The translations under genes and the position numbers were made by a program. A model generated the notes under the pieces. It worked only from the letters and a program-made list of their open reading frames with translations. It had not been told where the DNA came from and ran no database searches. 64,000 bases of DNA, taken from the NCBI GenBank assembly GCA_038087875.1, contig CM075988.1:1550001-1614000 (forward strand), read 5' to 3'. This DNA comes from Malacoraja senta. Taxonomy: Eukaryota. Below, piece after piece: positions 1 to 64,000 of the stretch. Position 1 is the stretch's first letter. The number at the start of each line of letters is the position of its first letter.

Positions 1-14
1 CAAATTGGGTTAAT

Positions 15-3000
15 GTATCATGCTCAAATACTCGGCTCTGCGGCTGACTGGTCTCTTCAACAATCACATCCCATCCTGCATCCCAATCATTAAACAGCTT
101 GGACTTCTGCGTCGACCCCGTTACATCCACAGAGGCTCTCGACGCAAGCTTGTTTGCTTCGGCCACGGACATTCCATTCCATCCATCTGCTCACTACCAC
201 GCTCAGCCACCCCTCAACCGCGTCAACCCCATCCCAGCTGAGCACATGCACTGTCAACTGGGACAACCTCAGATGTCTCCAGCCTGCCCCCATCCCTCCA
301 CCCTCTCACAATGTCAACTTTGCCCTCCTCAACACCCGGTCGCTCAACAACAAAGTCCTTGCCCTCCATGAACTAATCCTTGACAACACTCTTGACTTCC
401 TTCTGCTCACTGAAACCTGGCAACAACCCAATGCCTTCTTCTCCCTCAACCAAGCATCTCCATCTGGATTTAATTATATTTCCAAACCCCGCCCCTCCCG
501 CCATGGAGGCGGCCTCGCTGTTATTTTCAACCAGAACTTTCCGATCGCTGAACTCCCCCTCCTCCCAGTAGCATCATTTGAATTCCTTGCCTTCAAAGCC
601 CTTTCCTCCATGACAGTCATCCTCATTTACCGGCCACCTAAACCAAACCCCTCCTTCCTATCTGACTTCACTGAACTCCTCACACTTGCCTCATCTTTCT
701 CCCCACGTCTGCTGCTACTTGGTGACTTAAATATTCATATGGACTCCCCCACCTGCAAGTTCGCATCTGAATTTGTTTTTTTACTTGACAACTTCTCTCT
801 CACTCAGCACGTCACCTTTCCCACTCATGACAAAGGTCACATCCTTGACCTGGTCTGCTCCACAAATCAACCGGTACTCGACCTCCATCCATGCCTCTTC
901 CCCCTCTCTGATCATAAGCTTATACGGTTCACCATCCCTTCTCCGACACCTCGCCCCCGCTTCCTCCGAGAAATCACCTTCCGTAATCTAAAATCCATCG
1001 ACCCTCACCATCTCTCTGACCTGCTCTCCACCACTCTCCCCCTGGACTCAACCCACATCTCACCTGATGATCTCACAAACCATCTCAATTCCACCTTGTC
1101 TACCTCCCTTAACACTCTGGCTCCCCTCAAAACAAGAACCGTAACTTTTAATAAATCTTCACCCTGGTACACACCTGCACTTCGTAAGCTAAAACAGACT
1201 GGTCGCCGACTTGAACGACTCATAAAGAAATCACCTCTCACAGTCCACCATGAAGCTTACAAACTCCACCTCACTGCCTACAAAGATGCCCTCATTGCTG
1301 CTAAATCTGCCTACCTCTCCTCCATATTCACCGACCCCTGCCTAAACCACAGAACCCTCTTCTCCACAGTGTGCAACCTCCTCAAGCCTCGAGCCAACAC
1401 TCTCCCTACCTCCACTCCGGATCTCTGCAACTCATTCCTCCACTTTTTTGCTGACAAAATCAGCACCATCTATCAATCTTTATCCCCTGTACCCGACTCC
1501 CCAGCATCTACTCCACCACCTACCAAGGTCCCTCCTTTCAACATCTCCACTGACCTCCTTACCCCTCCTCCTCCTCACTGCTTCCTCTCCCAGTTTGACC
1601 CGGTCACCCCTACTGAAATCTCCAAACTCATTAGCTCTTCCAAACCCACTACCTGCTCCCTCGACCCTCTCCCCACTCCCCTGCTGAAGTCCTGCCTCCC
1701 CGCTCTCTGCCCCTACCTCACTAATCTCCTCAACTCCTCATTGTCCCAAGGAATTGTCCCCTCTGCTTTCAAAACTGCTGCTGTCACACCAATCTTAAAG
1801 AAACCTGGTCTTGATCCCTCCTCTCTCATTAACTACCGCCCTATCTCAAACCTCCCCTTTCTTTCAAAAACCCTGGAGCGTATCGTCGCGTCACAACTTC
1901 ATTCCCACCTCCTCGCGTATAACCTATTCGAACCCCTCCAATCTGGCTTTCGCCCCCTCCATAGCACAGAAACTGCTCTCCTCAAAGTTCTCAATGACCT
2001 CCTTACCTCTGCTGACACTGGCTCCCTCAATATCCTCAACCTCCTCGACCTGAGTGCAGCCTTCGATACCGTGAACCATAACATCCTGCTCACCAGACTT
2101 AGTGACCTTGGCATTGAAGGTTCTGCACTCAGCTGGCTCCGTTCCTACCTTTCCAACCGATCCCACTTCATCTCTCTCCACAACCACACCTCTGCCACAG
2201 CCACTGTCACTCAAGGCGTTCCCCAAGGCTCCGTTCTTGGTCCCCTCCTCTTCATCATCTACATCCTCCCCCTTGGTCATATACTCCGTCACTTCAACCT
2301 GGACTTCCATTGCTATGCTGATGACACCCAGATCTATCTCAGCACCAAGTCCCCCCACCACCCCCCTCTCTCCCATATCAACTCCTGCCTGTCAGCCATC
2401 AAATCTTGGATGCAACTCAACTTCCTTAAATTAAACAGTAACAAAACAGAATTTCTCCTCATTGGCTCCAAATCAACACGCACTAAAATTAACAACCCCA
2501 CTCTCACTATTGACGGCACCACTGTCTCCCCATCTCCTCAGGCCCGCAACCTTGGCGTGATCTTTGACTCAACCCTCTCCCTTGAGCCTCACATCCGCCA
2601 TGTTGTCAAAACATCATTTTTTCACCTCCGCAACATTGCTAAAATCAGATCCTCTCTCACACCCCCCGCTGCTGAAAGACTCATCCATGCCTTCATCTCC
2701 TCCCGACTGGACTACTGTAACTCTCTTCTCTTTGGCATTAATTCCAGCAACATCAACCAACTGGTCCAGAATGCAGCCGCCCGACTCATCACCCACACCA
2801 AATCCTGGCACCACATCACCCCAGTTCTCAAAGAACTTCACTGGCTTCCCATTTCCCACCGGATCATCTACAAAATCCTGGTCCTCACCTACAAAGCCCT
2901 CAACCACTTGGCCCCCCCTTATCTCACTGACCTCCTCTCCCCCTACCAACCCTCACGGTCCCTCAGATCCACATCAGCTGGTCTCCTCTCCACTCCGAAA

Positions 3001-3283
3001 TCAAGCCTCTGCACTTTTGGAGGAAGAGCCTTCTCCAGGGCAGCTCCCAGGCTCTGGAATTCCCTCCCACAACTGATCCGAAATTCTGAGACCCTCACCA
3101 TCTTCCAGTCATGCCTCAAGACCCATCTCTTCACCTCTGCATACCCTTAGTCCCATGTCCCCCTCCCCTTTGCATCTGTGACTTACTGCTTTATTTTTAT
3201 TTTATTTTTTTTACTCTCAATGTAAAGCGACTTTGAGTCCTTGAAAGGCGCTATATAAATAAAATGTATTATTATTATTATTA
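15..3283 (+). mobile_element. L2-clade LINE, near intact
   Basis: Long EN+RT ORF; L2-type 3' tail tgtaaagcgactttgag...aaaggcgctatataaataaa followed by (tta)n; ttaat flanks both sides (10-14, 3284-3288). Confidence 0.9.
154..3150 (+). CDS. L2 ORF2: APE endonuclease + reverse transcriptase (true start probably ATG 20, one frameshift upstream)
   Basis: EN motifs LLTETW, IYRPP, GDLNIH, SDH; RT motifs LDLSAAFDTV, QGVPQGSVLGP, YADD. ORF 20-241 (LGLLRRPRYIHRGSRR) resembles the N-terminus of fish L2 ORF2. Confidence 0.85.
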   Translation: MLRPRTFHSIHLLTTTLSHPSTASTPSQLSTCTVNWDNLRCLQPAPIPPPSHNVNFALLNTRSLNNKVLALHELILDNTLDFLLLTETWQQPNAFFSLNQASPSGFNYISKPRPSRHGGGLAVIFNQNFPIAELPLLPVASFEFLAFKALSSMTVILIYRPPKPNPSFLSDFTELLTLASSFSPRLLLLGDLNIHMDSPTCKFASEFVFLLDNFSLTQHVTFPTHDKGHILDLVCSTNQPVLDLHPCLFPLSDHKLIRFTIPSPTPRPRFLREITFRNLKSIDPHHLSDLLSTTLPLDSTHISPDDLTNHLNSTLSTSLNTLAPLKTRTVTFNKSSPWYTPALRKLKQTGRRLERLIKKSPLTVHHEAYKLHLTAYKDALIAAKSAYLSSIFTDPCLNHRTLFSTVCNLLKPRANTLPTSTPDLCNSFLHFFADKISTIYQSLSPVPDSPASTPPPTKVPPFNISTDLLTPPPPHCFLSQFDPVTPTEISKLISSSKPTTCSLDPLPTPLLKSCLPALCPYLTNLLNSSLSQGIVPSAFKTAAVTPILKKPGLDPSSLINYRPISNLPFLSKTLERIVASQLHSHLLAYNLFEPLQSGFRPLHSTETALLKVLNDLLTSADTGSLNILNLLDLSAAFDTVNHNILLTRLSDLGIEGSALSWLRSYLSNRSHFISLHNHTSATATVTQGVPQGSVLGPLLFIIYILPLGHILRHFNLDFHCYADDTQIYLSTKSPHHPPLSHINSCLSAIKSWMQLNFLKLNSNKTEFLLIGSKSTRTKINNPTLTIDGTTVSPSPQARNLGVIFDSTLSLEPHIRHVVKTSFFHLRNIAKIRSSLTPPAAERLIHAFISSRLDYCNSLLFGINSSNINQLVQNAAARLITHTKSWHHITPVLKELHWLPISHRIIYKILVLTYKALNHLAPPYLTDLLSPYQPSRSLRSTSAGLLSTPKSSLCTFGGRAFSRAAPRLWNSLPQLIRNSETLTIFQSCLKTHLFTSAYP

Positions 3284-3869
3284 TTAATCGTATATTTATT
3301 CAATCTCGTAATTGTGAAAGGTAACGAGGCCCCTAGGATGGAAGCCAATGATAACCCTTGCATAGAATCACGTTCAAAACTTATCCATCCTGGGCATTGG
3401 GTATCTTCTAAATCTTTTGTCCAAAACATTAAATAGCGAGCATTAACTGCCCAATAGTAAAATCTAAGGTTCGGCAGTGCCAAACCGCCGTCTTTATTTG
3501 ATTTCTGATTTTTTTTTAACTTAGTCTGGGATTTTTATTCTGCCATATATATGAAGAAAGTTTTGAGTCAATAATATCAAAGAAAGATTTAGCAATAAAG
3601 ATTGCTATCGTCTGAAATAAATACAAAAATTTAGGTAGGATAAACATTTTAATAGCATTGATTCGGCCAATTAAAGATAAGGACATTGGTGACCATTTAG
3701 TAAACTGTTGTCTGATGTGATCAATTAGGGACGTAAAATTTGATTTAAATAGATCCTTGTGTTTCTTGGTAATCTTAATGCCTAAATAAGTAAAACAGTT
3801 GGTAGTCAATCTAAATGGAAACTGTCCATAATTCGAAATTTGATTGTTGCTAAATCTTTGTTCGCTCAC
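3284..3869 (-). mobile_element. L1-clade LINE ORF2 relic (continues at 1-14)
   Basis: YLGIKIT, GRINAIKMFILPKFLYLFQ and GGLALPNLRFYYWA, typical of the post-RT region of vertebrate L1 ORF2; frameshifted. Confidence 0.8.
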
Positions 3870-4165
3870 TTAACTTATATATATATATCTCCTTCTACTA
3901 CCTTCCTTGGCAGTGTGTTCCAGGCACCTACCATTCTGTGTTTTTTTAAAAACTTACTCCGACAATCTCCTTCAGACTTTCCCCCTTTCACCTTGAATCT
4001 ATGTGCTCTAGTATTTGGCTTTCATCCAGGGGAACAAAACTCTGACTATATCCCCTATCTATGCCTGTCAGAATTGTACAGACTTCTATCAGAGAAAATG
4101 AACCACATTTGTTCAACTCTCCTTCTAGCTGCTATTGTCTAACTGGGCAACATCCCAGTAAACTA

Positions 4166-4352
4166 AGGTACACAAAAATGCTGGAGAAACTCAGCGGGTG
4201 CAGCAGCATCTATGGAGCGAAGGAAATAGGCAATGTTTCGGGCCGAAACGTTACCTATTTCCTTCGCTCCATAGATGCTGCTGCACCCGCTGAGTTTCTC
4301 CAGCATTTTTGTGTACCTTCGATTTTCCAGCATCTGCAGTTCCTTCTTTAAC
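4166..4352. mobile_element. PLE-terminus hairpin mini-element
   Basis: 76-bp inverted arms (4166-4241, 4243-4318) plus a 34-nt unpaired tail; 16-bp direct repeat acatcccagtaaacta at 4150-4165 and 4353-4368. Confidence 0.85.
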
Positions 4353-5145
4353 ACATCCCAGTAAACTATCTCTGCACCCTTTCCAAAGCCTCTGCATTCT
4401 TCCTGTAATGCAGCAACTGGAACTGCACAATATTACAAATGCGGCCTATCCAAAGATTTATACAGCTGCAACATAACTTGCTGCTTTTTATACTGGACCC
4501 TCTTTTTCTAACCAGTAAAAGCAGGTATACCGTACTCCACTCTCACTGCCTTATCAAGACTTTTTGCTTTTTTCATGGAGCTTTGGACTTGCATCCCAAG
4601 TTCCCATTGTACATCAATGAACATGGAACAGTACAGCACATGGCCAGGCCCTTTGGCCCACTTTGTCTGTGCCGAGCATGAAGCCCCCCTCCCCACCATC
4701 ACTGTGTCCCACCTGGACTCGCACCTATTTCCCCCTTCCCCTTCCACTATATTCCTCCCACTGGCTTCATAATTTGCACTTCTTTTCTTATTTCGCACCC
4801 TTTGTCTTTTCACCTCTGGCCTTTGTCCATTACCTCAAACCTGTATCTATCTATTACTCACCAGACTTTGGCCTGCCCTTCCTTCATTACAGTTATCTCT
4901 CCCCCCCCCCACTGCAATCAATCTGAAGAAGCGTCCCAGCCTTGTAATGTGTTCTCAGAGATGCTGCCTGACCCGCTGAGTTACTCCAGCACTTTGTGTT
5001 TTTTATTTGAAAACCATAATGTACAGTTCCTTGTTTCTCCTTCTGCCGTCAGTAGTTGACCAACTTCTATCTGTGATTTATACATAGATAATTTAGTCCT
5101 ATTCAAAGCTTTTAAGAAAATTTTCTGTTTTGATGGAGTAATTTA

Positions 5146-6458
5146 AGTAAGTAAGTAAGTTTATTGGCCAAGTATTCACATACAAGGAATTTGCCTTGGT
5201 GCTCCACCCACAAGTAACAACATGACATACAGTGACAGTTACAAATGACTCAGAAAACACTAAACATTAATAATAATAGAACATTAATGATAAAACACCA
5301 TTGATCAAACACGTGAACCAACAAAATACCAGATCAAAGGGAGGCTACAGATTTTTGGCTGTTGAGTAGAGCAATTACTCGTGGATAAAAACTGTTTTTA
5401 TGGCTGGCTGTGGCAGCTTTGACAGACCGGAGTCACCTTCCAGAGGGAAGTGATTCAAAGAGTTTGTGGCCAGGGTGAGAGGAGCCAGAGATGATCTTGC
5501 CCGCTCGCTTCCTGGCCCTTGCATTGTACAGTTCATCAATAGAGGGAAGGTTGCGGCCAATAATCTTCTCTGCTGATCGGGCGATTCGCTGCAGCCTCCA
5601 GGTGTCGTGCTTGGTGGCTGAGCCAAACCAGACCATGATGGAGAAGGTGAGAACAGACTCTACGATGGCCGTGTAGAATTGGACCACCATTGCCTGTGGC
5701 AGATTGTGCTTCCTCAGCTGCCATAGGAAGTACATCCTCTGTTGTGCCTTTTTGACTGTGGAGTCGATGGTAGCCCCCCACTTAAGGTCCTTGGAGATGA
5801 TGGTTCCCAGGAACTTAAAAGACTCCACAGATGTGACTGTGGTGTTGTTGATGGTGAGTAGGGTGAGGGGAGGGGGAGCTCTCCTAAAGTCTACAACCAA
5901 TTCCACTGCCTTAAGAGCATTGAGCTCTAGGTTGTTGCGACGGCACCAGGACGCCAGCTGTGACACTTCCTGTCTGTAGGCAGATTCCTCCCCATCCTGG
6001 ATCAGTCCAATCAGGGGTGTGTCATCCGCAAACTTGAGAAGCTTGACAGAGGTGTCTGTGGAGGTGCAGTCGTTGGTGTAGAGAGAGTAGAGGAGAGGAG
6101 AGAGTACGCAGCCTTGCGGTGCTCCTATGCTGAGCGTTTGCGCGTCCGAGATGTGCTTTCCCTGCCTCACATGTTGCTTCCTGTCTTTCAGGAAGCTGGT
6201 GATCCACCGACAGAGAGGTTCAGGCACAGTCAACTCGGAATGTTTGGAGTGTAGTAGCTCTGGCACAATGGTGTTGAATGCAGAGCTAAAATCAACAAAC
6301 AGGATCCTCGCATAGGTCCCTGGCGGTCCTGGTGCTGTAGGATGAAGTGCAGGCCCGGGTTGACTGCATCATCCACAGATCTATTGGCCCGATATGCAAA
6401 CCGCAGAGGGTTCAGCAGGGAGTTTGTGATATTTTTCAGATTGGCCAGCACAAGCCTC
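5146..6458 (-). mobile_element. Rex1/Babar-like LINE, 5'-truncated
   Basis: ORF 5433-6266 with GAPQGCVLSPLLYSLYTNDC and KFADDT; ORF 6230-6451 FAYRANRSVDDAV; aataaa plus (ctta)n tail at about 5146-5165. Confidence 0.8.
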
Positions 6459-7191
6459 CTGCTAATTCTCCTGCTTGTGACATTTTCTGCTTGTAAAATT
6501 TAGAATTTCTCCATTTTCAGGACCTCCAGGAAAACTTTATTGGCCAATACAGTGTTCCATAGTACTTTTAAAACATTAATCAGATAGTCTCACAAGGTCC
6601 AAGTTACTGCTGCAAGTTTTCTTTCATTAAAGTCCCAGAAATATGGCAACATATTGTTCCATTTTCAAATTCTTCAGGCTGTTTAGTTCAATTAAGTGAC
6701 GCAAAGCTACATCTTTATACGAAAACAGTAGATAGACCAAATGTGTGAAATATATTTACACCCACAATGCAAGCTCATGTTACCTACTATGACACGTTGC
6801 ACCTGAGGTCACAGAGCACTTACTTTACTGAATTCTTTGGAAGAGTGTAAGAGCCTTTGGTTTTAATTGTTGGTACGATTGCTAATAATTGATACAGCGG
6901 TGGTGACTGATATGTGGGGAGTGTTTGATATGAGGCATTGGCACTTTTCTTTACAACTCACTAGTTTATGGGGTGAATCTTTCTGTCAATCCTTTCTCCG
7001 ACACAACATTTTTTTCTTGCAGTGGGAAGAATGGACATATTTGATATCAGTAATGACAAAAACAACATGATTGTAACACAAGCAAATATTTCAAGCAGGA
7101 TCAAAATTGTAAAACAAAGTGTATTTTGGCATCCTGCTGTGACTAATGTCACTGTGAAGGTTCATTTCCACCATTTGTTCACTGCCATCAG

Positions 7192-7371
7192 GCGTTACAG
7201 CTTGCTGTGAAGCGGCGCTTTGAAGATGCAGATGAACCCGTCGCCAATGGAATGGATCAAGAGGAGAATTCTGCAGTTAACTCTGAGCAGCCAGAAAATG
7301 ATTCAAGTATTGCGAATAACACAACGACCACAGGTCCTGGCGAGGAAGTGCGGCGCCACAAACGCATACGG
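7192..7371 (+). CDS. PRDM10: PRDM10 coding exon (acceptor could instead be 7201)
   Basis: Ends EEVRRHKRIR then donor gtaatt at 7372, phase 0; matches the remembered PRDM10 motif MRRAKRIR that precedes NAALQHLFIRK. Confidence 0.75.
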
Positions 7372-8563
7372 GTAATTGCCAACATCTCCTGTATGTCCTT
7401 AGATTTAAATACAGTTACTTTGTAGATAGAATTTGAACAGGAACTATATTTTTAAAAACTTTGCATATCTGGTACTTGGGTGGGGGAGCCATGGCGATAT
7501 CGATATGGCAACTTGAATTTGGATTTAAGCTGGTTACAGTGTTTCACAACTGTGTATTGGGCTGATTCTCAGTGAACCCTTGCGCACTATGGCAAGGCAC
7601 TAAGAAGAATACCTGTCCTTACAGTAATTCTGTGAACTTCTAATTGCTGAAGTTAGGTCAACTCTTGAGAAGAACATTCCTCCTTGCAGAAAATTCTTGG
7701 GCAAACCTGCACTCATGTTTATAAAAATACTAAAAATGTTTAAGTGAATATTCCGATAATAATAAAACAAATCCATTCATTTTTACTTTATAAAAAAAAT
7801 GTGCATTAGTGAAAGTTCTCTTTCAAATAGTAACTTCTAAATGAAATTGGAGTAACTGCATTCAGTAATGTACAGCAGTTGTGTTGGTGCAGGTTTGAAA
7901 TTACAGAACCTTTTTTATATAATGGTTTTATTGTTAGAGTTTCTCTAGATACCATCTATAGATCATCCATTGATAAATGACAGTTTGTGCTCATGAATGA
8001 GGGCTAATGATGTTACTGGTGTAAAACCTGCCTGAGGGTATAAAATACAAATTGAAAGTGCTGGAAATGATTAGCAGGTCAGGCCACATCTGTGGGTAGA
8101 GAACCAGAGTTTAGGTTTCATGTTTATTTAAGATTTCTAGCATTTGCAGTGTTTTTGATTTTCATTGCCTGAGGATTTGTCAGGCATCTGAGTCTGCAGT
8201 GATCCCAAGTCTGACCTTGCAGCAGGTGGATGCAGAATATATTATAGTAGTGCTAATGTTAAGGAATTGTGGCCCCAACTTCCCATTTTAATATTTGACA
8301 AAGACCTATTATGATATTGACTAAACCCAACTCAGATTAAAAGTTGAATACATTGCTTGTGGGATGCATTGTGTAGAAGTTGTCTAATTTTCCTGTCAAT
8401 AAGCCTCATATGCTTCCAGTATCTTGGTTAATTTTCAATTAGAATTTACATTCAATTGAAATGCTGTTTGTTTGAAGCTGCTTGTTGTCAAGTGAATGAG
8501 TGGCAGGTCTAGTTGTGGTATTGAACTTGATGTCAGTATTTTCTCTTTCCATATGCTTCGCAG

Positions 8564-8575
8564 GTGGATTTCCAG
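8564..8575 (+). CDS. PRDM10: Candidate PRDM10 12-nt microexon (VDFQ)
   Basis: ttttctctttccatatgcttcgcag|GTGGATTTCCAG|gtgggt; frame-preserving; lies where I recall human PRDM10 has the optional LELQ insert. Confidence 0.65.
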
Positions 8576-9218
8576 GTGGGTTTTTCATTGGTTTAAGCAT
8601 GTTGGGCACACCATGGTTTGGGGGGGGAGGGGGGAAATAGACCTAGGAGAGAGGTCATTTGTCTATCTTCTGTAGCTGTTTGCTTGTGAGAATTTGGTGA
8701 CATTTTGTAAAAAAACAAACCGCTGGAGGAACACAGCAGGCTGTGGAAGGAAAGGGGCCGTCGGTGTTTGGGGTCAGGACCGTTCTTCGGACAGATGGAG
8801 TAGACGGGAGATCTCCCCTCTTCTCAGTCAGTCTGGAGAAGTGTCCCCATCCCAACAGTCATCTGTTAATTTCCCACAGATGCTGCTTGACCCACGGAGT
8901 TTCTCCGACAGTTTGTTTTTTTACTCATGATTTCAGCATCTGCAGTCTCTTGTGTCTCCATGATTGTCTCTTGTGTTATTTTCTACTTTCACTCAGTCAC
9001 AGCATTGACTGATTGATTTCCCAATTAAAATGTGCTACTGAATTGTGCCGTTTGTGGTGTGTGTGTGTGTCTATTTCTGCGTGCCTGTGTGTTTGTGCTC
9101 ATAGTACAAATGTTTATTTAAATCACTGGATATTTGTGCATTATTTTGGTCACTACATAAAGAGTATGAGCGGTTGGATTGGCTTGGGTTGCACCACTCA
9201 CGTTGTGGACTTTTTCAT

Positions 9219-10077
9219 ACAATACAATACAATACAATACCATTTATTGTCATTTGAACCTCAAATGAAGTTCAAACGAAATTTGGTTTCTGCAGTCATA
9301 CAAACAAGTAAAAAGAACCAAGACACAACACAATTTACACAAACATCCATCACAGTGAATCTCCTTCTCGCTGTGATGGAAGGCAAAGTCTTATCTCTCC
9401 CCTGCACTCCCCATTCTCCTCCCGATGTCAGAGTCAGAGCCCCCGGCGGGTGATGGAAAATAAGTCCCGCGGCCGTTAAAGCCGCGCCGGGCGATGCAAG
9501 GCCGCGCTCCGGGTCTGGATGTTGGAGCGCCCGGTAGCGCTAGCAAGTCCCGCGGCCATTAAAGCCGCGCCGGGCGATGTTAGACCCAGCTCCAGGTCAT
9601 CTTCAACCCCGCAACTCGGGCGGGAGAAGTTGCCGTTGCGGGAGCCCCGAAAAGCGGTCTCCCACCAGGGACCCGCGAGCTCCCGATGTTACCGTCCACC
9701 ACACCTGCGGCTGGAGTCTCCGAATCTCCGGGGTCGGGTCGCAGCCGCGCTTCACCGCAGCTCTCCACGCTCCGAACTCGGCCAGCTCCACGATGGTGAG
9801 TAGTCCGCAGGCTCCGCGACTGGAGCCCCAGGTCGTTCCGGTTGGAGGCCGCTCCACGGTGCTAGGCCCCAACGACAACGGAGACCCGACAGAGAAAGAT
9901 CGGGTCCTCCATACAGGGAAGAGATTTTTTTAAGTTTCCCCATCCCCCCCCCCGCCCCCCACATATACACAGTTAAAAACAATATAAAAAAACACAAACA
10001 ACTACATTTAACTAGACAAAAATAAAAAAAAGACAGACGGACTGCAGTCGAGCCGCTGCCGTTAGGCGCCGCCACTT
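9219..10077 (-). mobile_element. GC-rich SINE-like non-autonomous retroelement, copy 1
   Basis: (tattg)n tail, aataaa and a 3' hairpin on the - strand; body homologous to 12794-13490 and 57063-57820. Confidence 0.7.
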
Positions 10078-10388
10078 CCATACTTCCATGCATCATTACA
10101 TCTAGGTTGCGGCTTCCTCCTTTCTCTTCATTGTAAATCATGAAAACGGAATTCACACTCTGATCAAAAGAAAAAACCTTTCTGATATCTGACCTAATTT
10201 TCTCGCTTTGTATTTTCAGTCTGCTAGTTGCAATTTAATTTGAATGGCTTTACTTTTTCTACACTGTTTGTTTGAAGTCATGTTGTCAAACCCACTAAGA
10301 CTCATAAACACCAGTGCTTTGTGCATTTCTTCAGCAGTCAAACCCTTGGATTTTACTGTGTGGCTCTTCAGAGTACCTCTTTCAGTTA

Positions 10389-11299
10389 TCGTATTTCCCG
10401 GCAATGAAGACACTATTTTTTACCCTAAAATAAGGCCCGAAAATTTACCTGCGTCTTGGAGGCCGAAGGCTAGTTTGTTAGCTAAGAAAGATAGGCTTGG
10501 GCCAAATCGCTTTTAAAACACGGGGGGGGGGGGGGGGGGGGGACGGACAATGAGGCCTAACACAGGGGTCAGTAACCTACGGCCTGGATCCGCCCCGTAA
10601 CCCGAACTCAAGCAAACCCAGGTGAGCCGACCTGGGAACTGCAGGCAGTCCCGTGGCACGCAACCGACCTGGGAACTGCAGCCAGTCCCGTGGCACGCAG
10701 CCGACCTGGGTGTCACAGCCAGACCTGGGGCAAGCGAGCCGACCTGGGCGCTACAGCTAGTCCTGTGGCCCGCAGGCTTTGCAGGTGTGTGGCGGTTGTC
10801 GGTCAAATGAGAATAAGAATGCTGCTGCCTTGTCAACAGACACGCACAAAAGCAGTTGGTATTAGTTTTGAAATTCTCGTTATCCCTATTTTTGACCTGC
10901 CTCGGAGACAGGACAGTGAGGTGACCAGCTCAAGAGCAAAAATCATAGAGCGGGTCAGCAGGCGATGGATAACAGGACAACGGGCGGTGGAGCATACTCC
11001 TGTGTCAGCGTGAGTAACCTCAATTGGTCCCTTGAACTAGTATTGTCATTCAATAAGATCACAACTGATTCAACTTGTCCGGGTGTGCTCCCGTTTTCCA
11101 CATCATCTCTCCACCTGCCGTCACCCCCCACCCCCCACCCATTTAGTAATTCAGAATGGAGGATATCTGGAAGCCTTGGGCAAATTGAATTGTTACTTTC
11201 TCTATTTTTATTTTTTGAGCGTGAGAAATTCTATGTCCCGCCAGCCTTTTTTTTCAACTCAAAATGTTAGTGCGTCTTCATCATTGCCGGGAAATACGG
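10389..11299. mobile_element. Non-autonomous Tc2/pogo-type MITE
   Basis: TIRs (t/c)cgtatttcccggcaatga(tga)agac; TA at 10387-10388 and 11300-11301; internal ~37-bp tandem repeats at about 10625-10775. Confidence 0.8.
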
Positions 11300-12599
11300 T
11301 AAATCTTGCCTCCTGCTATCTTCAATTTTCAGCTTAATGTCTTTTTCATCTAGTTGATTCTTCATTTGATGTGCAGTAGAAAACAGCGACATCTACAGAA
11401 ACCATTTCCTCTTATAAATGGGCCAACCACTTTATTAACGTAAATTTATTCAGCTTCACAAATGAAGTGTAGTTGATGTGTCCTCCAGATTGGTATGAAT
11501 GATGCACATAGATGTGAGATCAATACCACAGAAGGGAGACCACTCCTTCAATACCGAGCAGGGAGCCCAGTGCTCAGTATGGATGAGCGAGATCAAATGG
11601 CCTCTTTCCACACTGTACGATTCTGACATGGACTCTGTAATCACTGTAAAAAACATCTTAAACTGCAAAGAATAATCATCCTTATATCCAGTGTTATAAC
11701 TGTTATTTTCAATTTTCTGTCCGTCATGATTCTATCAGAGACGAGTGAGAAATAAAAGTATGAAATGCCCCAGAGACGAGAACTGTGAAAGTTTGCAGCG
11801 AGATGTTGAAACAGCTCTTGAATATTTTACAGCCATGGCATGATGCTTGGCTTTAAATCTCCAATCTTCATGCATTCTTTTGATGTTTACATTGAATTAT
11901 TTTGTTTGTGGATAAACCTTGACTGTAGATTTTAGCCGTTGGGTGATGATAGATGTTCAGCTTTGAGTTGATTTGAACAAATAATGGCCATTTCATGTGT
12001 CGTGAGCAGTGATTTCCCCTTGATGCACAGTTAATGCTTGAAGCTGAGTTGCATTAACATTCCACTTCCAGGACATTTGGTCCATTTGGTGTTCAATCTC
12101 CTTTCTATGTGCTAGTCTGCTTTCCCACATGCCTTACAAACAGGTTCCATGGTTAAATTCCTCTCTACTTTATTCTAGTAAAGTGGTATCACACTGGGGC
12201 CCCAGTATGGAAAATATACTTGTCTGGCACCAAGGAAGTGCTGAGTATTCTGGATTAACAAGACTTTTGAATAATTTCACCTTTGGGATATATAAAGGGA
12301 TATTTTATTGTTTAAAAAATGCAGAGAACGAGAGTGTGGAACTGTGCCCCCTTGTGGTGAAGGAAAGCATGCATTTGGGGTTCTGGTGTGTGAGAGGGTG
12401 GTGAAACTGGGGCCTGGTTTGTGAAAGAGAGCGTGGAATTAAAGCCTTGGTGTATTATAAAGAGCATGGAACTAGAGCTCTGTGTGTGAAGGGAGCATGG
12501 TAGAGAAATGGAATCCATAGCAGCAGTGAACCAAGTGAGGGGCTGGAAGTCGATGAAAGCAAGTTCCATCGATAGAATAGTCAGGAGCACTGCAGTGAT

Positions 12600-13884
12600 C
12601 GAGGAAGGACCGTTGGATTCAATTGAATTTATTTAATGCAAGAGGCCTGGTGGAGAAGGCGGATAAAATCTGGGCGTGGATAGGTATGGGGACTAGGACG
12701 TTATAGCCGTTACAGAAACCTGGGCTGTGTGGATTGACAGGACTAGCAGCTTAATGTTCCAAGGTACAGCTGCTGCAGGCAAGGGCGAGGTCTACAATAT
12801 TACAATACAATACAATATTTATTACATGTCATTTGAACCTCAGTGAGGCTCAAACGAAACTCAGTTTCCACAGCCATACAAACAAAGTCAATTCATACAA
12901 GACATACAAATAATTCAATTTACACAAACATCCATCACAGTGAATCTCCTCCTCACTGTGATGGAAGGCAAAGTCTTTTCTCTCCCCTGCACCATTTCTC
13001 TCCCGATGTTGAAGCCCCAGGCGGGCGATGGTGAGTCCCACGGCCATTTAAGGCCGCGCCGGGCGATGTACGGCCCCGCTCCGGGTCGTTCCAACCCCGC
13101 GACACGGGCGGGAGAAGTTGCGTTGCGGGAACTCTGAAAAGCGGTCTCCCACCCGGACCTGCGAGCTCCCGATATCACAGTCTGCAGCTGGAGCCTCCGC
13201 GCTCCGGAGTGAGCAGCGAGCCACCACTGCTCCCCACGCTCCGAGGCCGGCCAGCCCCACGATGGTGAGTCCGCAGCTCCGCGACTGGAGCCCCCAGGTC
13301 GTTCCGGTTGGAGGCCGCTCCCCGGTGCTAGGCCCCAACGACAATGGAGACCCGACAGGGACCCCCCCCCCCCCATATACACAGTTAAAAACAGTATTAA
13401 AAAACACGAACAACTACATTTAACTAGACAAAAAATAAAACAAAGACAGACAGGCTGTAGGGGCCGCTGTAACGTGAGTCGCGCCACCTCCCGAATCAGG
13501 TCTGCAGTGACATTACTGATGGTTTGTCCAGTGAATCTATATTGCTGGAGCTGAGAGATAAAATGGAGATGATAACCTTGTTGGAAGTGTACAGTGGGAA
13601 TTAGAAGAACAAATATGTCAGGAGATTGCAGGCAGCTGCAAGACTAATGGGGTTGTCATAGTAGGGGATTTTAACTTTCCCAATATAGACTGGGACTGCC
13701 CTAGTGTCAATGGGGTGGAATTTGTCAAATATGTTCAGGAAAGTTTTCTTAGGCAAGCCCGACAATGGGGTGAGGGCAAAGATTGATCGACTCTTAAGAA
13801 ATTGGGACGGGCAAGTTAATGAAGTGTCAGTGGGCAAGCCTTTTGACATCCGGAACCAAAGTTCTATTTGCTTTAGAATAGTTA
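12600..13884 (+). mobile_element. Decayed CR1 ORF2 endonuclease region, interrupted by a SINE-like copy and the Helitron
   Basis: Remnants AVTETW, GDFNFPNIDW, and SICFRIV-M spanning the Helitron insertion site. Confidence 0.6.
12794..13490 (-). mobile_element. GC-rich SINE-like element, copy 2
   Basis: Clear homology to 9219-10077, including the (tattg)n tail. Confidence 0.7.
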
Positions 13885-16575
13885 CTAGACCAAGTGCAGG
13901 CCCGTTGGGTCTGTTCCCCTAACGCAAGATTCCACCACTCATCCGTTCCCCCAACGCAAGCCATTCCCCAATGCAATATTACACCATTCACTCATAGCCC
14001 CAAACTGCACAGGTGCTGCTCATTTCTCCTCATCCTCCAGCACTCATTCCTCCTCCTCTTCACCCTCCCTCTTCAATCCCTAGAGAGAGGGGGGCTAGAG
14101 AGGGAGAGAGTGGAGAGTAGAGTGGGGGGGAGTGAGGGTAGAGAGGGAGGGAGAGGGAGGGGGTAGAAAGAGAGGGGGATAGAGAGGGTGGATAGGGAAG
14201 GGGCATCCTCCTCCATGCCCCCCCATCTCCCTCTACCACCCCACTCCCCACCCCATCTCCCTCCTCATTTCCCTCATCCTCCTCCCCTCACTCCCGTTCC
14301 CTGCCTCAGGACCTACCCAGGTCTAAGAGCAGCGCCAGGGCCTGGAACGCAGCCTGGTTTTTGTACTCGACCCGTCCCTGGCTGTAGACTCCAGCTGTCA
14401 GCTCGGCCGCCGCCTGGGCTCCAGTGCAGGCCCCGACTTCACTCTGAGTGTGAGAGGGAAGAGGGACTGTGGTCCCGGTGTGTGAGGGGGGCTGGGTGTG
14501 TGTGAGAGACTGTGTGCCGGGTGTGTGTGACATGTGCGGACGTGGTGCCGATGGACGAGAAGCCGAAACAAAGAAGTAGAAGCCAAAGAACCAAATGGAA
14601 ATGAGGCCGAAACGCCAAAAAAACGAAAGAGTACAAAGACAAAACGGCAACTAACCGAAAGGATGGGACACCTAAATGCAAACTAACCGAAAGGGCGGGA
14701 CGCATAAAAGCCAACGAACCGAAAAGCTCCGTCGCCTAAAAGCAAAGCAATGGTTGCTCTGTCAAAATACCTCCTACCCGAAAGGCGGCGGCGCCTACAA
14801 GTCAACAAACCGACTGCCGCTCAACGGAAAAATCATCCAATAACGAACATGACGTTGCCAGGGGGCGGGAATTGCCAGCGATTGGTCCAGACCCCCGCGT
14901 CCATCACATCACTGTGGAGGGATGAACATTGTCCCACACCTCCGCTCCACCCGACCCGCAGCCGCGGAGGGTGGCCTTGGGAGAGTGGGGGCTGTCCCGA
15001 GGGATGCGCACCTTCGGCCGCTTTCAACTTGGTGCTTGGGTTCTGATTGCCCAGTCACCTATGGCTTGTGTGGGAAAATGACCCCCATGCTCCCGTCTCC
15101 CCCTTTTCTCACCCCTCTTCTCTCTCTCTCCCCCCGCTCTCTCCCTTCCCCATCTCCCCTCTTCTCTCTCTCCTCCTCTCTCTCCACTCTTCTCTCTCTC
15201 TCCCCTCTTCTCTCTCCCCTCTTCTCTCTCTCCTCTTCTCTCTTCTCCTATCTCTTCTCTCTCTCCCTTCTCTCTCTCCCCCCTCTCTCTCTCCCTTCTC
15301 TCTCTCCGCCTCTCTCTCTCCCCTTCTCTATCTCCTCCGTCTCCACCGTGCTTCTTGTTGTCGGGGGGGGGGAGGGTAGTGGGAGGCGACATTGTTCGTT
15401 GTCATGTAGACTTGTCATCGACCCGCCAGCGAATGTGTGTGTCCCCCATGTTTTCAAAGCGATTTACTCTGCCCCGAGCTGTCTGTCCCCGCGGCCGGGA
15501 TGGGGGTGAAGCACCCTGTCAGGGTCCAGGGGTCGAGGGGGGGGAATCACCCTGGTGTTGGGGTTGGGGTCCGATGGCGGTGCATCGCGGTCAGTGACTC
15601 TGGGTGGGCGGACACTCCCGCCAGTGGAGACGGAGGAGAGAGAGAAGGGGGGGAGAGAGAGAAGGGAGAGAGAGAGAAGGGAGAGAGAGAGAGGAGGGGG
15701 GAGAGAAGAGGAGCGAGAGAAGAAGGGAGAGAGAGGAGGAGAGAGAGGAGTGGAGAGAGAGAAGAGGGGAGAGAGGGGGGAGAGAAAGAGAGGGGAGAGA
15801 GAACGGAGAGAGAGGGAGAGAGAAGGGAGAGAGAAGAGGAAAGATAAGAGTGGAGAGAGAGGAGGAGAGAGAAGGGGGGAGAGAGGAGGAGAGAGAGAAG
15901 GGAGAGAGAGAGGGGAGAGAGAGAGAAAAGGGGAGAGAGAAGGGGGAGATGGTAGCGTTGAGGTCATTTTCCCACACAAGCTATTGGTGACTGGGCAATC
16001 CGAGCCCAAGCACCAAGTTGAAAGCGGCCGAAGGTGCGCATCCCTTGGGACAGGCCCCACTCTCCCACGGCCACCCTCCGCGGGCTGTGGGTCGGGTGGA
16101 GCGGAGGTTTGGGACAATGTTCATCTCTCCACAGTGATGTGATGGACGCGGGGGTCTGGACCAATCGCTGACAAGCCCGCCCCCCGGCAACGTCATGTCC
16201 GTTATTGGACTTTTCCGTTGAGCGTCAGTCGGTTCGTTGGCCTGTGGGAGACGCCGCCTTTCGTGTAGGTGGCGTTTCGACAGAGCGGCCATTCGGTGAG
16301 TTTGCTTTTAGGCGACGCAGCTTTTCGGTTAGTTGGCTTTTAGGTATCCCGCCCTTTCGGTTAGTTTGCATTTAGGCGTCCCACCTTTTCGGTTAGTTGG
16401 CGTTTCGTCTTCGTACTCTTTCGGTTTTTTGCCGTTTCTGCCTCGTTTCCATTCGGTTCTTTGGCTTTGATTTCTTTGCTTCGACCTCTCGTCCATCTAC
16501 GCCACGTCCGGGTACCACGTGTAAGGGACTGTGGTCCCGGTGTGTGTGAGGGACTGTGGGTGCAGTGTGAGAGGA
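13885..16575 (-). mobile_element. Non-autonomous Helitron
   Basis: On the - strand: 5' TC, 3' CTAG, hairpin cagaccc-aac-gggcctg (13897-13913) 8 nt from CTAG; inserted between A13884 and T16576 with no TSD; removal restores CR1-like atagttatgg. Confidence 0.75.
14530..16522. repeat. About 2-kb foldback element nested in the Helitron
   Basis: Arms 14530-15346 and 15624-16522 are diverged reverse complements; unique spacer 15347-15623. Confidence 0.85.
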
Positions 16576-17408
16576 TGGTAGAACCATTGTACCTCCATCT
16601 GAGGACTATCTTCAATAGGTACAAATTGAAGCCTGTGATGTTGTCCTTTGTAATAAACGCTGAGTGCCACAGTTCACGTCACTGATTTGTGTTTTTTCTG
16701 GTTGTGATTTTTGGAATCCAGTTCCCTACTTTGGCAAATGTTTCAGCAGTTTTTAGCACATATTGATCAATTACCTGCTACAAATGGTTAGAGATTGAGT
16801 TGCTTGCTCAAATAATTGGAGGTACAGGTTTGTAGGTCGGACGACATTATGTAAAATTGTGCAGGAAAATCTGTGGACTGTTGTCTTTGTTTCATGACCT
16901 GAATGTGTGATGCTGAAGCTTTTGATGTAAACTGGTCATATTGCTCTCAGCTTCTTTACTAAGGCTGGACAATGTGTTTATTCTCGTCCTGTTGTCAAAT
17001 GGTAACCAAGGTGGTGAATTTGGTGATATAGTTGTGTGGTGTTATACCTGAACAGTTTGTAAACAGTTCATTTAGTTGCGGGCTATTCCTTTATCCATGC
17101 CTCCGGCCACAGCCACTTATTCTCAGTGGGGCTGGAATGTGTCCTGAAAAGGCGACCGATGGTTTGCAAGCTGATGCTGGGATAAAGTAGCGTGAGTTTA
17201 TCCAACACTGGCATATCTTCATTAATTTGGAGAATCACCAAGCCTGCAGTAAAACCTGTTGATTCTGATAATACTATGATAATTTGGTGTTGTCAGAAGT
17301 ACCTGTCTGACATAAGATTTGATTCTAGTTACATTGTTTGTTATTGATGGCCTAACCTGGTATTGTGTTAGGATTTGGGTGCAGCGGCACAGAAATCATT
17401 AGGGGTTT

Positions 17409-17673
17409 TAGACAAAATGCTGGAGTAGTTTAGCATTTCTGGAGAAAAGATGCTACTGGCAGCATCTCTGGAGAAAAGGAATAGGTGACGTTTCGGGTCA
17501 GAACCCTTCTTCAAACCCTTTTCCGGTACTCCAGCATTTTGTGTCTATCTTCAGTATAATCCAACATCAGTCTGAAAAAGGGTCTTGACCTGAAACGTCA
17601 CCCATGCTGCCTGTCCCGCTGAGCATGTTGTCTCTATCTTTGGTTTAAACCAGCATCTGCAGTTCCTTCCTAC
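17409..17673. mobile_element. PLE-terminus hairpin mini-element with degenerate hammerhead cores
   Basis: Inverted terminus pieces; 13-bp direct repeat tcattaggggttt at 17396-17408 and 17674-17686. Confidence 0.7.
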
Positions 17674-18077
17674 TCATTAGGGGTTTAGTTTGGTCGGAAA
17701 TTGTGTTGTGGTTTGCTTTTTAATTAGATTAGTAACAATGTTTAAGAGGCAGTAATACCATTCAAGAGGCATCTGGATGGGTATTTGAATACACAAGACA
17801 TAGAGGGATATGTCATTAATGCAGGCAAATGGGATTAGTGCAAGTGGGATGGTCAGCAGAGATGTGGTGGGCTAAAGGACCTGTTTCTATGCTGAATTAC
17901 TATTAGGATTCCCCAGTTCTAACTGCAATGTTTTTTGGTGGAAGTACTATATTATTGTTGTTTCCAAGACTTTTGTATTAATGATAAGAATAATCGAGCC
18001 GTACAAAGCTGTGCCTCACTGTATTTACAGTCTCTGGTGCATGTTTTGCCTCTGGCCTGACTAACAATGACCAATGT

Positions 18078-19500
18078 GTAGGACGGAACTGCAGATGCTG
18101 GTTTAAACCGCATAGCATAAAAAGCTGGATTATCAGCGGGACAGGCAGTATCTCTGGAGAGAAGGAATGGGTGACGTTTCGGGTTGAGACCCTTCTTCTG
18201 ACTGAAAGTTACAGGAAAGGGAAACGACAGATATAGACGATGATGTAGAGAGATATAGAACAATGAATGAAAGATATGCAAAAAATTGACGATGATAAAG
18301 GAAACAGCCATTGTTAGCTGTTTGTTGGGTGAAATCTTCTGCAGTTGTATAGGGCTCTGGTGAGACCACATCTGGAGTATTGTGTACAATTTTGGTCTCC
18401 TAATTTGAGGAAGGACATGTGATTGAGGCAGTGCAGCGTAGGTTCACGAGATTGATCCCTGGGATGGCGGGACTGTCATATGTGGAAAGATTGAAAAGAC
18501 TAGGCTTGTATTCACTGGAGTTTAGAAGGACGAGGGGGGGTTTTATAGAAACATATAAAATTATAAAAGGACTGGACAAGCTAGATGCAGGAAAAATGTT
18601 CCCAATGTTGGGTGAGTCCAGAACCAGGGACCACAGTCTTAGAATAAAGGGGAGGCCATTTAAGACTGAGGTGAGAAAAAACGTTTTCACCCAGAGAGTT
18701 GTGAATTTATGGAATTCCCTGCCACAGACAGCAGTGGAGGCCAAATCATTGGATGGATTTAAGAGAGAGTTAGATAGAGCTCTAGGGGCTAGTGGAATCA
18801 AGGGATATGGGGAGAAGGCAGGCACGGGTTATTGATCGGGGACGATCAGGCATGATCACAATGAATGACGGTGCTGGCTTGAAGGGCCGAATGGCCTCCT
18901 GCACCTATTTTCTATGTTTCTATGAGAAGCTAGTGCGACTTGGGTGGGGGAGAGATGGAGATAGAGGGAATGCCGAGGTTACTTGAAGTTAGAGAAATCA
19001 AAACTCATACCACTGGGCTGTAAGCTGCCCAAGCAAACTATGAGGTGCTGTTCCTCCAATTAGCGTTTGCCCTTATTCTGACAATGGAGGAGACCTAGGA
19101 CAGAAAGGTCAGTGTGGGAATGGAAAGGAGAATTAAAGTGTTTGGCAACCAGGAGATCAGGTAGGTCCGGGCAGACTGAGTGAAGGTGTTCAGTGAAACA
19201 ATCGCCCAGTCTATATTTGGTCTCGCCGATGTATACGAGTCCACATGTTGAACAATAGATACAGTAGATGAAGTTGGAGGAGGTGCAAGTGAACCTCTGC
19301 CTAACCTGAAAGGACTGTCGGGGTCCCTGGATCGAGTCGAGGGAGGAAGTATAGGGACAGGTGTTGCAGGGAAAGGGGTGGTTTGGGTGAGAAGGGATGA
19401 GTTAACTAGGGAGTTGCGGAGGGAACGATCTCGGCGGAAGGCGGAAAGGGGTGGAGATGGGAAGTTGTGACTGGTGGTGGAATCCCATTGGAGGTGGTGA
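18078..19500 (-). mobile_element. PLE 3' fragment (GIY-YIG region plus terminus), split by a CR1 insertion
   Basis: Homologous in reverse to 25480-26100; hammerhead-like core at about 18172-18201. Confidence 0.75.
18335..18924 (+). mobile_element. CR1 (HER1-like) LINE 3' fragment
   Basis: ORF 18419-18835 (VQRRFTRLIPG...FTQRVVNLWNSLP); ttctatg repeat tail. Confidence 0.9.
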
Positions 19501-19954
19501 AATAATAATGACCAATGTTCTGCTTGTGTAATCTGTACTGATGGTGGGAAAACATCTTGAAATATTGTTTGTGAAAGTAACTGGTTGTGTGATGTTGAGC
19601 TACAAAAAAAATAAAAATAGGAATGTTTCGCTGATGATGTAGTCTTGGTCAATCATTTGATGTGTAGTAATTCAACAACATAAATAAAAATAAAAACAGA
19701 AAATGCAGGAAATAGTGCAGGGTCAGGTAGTTTCAGTGGTCGGGGAAGCAATTAACTTTTTGTATAACGCAATCTTATGAAAAACGACAAAAACTGTTTA
19801 TACTCTGTTTCTCTGTCCACAGGTTCTGCCTGACCTGAGTTTTTCCAGCATTTTCTGATTATATCGCAAGGTTTCCAGCATCTATAGTTTTTTGTTTTAA
19901 GTAACGGCTTGGAATTCTGTAGGATTTTAATGAGTGCTAGTGGGTGATAATGTA

Positions 19955-20283
19955 CCGCACATTGATGCAGCATGTAGAGCTGCTGCCCACAGCGCCAGAG
20001 ACTCGGGTTCAATCTGTCTTTGGGCGCTCTCTGCATGGATTTTGCACGTTCTCCCTGTGACCGCATGAGGTTCCTCCGGGTGCTCCAGTTTCCTTCCACA
20101 TCTCAAAGATGTGTGGGTTTGTAGGTTAATTGCTCTCTTTAAAAAATGTCCTGTTTAAAAATTGCCCCTAGTGTGTAAGCAGTGGACATGAAAGTAAGAT
20201 AACTAGTGTGAATGGGTGATCAATGGATGGTATGGACTCGGTGGGCCAAAGGGCCTGTTTCCATGCTGTATCTCTAAACTAAA
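19955..20283 (+). mobile_element. HE1/V-SINE-like tRNA-derived SINE
   Basis: B-box-like gggttcaatc, V-domain-like ttgcacgttctccctgtg, tail ggcctgtttccatgctgtatctctaaact. Further copies at about 43558-43837, 50250-50490 and 56109-56365 (-). Confidence 0.7.
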
Positions 20284-20347
20284 TATGAACCATTTTAAAG
20301 CTGGATGTATGTGTATAACAATCCCCTTTCTCTTTTTTTCTCTTTAG

Positions 20348-20695
20348 AATGCTGCTCTACATCATCTCTTTATACGTAAAACTTTTCGACCATTTAAATG
20401 TCTGCACTGTGGGAAGGCATTTCGGGAGAAAGAGAAGTTGGATCAGCACCTGCACTTCCATGGGCGGGAGGGCAACTATCCACTGACCTGTGATATCTGT
20501 AACAAAGGCTTCATAAACAGTTCGGCTCTCGATTCACACATGAAATTCCACTCTGATCAGAAAACGTACTCCTGTATTTTCTGCACAGAATCTTTTGATA
20601 GACTGGATCTCCTCAAAGAACATGTCGCAGTTCATGTTACTAACGGCTGTTTCACCTGTCCCTCCTGTAAAAAACAATTTCCAGATTTCATCCAG
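20348..20695 (+). CDS. PRDM10: PRDM10 zinc-finger exon (116 codons)
   Basis: tctttag|AAT...CAG|gtgagt; [42 protein letters not shown]...[10 protein letters not shown], a C2H2 array matching PRDM10. Confidence 0.95.
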
Positions 20696-23600
20696 GTGAG
20701 TGTTTCTGTCTCGGACATTTTGAAAGTCAAAGTAGTTTACCATGACTTTGATGCCTGCACTTAACAAATCTTTGGGCTTTCAGAGTTTGCTGGTGGTTCT
20801 ATTGTGTGTTCTTTCCCAGATCAATCCAAACTAATTCCACATCCTTGCGTTTTCTCTCGTAAATCAACATCTTCTAATATGTTAAGCAAGTCTATTTTCC
20901 TTAAAATACTGAATGGACTTTGTCCCAACCATTTTCTTTGGCAAAAACCTCCCATAAACAAAATATGCAAGGAATTCCTTTCTGTGCTGCATTTGCAGAA
21001 AAAAGTATGAAATTGTGAGATAATATACACTGTCTCGGGAAGAAAATGAAAGATAGTAAAAGCACACACATCAAAATTAGAGAAGGTAAAACTGAATGAA
21101 AATGACAAGCAAGGAAAAAGTAAAATAAAGAAGTTGGCGGAAAGGCAATGACGATGGTGTGTGATGAACCAGGTCAAAAGCCACTTGTTCATCACATTTG
21201 TTCACCCTGAACACCCACAGATCCAGCCCACATTCCAGGCTTATCTTGAGGTTTAGAAAACAGTTATAATCTGCAGCACAGATGGGCAGCATTTGGCTCA
21301 TCAGAATCTGCCAGCTTCTATTATAACAATCTTGTCAATCCTATTTCACGTTTTCTCCATAACTTATTCAAGCCAGTCAAATTCTCTCCTGAAGACAATG
21401 AATGATTATTTTTCCATTACCCTTGTAGGCAGTGAGTGGCAAATACTCACAATGCCCTGAGACAAAATGATTTCCCTTAACATCACTCTGTTCAAAAATG
21501 TGAATCTGTCTCCTTGATTCTATTTACCTTGCCTAAAGCAAACATAATCTTTCAAATAACCTTCCACCTTTCCCTGAGAAATCTGCTTTGTACAGGTTCA
21601 ACATCATGCTTTTGTACTTTAGGCTTGTGTTGATGAACCCTGACAATCCATACGTTTTACAAATGATTTTCTTGATGCAAGATCGCTTTGTGCTCCACAT
21701 CCGTCATTGAGTCTTTATTGTCTGTTTTCATTCTTTCTGCCGAAGTATCTCAAAGTATATCAAATTTTGATAAAATTTGGTTTGCAGAGTTTTGTAGAAA
21801 GATTAAATAATATGTATGAATCTTTTACCTCATTGGGGGGACAGGAAGGAGGTAAAATACCTTTAGATGAAAGACTGATATGGAGTGGTCACGAGTGTTT
21901 AATTGTCACATGTACTGATTACAGAACAGTAAAATTGCAGTAACATAACAAGCATGTAAAGACAATACTCAGAGATAATGTATAATAAACAAAAAATCCA
22001 ATTAATTAATAGCATCAATACTAGTGCAAAAATGCCTTCAGTCCTTAGTGCAACCAAAGACCATTCATAATTTGGTTTTCGTATGAATTTAGGAGCAAAA
22101 ATTGTCGTCACAGTTTCAATTTCAAGTTCTCTCATCATCCCAATATTCTGCTGTAGAGAAAATGTAACTCATAAATGCTGGACTGAAGTGTCATGGACAG
22201 ACGGTTCCGCGCTCCTTTTCCAAGAAGTACCTTGTACATTGGGTGTCCAGACGTTAACAATCTTAAAATACTGGGGGGAAAATACCATCATCATTTGTAG
22301 AGAGAAACAAATTGCAACTCAGCCAGTCAGTGCTTAACATAAACTCTCTCCCTCCACAGATCCTATATCACCTGCTGAGTCCTTATGGTATTTTCTCTCT
22401 TTATTTTGATGGGTTGATGTCCAGTCCTTGGGTCCGATATAAGGTGTTTTTGACAATCGTGTTTTCTATTCAAGCTTCCCTCCAGGATTATTCGGTGCGG
22501 TAGGAAGAAGGGAGCAGGCAGAAGAATTTCTGTGAGCAGCCAAGGTTGAGATTTATAGTTAGATGCTTTAGTAAGGACAAGTAAAGCGATGTTGTTGCTG
22601 CTCCCTGCATTTTGCATCATCACATGAAGATTGTCCATGGTGTTTCCAGATGTCAGAATCCACAGTGTGATGTGGGGCGTAGTTCTTTGATCACTGAGAG
22701 GAGGTGGATTGAGGAGAATCCTGGCTTTGATTTCCCCTAACTGATAGCAGGGCAAGGCTCTTGAGAGATATCTTCTTGAAATTTATTGCATTTCTTTGTT
22801 TTCTGAGGTCCCAAGATGTCCTCTTCCAAAAAAAAGTGTAAGATAAGACTGAATTTGTGACCAAACTTCCTGTCAAGTTTTGGAACTTTACCATCTGCTC
22901 CGACGACCTTGTTGATTCTTGGTTTATGGCCTTTTCAACTTATTGTCGGTGTGGGGTGGGGGTGGCGAGCCTGGACTGCTTTGAAAAGGAGTCATGGTTG
23001 ATAATCTATGATCTTAACCAAACACTGAAGAGACCCAGTCTCAGTGCAGACACAAGGATACATTTCTCGCCTCACCACATTTCTTCGTCTTGCCGTATTG
23101 GTGTACCTCACTCACCTTTGGAGCTCATTTACACCACATGTGTGGAAACTTTTAAATCAGAATTATCTCCATTGTAGAATCAAGGACACTCCAGTCTTTG
23201 GGACTGTTGCAGTATACAGATGAAGCTTGTGTATGGAGCAATGTGGAAGTCATTCTACATTTATTCTCGGTAGCATACAAGAGAATAATTCACACTTTCA
23301 GAGCAAGGGTCCTCTACCAACTACCTTCTGTACAACACCACACTCCATTTAAAGTGCACAATGAGACTCTGGAAAATGTGGGTCACCATGCCATTAAGGT
23401 TGTCAATATAAAATTGACCATTGCTTATCTGAGAAATGAGTCTTTGAGAGCAAGATATAACTTGGATGAATGGGCAGCAGTAATTCCCAGCCCTTCCGTA
23501 CACTTCAGAAACGTGTAATATGAACAGCATTCGCTAGCACTGGTGAGTGTCAGGAGTTGTGGAGCGAAGGCAGGAGAATGGGATTTAGAGGGAAAGATAG

Positions 23601-23944
23601 ATAGCCATGATTGAATGGCAGAGTAGACTTGATGGGCTGAATGACCTAATGACCTAATATCACCAACACTTGTCAAAATCCTTCAAATCCACTGAGATCA
23701 GCACTCTCATTCGAATGCCGTGTCCTCATTGCACTCAATTGGCTCCGGTGGTTAGGTCCTTTCCAAAACAGAACAAATCTGAACTGTGTCACTGCAAGAA
23801 ATTACCAATGGTCATTAAAAAAGATTCAAAGACTTCAGAGGCTTCCTGAAAGATTGCAACATCCTCTGCAACTCTGGGCTAAGACCTCCCAATGTAGAAA
23901 AGGAGCAGCTTGTGGAAGCCCAGTGGACAGAAGGTACAAAACAG

Positions 23945-24570
23945 GTTTAGGTTTATTATTGTCATCTGCCCAAGGTGCAGTGAAAAGCTTTATTGTGTAT
24001 GCTGTCCAAACAGAACAGATATACCATACAATTCAAGCTCGAGTACAATAGAAAGAGCAAAGGGGAAGATACAGAGTTCAGAATATAATTCTCAGCATTA
24101 TAGTGCATCGGTTCCCTGGACAAAGTCCAGGGCCTTATGGAAGAACTATTCAGAAGCCTCAAAATGGAGGGGAAGAAGCTGTTCTAGAGTCTGGCAATGT
24201 GTGCTTTCAAGCTTCAGTACCTTCTGCCAGATAGGAGCAGAATGAAGGAGGAATAACTGGATAACTGGCTGCTTTTCTGAGGCAGCATGAAGTGTAGATG
24301 GAGTCGGTGGTGGCCTTTGTGATGAACTGGACTACATGTACGGCTCTCTGCAATTTATTGTGGTTTGGGGCAGAACTGTTCCCAAACGTAATGCAACCCG
24401 ACACTCTGCTTTACATGATGCATCTGTAGAAGTTTGTGAGAGTCATTGGAGACATGCCAGATTTCCATAGACTCTCAGGAAGTAGAGGCGTTGGTCTTCC
24501 TTCTTGGCTGTCCCAATAATGTAGTTGGTCCACAGCAGTTTATTAGTAATATTAATGCCAAGGAACTGAA
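23945..24570 (-). mobile_element. Decayed Rex1-like LINE 3' fragment
   Basis: ORF remnant SGCITFGNSSAPNHNKLQRAV; aataaa tail near 23950. Confidence 0.55.
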
Positions 24571-24761
24571 CAGTGAGCAACCTCTAACTTCCCACACTCC
24601 CCATCCTTTCAAGCACCACTGGCCATGTCTACAAAGCCTACAGCTCCCACATGGGCCTCTTCGGTCACTCAGAGCCCACAGAACTGGACCCGATGGAATG
24701 CTGAAGCAGAATAGTTGGATGTGCCAGGTTTGGGTTGAAAAGAAGTTTAATACGGTTATTT

Positions 24762-26100
24762 AAGAAAGAACTGCAGATGCTGGAAAAATCGAAGGAAGAC
24801 AAAAATGCTGGAGGAACTCAGCGGGTGAGGCAGCATCTATGGAGCGAAGGAAATAGGACCAGCTGGTCCTTACCCTAAACAACTTTCCCTTTGACTCCTT
24901 CCCCTTCCTCCAAATCCAAGGCGTAGCAATGGGCACGCGCATGGGCCAGGTGAATGCCTGCCTCTTTGTAGGGTACGGGTCGAAAAATCTTGCTTCCTCC
25001 TGCACCCATGCAGAACTCACTGACTTAATCCATTTCACCACTAACTTCCATCCAGCACTCAAATTCACCTGGACCATTTTCGACATCTCCCTACAATTTC
25101 TAGACTGTATCGCAGGTAACAGACTACTGACCGACATCTACTACAAACCCACTGACTCCCAGGGTTATCTGGACTGCACTTCTTCCCACCCTGCTTCCTG
25201 TAAGGACTCTATCCCCTACTCCCAATTCCTCCGTCTACGCCGCATCTGCACCCAGGATGAGGTGTTCCAGACCAGGGCATCAGAGATGTCCTCATTCTTT
25301 AGGGAGCGGGGGTTCCCCTCTTCTATTATAGATGAGGCTCTCACCAGGTTCTCCTCTATATCCCGCAGCTCCACTCTCACTCGCCATCCCCCTACTTGTA
25401 ACAAGGACAGAGTCCCCCTTGTCCTCACCTTCCACCCTACCAGCCGTCGCATACAACATATAATCCTCTGACATTTTTGACATCTTCAACGGGATCCCAC
25501 CACTGGCCACCTCTTCCCATCTCCCCCCATTTCTGCTTTCTGCAGAGACCATCCCCTCCGTAACTCCCTGGTAAATTCATCCCTTCCCACCCAAACCACC
25601 CTCTCTCTCAGTACTTTCCCTTGCAACCGCAGGAAATGCTACACTTGTCGCTTTACCTCCCCCCCTCGATTCCATCCAAGGACCCAAGCAGTCTTTCCAG
25701 GTGAGGCAGAGGTTCACCTGCACCTGCTCAGTTCGCAATAACCAACCTGATCTCCCGGTGGCTCAGCACTTCAACTCCCCCTCCTATTCCGAATCCGACC
25801 TTTCTGTCCTGGGCTTCCTCCATGGCCAGAGTGAGGCCCACCGCAAATTGGAGGAACAGCACCTCATATTTCGCTTGGGTAGTTTACATCCCAGCGGCAT
25901 GAAGATTGACTTCTCCAATTTCAGGTAGTCCTTGCTTTCTCCTTCGTTCCCCTTCCCTTCCCAGCTCTCCCACAAGCCTACTGTCTCCGCCACTTCCTTT
26001 CTTCTTTCCGCCCCCCAACTGACATCAGTCTGAAGAAGGGTCTCGACCCGAAACGCTTCATAGACTCACCCGCTGAGTTTCTCCAGCATTTTTGTCCACC
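24762..26100 (+). mobile_element. Penelope-like element, 5'-truncated, with inverted terminal copy at its 5' end
   Basis: RT remnant QIQGVAMGTRMG and DIYYKPTDSQGYL; GIY-YIG C-terminal remnant (PVAQHFNS...EQHLIFRLGSLHPSGM); inverted terminus at 24762-24857. Confidence 0.85.
26030..26056 (+). ncRNA. Hammerhead ribozyme-like core at the PLE 3' terminus (cleavage site mutated)
   Basis: CTGAAGA-a-gggt(ctcg)accc-GAAAC-gc; other copies read GAAAC-GTC or GAAAC-GTT here. Confidence 0.6.
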
Positions 26101-27049
26101 GTAAGACAGTTATTTGTCAGTCTTGTGGGTTGCTATGAATGAGAAGGGCTGGTTTGCCATTTTGTAGTCCACTGTATCTGTAGAGTGGATGGATGAGCAG
26201 TACGTACACCGAGGTCAGGATCCTGCTTGTGGACAGAACAATCTACGGATGGGTTTACTAGTACGGATGGGTTTACAGATGGGTATATCATGCTGAAGGA
26301 ATGTTTTGTGCTTTGAAGAATGTGGCGGTAAGAAATCATTCAAGTCATTTGGTTTGGTTGCACGAGTGGGAGATTCATTTAAGTTTGAGGTGACTGGTTA
26401 CTCTGCCGGGTGCCGAGTTGTTGTAAAGTGCAGGTGATGGGTGGAGTTGATAGAAGATGATCTAATATCGTGCAAGAAGGACCCAGTTGTTCAGGTAGAA
26501 GCAGAGATGAAAGCAGACAAGGAACTAGAAAGGGCTCAACTAAAATTGGTCATCAAAGCCATCAGTGTGATGGATGGAAAATTCAGAAGAAAGCGTTGAA
26601 TCACAAAGTATGATGCTGCTTTGATTTGACAACTTCATATCTAGTCTGTGTGACGACAAAGTACAATTTTAAGCCTTCATGATGAAGAACTTGAATGCAT
26701 CCAGATATAGCAATAGGCACATTAATAACTGCATATAATAAGCGAGTTAATAATATGAAATGAAATACAGTAAAACCTTGATATAATGCAGTATTTGGAT
26801 AACTTTAACTTTCACGTTGCAAAATAAGCTATCGCTTAATTAGTTTCTTTTCGAAGACCCTCCACTCCAATACCACCACGTGGCTTCATTTCCCAATGCC
26901 CTTAAACCCACCTTACCAATGCACCTTAAAATCATGGGATGACTAGATTTCCTCAACATCCACCCTTATTCCCTACATTCAGTTTCCGTTGCTGTATCCC
27001 ACTGCCATAGTTTGTAGAACAGATTGCCAGCGCTGCATCACCAATTCTT

Positions 27050-27632
27050 TTCCAGAATCTATTGCTGCCTCAGTACTGCTCTTGTTAGTAGGGCGAAGGT
27101 CAGTAACATTCTGCTGGGAATATTCTCGTCTCGTGGTGACCCTGGAGTGACTGAAGCACAGCTGAGTACTGGGAATGAGAAACCATCGATCATAAAATCC
27201 CACGTGTACACAGCAGGAGACGAGACGCAAATACACCAACTCTCCCTGGGGGACAGGGCCCAAACACCCACCCTATCCTCCTGGATGTACACGCCGACTC
27301 TCCCTGGATGTTGGGACCCATGTATGCCTACACTCACTCGTGACAGGACCCACCCAAACAGACGCTCCCTGGGAGATGCTACCCTATAGAACATACCTGA
27401 ACTACATAGATTTTTGCAACCCTAAAATTTCCTGTTTGTGCTTGGGATTTTTTTTTAAATTCCAAACATGCATTTAAATTCCCTGGCTGTCATTACTCTG
27501 TACCTGCATTCCCTGTACTCAGCTGTGCCCCAGTCACCCCAGGTCACCACGAGACTGGAATATTCCCAGCAGATTGTTAAAGACCTTCACCCGCTAACAA
27601 GGGCAATACTGGGGCAGCAATAGATTCTGGAA
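27050..27632. repeat. Diverged inverted repeat with ~126-bp arms
   Basis: 27050-27177 is the reverse complement of 27507-27632 with scattered substitutions. Confidence 0.85.
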
Positions 27633-28186
27633 TCTTGGGTCAGTGGTGCTGAACTCAGGCAATTGATCTTGCAACTCCACCACTGCCCCACATTGTTCAT
27701 GTATACATTTGAATCTTAGAAAGCATATGATACGCAGGTGGCCACCGCCTAACCTCCATGTCTGTTGTAATAGAGAAAATGTAGAAACAAGGTAGTGTAG
27801 ATTCTGGTTGATACCAAAGATAGACACAACGTGCTGAAGTAACTCCGTGGACCAGGCAGCATCTCTGCAGAATAAGGATGAGTGACGTTTGAAGTTTGGA
27901 CTCTTCTTCAGAGCTGCCCAAGTTAACTCCATCTCCCACACATGATCCGTGGTCCTGCAGATCATAGCTCTTCAACAACACATGCAAACGTTCCCATTAA
28001 TTTTCCTTCTATTGATCTTGCTACATTAAGATCCAAGATCATACACGCCAGTTCCACGGATTCTATGTACTGTGCACTTTCCCTCCCTTTGGTATATTCC
28101 CTGGTCTTGTTGGACTTCGCCAAATGCACAACCTCGCGGTTCATGTGTTAAATGCCATTTGCCAACTTCCTGCTCAGTTACACAGA

Positions 28187-28470
28187 TCATAGATACATAG
28201 ATACATAGAAAATAGGTGCAGGAGTAGGCCATTCGGCCCTTCGAGCCTGCACCGCCATTCAATATGATCATGGCTGATCATCCAACTCAGTATCCCGTAC
28301 CTGCCTTCTCTCCATACCCCCTGATCCCTTTAGCCACAAGGGCCACATCTAACTCCCTCTTAAATATAGCCAATGAACTGGCGTCAACTACCCTCTGTGG
28401 CAGAGAGTTCCAGAGATTCACCACTCTCTGTGTGAAAAAGTTTTTCCTCATCTCGGTCTTAAAGGATTTT
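28187..28470 (-). mobile_element. CR1 3' fragment
   Basis: ORF 28287-28517; almost identical to 58878-59160. Confidence 0.9.
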
Positions 28471-28734
28471 GACATTAAGTCAAAAGTTTTCTTTTTCTCA
28501 GCCAATTTTTGTCTCAAATGTAAACTTCTTTGTCATATTCCTGGCATCATTCATATATGCTGCGAATAAGCAGGGATCAAGGAATTACTCTGTTGCTAGC
28601 CCTTTAGGCTCAGCCATTACCCCCATGCCACTGGGCCAATGTTGACATTTTCTCACAGTTACTGATGCTCCGTTGGATCCAGTAGGCCTGGCAGTCTCAA
28701 AAGTCTCTAGATACATACAGAGTACACATGCAAA

Positions 28735-30005
28735 TGCACTGGAGAAGGGCCCCGACCCAAATAACCGCCTATCTATGTTCTCCTGGGATGCTGCCTGACC
28801 TACTGAGGTACTTCAGCACTTTGTGTCTTTTTAAGTGATGTGGACACAGGTGAGGGAGGTTTGATTGGCAGATGGGTGGACAAAGGCCAGAGAAGGGAAG
28901 AAGAAGACCAACGGCTGAAATACGGAGGTAAGGACACAAGAAGCGCAAAATGTGGTCAGTGGAAGGAGAGAGGTTTGTGGTTGGTTAGTTCCTTACAATA
29001 GGAGAATTCAATGTTTCATACCATTGGGTTGTCAGCTGCCCAAGCAGAGAGGTGCTGCTCCTCCTGAGAGCGTGTGGCCTCACTGGAAGTGGAGGAGGCT
29101 CAGGACAGAGGTCAGTGTGGGAATGGGAAGGGGCATTAAAATGGTTAGCGGCCGGAGGATCCAATCCAATCCAAGTGCAAAACAGTTACCTCGTCTACGC
29201 TTGGTCTCGCTGATGTACAGGAGGCCACATTGGAAACATTGGCTGCAGTAGATGAGGTTAGAGGAGGTACACATGAACCTCTGTCTCACCTGGTAGGGCT
29301 GCTGGGCTCCCTGGATGGAGGCGAGGGGGGGGGAGGTATAGGGACAGGTGTTACATCTCTGATTTCAAAGGTAAATACTTGGGGAAGGAATTGCTTTGAT
29401 GGGGAGGGATGTGTGAACCAAGGAGTTGCAGTGGGAGCACTCTTCTGAAGGTGGAAAGGGATGGGAAGATGTGACCAGTGGTGGGATTGCGTTGCAGGTG
29501 ACCAAAAATAGAGAATTATGTGTTGGATGCAGAGTCTGGTGGTGGGGAAAAGGTAAGCACCAGGGGAACTTGATCCATGTTCCATCTGGGGCAAGGGGGA
29601 ACGAGAACAGAACTGTTGGACACAGGAGACGCAGGTGAGCACCTCATTATCCGCTTGGATGGATGGCTCGCAAGCAACCACAACCTTTCCCTGACCCCAT
29701 CCCATTTCACCTATATCACTCCTTCTGATTTCGCATTTCTGTCCATATCTCTTTATCTCACAGCCTTTTGTCTTTTTATCTCTGGCCTTTGTCCATCCAT
29801 CTGCCAAACTAACCTTTCACTTGCCAGGCTTTGTCACGTCCCACCTCTCTTCCAATTTTCACCCCCCCACGCTGATCAGTCTGAAGTAGAGTCCCAACCC
29901 AATATGTCCCACATCCATGTTATCCAAAGATGCTGCCTGACCCGCTGAGTAACTCCAGCACTTTGTTCCTTTTTTGTAAACCAGCATCTTCAGTTCCTTG
30001 TGTCT
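28735..30005 (-). mobile_element. Decayed PLE fragments
   Basis: GIY-YIG remnant RQRFMCTSSNLIYCSQCFQCGLLYISETKRR; terminus pieces at both ends. Confidence 0.65.
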
Positions 30006-31684
30006 ACATTCAAATGCTCTGACTCGATTCAACAGTCCCAATCCCACCCTGTTGATTCTTCCTCAAAGGATTCACTCATGTTAGTCGGACAGGCACTTTG
30101 ACAAATCCTGATTATCCCTGATTAATCTTTACCCTCTACATGAGGGTTTACACCATGGGTCAGAATTGATTAATAATTTTGCTATCATTGAAGGTAAGCT
30201 GACATATAAGTATGTGTAAATTCTTCCCTTTTTACACATACAGAGAACACCACCCCCCGTTCAATATCCCAAAATCCTTCCTCTCGACCACATTATCCGC
30301 TTTCATATCAGGAGCATGCAGCATAGTTCTGGTCCTGGCATTCGACTCTCAGTGGAACCCAAAGGTAATCTTGGAGAACATACAAGAAAATAGTAGCAGG
30401 TCGAGGTCAGCTGGCTCCTTAAACTTGCCTGCCTGATTCAATAAGGAATACTGCATGGCTGTTCTACCCTTGTGTCAACTCCCCCTCTGCTTATTCCACA
30501 CAGTTCTGAATTCCCCACTTTTTGCAAAATCTTTTCCACCCCTTTAAATACCTCAGCGATCTAGCCATAACTCTGTGGGGTTGAGAATTCCCAAGATTCA
30601 CCACCCTCTACCAAAGCAATTCCAGTTACCCATTGTTTCAAGTAACTTTTAAATATTGTCCCCTTGTTCAAGGACCACCCTGTCATGTCACCTTAGAATT
30701 ATATGTTTAATTAGATAATGAGGGGGGATGTACAGAGTCTTTTACCCAGGCTAGGGAATCAAGAACCAGAGAACGTGGGTTTAAGGTGAGAGGGGCAAGA
30801 TATTTTAGAAACCTGAGGGGCAACGTTTTCATACAGAGGGTAGTGGGTATATGGAACGGACTGCAGAGGAGGTAGTTGAGGTAGGTGCTATTAACAGCAT
30901 TTAAAAGGCACCTGGGCAGGTACATGGATAGGAAAGGTTTGGCAGAATAAGGGACTAGCTTAGATGGGACATCTTGTTTGCAGGAGTTAGGCTGAAGGGC
31001 CTTCTTCTGTGCAGTAGGACTAGATCACCCCTTAGGATTTTAAACTCTAAAGAATACAGATACAACTTTTTTAGCTGCTCATGATAATTCTTATTCCATG
31101 TAATTGTCAAGTCATATGGTTCTGAACTACCTTGACGGCTAGTATATTCTCTCTTAAATAAGGGTTCAGAATAGTAAGATTAAACGAGAACTTACCTAAG
31201 TTTGAAGTTTGATCTTTATTTTATGAGGAGTTACGTAGGTGATTACGTGAAGAACCCCGCCAGTGCGCCTGCGCGTCAATCTTCAAAACAGCGGTGTGAA
31301 ATCACAAAAAACGACAACCGAAGTAATATAGTCTCATAATAAAACGAGTAATACAAGAACTTCCATCTGACCTTTATGATAGAGGGTAGGGTCGTGGTGG
31401 GCACGTAATCACCTACGTAACTCCTCATAAAATAAAGATCAAACTTCAAACTTAGGTAAGTTCTCGTTTAATCTTACTATTTTACTTCGGAGTCACGTGA
31501 GTGACTACGTGAAGATTTTAAAGCTTTGTGATTTCATGCCGTGGATCAATCCCGGCTTCTCACTGCATAGATTGACTCGGAACGAGAATAATCAATCATG
31601 CATTCATAATAACATTTGTACCACAAATGCAGTAATTCATTTTTAATAATGAAATTAATCAGATCCCCTTTAAGCCAGAGGAAT

Positions 31685-32656
31685 TTACACAGAACTTAAA
31701 ATAGTTTCTGCAAACAGCCCCGCATTAACAATAGGCCGATGGTAAAAATGTTGAAACATCAAGTCATTGGACCACCCGGCGGCTGCGAGGATATGGTCGA
31801 CGGGGACGTCTTTTGCCCTGGCCGCCGACGTTTCTGCTGCCCTAGTCCAGTGAGACGTAAAAACATAAGTGTTAATACCAGCAGCTGTTAAGACTTCTTT
31901 TATCCATCTGGAAATAGTCTGTATTGAAACTCTCTTGTGTGGTTTCTTGTGTGTGATCAACAACCCAGTTTCCGTATTCTCAAATTCTTTGTGACCTCAA
32001 TGTATTGTAATAAATATGTCTTAATACAGAGACATGGATCATTTGGATATGCTGCTAGCATAATTTTAAATCCTGTCACACCTGGCCTAATTTACTTTAG
32101 TAGGTCATAGATATAGAATGTAACATTGTCTTCAGTTACTTCCATACTGTCTATTTGTAATTTTCCAAGTGTTTGCACTCGTTGTGCTGTCACTCATGCC
32201 ATAAGCATGAATACTTTCATACTGAGCTTGACCAAAGGTAAAGACACACTTGATGGCCATTCACGAAGTAGTTTCAGTACCACACTTACATCCCAGATTG
32301 TCACGTACCTAGGTTTCGGTGGTTTGGAATTCAAGATTCCTTTCATTAGTCTGGAAACAATTGGGTGTGACCCAATTGAGTTTCTTTCTGAATCCAGAAC
32401 CAAATATGAGGACAATGCACTTCTGGCTGAATTAATTGCACTACAACTCAGACCTTCATCATAATAAAGTTTTGACAGAAATTCTAAACATTTGAAATAT
32501 CTGCAGTACTTTATTGCACATTCTTTTGTACACAGAACTCTTCCCATTTCTTAATATAAGAAAGGTACTGTTTTTGAGTGCTCTTCCTCCCGGCTGCCGT
32601 AAGCATGTCCACAGTATGCTCAGACAGTCCTCGTCCCAGAAAAGGCATTCTTAAAA
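31685..32656 (-). pseudogene. DIRS tyrosine recombinase (frameshifted)
   Basis: SAINSARSALS, HPIVSRLMKG, PKPRYVTIWDV, TISRWIK, SHWTRAA (H-x-x-R), AGWS...FQHFY. Confidence 0.85.
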
Positions 32657-32664
32657 CCTGCAAA

Positions 32665-33045
32665 TCAACAAATCCAAACGATCATATAATGGATGTTGTT
32701 CCCCTGTACAGGGTGCAGCAATAAATTACTCTTTTTTGGGACTTTCATCAACATTTGTGTTGTTAATTCTAATATCAACGGATACCATGGCTGGGTAGGC
32801 CAATCTGGTACTACCAATACCCTTGAAGCAGCATCTTGCCTGACTTTAAGCAAACATTGGCTTATGAGGCAGAAAGGTGTAAATATATATGAAAACATAC
32901 CACCCCAATGTAGCGAGAAAGCATCAATCGCCACTGCTCCTGGATCTGGTTTCCATGAGACATATCTCGATAGCTGATGATTCAAGTCGATGTCGGTCAT
33001 TCCAAATCTGATTACTATATCATTGAATACCTCTTGATTCAACAT
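32665..33045 (-). pseudogene. DIRS Dam-like methyltransferase domain
   Basis: DIDL...DAFSLHW...YIFTPF...VVPDWPTQPWY; known MT domain after RNase H in DIRS1 elements. Confidence 0.75.
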
Positions 33046-33058
33046 CCATTCTTTATTA

Positions 33059-34450
33059 TCATGGAACTTTTCGTGACCTGGTGTCTGCTATCGTGTTCAT
33101 TCTACCTGGTAGATAGCTGAAATCCAAAATGTTCTTTTCAATACACCAAGACCAAAGTTGATTTAACCATTTTGTCACATTGTTAATTCCACCCATATCA
33201 TTAATATAGGCAACTACTGTTGTGTTTGTTAATTTGAACTTGAACCTTCCATTTAGTTGTGTTAGAACCATAAGCTTGGAGTCCATAGAAACCTCCTAAA
33301 AGCTCCAAATAGGTAATTCCCCTTGTCTGCAGTAACACTAACTTTTCCTGATTCCATCTGCCTCCGCAGCTCGATGTTAAGTCAGTTGCACCCCATCCTA
33401 GTGCACTGGCATCAGTTTGTAATATCATGGAAGGTTGATCAATCAGCACTTTGCCTGAACTGCTTGAGACATGTAGAATCCACCACTGCAGATTAGAAAC
33501 AGCATTTGTTGTTACTTGCATGGTTCTATCAAAATGACCAGCATTTACTCTCAGTGCCTGTTCTTTGATTCTCTGCAGCTGTTGATAATGTAATGGTCCA
33601 TACTGGACTGCTGGGAATCTACTAATTTTCCCAGTACTCGAGCCACCTGTCTGATTAGAGGTTTTTGCTCGTTTAACAGATTACTGCAATCTTTAATCAA
33701 CTCCACCCTTTTTTCACTGGGCAAAGTAATTTGCATTTGGGCTAAATCAATTGTGAACCCCAAATAATCAATCGAGGTACATGTTTTTAACCTTGATTTC
33801 TTTGGATGAATTTAGAAATCCCCAAACTTTCAAAAGTTTGATTTTATTACTGCAACCGATGCTTCTGTTGACGGTTTTGTCCTTCCTATAATCAGGACAT
33901 CATCCAGGTATGCCATTAGTACATGCCCCTGGCTCTCAGCAACCCCAGAATTGATTTGAACAATTTTATGAATATTCTGGGAGGGAACGTTAACCCATTA
34001 GGCAGAGCTTTGAACTGCCCTAATTGGTTCATCCATGTAAATTTAAGATACTTCATATCTTGCAAGTGAACAGACACTGAACAAAAGGATTCAGACTTGT
34101 CAAGTCTATAATAATCCTACATCCTCCATCCTTTTTTGATCGAGGGAATATATTTGACCCAAATTGGTGAATTTGGTAGACTGATTCTTCAATAACACCT
34201 TTTATATATAGGGTTTTGAAGCGCAACTTGAACCTCCATTACTTCGCAAAGCGGAGAGTTCTGCTAGGAACATGCTGGACAGGCAAATCATAATTTGGAT
34301 TGAATTCAATTCGAAATCCTTGTATATTATTCAGAATTACCCCATCTGAAGTAATCTTCCAATGTTTATAGAAGAGACGTAATCTGCCTCCAACTTTTGG
34401 ACTTAATCCAGTTAGTATGTTCCCTTGAGAACCAGGTCCACCTACCTCTT
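33059..34450 (-). pseudogene. DIRS reverse transcriptase / RNase H (disrupted)
   Basis: VGGRL; FKALPNGL; MAYLDD at about 33900; TDASALGWGA; ITYLELL; NTTVVAYIN; LPGRMNTIAD. Confidence 0.85.
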
Positions 34451-35728
34451 GAGTCATTTGAGTATTCTGAGATCCCTGGATTCTCCCGGAAGCACCACCA
34501 CTGGTCCTTACTCCCGCTGCAGGTCGCCAGCTACGTCCCTGCGTTAATGAGCGACTTGGTCCTGGTCTAGGATCCGTATGACGTCTGAAAGGATACTTCC
34601 TCTTTACAGACTTTGCAACCATTGATGTTTTTATCAATCCTGTTTTCGCTTCATCTTCCAACTCTTTAATACGTCTCACGAGATCCTCTCCAAAGAGTAA
34701 GTTGGGTAATTGTATATTACTTGGTTTGCAGAGTGCTGCGAATTTCGGATTCATAGTAGGCCGTATAGCACTTTCCTCAGATAATTGATCTCGAAGTGGG
34801 TGCTGCATAGCAACCCCAGTGCTTCCTGATGCAACTTTGTCATCTCTTGGCTGTTACCTGCTATTCTGGTAAAAGCAGTTATTCCAGAACCCAGCAGCTT
34901 TAATATTCTCTGCAACTGATTCCAGATAATTTGGTTCACTGCTGCTGCTTTCAGCAACCCACAGTTACTTGGGGTCTCCTGATTTCTTGCAGTCTCATCC
35001 ATCTCCTGCTGTTCCAGCTGATGGTAAACCAAGTAATTTATTAAGGAGGCCAGTTCTTCTCCTAATGGCTCTCCTGACCCTGACGGGTCAGCGAATCCTA
35101 CTGCCAGGGGTGGAACATCTGGCAGCTGCCGTTCATTGCCTTGTACAGCCTCACCGTCAGAGTCGGGGTCTGAAATCTCATGACCCGTAGCACGCTCCTC
35201 ATTCCTGAGGGTGCATTCCATCAGCCCTGAGCCAGGTGCTGTTAAGCTGCTTCCTGCAGCTTGGATTACAGTACACTCCTTCCTGAGTGAACTTTGCTCC
35301 AACAGCCTATGGAAAAGGCTTTCTATTTGGGCAATACGCTCGAAAGCTGTATCTAGCCCTGTACCAGGAGCTGTTTGAGCTGCTTCCAGCAGCTTGGCTT
35401 TCAGTACACTCCTCCCTGAGTGAACTTTGCTCCAACAGCCTATGTAAAAGGCTTTCTATTTGGGCAATACGCTCGAAAGCAGTATCTAGCCCTGGAGCTA
35501 CTTCCATTGCCTGGGACTCCCTCCGTGGGCCGTTGGGATTTAAACTTTGTCTTTTGCCCGACAGGCGCTGACTGTGTTTTCACCAGCCCCAGGTCCACAG
35601 TCGCTATGCTCACCGCTGGCGACTGTACCGGGGTTTAGAGGCGGTTGGTCTCTAACCGCAGACTCCCGACTTTCCCGACTTCTGTCGGCTGTGTCGCTCG
35701 CCTCTTCCCCCTGTCCGTTATTTCCCAT
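34451..35728 (-). pseudogene. DIRS gag-like ORF (disrupted)
   Basis: Position upstream of RT; remnants IRPTMNPKFAALC and LLFGEDL; contains a ~133-bp tandem duplication. Confidence 0.6.
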
Positions 35729-38700
35729 GGCGTCTGTGGAAAAAATCCCCATAGACCCACAGTAAACGGACCTGGAAAACATGAAAAAAGTTTCTACTTA
35801 CCTTGTAGTTGAAAACTACAAATCCACTGGAGGAGCTCTGCTCCTCACGTCCGTTTGCGTCAAGGCGTCTGACGTAATGACGCGCAGGCGCACTGGCGGG
35901 GTTCTTCACGTAGTCACTCACGTGACTCCGAAGTAAAATTATGATCTGGATGTAGTCTGATCAATACTCAGTATAATTTTAACAACACTTCTCTAATTCT
36001 GAATTTCAACAACTTGTTGCAGCTGCCTACTTAGTTGTGGTGTTCTTTGCATGGAACGCCTACTTCTCTCTACTTCACACATTTGCAATGTCTCTTCATG
36101 TAGACAATACATTTTCCATTCCTCCTACCAAACTGCAAGATCACACATTCCCCCACATTAAGCCCCATTTGCCAAGTGTTGCTGCCATTCACTCGACCTA
36201 TCCTCATCACAACAAGCCCTCCCATCTACCTTAGTGCGATTGGCAAACTTGAATAATTGCACTGCTCCCCACTCAAGATCATTCATATTAGTAATAAAGA
36301 ATTGAGGGCAAAGAATTGATCCTTGGATGGTAATTACATCCAGCCTGAAAAGGATCTGTTTATTCTCCCTCTCCAACCAGTCTTTAAATCCATTCTAACA
36401 CACTTCTCGCAATCCCATCAGCCCATGCCTTGTGCATCAATCTTTTAATGAACACTTTGTCAATTGCCTTCCGGAAATCCAAATACACTGTATTGACAGT
36501 TCTTCTCTTATTGACTGTTCAAGAACACGCACGTTTGTCAAAGAGGATTTATATCGTTGACAAGCCACCTGAAAATGACTATCGCTACCTACCTTTTGAC
36601 ACAGAGCCAATTGTGTATCTATAATCTCACTCCTATTAATTCTATGTTTTCATTTTATCAAGCTTCCTTGTCAATTTCTACATTTTGAATGTTTTGTGAA
36701 AGTCCCTTTATGTCTGCAAAAAAATCAATTGACTTTTTTTATTATTTCAAATAATTCGGTCAAATTAAATGAACATAATTTACTTTCAGCATAAATTAGA
36801 AACAGATCAAGTTGAAAATACTCCCCTGGTAAAGCATCTTTTGTTGCCGGTCGTAAATATTTCCTTGGTCTCTTTTCAAATGAAAATGTATTTAAACGTT
36901 TCCTTTAACTTGCGTACCACTGATGGTTGCTGGACTGATGCATAATTTTTTCTCCATCAATTAGGCTAAAATCTTGAATGTCATTTCTACACACTGAGAC
37001 AGAACTCGCAGTTATTGCCCATATCTGAGTGCCACTTAAAAAGTCGGGTGACTAATCTCATTAAACTGTAGCAGTCTTTCTGGTGAAGGTACTTCCATTG
37101 TCCTGTTGGATATAAACTATCAGGATTTAGATCTAGCAATGACTGGTAGCAATACCATCACTGATATTTTTCCAAGTCAGGATGGTGGAGGGAACCTGCA
37201 GGTGGTGGTGGAGGCACTGGAGATGCTGTCGGAGCAGCCTGGGCAAGTAAACAAGAACCTAAAATATGGGAACGGGGGTGGCCCTGCGGCCCTGCAGGTC
37301 TGTCATTCAACGATTGTAATCGCTGCTTAAAGATGCTTTCAATAGATAACCTCCTTCACCATGTGCTAATGTGAAAGAACAGGAGGATAGATAAGTCTGT
37401 GGCTCAGAGGGGAGTGCTCAGGGAGGGCTTGAGATTGTAAGGGTGGGAAAATGAGACCTGTGCAAATTGGATGGGGTGTACCTGAACTAGAGCAGGCCCA
37501 AATCCGCGCAGAAAAGTTTGCGTATACTTTTGGGAAGGGACTGAACTGTTTAAGTCCAGTAGGTAGACAGACATGGGAATGATAAGGTGCATAGTGGGGG
37601 CGGGGAATAAATGGCATTGATTTTAATGAGAAGTCTGACTAGTAGGGCAGAGGAATTGCACATGGGAACATGATAGTGTTGCTTTCACAGAGAGATGATG
37701 GTTGATCGAGACTGGGACTGGTATCTTAACATTTCTGAGAAATAGGGATTTTCAACTTTCTCTATAATATCACAGTTTAAAGTGAGTGCAATTAAAGTAC
37801 GCCTAGGTCGCATTTTGAGTCACTGTACAGTCCTTTTGGGGAAGAGGTAGTATTGGACCTGATGTTAGGGAGTGTAGCCTGGCAAGTGGGTGAAGGGTCA
37901 GTGGGAGAACATTTTGGAGCGATAGATGACAATTCTCAAGTTTCAAGGTTATGAGGGAAAGGAATCAGGTTGGTCTGGAATTGAGGAAGGCCATTTTCAA
38001 TGTCAAGAGGCAACCTGGCAAATATAGATGAGGAACAGCTACTCGCAGACAAATGTGGGGTTTCGAACAATGCAATAATGAATGTTGTTCGCCATACTTC
38101 TGTGAAAGTGTCCATTCCTGATTGCCACTGACAGATGTTTAAATATTTGTTGGTCATGGGTAAGGTGCCAGATACTGGTGGAGAGCAATGTGTACCTTTA
38201 TTCAAGGGCAGCAGGGACAGGCTGACGTCTTAATGTCAACGATAGGGAAGTTATTGAGAATAACATCTGAGTAATAGGATTAATAGAACATAGAACTTTA
38301 CAGCACAGGAGCAGGTCCTTCGGCCCACAATGTCCGTGTTAAACATGATGTTGAGTTTGGCTAATCCATAGCCTTCCAGTCACTGCATATCATTGTGCCT
38401 ATCTGAAAGCCTCTTAAATGCTACTCTGAAACTTAAATGTATGTTTTCACCATCACCCAAGACAGCACATCCAGGCACCATTCACACTCTGTTTTACAAA
38501 AAATGTTGCCTGCACATCTCCTCTGACCTTTCCCCCTCTGACCTTAAAGCTGTGCCCTGGGAAAAAGATTCTGACTGTATAATTCTCTGTTCTCCTAACA
38601 CATCTTCCCCCAACCACCAACTCCAGAAAAAAGCTATCTAAGTTTGTCCAACCTCTCCTTTGGTTAGTACCTTCTAATCCAGGCAGCATTCTCGTTAACC

Positions 38701-39714
38701 TTTTCTACACCCTCTCAAAAGCTAACATATCCTTCCTCTAATGGGTCAACCAGAACTCACAACAATGATTTTTTTGAAGAAGTAACAAAATGTTTTGAGA
38801 AGGATATTATGGTTGATGTAGACTGTGTGGACTTTAGTCAGATTTTTTTTACAGGGTCCCATCTTAGAAACTGGGTCTCTAAGATGAGTTCTTATGATAG
38901 CAAAGGCACGTTAAGAATGAGATTCATTGTTGGTTTGGTAATAGGAGGCTGTGGGTGATGGTGGAGCGGTTGTTGTGATTAAAAGCCTGAGACCAGTGGT
39001 GTCGCACATTGATCCGCAATGTGACTGCTTATTGTTACACATATTATGGTTTGGATATGAATGTTGGAGATATGAATAATAAATTGATGCTGGTTAAATA
39101 TAAATGCAATTTAATCCAGAGAATGCAGATACTGGAATCATGAGGAAAAATACAGAACTGGAGGAACTCTGAGACAGGCAGTGTCTGTGGACCTTGTTGT
39201 ATATTCTCAGGGATATCATACGGTATCAGTTAACAAGGTGGTGAAGGAGTCATAGAGTGATACAGTGTGGAAACAGGCCCTTTGAACCAACTTGCCCACA
39301 CCGGCCAACAATGTCCCAGCTACACTGGTCCCACTTGCCTGCGCTTGGTCCATACATTATAACAGATGAAATAGGTAGGGTAAATGCATAGAGTGATTTG
39401 CCCAGAGTGAGGGAATCAAGAACTAGAGAGCAGAGCTTTAGGGTGAAGGGGGAAAGATTTAATGGGAACTTGAGGGGCAACCTCTTTATATAGGGGTGGT
39501 AGGTGTATGGAATGAGCTGCCAGAGGTGGTAATTGAGGCAGATGATGTATCACAACAACAAATAAAAAAAACATTTGGACAGGTACATGCATATGGTAGA
39601 TTAAGAGAGTTATGGGCCAAACACAGTCTTTGATAAGGTCCCACACAAGAGATTAGTGTGTAAAATTAGAGCACATGGTATTGGGGGTAGGGTATTGACA
39701 TGGATAGAGAACAG

Positions 39715-42700
39715 GACCAGTTCCAGTTCCTAGTGCTGGCGAGAGCAGGAACAGGGAGATACAGGACCTGAATGTGTGCCTGAGGACCTGGTGCAGGGGG
39801 CAAGGATTTAGATTCTTAGACCACTGGGGGCTGTTTTGGAGTAAGGGGGAACTGTACAAAAGGGACGGATTGCATCTTAACAGGTGGGGGACCGGCATTC
39901 TGGCAGGCAGGTTTGCCACTGCTACACGGGTGGTTTTAAACTAAATAAGGGGGTGGGGGGGGGGGGGGGGGGTGTCAAATGGGATATTCAAGGACGGAGT
40001 TAAAGGGAAACATAGAAACGTAGAAACATTGAAAATAGGTGCAGGAGTAGGCCATTCGGCCCTTCGAGCCTGCACCGCCATTCGATATGATCATGGCTGA
40101 TCATCCAACTCAGTATCCCATCCCTGCCTTCTCTCCATACCCCCTGATCCCTTTAGCCACAAGGGCCACATCTAACTCCCTCTTAAATATAGCCAATGAA
40201 CTGGCCTCAACAACCTTCTGTGGCAGAGAATTCCACAGATTCACCACTCTCTGTATAAAAAATGATTTTCTCATCTGGGTCCTAAAAGACTTCCCTCTTA
40301 TCCTTAAACTGTGACCCCTAGTTCTGGACTTCCCCAACATCGGGAATAATCTTCCTGCATCTAGCCTGTCCAACCCCTTAAGAATTTTGAAAGGGATTAA
40401 AGGGATAGTTAATGACCGCAGAATTAACGGGAAAGAAAGCTCACTAAGGGATAGGAGAGTATGGCCAAGTGTAATAGGGATCGATGTGAAAGGTGAGATG
40501 CGTAAGGTTTTAAAAATATTGTATATGAATGCACGAAATATAAGACAAAGTAGATGAGCTTGAGGCTCAGTTAGAGGTTGGTAGATATGACATTGTGGGG
40601 ATTACTGAGACGTGGCTGCAGGAGGATCGGGCATGGGAACTTAATATTCAGGGTTATACATCCTATAGAAAGGGCAGGCAGGTGGGCAGAGGAGGGGGGT
40701 AGCTTTGCTGGTGAGGAATGGAATTCAGACCTTTGCGAGGGAAGACATTGGGACTGACGAGGTAGAGTCACTGTGGATTGAGTTGAGGAATTGCAAAGGC
40801 AAGAAGACACTAATTGGTGTTATCTACAGACCCCCAAATAGTAGCCCGGATGTAGTAAGTTGCAGCAGGAGTTAAAACTGGCATGTAACAAAGGTAATGC
40901 CACTATGGTGATGGGGGATTTCAATATGCAGGTAGACTGGGAAAATCAGGTTGGTTCAGGACCCCAAGAAAGAGAGTTTGCAGAGTGCCTCCGAGATGGA
41001 TTCTTAGAGCAGCTTGTAATGGAGCCGACCAGAGAAAAGGCAAATCTGGATTCAGTGTTGTCCAATGAACCAGATTTGATAAGAGAACTCGAAGTAAAGG
41101 ATGTAGTGATCATAATATGATTAGTTTTAATCAGCAATTTGAGAAGGAGAATGTTAAATCGGAAGTGTCAGTGATGCAGTTGAACAAATGGGACTATGAA
41201 GGCATGAGGGAGGAGCTGACCAAGGTAGACTGGAAAGGGATCCTAGCAGGAATGACGGTGGAACAGCAATGGCGGGAATTTCTGGGCATAATCCAGAAGA
41301 TGCAGGATCATTTCATTCCAAAAAGGAAGAAAGATTCTAAGTAGGAGGCAACTGTGGCTGACAAGAGAAGTTAGGGATAGAATAAAACTAAAAAAAAAGA
41401 TGTATAACACAGCAAAGAGTAGCCGGAAGCCAGAGGATTGGGAAAATTTTATAAGACAACAGAAGGAAACAAAACGCGCAATACGGGCTGAAAAGATGAA
41501 GTACGAGGGGAAGCTGGCCAGGAGTATAAAGAAGGACATTAAAAGCTTCTTTCGATATGTAATGGGAAAAAGAATTTATCAAAGTCAAATATGGGTCCCT
41601 TGAAGGCAGACACGGGCGAAATTATTATGGGGAACAAGGAAACGGCAGAAGAGTTGAACAGGTACTTCGGATCTGTCTTCACTAAGGAAGACACAAACAA
41701 TCTCCCAGAAGTACTGGAGGACAGAGGATCTAAGGGGCTGAGGAACTGAAAGAAATTTTAATTAGGCGAGAAATAGTATTGGGAAGGCTAATGGGACTGA
41801 AGGATGATAAATCCCCTAGGCCTGATGGTCTGCATTCCAGGGTCCTCAGGGAGGTGGCTCTAGAAATAGTGGACGGATAGGTGATCATTTTCCAATGTTC
41901 TCAATAGATTCAGGATGAGTTCCTGTGGACTGGAGCGTAGCTAATGTTATCCCACTTTTCAAGAAAGGAGCGAGAGAGAAAACGGGGAATTACAGTCCAG
42001 TTAGCCTGACTTCGGTGGTGGGAAAGATGCTGGAGTCAATTATTAAAGAGGTAATAATGGGGCATTTGGATAGCAGTAAAAGGATTAGTCCAAGTCAGCA
42101 TGGATTTATGAAAGGAAAATCATGCTTGACTAATCTTCTGGAATTTTTTAAGGATGTGACATGAAAAATGGATGAAGGGGAGCCAGTGGATGTAGTATAT
42201 CTAGACTTTCAGAAAGGCTTTGATAAGGTCCCGCACGGGAGACTGGTGACTAAAATTAGAGCACATGGTATTGGGGGTAGGGTGTTGACGTGGATAGAAA
42301 ATTGGTTGGCAGACAGGAAACAAAGAGTAGGAGTGAACGGGTCCTTTTCAGAATGGCCGGCAGTGGCAAGTGGAGTGCCGCAAGGCTCGGTGTTGGGGCC
42401 GCAACTGTTTACCATATATATTAATGATTTGGAAGAGGGAATTAGGAGCAACACTAGCAAGTTTGCGGATGACACAAAGCTGGGTGGCAGTGTGAACTGT
42501 GAAGAGGATGTTAAGAGGTTGCAGGGTGACCTGGACAGGTTGAGTGAGTGGGCAGATGTGTGGCAGATGCAGTATAATGTAGATAAATGTGAGGTTATCC
42601 ACTTTGGCGGCAAAAACAAGGGGGAAGATTATTATCTCAATGGGGTTAGGTTAGTTTAGGTAAGGGGGAGATACAGCGAGACCTGTGTGTCCTTGTACAC

Positions 42701-42905
42701 CAGTCACTGAAAGTTGGCGTGCAGATACAGCAGGCAGTTAGAAAGAGTTAGATAGAGCTCTCGGGGCTAGTGGAATCAATGGATATGGGGAGAAGGCAAG
42801 CATGGGTTATTGATTGGGGACGATCAGCCATGATCACAATGAATGGCGGTGCTGGCTCGAAGGGCCGAATAGCCTCCTCCTGCACCTATTTTCTATGTTT
42901 CTATC
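39715..42905 (+). mobile_element. CR1 (HER1-like) LINE, long decayed copy with ORF1 esterase and ORF2
   Basis: SGNH-esterase-like WCRGQGFRFLDHW...DGLHLN; EN GITETW and GDFN; RT YLDFQKGFDKVPH, VPQGSVLGP, FADD; deletion to the 3' tail at about 42740. Confidence 0.88.
40011..40389 (-). mobile_element. CR1 3' fragment nested antisense in the long CR1
   Basis: ORF 40110-40373 plus tail; aaggga flanks both sides. Confidence 0.85.
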
Positions 42906-44459
42906 ATTTAGTGCTACATAGTCTAGTCACACACAGCACTGCTTTAGGTCCACAGACATTTAAACCTAGTTTTGAAAGGTTTTAAAAACAAAGAACACTC
43001 AACTGTGCTCTTTCTTTCATTCAGTTGAATCCCTGAGCCCACATCTCTGCTCAGGACAAAGATGGTGTGAGAATCATTTCATGTGGGTCAAAAAAATCCA
43101 AGGAGTGTGGCGTGGGCCTCTGATGATGCTGGCTGCCTTTTAGAGGCAGCGACTCCTGTAAATCCCTTCAATGGTGGGGAGGTCAGAACGTGATGAACTG
43201 GGTAGTGTTCACCACTTTTTGCAGTCTTCATTCCTGGGAGTTCGAGTTGCCAAACCAGGCCGTGATGCAAGCAGTCAATGTGCTCTCTACCATTCAGGAG
43301 AGTATTCGGTGACATTCTGGTTATCCTCAATAGCGAGGTCTCCGAAAGCAATAATACAGATAGGGTACTGAAGACTGCCTTTATTGATCAGATCAATGAG
43401 TACAGGGGTTGGGACATCATGTTACAACTGTTCTGATCACCCAGTTCATGAGGATGTTACCGGCATTGGAGGGTTTGAGCTAAAAATAGTGACTGGGTAG
43501 TAAAATTCAGACAGGTAACATGTAAAGGGAATTCAGACAGGTACATGGATAGAAAAGGTAGCACAGTGTAACAGCTGATAGAGATGCTGCATGTAGCACT
43601 ACAGACCCAGGTGCTGTCTGCGTGGAGTTTGCATGTTCTCCCTGTAATTGCGTGGGTTTCCTTTGGGTGCTACAATTTCCTCCCATAATCCCAAAGACAT
43701 TGATCTTTGCAGGTTAATTGTAAATTGCCTTCAGTGTGTAGGGAGTGGATGCGAAAGTGGGATAACATAGAACCAGTGTATGGGTGATCGATAGTTGGCG
43801 TGGACTCAGATTCCATGCTGCATCTCTAAACTAAAACTACAAGGTTTCAAGTGAAGGTAGACACAAAATGCCGGAGTAACTCAGCAGGACAGACACCATC
43901 TCTGGAGAGAAGGAATGGGTGACGTTTTGGGTTGAGACCCTTCTTCAGACTGGTATATCAAGGTTTACTGTGATGTGGGCCAAATTCAGGTAGATGGGAC
44001 CAGCGCAGGTAGACATCTTGGTTATATGGACGGGCTTGTTTCTGTGCTGTATGTCTCTGTGGCCCTATATGGAATGAATGCAGGCATGTGGGATTAATAT
44101 AGTGGGCAGGACATACACTGTGAAAGGCAGGACTGAGGATGGTTATTTAACTGAAAGATCTAGGGTTACAGGTACATTGTTCCCTGAAGGTGACAACATA
44201 GACAGGGTGATTAACCTACCAACCCGCACGTCATTGGGTTGTCAGGGAAACCTGCACAATCACAGGGAGGACGTGCAAACTCCACACATACAGCGCCTGG
44301 GGTCAGGATTGAACCTGGCTCGTTGGAGCTGCGAGACAGCAACTGTGAGCTGCTCCACTGTACCCCACCCATGTCCCTTCTGGGGTGGGGTAGAGTGGGA
44401 GAGATCAGTTATGAGGGAGGAGTGTTATCCAGAGTAGAAACATGAGCATTGCTCAGTCA

Positions 44460-45617
44460 AAAACAAAGGGGTAGATTATTATCTCAATGGGGTTAGGTTA
44501 GGTAAGGGGGAGGTACAGCGAGACCTGTGTGTCCTTGTACACCAGTCACTGAAAGTTGGCGTGCAGGTACAGCAGGCAGTGATGAAAACTAATGGAATGT
44601 AGGCCTTCATAACAAGAGGATTTCAGTATAGGTCCCTGGGATGGCGGGACTGTCATGTGAGGAAAGATTTTAAAGACTAGGCTTGTATTCACTAGAGTTT
44701 AGAAGGATGAGGGGGGGGATCTTATAGAAACATATAAAATCATAAAAGGACTGGACAAGCTAGATGTAGGAAAAATGTTCCCAATGTTGGGCAAGTCCAG
44801 AACCAAGGGCCACAGTCTTAGAATAAAGGGGAGGCCATTTAAGACTGAGGTGAGAAAAAACGTTTTCACCCAGAGAGTTGTGAATTTGTGGAATTCCCTG
44901 CCGCAGAGGGCAGTGGAGGCTAAATCACTGGATGGATTTAAGAGAGAGTTAGATAGAGCTCTAGGGGCTAGTGGAATCAAGAGATATGGGGAGAAGGCAG
45001 TGAAGAAAGCAAATGGCATGTTGGCCTTCATAGCGAGAGCTCCTATACTCAAGGAGGTCCTACTGCAGTTGTACAGGGACTTGGTGAGTATTGTATGTAG
45101 TTTTGGTCTCCTAATTTGAGGAAGGACATTTTTGCTATTGAGGGAGTGCAGTGCAGATACACCAGGTTAATTCCCAGGATGGCGGGACTGACATATGATG
45201 AAAGAATGGATCGACTGGGCTTATATTCACTGGAATTTAGAAGGATGAGAGTGAATCTGAAAGAAACATATAAAAGTCTTAAGGGATTGGACAGGCTAGA
45301 TGCAGGAAAAATGTTCCCAATGTTGGGGGAGTCCAGAACCCGGGGTCATAGTTTAAGAATAAGAGGTCGGTCATTTAGGACTGAGATGAGGGAAAACCTT
45401 TTCACCCAGAGTGTTATGAATCTGTGGAATTTTCTGCCACATAAGGCAGTGGAGGCCAATTCACTGGATGTTTTCAAGAGAGTTAGATATAGCTCTTAGG
45501 GCTAAGGAAATCAAGGGATTTGGGGGAAAAGCAGGAATGGGATACTGATTTTGGATGATCATATTGAATGGCGGTGCTCGCTCGAAGGGCACCCCTGCAC
45601 TATTTTCTGTGTTTCTA
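44460..45617 (+). mobile_element. Composite of two CR1 3' fragments
   Basis: ORFs 44775-45119 and 45116-45499 each repeat the CR1 C-terminus; junction at aggcag near 45000. Confidence 0.8.
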
Positions 45618-45984
45618 AGTGGCACGTGTAGATGGTGCATGTTGGTCTGCATAGGCAAGTTGGGCTGAAGGGCCACAGATGATGGGCCAGAGGACAAACT
45701 GGAGGTACCTTTATATAAGAAGGGCTTCTGTGATCAAGCAGGTAATTACAGTGCTGTGAATCAATCGTCGTTGGCAGAAAGATTTTGGAGAAGATTGTGA
45801 GAGAGATGTTCAACCTGCATTTGGAATGGCAGGATAACTGGTTTAGTCACTTTGGTTTATGAAAGGAGCTCCCATCTGACTAACAACTCCATTTTTCAGA
45901 AGTACCCGAGCTTGTGGATCAGCATAGAGCAGTTTGACTCCGCGCCTCCACAAATTGGTCTCGGCCCAGGCATGGTATGGAGTA

Positions 45985-46001
45985 GCAGTGCCCCCTGGTG
46001 G
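45985..46001 (-). promoter_or_regulatory. Consensus CTCF motif
   Basis: The - strand reads CCACCAGGGGGCACTGC. Confidence 0.55.
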
Positions 46002-46800
46002 GGGGAGGAATGAAGGCATGAGGTGGTTGGGTCAGGGGGTTATTAAAGATTCACAGTTTTGCATGTATATTTTTATTACACTTTTGAAATCTTTAAAAAA
46101 ATTCTAGAACAATTTGCTTCTCATTCTTTGGAGTTTCACATTGAAAACAACAATGTAACTAAATTCTGTCAAATAGATTTAATCCTGAAACCATCCTATA
46201 TTTTCTTAATCTTTACAACTGTAAGAGCATCCTTAATTGTTTCTACTTTGCCCCCTGTCTGTTAACTCACCTGCCATTCTTGAGTAACTAGAGACCAGGA
46301 ATATTAAGAACACATTCTTTGTGATCTCCGTTAATGTACCATGCCTTATATACATACAACAATTTGTATCTACAGCTTATTGGCCACAATGTTTAAAGAA
46401 TAGAATCCAATATCAATAAAATTTACTACTTTCCATCACTCTTACATTTTCTTCAGTCTGGCCATTTTAATTTTGGGAATATTTTGTATTTCACTGTTGC
46501 TGTAAAATCTGAAATATTGGAAATGAACAGCAGGTCATGCAGCATTTGTGTAGACATATACCAGGTTTACAATCCAAGCCATCTTTCATCTGATCTAAAC
46601 TCTCTGTCCTCATCCTACTTTCTGGTCTCACTCCACCAGATAAATTAGTTTAACTCTTTCTGAACATGACAGTTAATTTTCAGTGGAGACATTGCCTCAC
46701 CCATTTTGTGGTCATTTCTGCACAGGTACCCCTATCCCCAGAGTCAGGCATCGCAATGTTTAACTAACTCTCAGGTATGGTTAAACCTACAGATGTGGAC

Positions 46801-47290
46801 AATAGACAATAGGTGCAGGAATCGGCAATTCGGCCCTTCGAGCCATTAAATGTGATCATGACTGATCATCCACAATCAGTACCCCGTTCCTGCCTTCTCC
46901 CCATATCCCCTGACTTCGCTATCTTTAAGAGCCCTATCCATCTCTCTCTTGAAAGTATCCAGAGAACCGGCCTCCACTGCCTTCTTAGGCAGAGAATTCG
47001 ACAGACTCATGCCTCTGTGTGGAAAAAGTGTTTCCTCATCTCCGTTCTAAATGGCTTACCCTTTATTCTTAAACTGTGGCCCCTGGTTCTGGACTCCCCC
47101 AACATCGGGAACATGTTTCCTGCCTCTAGCATGTACAAACTCTTAATAATCATATGTTTCACTGAGATCCCCTCACATCCTTCTAAATTCCAGAGTATAC
47201 AAGCCCAGCCGCTCCATTCTCTCAGCATATGACAGTCCTGCCATCCCGGGAATTAACCATGTGAACCTACGCTGCACTCCCTCAATAGCA
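46801..47290 (-). mobile_element. CR1 3' fragment
   Basis: ORFs 47007-47228 and 47173-47361. Confidence 0.85.
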
Positions 47291-47323
47291 GTAGACACCG
47301 AGTGAAACTGGATATGAATTATA

Positions 47324-48904
47324 CAGTGCCCTCCATAATATTTGGGACAAAGACCCATCATTTATTTATTTGTCTCTGTACTCCACAATTTGAGATTGTA
47401 ACAGAAAAAAAATCACATGTAGTTAAAGTGCACATTGTCAGATTTTAATAAAGGCCATATTTTATTTTCACCATGTGGAAATTACAGCAGTGTTTATATA
47501 TCATCCCCCCATTTCGGGGAACCATAATGTTTGGGACACAGCAATGTCATGTAAATGAAAGTAGTCATGTTTAGTATTTTGTTACATATCCTTTGCATGC
47601 AATGACTGCTTAAAGTCTGTGATTCTCTGCCAGGCCTGTATTGCAGCCATCTTTAGCTTATGCTTGTTTTCGGGGCTAGTCCCCCTCACATTTCTCTTCA
47701 GCATATAAAAGGCATGCTCAATTGAGTTCAGATCGGGTGATTGACTTGGCCACTCAAGAATTGACCATTTTTTAGCTTTGAAAAACTCCTTTGTTGCTTT
47801 AACAGTATGTTTGGGATCATTGTCGTGCTGTAGAATGAACTGCCGGCCAATGAGTTTTGAGAAATTTGTTTGAACTTGAGCAGATAGGATGTGTCTATGC
47901 ACATCAGAATTCAATATGCTACTACCATCAGCAGTTGTATCATCAATGAGGATGTGAGCCAGTACCTTCAGCAGGCATACATGCCCAGGCCATAACACCC
48001 ACACCACCGTGTTTCACAGATGAGGTGGTATGCTTTGGATCTTGGGCAGTTCCTTCTCTCCTCCATACTTTACTCTTGCCATCAATCTGATTGATATAAG
48101 TTAATCTTCGTCTCGTCTGTCCACAAGACCTTTTTCCAGAACTGTGGTTGCTCTTTTAAGTACTTCTTGGCAAACTGTGACCTGGCCATCCTATTTTTGC
48201 GGCTAACCAGTAGTTTGCATATTGCAGTGTTCCTCTGTATTTCTGTTCATGAAGTCTTCTGCGGACAGTGGTCATTGACAAATCCACACCTGACTCCTGA
48301 AGAGTGTTTCTGATCTGTCGGACAGGTGTCTGGGGATTTTTCTTTATTATAGAGAGAATTCTTGTGCTTTAGCTGTGGAGGTCTTCCTTGGCCTGCCAGT
48401 CCTTTTGCGATTAGTAAGCTCACCAGTGCTCTCTTTCTTCTTAATGATGTTCCAAACAGTTGATTTTGGTAAGCCTAAGATTTGGCTGATGTCTCCAACA
48501 GTTTTATTCGTGTTTCTCAGTCTCATAATGGCTTCTTTGACTTTCATTATCACAACTTTGGTCCTCATGTTGATAAACAGCAATAAAAGTTTCTAAAGTG
48601 ATGGAAAGACTGGAGGAAAGACTAGGTGCTGAGATCTCTCTTATACCTGCATTAAGGAGTATTTAATCACACCTGAGCAAATGGGAAGCCATGTGTCCCA
48701 AACATTCTGGTGCCCTGAAATGGGGGGACTATGTATAAACACAGCAGTATTTTCTACATGGTGAAACCAAAATGTATAAAAATACCCTTTAATAGACTCT
48801 GACAGTGCACTTTAACCACATGTGATTTACAAATGGCAAATTGTGGAGTACAGAGGCAAATAAAGAAATGATTTTTTTTGTCCCAAACATTATGGAGGGC
48901 ACTG
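47324..48904 (-). mobile_element. Tc1 transposon, IR/DR type, defective
   Basis: About 215-bp TIRs starting cagtgccctccataat; left TA; transposase remnants LGLPKSTVWNII-GRPRKT and QHDNDPKH...WPSQSPDLNSIE. Confidence 0.92.
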
Positions 48905-49625
48905 TGGATACAGAGGATAACCAGTCAACAGTGATGGTTAAAAATATAAATTAATCCCAGGAAATGTATGCAATTATTACAAAATAATCAGATATGGTTA
49001 CAGTTGCAGGTTAGTTATATTACATTCCAACGGTCTGCATGAATGAGTTCAAACCCCACAATTAATTAAATTTTGTTTAATGAAATTAATCTGGAATTAA
49101 AAGTTAGTAAAAGAAACTGGTTCGAAAAGGTAAATGCTTATCAAATCCCTGAGAGAAGTAATGTCGTGCTGTCCTATGCTGGGCTGTTTGAGATTTGTTT
49201 TGTGGTTGACTCTCTTCTCTCATGTCCCTCCACGCACCAAGCAACCATGTAAAACACTGATGGTGCCACACGGTGTCAATGAAGGCAGTGTATTTGATTT
49301 GGAAGTGTAGCCTGACATTGTCATTATCACAAAATCATATCGTCCAATTGATACTCCCTCCAGTCTCCTCCATCCGAGTGTGTCCTGTTACAGAAATACC
49401 GCTGCATAGCACAGAAACGGGCCCTTCGGCCCATCATATTCACACCATTCATTTTGCCCAACAACATTGCGGCACAGAAGCAGCTGTTAGAGCTACAGCC
49501 TCACAGTGCCAGAGACCTGGGTTAGATCTTGAGATGTACCGTTTGAACATTCTCCCTGTGGTCATATGAGTTTCCTCCCACGTCCTAAATATTATTTTGC
49601 CATCTTAGAATTACATTTTTTTGGA

Positions 49626-49810
49626 AAGAACTGCAAATGCTGGTTTAAATCAAAGGTAGACACAAAATGCTGGAGTAACTCCGCGGAACAGGCAGCATCT
49701 CTGGAGAGAAGGAATGGGTAACATTTTGGGTCGAGTCTATCCTTCTCCATTCCTTCTATCCAGAGATGCTGCCTGTCCCGCTGAGTTACTCCAGCCGTTT
49801 GTATCTACCT
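49626..49810. mobile_element. PLE-terminus hairpin mini-element
   Basis: Inverted arms, long (tailed) arm on the left; degenerate flanking repeat tagaat...cattttt. Confidence 0.7.
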
Positions 49811-51025
49811 TAGAATGAGCATTTTTGAAACGTGGTAGGAGAAATATGATGACAGAATGGAGGGGATGGATCACACGGACATGTGAATTAGGAGCAGGAC
49901 AGGCTCACTTAGCTCTCAAATCTGCTCCACTATTTAACGTGCTCATGGCTGAACAGTGAATAACCTTTCACTCCTTCCCTTCACTCCTTCACTATCTCCA
50001 CATAAACATATTCAACGACTGTTCCCATTGCCCTTTGAGGAAGATTCCTGAACCTCTGGGAGAAAATATTTCACCTCATCTGTTTTAAATGGGCAACTCT
50101 TTTGTTTTAACCAGTGACCACTGGATCTAGATTCTCCACAAGAGGAAACATCCTCTCCACATCCTTACTGTCTACAACCCTTAAGCTCATTTCAATCAAA
50201 TCCTCTGATGTTGTAATCTCCATCAGATATATACCCAGATTCTCCAATCAGAGAGCCAGGTTCGATCCTGACTACGGGTGCTATATGTACGGAGTTTGTA
50301 CGTTCTCCTCGTGACATGCATGGGTTTTCTCCCACAACTTTGTTTTCCTCCCACACTCCAAAGACGTGCAGGTCTGTAGGTTAGTTGGCTTGGTATAAAT
50401 GTTTAAATTGTCCCTAGTGTAGATTACTGGTCGCTGCGGACTCGGTGGGCTGAAGGCCTGTTTCCGTGCTGTATCTCTAAAATAAAATAAAGACCACCTG
50501 CCCATTTCAGTTGTTGGTGTAGATTTGCATCCAATACATTTACATTCTTCCTTAAATAGTCCAAAACTTGTGCATATGTTCCTGATCTAGCCTCATCAAT
50601 GCCCTAAATAAATGAAGCAGAAGTTCCATAATTTTGTAATCCATCCCCTCTCAAACAGCAATGACATTCTTTTATCCTTTTGAATCACTATATGCATACT
50701 TGGGGTCTGTGCATACTGACTTTGTGACTCCATTGACATTTGGACATGTTTTACAAAGTGTAGATGTGGAAACAGTTGGTGCAATAAAGGGATGGTGGCA
50801 CAAAGTGTGAATGTGTTGCGGTAGGTGTGTGCGGTATAAGATGTATAACTGAGTGGGTGACAGGACAGTGTAAGTGGAGTACAGCAGGTGAGTATGGAGG
50901 GGGTCGCTGTGGATGGAATTTGAGGTTGTGAGTGTGAAAGGTGCAGATAGCAGTGGTTGGACGGGGAGAGAAAGCCTTGGTGCTTTACTTATTGTGTCCT
51001 GTTCTGTCTTTGCATCAATGAACAG

Positions 51026-51181
51026 ATAAAGAAGCACATTCGCAGCTTCCACTCTGAGAAGATTTACCAGTGTACAGAATGTGACAAAGCCTTCTGCCGG
51101 CCGGACAAGTTGCGACTACATATGCTGCGACACTCGGATCGGAAAGACTTCCTATGCTCCACCTGTGGCAAGCAGTTCAAA
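51026..51181 (+). CDS. PRDM10: PRDM10 zinc-finger exon (52 codons)
   Basis: aacag|ATA...AAA|gtaagt; [52 protein letters not shown]; completes the finger begun in the previous exon. Confidence 0.95.
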
Positions 51182-52250
51182 GTAAGTGGTTGCCCAGTGC
51201 TGAAGTCAGCTGCTCCTGTTGTAATGGTGCATCTCCGTAGTTGTGTATGTGTTAGTGAGATTACTTACTGTCATCTTATTATTATCTGTGGGCTGTTCAC
51301 GTAGTTTGACACACCATAATTGTTGACAGAAAGGTTTTACTTGCCACTTAACAGAGAACTGAGGGAGGGGTGGGAGAGAAGGGGCAAAGGAAGAGCTGGA
51401 CATGAGCATGAGTGGTATGTGCACTGTATGTAGGTGTCAGATTGTCTTGGACCTTCTTGGATCAAGACCTTGCTCTGCCCAGACTCTGTGATACAGCCAC
51501 ATCTTTGCAAAGATTTCTGTACTTCAAAATCAGGTTCAACATAGGATAGGACAAGTTTAGAGGGATATGGACCAAGCCCAGGCAGGTGGGACTAGTTGAG
51601 CTGGGACATGTTGGTCGGTTGGGCCGAAGGGCCTGTTTCCACACGGTATCACTCTATGACTTTATGACTCTCTTACATCTGGAAAATTAAGATATCTAGA
51701 TGGCACCAGTAATGACAGAAAAATAATGCTCTGCCATCGTAGCCTGACAATTTGGATGCATTGACATCAACACTGCACTTTGAATGTGGTCATGCTGGGC
51801 AGGAGGTGTTGGGTATGTTACCTGGAATGGCAAACTGGAACATCATCCTCACGGGTTTAATGTCGTCAGGAATGTGCTCGCCTGGATCTCAGCCACTATC
51901 CTTGGGGATGAATATATCAGGGCTCGAAATTAGCAGTTGCCCGGGTGCCATTGACCACCCAAAGTGTCGCCGAGCAACCTAAACGGCGACTCATTTTGCC
52001 CGGCTTGGCATGCAGATACTGGTTTATACCGATAGACACAAAAAACTGGAGTAACCCCGCGGGTCAGGCAGCATCTCTGGCGAATAGGAACATGACGTTT
52101 CGCGTTGGTGGCGGCTGTATTGCGGGGCAAAGATACTAGGTGCGTGGTGACGAAGGGTCAGAGCGAATGACGGGCTCCGAACAGCGGCAGCAGCGGCCGC
52201 GAGAGCGGCTCCACCGCCTCCTCCTCCCGTACCCCGCCCGGCGGAAGGAG

Positions 52251-52419
52251 CCCTCCCTCCTCCCGGCCTCGGCGTGTGAGAGGGGTTGTTTTGAAAGCAC
52301 CGTTGGCGGATTGGCAAGCAGCGGCCACTATTGCCCTGATAACGGCCGCTGCTTGCCAATCCGCCAACGGCGCTTTCAAAACAACCCCTCTCGCAGGCCG
52401 AGGCCGGGAGGAGGGAGGG
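52251..52419. repeat. GC-rich near-perfect palindrome
   Basis: 76-bp arms 52251-52326 and 52344-52419, 17-nt loop. Confidence 0.9.
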
Positions 52420-52683
52420 AGGGGGGGAGAGGGAGGCCTCCTTCTGCCGTCTAAAGCAGCTGCACCAAAGGTCCTATAGCTATAGGATCTTTGAGCTGCA
52501 CCGCTCGGCCCCGCACCTTCCTGTCGGCTGGCGGAGGAGGGGAGGCGGCAGCGAGGAGTTCCCAACCGACACCCCTTTGGCGGCGGCACTTTGGCGTTGG
52601 ACAGGGACGGCCAAGGCAGCGGGTCGTTGTTGTCCGAAGAGCGCTGACCTTCCTTTCTCCCCACCTCCTCTGCCCCTTCCCCC

Positions 52684-52730
<47 letters not shown>

Positions 52731-52929
52731 ACGCCCCCCTCCACCCCTCTTATCCTGGGACCCCTCCTTTCCATCCCGCACTGATCCCCATTCCCTCCTC
52801 TATTCAGTCCTCACTGACATCCCCTGTGCTCCCCTCCCCATCTACCACCCCCCCCCCCAATCTATTCATCACCCTACCCTCCTCGCATTGATTCTCCTGC
52901 CCCCCTCCCGCCCCATCCATCCTACACTG

Positions 52930-53293
52930 GTCCCCCAATTCATCCTGTACTGACCCCCCTTCCCATCCATCCTGCACTTCTCCCCCCATTCATACTGCAC
53001 TGATCCTCCCATTCATCCCGTACTGACCCACCCTCCATTTACCCTGCACCAATCCCCCCCATCCATCCTGTAGTGATCTTCCCATTCATCTTTTACTGAT
53101 CCCCCATTCATCCTGTACTGATCCCCTCATTCATCCCGTACTGATCCCCCATTCATCCTATACTGATCCCCTCATTCGTCCTGTAGTGATCCCCCAATCA
53201 TCCTGCACAGACCCTCCGATCCACACTGTCCAGACCCCCCCCCCCCCCCCCCAATTCATCCTGTACGGATCCCCCTCATTCATCCTGTGCTGA
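52930..53293 (+). repeat. About 22-bp minisatellite (cccattcatcctgtactgatcc)
   Basis: More than 10 degenerate tandem units are visible. Confidence 0.85.
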
Positions 53294-53951
53294 TGGGTTT
53301 CGGCCTGAAACGTTGCCTATTTCCTTCACTCCATAGATGCGGCTGCAAAACCAAAAAGCTCCAAAAACTGTTCCAGTGCAATCTGCTCATCTCCAGATAC
53401 AAACAGAACATGTAAAAACACTCAGCAGGTCAAGCAGCATCTGTGGAACGAGCGCTTTATTATTCCGCCAAGTTCGGTGCCGCAATAGATATCTATTTCT
53501 CTTCCTTCATAATGCCAAAGCTTACAAAAGCTTCAAAATCTCTTGGATTCCAATCTATAAGACATACGAGCACAATTAGACCATTTGACCCATTGAATCT
53601 GCCCTGCCACTCCAGATCTTTCTTCAACTGTCCTTTCTTCTAACCTTGTCCCCTTCCTGCCCCTAACCTCCTCCCCGCAGTGTTTTCACCATCCCGCTCG
53701 TCTTCCTGTCAATGAGTCGGAATAATCATTCCTTAGCAGAGGGTTTTTTCTTCCTCCTTTGTCTTCGTATTACATTGAGTCTGACATGATGATCTAGTCT
53801 TTGCTGCCTCTGCCTCCATGCCTATTGCTTTGGTCAAAGGTGTTAACACAAGCCTGTGAACTGGGACCCCTCCTACCCCCTGGGCCCATACGTTCTGCAA
53901 TCGCTTCATTGTAACTGAAGTGGCATGTGAGGTTAACTTGATTTTTCCACA

Positions 53952-53954
<3 letters not shown>

Positions 53955-54015
<61 letters not shown>

Positions 54016-54069
54016 TCTCCCTCTCCCTCTCCCTCTCCCTCTCCCTCTCCCTCTCTCTCTCTCTCTCTC
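53955..54069 (+). repeat. (CT)n / (CTCCCT)n microsatellite
   Basis: Read directly from the sequence. Confidence 0.95.
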
Positions 54070-57062
54070 CACTTTACTGTCCTCTCACCTTGCAGCACAG
54101 CACCTCGTCAGATCCAAATTCGTCAACGTCAACTAGTTTGGCATTTGATCTCTGATCACAAAACCAAAACAACACGGACACACCCTCATCCCTTCCTCTG
54201 GACCGTGACTCCACCAACTACGAGTACCAAGTAACGGGTCCTGTGTGAGACAAGATGTAGTTGCTGTCAGCTACTACAAATCAGCAGATATATTGAAAGC
54301 ACTCTTTGCTAATCTGCATTAAGTTATCAAGTTGACCAAATTCCTGATTTTGATCAACCTGTCCTTTTAAACTGCACTCTGTGTGAGCAAAGCTAGCTGA
54401 ACCTTTCCTCACGAAAGCTTGGACATAAATATTGAATCTCAGCATCTTGTGCATCTTGTAGATGATGCGCACTGCAGTCGTGGTGCATAAATGGTGAAGG
54501 GAACAAACATTAGGGATGATGTTTGGACACCAGTCAAGCTACTTTTTCCTGCATGGTATCAAGCTTCTTGATTGTTTCTAGAGCTGCACTGATCCAGGCA
54601 AGTGGGGAGCATTTCATCACACGCCTGCCTTGTGATTTGTAGATGCAAATGCTGGTCACAGTATTTATGTGACTATTCGCTTGACCTCCTGGTCACATGT
54701 GACCTCTACTCCAATATGTCAATCATGGAAGCCTCAGCAACAGTAAATGTCATTGAATGTCAACGATAGAGATTTATATTCTTTCTTGTTGGAGATGGTT
54801 ATTCCTTGGCACTTGTATGATGCACGTTACTGGCCATTTACCAGTCCCTGCCTGAATGTTGTCGAGGTCATGCATTGAGCAGCCACGGACAGCATCATTT
54901 TCAGTGGAATTGAACGTTGTGAGGTCATCGGCAAATAACCATCTTCTGATCTAATGAAGGAAGGGAGAACATTGATGACGATAGTTGGTCCAAGGGCACT
55001 TGTCTGAGAAGCTCTTGCAGTGCTGTCATGGGGCTGAGCTCCTAACAAATGCATCCATCTTCCTTTGTACAAAGTATGACTTCAAATAGTGGAGTTTTCC
55101 CTTGATTCCTATTGAAATCAATGTGACCAAAATTCCCTGATGTTAACATGAGTTACTCATCACACCTTCATCCAGGTTTGGACCAGGATTGTGATGATGC
55201 CTGGAGTTGAGTAGTCTTTGTAAAAAAGCAGGTCGAACATGAATGAAGAATTCACAGAGTGCTTCCTGGTGGCACAGTTGATGACAGCATTCATTACTTT
55301 GATAATGATCAGGGGATAATATCATCTAATATTGCATTTGGCATTGGTTTATTATAGAGGTGCAGTGAAAAGCCTTTGTTTGCGCGCTTTCTAATCAAAT
55401 CTGATGAAAGAAGGGTCTCGACATGAAACGTCACCCATTCCTTCTCTCCAGAGATGCTGCCTGTCCCGCTGAGTTACTCCAGCATTTGTGTCTACCTGAT
55501 GATACTATTCATGAATACAATCAACCCCTTATACAAGTACAACAGATAGATTGAAGAGAAAAATATCAGAGTGCAGAATATTTTTTTTCCAGCATTGTAT
55601 GACTTACAGAACTCTGTTTCAGAGCAAAAGTCCAGTATCTGCAATGAGGTAGGTTGGAAGATCAGGACTATACCTAGCTCACTGAAAGACTGCTCAGACG
55701 TCTGATCATAGAGGAACGAAGCTGTTTCTGAGTCTGATGGTATGTGCAATTTCTGATGCGGTCAGTAGTTAGCTGTTGGATTTGACTTGCCTTTTGTGAA
55801 GAGACTATTTCTGGATAGATTTCCACATTGGCAGTTTAACGTCAATATTGTACTGGCACTGAAGTATCTTGTGTAGATATCTTGTGAAGTATCTTGTACA
55901 GCCACTTCTGGGGCATCTTCATTACAGTCGCCTGTTGTCTGGTCCCACAACCATGCCTTCTACTGTGCTATCAGCTATTTCTTAATATCTAACAGAATGG
56001 ATTATCTTGGCTGCAGACTGACATCTATGATGTGGTGACCCCAGGAGAAAGCTTAGTGGGATTATCCATTCATGCTGAAAATGGTGACCTATATCTGGGC
56101 CATTTCTTTAGAGTTTACTAGATACAGCACAGAAATAGGCCCTTCAGCCCACCGAGCCTACTCCGACCAGTGATTCTCGTACACTAAGTACAAATTACAA
56201 TTTACAGAAGCCAAGTAACCTACAAACCTGCATGTCTTTGGAATGTGGGAGGAAACCAGAACGCCCGGAGAAAACCCAAGCGATCACAGGGAGCACCCGT
56301 GTTCAGGATCGAACCAGGATCGGGTGCTGTAAGGCATCAATTGTACTGCTGCGCCACTATGCCGCTCCCTTGGCACGGGTGCTGGGCTGCATTGTCACAG
56401 GGCTGGGGAATGTCACTGGACCCTCCCCCATCTCACAGTTGTTTAGTTGAACGGCTTTTATGACTGGACATGGCAGGACGTCAGGTTTGAGGTGATCCAT
56501 TGGCTGTAGGATTGATTTGTTCTGCGTTATAGTATTCCGCTTTTCCTAATTACCACAGTAATCATGTGCTGCAAATTCAGTTAGGGATCGCATGTACTCC
56601 TGGTGCTGCTGCTAGAATGCGTTTCTGCACTTCTCGCTGAACCCACATTGATCCTTGGCTTGGTTATAATGATGTGCAGGACAATGGTGAATAGAATCCT
56701 GCTGTTTAGTGACCTTTGAACCCTTTTGGATGCCCAGTGTGCAACTGCAATCCGTTCTGAATCTAATCATTTAGCCTGATGGATGTACAACACAAGACAA
56801 TGCAGCATTTCACAATCTTCATAAGAGCTATGTTCCAATCACTACTCCCATTGCTTTGGGGTGAAGATATATCTACAACAAATGGACGTTAGGATGTCAA
56901 ACCTGTTCAATCAGTTGTTAGGTCCATCACCACTTGCCACAGCCAGTCTGGCAGTTATGTTTTTCAGCTTAGTCAGTGGTATTGGTGATGGACATTCAAG
57001 ACCCAGACCTTTGCTACTTTGAGCTTCTGCCAAATCATGCTTAACACAGATTCATCAGCTTC

Positions 57063-57820
57063 ACAATTACAATCACAATCACAATAATACTTTATTAGCC
57101 AAGTATGTTTTGCAACATACGAGGAATTTCATTTGCCAAGTCAGTCATACAAATAAAAAGCAACGGAACACACAAAATACATTTTAACATAAACATCCAC
57201 CACAGTGACTCCTCCACATTTCTCACTGTGATGGAAAGCGAAAAGTTCAAATCTCTTCCCTTCTGTGTTCTTCCGTGGTCGGGGACCTCGAGCCCTCCAT
57301 TGACGGGACGATCTTGACTACCGTAGCTGGCGGTGTTTGGGCCCTCCGCATCGGGGCGATCAGCTCCTGCATCGGGTGGATGTCAGCTCCCCCTGAGTTG
57401 GCGATCGGACCCCACGTCGGGACTGGTCGAGCCTCTGGTCGTTGGAGCATCCCGACTCAGGCTCTCCCGAGACTGCGAGCTCTTGATGGTAAGTCCGCAG
57501 GCAAGGGATCAGCTCTGATGTTCAATCCACGCCACGCGGTGGAGCTCAAGGCAGTCCGAGGAGGCCTCCAGCTCCAAGATGGTAGGCAGCAGAGCGACCG
57601 GAGATACCACCCGAAAATTAATCGCATCTCCGGCAAGGTAAGAAACTGAAAAAAAGTTTCCCCTTCCCCCTCCCCCTCCCCCTCCCCCTCCCCCCACATA
57701 AAACAAATTGGAGAACATTTGTACAAACTTTTATCACACACTAAAAATTAAAAAAAGACGAAAAATAGACAGACTGTTGGCCAATCGACAGACTGCTGCC
57801 AATCGTGTGGCGCCCCTGGT
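57063..57820 (-). mobile_element. GC-rich SINE-like element, divergent copy 3
   Basis: Shares aacatcc...cacagtga...ctcactgtgatggaa and the A-rich aaaatagacagac block with copies 1 and 2; different 3' tail. Confidence 0.6.
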
Positions 57821-57999
57821 GGTAGTTTTGGGTGGTAAAACGATCGTTTGTTCTGATTGTGTTAGTCTTCCTGGTATCAATGTTAAGAACTGGTAGAGGC
57901 ACTCCTCCTTCGCTGCTTACAGCTGTCTGGGTTGGTCCCTTGTTGGATCACAACAGATCCAAGGTTTGTGATGCAGCTGAGCACATAGTAAAATATCAC

Positions 58000-58096
58000 A
58001 GGTACACAAAAATGCTGGAGAAACTCAGCGGGTGCAGCAGCATCTATGGAGCGAAGGAAATAGGTAACGTTTCGGGCCGAAACCCTTCTTCAGACT
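58000..58096 (-). mobile_element. 97-nt hammerhead-containing PLE-terminus insert
   Basis: 16-bp direct repeat catagtaaaatatcac at 57984-57999 and 58097-58112. Confidence 0.8.
58066..58093 (-). ncRNA. Minimal hammerhead ribozyme motif, core intact
   Basis: The - strand reads CTGAAGA-a-gggt(ttcg)gccc-GAAAC-GTT. Confidence 0.65.
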
Positions 58097-58877
58097 CATA
58101 GTAAAATATCACTCTGTGCCTTGGACAATATCAGGCTGTGTTTTACAATTCTTTTGGAAACTTTGCCATTTGAAACACCTGTAAAGAGGATTTTGTTGGG
58201 TCAAGTTGACAGGAATGTTTTGTCATCTCCAAATCGATTGTTAATAAAACCATTGTTGTCTAACCAGTTGTATTCAAATTCATACAATCAGAGAGTTGCA
58301 CAACTTGGAAACAGGCCCAGTTGCCCAACTCGTCAATGCCAGCCAAAATATCTATCAGAGCTGCATTTGTGTGCATTTGGCCCATATCCCTCTAAACGTC
58401 ACAGGCCGGAATGGGCGAAATGTGACTTCATGCGGGCTGGATCAGTTGTGCACGCGCGAACGCACGCTCCCACAGCTTTCGTCGCCTTCGTTTTTTTCAA
58501 CCTGCTCTCATGTGTCTCAGTCTCTGTTCCAACTACAAAGTGTTTCACTTTACGAATTTTGTTTCGTATGAAGAAGATTGCCGAGCCAGCATTACTTTTA
58601 TGATTGGTATTAACTTACAGTCTTAGGCTACAAGAAAGTTATGATGAGAGAGAGAAAAAACAGGCTATTTTGGCTAAGATTGTTTCGGGAGCGACACCCT
58701 TTCCATTTTAATAAACCATTTGAAATCGAACAATAGCAGACACAAATGTAAACCTAACGAAACAAATTGTAAATGTAGGCTACTCAACAGCACCTCATTT
58801 TTATTTGCCTGCTTCCAGCAATCAAACTCAGACAATGAACACAGTTAGCCTCTAATTTTTATTGAAGTGATCACAGT

Positions 58878-59340
58878 TACATAGATACATAGATACATAG
58901 AAAATAGGTGCAGGAGTAGGCCATTCGGCCCTTCGAGCCTGCACCGCCATTCAATATGATCATGGCTGATCATCCAACTCAGTATCCCGTACCTGCCTTC
59001 TCTCCATACCCCCTGATCCCTTTAGCCACAAGGGCCACATCTAACTCCCTCTTAAATATAGCCAATGAACTGGCCTCAACTACCCTCTGTGGCAGAGAGT
59101 TCCAGAGATTCACCACTCTCTGTGTGAAAAAGTTTTTCCTCATCTCGGTCTTAAAGGATTTCCCCCTTATCCTTAAGCTGTGACCCCTTGTCCTGGACTT
59201 CCCCAACATCGGGAACAATCTTCCTGCATCTAGCCTGTCCAACCCCATAAAAATGTTGTACGTTTCTATAAGATCCCCTCTCAATCTCCTAAATTCTAGC
59301 GAGTATAAGCCAAGTCTATCCAGTCTTTCTTCATATGACA
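58878..59340 (-). mobile_element. CR1 3' fragment
   Basis: Open ORF 58979-59341; (ctatgtat)n tail. Confidence 0.9.
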
Positions 59341-59442
59341 ATAATAGAATAGTCAGAAAATGAATGAATCACAATATTATAACAATATTTCATAATGCAT
59401 TTTGCTTCCTGTCGCAGTGCATCGAACAGTGTCACTCATTTT

Positions 59443-60362
59443 TCACTTGCTGCTTCCAGGCACGTGACACCTCTTGGGTTTAACCAGCCTGTCAACATCA
59501 GGGACCAGTTTCTGGGCTGTTGTGATTTTCATAATGTCATTTAGATGTCAATGTGTCAGCTGCGAGCGCAGTTTGGATTTGTTAATGGTCATTATGGAGA
59601 ATGCCTGCTCACAGAGATATGTTGTCCCGAACATGCAAAGGATCTTTGAGGCAAAGTCTGTTATCTTGGGTACATCGGTCCCAGGTATTGATAGAATGAG
59701 TCCAGACCCACAGTCTCATCATGAGTCTCTTGGCTTTTGGAGAACACTGATTGCTGGTTTTTCAGAGCTGCTTCAAGCTCGTTTACCTTTTGGGTTCTGA
59801 GTCGTCCTGCGTACTTGTCATATTTTTGTCCGTGAGATGTCTCATAGTGTCGTTTGATATTGTACTCTTTTGCCACAGCCACTTGTTGCGAGCATATCAG
59901 ACACACAGGTTTGCCGTTGACCTCACAGAAGAAAAAAAGATCCTTCCAATTATTGTTGAATATCTGACCTTCGATATCAACTTTTCTTTTCTCGGAAAGC
60001 ATTTTGAACCACAGCAGCAAACAGTCTCAGCCTTGCTACAGATGTTACATACCTTAGTACTCTGTGTGTTTATACTGTGTCTTACGACGTAAGTGGGGCC
60101 CTAGTGGTCTTCAGTGCAGAGTGGTAGATGCTTATGCACAGCGGGTGGTTAACTGCGCCTATTGTTTTCTAAGTACACACAACAAGCTGCCGGCACAGCA
60201 GGCGGCATAGACAGCGGTGGGAGAGAGAGAGAGCGGCTGCCGTACAGATACATAATAAATGGTCGTGAATAAACTGTTTTTTTCCCCAAATCATCCCGTG
60301 GGCCGATTTGGAGCCCTTCGCAGACCGGATGCAGCCCGCGGGCCGGTAGTTTGACACCTCTA
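59443..60362 (-). mobile_element. hAT (Charlie / GTF2IRD2-like) transposon, internally deleted
   Basis: BED-finger KPVCLIC...NIKRHYETSH joined to C-terminal FGTTYLCEQAFS; terminus tagaggtgtcaaactaccggcccgcggg at 60362; other end not located. Confidence 0.8.
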
Positions 60363-61618
60363 TAACCATATAACCATTACAGCACGGAAAACGGGCCATC
60401 TCGGCCCTTCAAGTCCGTGCCGAACATTTTTTTTTATTTTTACTTCCCCCTAGTCCCATCTACCTGCACTCAGACCATAACCCTCCATTCCTTTCCTGTC
60501 CATATACCCATCCAATCTAATTTTAAAGGATAAAATCGAACCTGCCTCCACCACTTCCACTGGAAGCTCATTCCACACAGCTACCACTCTCTGAGTAAAG
60601 AAGTTCCCCCTAATGTTACCCCTAAACTTCTGTCCCTTAATTCTCGTCATGTCCCCTTGTTTGAATCTTCCCTACTCTCAATAGGAAAAGCTTATCCACG
60701 TCAACTCTGTCTAACCCGCTCATAATTTTAAAGACCTCTATCAAGTCCCCTCTTAACCTTCTGTGCTCCAAAGAATAAAGACCTAACTTGTTCAACCTTT
60801 CTCTGTAACTCCTGCTCTAAACCTTTTCTAATGTCTTTCAAACTTTGTAATTGTACCCGCCTCTGCCACTCCCTCTGGCAAGTCATTCCATATATGCACC
60901 CTCTCTTTCCCCTCTCACGTCGTCTAGTTTCAGACTCCCCTCCCTGGTAAAAAGATTCAATTCTTAATTGGCAGAAGAAAGTCCCTATCTTTCCAGCCTC
61001 TCCTTATAACAAGCTGTCAGTCCCACTAAATCCTCATGATCCCTTTCAAGCTTAATGATATTCTTCCTGTAGTAGATGACCAGAATTGCTCAAAGTACAC
61101 CCAGTGAGGTGTCTCCATGACTTATACAGTTGCAATATGACATCCCATCTTCTGTACTCAATCACTTGACTGATGAAGGTTGTAATTGGATACATGCCTT
61201 CACTGTCCACTACAGAAACAATTTGGTGTTTGCAAACTTACTAACCTTATTAACAACAAAATCATCCAAATATTAACAAAGATGATAAACAGCAATGCAC
61301 CCAGCACTGATCCTTGTGGCACTCCATTGGTGACAGACTGCAATGCTAATAGCAACCCTCCACTACCGCCCTCTGACTCCTACCATAGAGGTAATGTTCT
61401 AACTAATTGGGTAGTTCATTCTGAATCTCCCAATGTAACCATTCATATTGGTCTGCAATGTGGAATCCTATCAAAAGTCTTGCTGAAATCCACATGAACA
61501 ACATCTACCATCTTGCCCTCATCAATCAGTTTTGTCATATCCTCAAAAAGCTCAATCAAATTTGGGAGACAATTCAGCTGTGCAGGAAGGAACTACAGTT
61601 GCCGGTGTAAACTGAAGA

Positions 61619-61802
61619 TTGGCAGTCGGGGGTAGGGTCACGTGACTGGGTAATGGCAGGAAGGAGTTTAGGGGTGTGGCCTAGTATATGTATGGAGTCC
61701 TGGATCAGCCCTCCCCCATTCGCCTGTGTGTTGATCTCTTTACCTGAGCAATAAAGTTCTCTTTGTTTTCACCACGCGTGGCTCGTTTATTCGCCCGCCA
61801 TA
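61619..61802 (+). repeat. 5' LTR (first ~41 bp missing)
   Basis: Matches 63882-64000; contains TATA-like tatatg and aataaa; ends cgccata. Confidence 0.85.
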
Positions 61803-61803
61803 T

Positions 61804-61816
61804 TGGTGACCCCAAC
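61804..61816 (+). other. Primer-binding site, tRNA-Trp
   Basis: tggtgaccccaac versus the tRNA-Trp complement TGGTGACCCCGAC. Confidence 0.75.
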
Positions 61817-63840
61817 GATCCAAAACGGTCATTTTGGATTTCAAACATGTTTGCAGCCAACGACCAACCTCAACAGCCCGAGGTTGCCAACATTCCAGCC
61901 CAGCAGTACGCTGTCTCCCTGAAGCTGCCCGTGTTCTGGACATCGTGAGGTTCCAACAAGCCGAGGCCCACTTCCACGTTCGACACATCACGGCCGATGA
62001 CACTAGGTACTCCTATGTTGTCGGCACGTTGGATCAAGAGACGGCCGGTCACCTGGTCCCTTTCCTACGCGCGCCACCGGATCAGGACAAATATGAGGGC
62101 CTTAAAGCGCTGCTCTTGCGGACCTTTGGGCTCAGCCGCCGGGACCTCGCAGCGCGGCTCCTGCACATGGTCAGCCTTGGCGATCGCAAGTTGTCGGAGA
62201 TGATGAGCGAAATGCCTACCCTAATGGACGGTCATCGGCCCTGCCTGCCCTTTGAACATGACTTCCTGGAGATGTCAGACGCTGGAGAGGATTTTGAGGA
62301 CCCTCTGCTGCTAGCAGAGCGTGCCGACGAGCTGTGGCAAGCCAAGCTGCAGGGCGGTGGCTCGATCGATCGAGTAGCGGTGGTGCTTTGGAGGGCCCAG
62401 AAACCAGGCCCTGCGCCCACCGAGAGTCCACCTGCACTGCCTGTCCCGAACGACCCCGGTAAGGGGAAAGGTGTTATTACCACCAGCGCTGGGGTCCCGC
62501 AGCCCGTCAGCGCCGCCAGCCCTGCTCGGATCCGGGAACTGCCAGGGCTGGCCGCCAGTAGTCGCTGCGGCGGTCGACCTGAAACATCGCCTCTATGCAT
62601 GGGATCGACACTCATGACGATGGTTCCTGGTGGATGCCGGCGCGGAGGTTAGCGTTTTACCCCCGTCGGGGATGTATACTCGTTCCGACAAGCGAGGGCC
62701 TTCTCTCACTGCAGTCAACGGCAGCTCCATACGGACGTATGGAGTTCGCACGATCTCGCTCATCTTTGGCCCCTTCCATTTCACCTGGACCTTTACAGTG
62801 GCCGACGTCTCCCAACCGCTGCTGGGTGCAGATTTCCTCCGGGCCCAACCGCTGTTGGTGGATGTGCGGGTGCAACGCCTCGTTCCTGCTGCCACAATGG
62901 AGCCGACTACCTCCCGACAAAGCTCCGTATCACGAAGGCGGAGTTCCGCCAAATGGAGGCCTGTGGGATTGTATGGTGTTCGGACAGTCCGTGGGCTTCC
63001 CCCCCCCTTCATGGTTCCTAAGGCGTCCGGTGGTTGGCAACCTTGCGGGGATTATGGCCACCTCGTTAACGACACGGTCGCCGATCGGTACCCGATACCG
63101 CATATCCAGGATTTTTCTGCCCATCTAGCCGGGGCCTGTTTTTTTTTTCTAAAGTCGACCCGATACGGGGCTGCCATCATCAGATTCTGGTACGCCCTGA
63201 GGACGTGCCCGAGGCGGCTATCATTACTCCTTTCGGCCTTTTTGAATTTCTACGGATGCCTTTTGGCCTAAAAAATGCCGCGCAGGCTTTTCAGCGCCTG
63301 ATGGACACAGTGAGTCGCGGCTTGGACTTTCTATTTATTTACCTGGACGATATTCTAGTTGCTAGTCACACCCGCCAGGAACATAGTGCGCACCTCCGCC
63401 TCCTCTGCCAGCGGCTCAGCGAGCACGGCCTGGCCATCAACCTGGATAAATGCCGATTTGGCCTCAGTTCCATCTACTTCCTGGGCCATCGTGTTACCCA
63501 GCATGGTGCGATTGCGCTGCCTGACAAGGTGGAGGCCATTCGCCGGTTCCCGTGGCCTTCCATGGTGTGGGGACTCCAGGAGTTTGTGGGTATGGTCACC
63601 TTTTACCAACGTTTCATACCTGCGGCGGCTCGGTTGGAGCCTGCCCATGTCGACCTGAATCAACTTGTGTTGGTGGCCCAGCCTCGTCGTTGGGGGCGTC
63701 TGCGGTCCTGCCCGCTCCCGCCTTTGCCTTCCTCGGGGTCGTCCATCTGTGGGGGGGAGGGATGTGTGTATGAGGTCCGGCCGCCTCGCTCGTCTACCCT
63801 TCCGGTTTTGTGCTTCGGGTTCTGGGGGGGGGGGGGTTCC

Positions 63841-64000
63841 TGTGGCGCCACCTGGTGGTTAGGCCACCCGTATGTGAACCCTTGGCAGTCAGGGGTAGGG
63901 TCACGTGACTGGGTAATGGCGGGAAGGAGTTGTCGCGAGGTTTAGGGGTGTGCCCTAGTATAAGTATGGAGCCCTGGGTCAGCCCTCCCCCATTCGCCTG
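63841..64000 (+). repeat. 3' LTR (runs off the window)
   Basis: Follows a poly-G polypurine tract; starts tgtggcg, the inverse of the 5' LTR end. Confidence 0.9.

Follow-up and report, generated by a model that had tools for sequence, protein, structure and literature searches.

Repeats with hammerhead motifs inside PRDM10

The window, i.e., the whole stretch of 64,000 nt that was analyzed, lies entirely inside the host gene PRDM10, which is encoded on the plus strand with an exon at 7189–7371 and zinc-finger exons at 20348–20698 and 51023–51181; the next exon is located beyond the window at ~72.8 kb. An earlier note on this DNA had reported a recurring hammerhead motif at eight sites. The motif was found at all eight, with coordinates and strands in agreement, and a profile search raised the total to 27 matches in the window.

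Only the core at 58066–58093 on the minus strand (triplet GUU) is intact among the eight sites. It belongs to a 97-bp minus-strand stub of a pseudo-LTR (pLTR) at 58000–58096, which begins at AGT and is enclosed by 16-bp target-site duplications (57984/58097; whole unit 57984–58112). Another minus-strand stub at 43855–43953 carries its core at 43921–43948 with G12A, and a decayed one with a tail is located at 27790–27915. Stubs also occur in fold-back units, one of which (17396–17686) consists of a minus stub at 17409–17516 (C3U) and a tailed plus stub at ~17566–17673 (G8A) between 13-bp duplications (17396/17674), in line with the direct repeats of 13–16 bp described previously. Further 16-bp direct repeats (4150/4353) enclose a fold-back unit at 4150–4368, outside the range of the earlier note, which is joined near an ACGT palindrome and has no complete core. 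A third unit at 49625–49813 has no full core and 8-bp direct repeats nearby. The sequence CTGATGA at 55401, which had been taken for a variant core, is indeed present, but it is likely one arm of a 7-bp target-site duplication (55401/55496) beside a 5′-truncated plus-strand stub with a broken stem II (55401–55502). A repeated composite element whose ends resemble those of a DNA transposon is represented by its left part (51918–53345, plus strand), which contains a 23-bp minisatellite and pLTR stubs as passengers at 52011–52107 (minus) and 53292–53345 (plus).

Three fragments of Penelope-like elements (PLEs) in the window were identified by tblastn and missed by Pfam, and hammerhead cores lie at the end of ORF remnants. 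A 5′-truncated PLE on the plus strand (24761–26103), with 62–71% identity to the 620-aa ORF of copy L062, comprises an inverted pLTR piece (24761–24857, minus), an RT and GIY-YIG remnant (24878–25922), a 3′ UTR and a core at 26030–26056, in which U16.1 is changed and which is followed by a deletion. The 3′ part of a PLE on the minus strand (18060–19502) retains a linker and EN remnant (18985–19502), a 3′ UTR, a core at 18173–18200 (U4A) and a tail. It is interrupted by a LINE fragment at ~18334–18927, and the UTR halves are contiguous in copies L146, L206 and L217. An older subfamily (43–45% identity) is found at 29014–30000, with an ORF remnant on the minus strand (29014–29641) and a head-to-head pLTR with a decayed core on the plus strand (29640–30000).

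Identity, abundance and decay of the motif

Judged by its sequence, the motif is a PLE-terminus hammerhead of the minimal type I in which a palindromic ACGU replaces helix III. This agrees with the earlier assignment, since the core fits the published consensus: CUGANGA, an extra base before helix II, G10.1–C11.1, GAAA, a palindromic 15.2–16.2 and NUH. Like the published PLE minimal hammerheads (CUGANGAH, a G-C-closed helix II, GAAAN, palindrome, NUH), the copies are mostly dispersed single motifs with thousands of copies per genome and some opposite-strand pairs. Helix I is only 2 bp long (96, 91, 3, and 0% paired); 2-bp cases and GUU triplets are listed among the published hammerheads. A helix II of only 4 bp sets the copies apart from them. 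Neither the 6-bp helix I nor the loop contacts of canonical type I hammerheads were found.

A hammerhead scan, as proposed in the earlier note, gave no hammerhead family of Rfam at E ≤ 10 in the window, and pattern counts were made in the 1.94-Gb genome. The exact 28-mer with a GUC core has 18,728 matches (9,309 + 9,419), and a degenerate pattern for the intact core counts 46,080 copies that look intact (23,252 + 22,828). Since the reversed control patterns gave no match genome-wide for either of the two, a chance origin of the motif is excluded. This copy number is higher than the ~4,000–9,000 in coelacanth and Xenopus, which were counted with different descriptors. Shark and skate terms are absent from the searched part of the supplement of the PLE minimal hammerhead survey.

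Three of the four antisense cores at the eight sites carry changes at conserved positions (C3U at 17514, as well as the above U4A and G12A). Therefore, only one of the four is intact, compared with none of the four sense cores (Fisher p = 1), and the proposed contrast of intact antisense and mutated sense cores did not hold up. Both stem-II types proposed previously do exist. However, no covariation accompanies them, an outcome that had been named beforehand as refuting: for any base pair, no more than 3 of 301 copies are altered on both sides, and the two types differ by a one-sided change from U-A to U-G without compensation. G12 is altered in 23% of the copies, comparable to other CpG sites (14–27%), and the cores decay like neutral DNA in a CpG-driven manner. 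According to predicted folding, opening the occluded core would cost 4–8 kcal/mol, while forced double-hammerhead folding leaves gaps of 26–33 kcal/mol, on which we place no weight as this calculation has no positive control.

A Neptune-type PLE as the probable parent element

The flanks of the copies place the motif in the pLTR of a probably Neptune-type PLE. An RT query returned 33,204 candidates genome-wide, and in 22 of 30 RT loci, one of which is the window itself, the core lies 400–900 bp downstream of the RT in sense orientation. Likewise, the unit lies upstream of the ORF in sense orientation in 13 of 20 loci chosen by the ORF N-terminus; a predicted ATG follows the core after 161–164 nt in the four copies measured, and copy L293, which includes the ORF start, begins at AGT. 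The ORF pieces reach 659 aa and combine an RT, a C-x4-C-x2-C linker (present in L061–L063) and a CCHH GIY-YIG domain; full-length relatives carry RVT_1 and GIY-YIG. No intact full-length ORF was found among the best 150 of the 33,204 RT matches, the longest open frame being 659 aa. A candidate for the element's 5′ end from a DNA search proved to be an unrelated young repeat.

These features point to a Neptune-type EN+ PLE, a placement made by domain features. The RT with a C-terminal CCHH GIY-YIG domain and a CX2-5CxxC linker are common to the EN+ PLEs Neptune and Nematis, and Poseidon is without this linker (Craig et al., 2021, PMC8557442). Partial tandems, inverted 5′-truncated partners and a 30–40-bp tail are also shared with these elements, as are target-site duplications of variable length, whereas no intact master copy appears among the best 150 RT matches. 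As in the Poseidon element PAc of Anolis (Frangieh et al., 2024, PMC11167929), the hammerhead is located at the junction of pLTR and ORF, two ends define the tail, and no RNA-seq reads end at the cut site. However, the PAc ORF starts in stem II, whereas the predicted ATG here lies ~160 nt past the core, and cleavage has been shown for PAc, where it is protein-assisted and dispensable in vitro. The repeats are end pieces, likely inactive debris, of a PLE of known kind and great abundance in a skate- or ray-type fish; they extend the known PLE hammerheads by a probably Neptune-type family from a batoid. The literature searches listed no work devoted to PLE hammerheads of batoids or to their strand bias, and the supplements of 10.64898/2026.07.22.740005 may list the family.

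The 220 copies that carry a core comprise 83 stubs, 67 long copies (3 of which actually represent the composite element), 62 inverted and 8 tandem ones, and the diagnostic positions are common to the classes. A head-to-head partner is present for 251 of 569 copies, and 42 of the 83 stubs have another stub as their nearest neighbor, where 55% would be expected. The one site that nominally distinguishes stubs from long copies (12/83 vs. 0/67) fails Bonferroni correction. The supposed mini-elements are stubs and fold-backs of the PLE without a lineage of their own.

The 3′ ends of the copies fall into two modes ~35 nt apart. Many stubs share a sharp 5′ end at AGT or GT just before CUGA, an oddity that likely marks the RNA start of the element. 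A 3′ splice-site model for this peak (pyrimidine tract and CAG preceding the core, as described for D. virilis) was rejected: the stubs mostly retain AG or G and have no common upstream exon, and therefore splicing fails to explain it. Ends cut by the ribozyme were discarded as well, with no peak at the cut site, only 21 of the 525 ends lying no more than 5 nt from it, and boundaries overshooting by several nucleotides.

Origin of the stubs and strand distribution in introns

Very probably, the copies are pLTR stubs, fold-backs and 5′-truncated copies of a Neptune-type PLE with two internal RT starts, and the hammerhead is a passenger that is likely inactive in introns; precedents are available (PMC4209133, PMC11167929, PMC8557442). 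Two positions inside the pLTR, at ~95 and ~130 nt, likely serve as the starting points of RT. Transcription would start at the initiator-like TCAGT, so that cDNA synthesis beginning at the site closest to the 5′ end of the RNA would run off at AGT and give stubs of 95 or 130 bp, and copying from the 3′ pLTR would give long, variably truncated copies. Any cleavage is predicted to need a dimer or the element's protein, within its own RNP. Alternatively, the 5′ peak could arise from stalling of RT. The copy ends offer a natural read-out of how PLEs work, which has so far been demonstrated in vitro with a single Poseidon element.

RNA was assessed in one polyA run of a relative, of which 6% was read. 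Both directions are equally represented over the pLTR unit, 96% of the reads continue into unlike flanks, and neither a pile-up of starts or ends over the unit nor a read ending at the cleavage site was found. The earlier proposal of an independent retrozyme-like non-autonomous system is not borne out, as the copies are stubs of an ORF-bearing element and the searches described below gave no tandem arrays. We consider it highly improbable that tandem hammerhead units cleave to monomers, circularize and retropose as in non-LTR retrozymes (PMC7229834; 10.64898/2026.07.22.740005). Such a system would share the motif class, the pLTR-related sequence and the long target-site duplications, and animal retrozymes have been argued to derive from pLTRs and are present in one chondrichthyan (10.64898/2026.07.22.740005); joints reaching back 94–95 nt also occur in 21–34 contigs each in two non-RNA runs. 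However, these joints have no RNA reads, a weak test for circles in a polyA library, and the motif is minimal and not canonical. Retrozymes are organized as tandem units, for which PMC7229834 describes canonical ribozymes and circRNA, whereas the present copies are dispersed, inverted or ORF-linked. A search for one junction type gave nine exact head-to-tail matches genome-wide, none with a second core upstream, and of 37 intact cores just one pair shares a strand at a distance of up to 1 kb, which corresponds to two ORF remnants; arrays of at least two complete hammerhead units were thus absent from this search and from a 1.49-Mb sample.

It is decidedly unlikely that the 95–130-bp stubs propagate themselves as a SINE-like unit that combines an internal promoter located at AGT, an RT start and a hammerhead assisted by protein, and that is mobilized by PLE protein in trans. 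The sharp common 5′ end, the size of the stub class (83 of 220, the biggest) and flanking repeats of at least 11 nt, present at 12 of the 83 stubs and at none of 83 controls, speak for it, as do an internal promoter in Penelope (PMC2377424) and the ability of pLTRs alone to mobilize DNA in trans (PMC3846280). Against it, no stub-only lineage independent of coding elements was found among the stubs, the older stub-enriched variant has a long ORF-adjacent form in the window (29014–30000), and the RNA reads of the relative continue into flanks in both directions. Slightly less doubtful, yet still unlikely, is that each stub starting at AGT is a complete run-off cDNA covering the initial 95–130 nt of the PLE transcript, with some stubs re-amplifying as a minimal SINE-like unit. 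If true, hundreds of thousands of copies would map the Neptune RNA start and the RT starts to the base, with sense GUC cores in introns under mild negative selection.

Strand distribution was analyzed in gene sequence of known orientation totaling 1.49 Mb, a sample rather than the whole genome. It contains 289 sense and 280 antisense copies, with 39 and 40 intact cores, respectively, which does not support the strand bias by which the earlier note had suggested selection against pre-mRNA cleavage; a lack of such bias genome-wide had been named there as refuting. The genome contains tens of thousands of intact-looking cores, and the sampled introns reveal no overall strand bias, consistent with a ribozyme that is inactive or depends on protein. 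Within the preferred PLE origin, it is unlikely that intact GUC cores cleave host pre-mRNA and are mildly purged from the sense strand. Intact GUC cores do number 17 sense vs. 31 antisense (p = 0.059, odds 0.28–1.02), but this subset was picked post hoc, as was the split of GUC and GUU by strand (p = 0.003). Like self-propagating stubs, a GUC bias would, if confirmed, bear on the function of PLE hammerheads. However, the hammerhead fold is predicted to be unstable, the copies are clustered within genes, and the ratio of intact to mutated C17 copies is 22/89 in sense vs. 33/84 in antisense orientation (p = 0.16). Moreover, intact GUU cores skew the other way (22 sense vs. 9 antisense), which a purge does not predict.

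Motif sites in PRDM10 and the parent element

The PRDM10 exons in the window lie on the forward strand at 7189-7371, 20348-20698 and 51023-51181, with further exons past 72 kb, outside the window. One exon shares 99% identity with its Mobula, Hemitrygon and Hypanus counterparts, so the host is probably a batoid. The eight hammerhead motifs listed by the earlier note were all found in place, and all eight are intronic. Its direct repeats of 13 and 16 bp are likewise present; flanking repeats of at least 11 nt accompany 12 of 83 stubs (short pseudo-LTR, or pLTR, copies starting near AGT) and none of 83 controls.

Remnants of a Penelope-like element (PLE) ORF were identified at 24878-25922 (+), 18985-19502 (-) and 29014-29641 (-). 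The hammerhead core at 26030 forms the 3' end of the first and that at 18173 the 3' end of the second, a copy interrupted by a LINE fragment. An RT fragment used as genome query yielded 33,204 candidates, of which 150 were scored. Among these best 150 of 33,204, the longest PLE frames (586-659 aa) contain RT, a GIY-YIG domain of the CCHH type and a C-x4-C-x2-C linker, features that mark Neptune or Nematis (PMC8557442). Relatives of about 900 aa contain both RVT_1 and GIY-YIG.

A sense core lies 400-900 bp downstream of RT in 22 of 30 fetched loci, the window being one of them, and a sense pLTR unit precedes the ORF in 13 of 20 loci chosen by the ORF N-terminus. In four copies measured, the upstream unit continues via its 3' segment, the tail, to an ATG 161-164 nt past the core, and the peptide from that ATG resembles the beginning of PLE protein P0136. 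Because the unit stands both downstream of RT and upstream of the ORF, the "mini-element" of the earlier note is, judging by sequence, the pLTR of an ORF-bearing PLE. The repeats are very probably pLTR debris of a Neptune-type PLE carrying a known minimal hammerhead.

The predicted PLE start codon lies within CAAGGTATG, preceded by a pyrimidine-rich stretch (L292, L293, L299, L308); by analogy with Penelope's 5' intron, splicing may occur here. L071, the PLE copy of greatest length, is broken by a member of a young repeat family (L260-L289; 97-100% identity) ending in (ATT)n.

Ribozyme state, copy ends and the retrozyme reading

The motif agrees with the PLE minimal-hammerhead consensus of PMC4209133, where such motifs showed no monomer cleavage and weak dimer cleavage. 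Among 301 copies, CpG positions are altered in 14-27% (G12, one of them, in 23%) and non-CpG positions beyond the first three in 2-16%, at rates alike on both strands. Changes in stem II are one-sided. Helix I measures 2 bp; predicted folds mostly pair the core with a pyrimidine stretch 3' of the cut site, with a stem II probability of at most 0.01 and a core opening cost of 4-8 kcal/mol.

The 220 core-bearing copies (at most 4 mismatches) comprise 83 stubs, 67 long copies, 62 inverted copies and 8 in tandem; three of those counted as long turned out to belong to a composite element. In stubs, similarity to the element drops off within some 3 nt before CUGA (T 80%, G 70%, A 63%, next 40%), the spot just upstream of CUGA is the commonest loose 5' end in three sequencing runs, and AGT also begins one 5'-complete copy. 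Long copies read TCAGT at this position, an initiator-like word. Internal promoters and initiator-like words are described for pLTRs in PMC2377424 and PMC3846280. RT probably runs off at the RNA 5' end and so leaves stubs starting at AGT; RT stalling is a less likely source of the shared end. The 3' ends fall into two modes about 35 nt apart, boundary calls being too long by several nt. The stretch between the modes is the tail that PMC11167929 links to two internal RT start sites in PAc, the Poseidon element of Anolis, whose hammerhead required protein and was dispensable in vitro.

The earlier note favoured an abundant retrozyme-like non-autonomous system. In two non-RNA runs, a few dozen contigs contain back-joints of 94-95 nt, which would suit it, but no RNA read carries them (a polyA run being a weak test for circles). 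Tandem units define retrozymes in PMC7229834 and 10.64898/2026.07.22.740005, whereas none of the nine genome-wide matches to one exact head-to-tail junction pattern has a second core upstream. Stubs share the diagnostics of long copies, the nearest neighbour is itself a stub for 42 of 83 stubs, where 55% would be expected, and no internal site separated stubs from long copies past Bonferroni in 490 tests. On these comparisons and this one junction pattern, a retrozyme-like system is very improbable, and the pLTR origin is preferred. At seven loci on small contigs (L253-L259), the 3' piece of a pLTR is joined straight to an AGT-start stub, giving a composite common to all of them.

Strand, abundance and RNA

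The sole intact core among the eight (58066-58093, triplet GUU) is indeed antisense to PRDM10, as noted earlier, but the other three antisense cores are mutated (C3U, U4A, G12A), and one of four antisense against none of four sense is uninformative (p=1). An oriented sample was made up of PRDM10 and 140 further 10-kb pieces, each enclosed by fn3, spectrin or CUB exons of one strand; exon clustering suggests that such a piece lies within a single gene. Its 1.494 Mb hold 289 sense and 280 antisense copies; intact cores number 39 and 40 (odds 0.61-1.55; strand by intact/mutated, p=0.80), the balance holds within subfamilies, and the suggested strand bias is not borne out. Intact GUC cores number 17 sense and 31 antisense (p=0.059) and GUU cores 22 and 9 (interaction p=0.003), a post hoc split of copies that cluster; among copies with C17, the last base of GUC, the strand effect has p=0.16. 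The GUC count speaks for mild purging of sense-strand GUC cores in host introns, a reading that is nevertheless unlikely.

The 1.94-Gb genome contains 18,728 exact 28-mer cores and 46,080 degenerate intact cores (controls 0 in both). A profile made from the 70 nt 3' of the cut site alone matched 27 times in the window and, at 15 bits or more, 569 times in the 1.494 Mb (reversed sequence, 0); if this sample is typical, the genome would hold about 700,000 copies.

In X24, a polyA RNA run of a relative of which 6% was read, 11,635 of 7.3 million reads match a GUC stub, with neither direction favoured. Of these stub reads, 96% extend into dissimilar flanks, and neither their starts nor their ends pile up on the stub in this portion. 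These reads fit passive read-through; circles or cut ends could easily escape such a test. At L061:2420-3000 in the same run, PLE ORF reads run about 2:1 by strand, against 1:1 over the pLTR unit.

Other elements in the window and elsewhere in the genome

At 51918-53345 and in L145, L234 and L240 lies a composite element, roughly 1.3-2.9 kb long, with CAGGGCTC...GAGCCCTG ends and apparent 5-bp duplications, a hAT-like combination; its cargo is a 23-bp minisatellite together with a pair of pLTR stubs. Since one exact junction occurs in 724 copies, some hammerhead stubs were likely dispersed as DNA-transposon passengers.

A young-looking LINE in a PRDM10 intron (94-3150, +) encodes an APE endonuclease domain and an RT domain in one unbroken frame of 1,018 aa. 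An imperfect inverted repeat of about 2.4 kb at 14080-16510 contains CT/GA tracts and 32-bp subrepeats, with arm complementarity up to 88-92%. The broken element at 31685-35494 (-), with a tyrosine-recombinase fragment, RT-like frames and a terminal 133-bp tandem duplication, is likely DIRS-type. Fragments of a DDE_3 transposase (47582-48013, -) and a Spin-doc zinc finger (59661-60026, -) were also found, as was an LTR-retrotransposon (61810-63945, +) that is broken but matches protease and RT.
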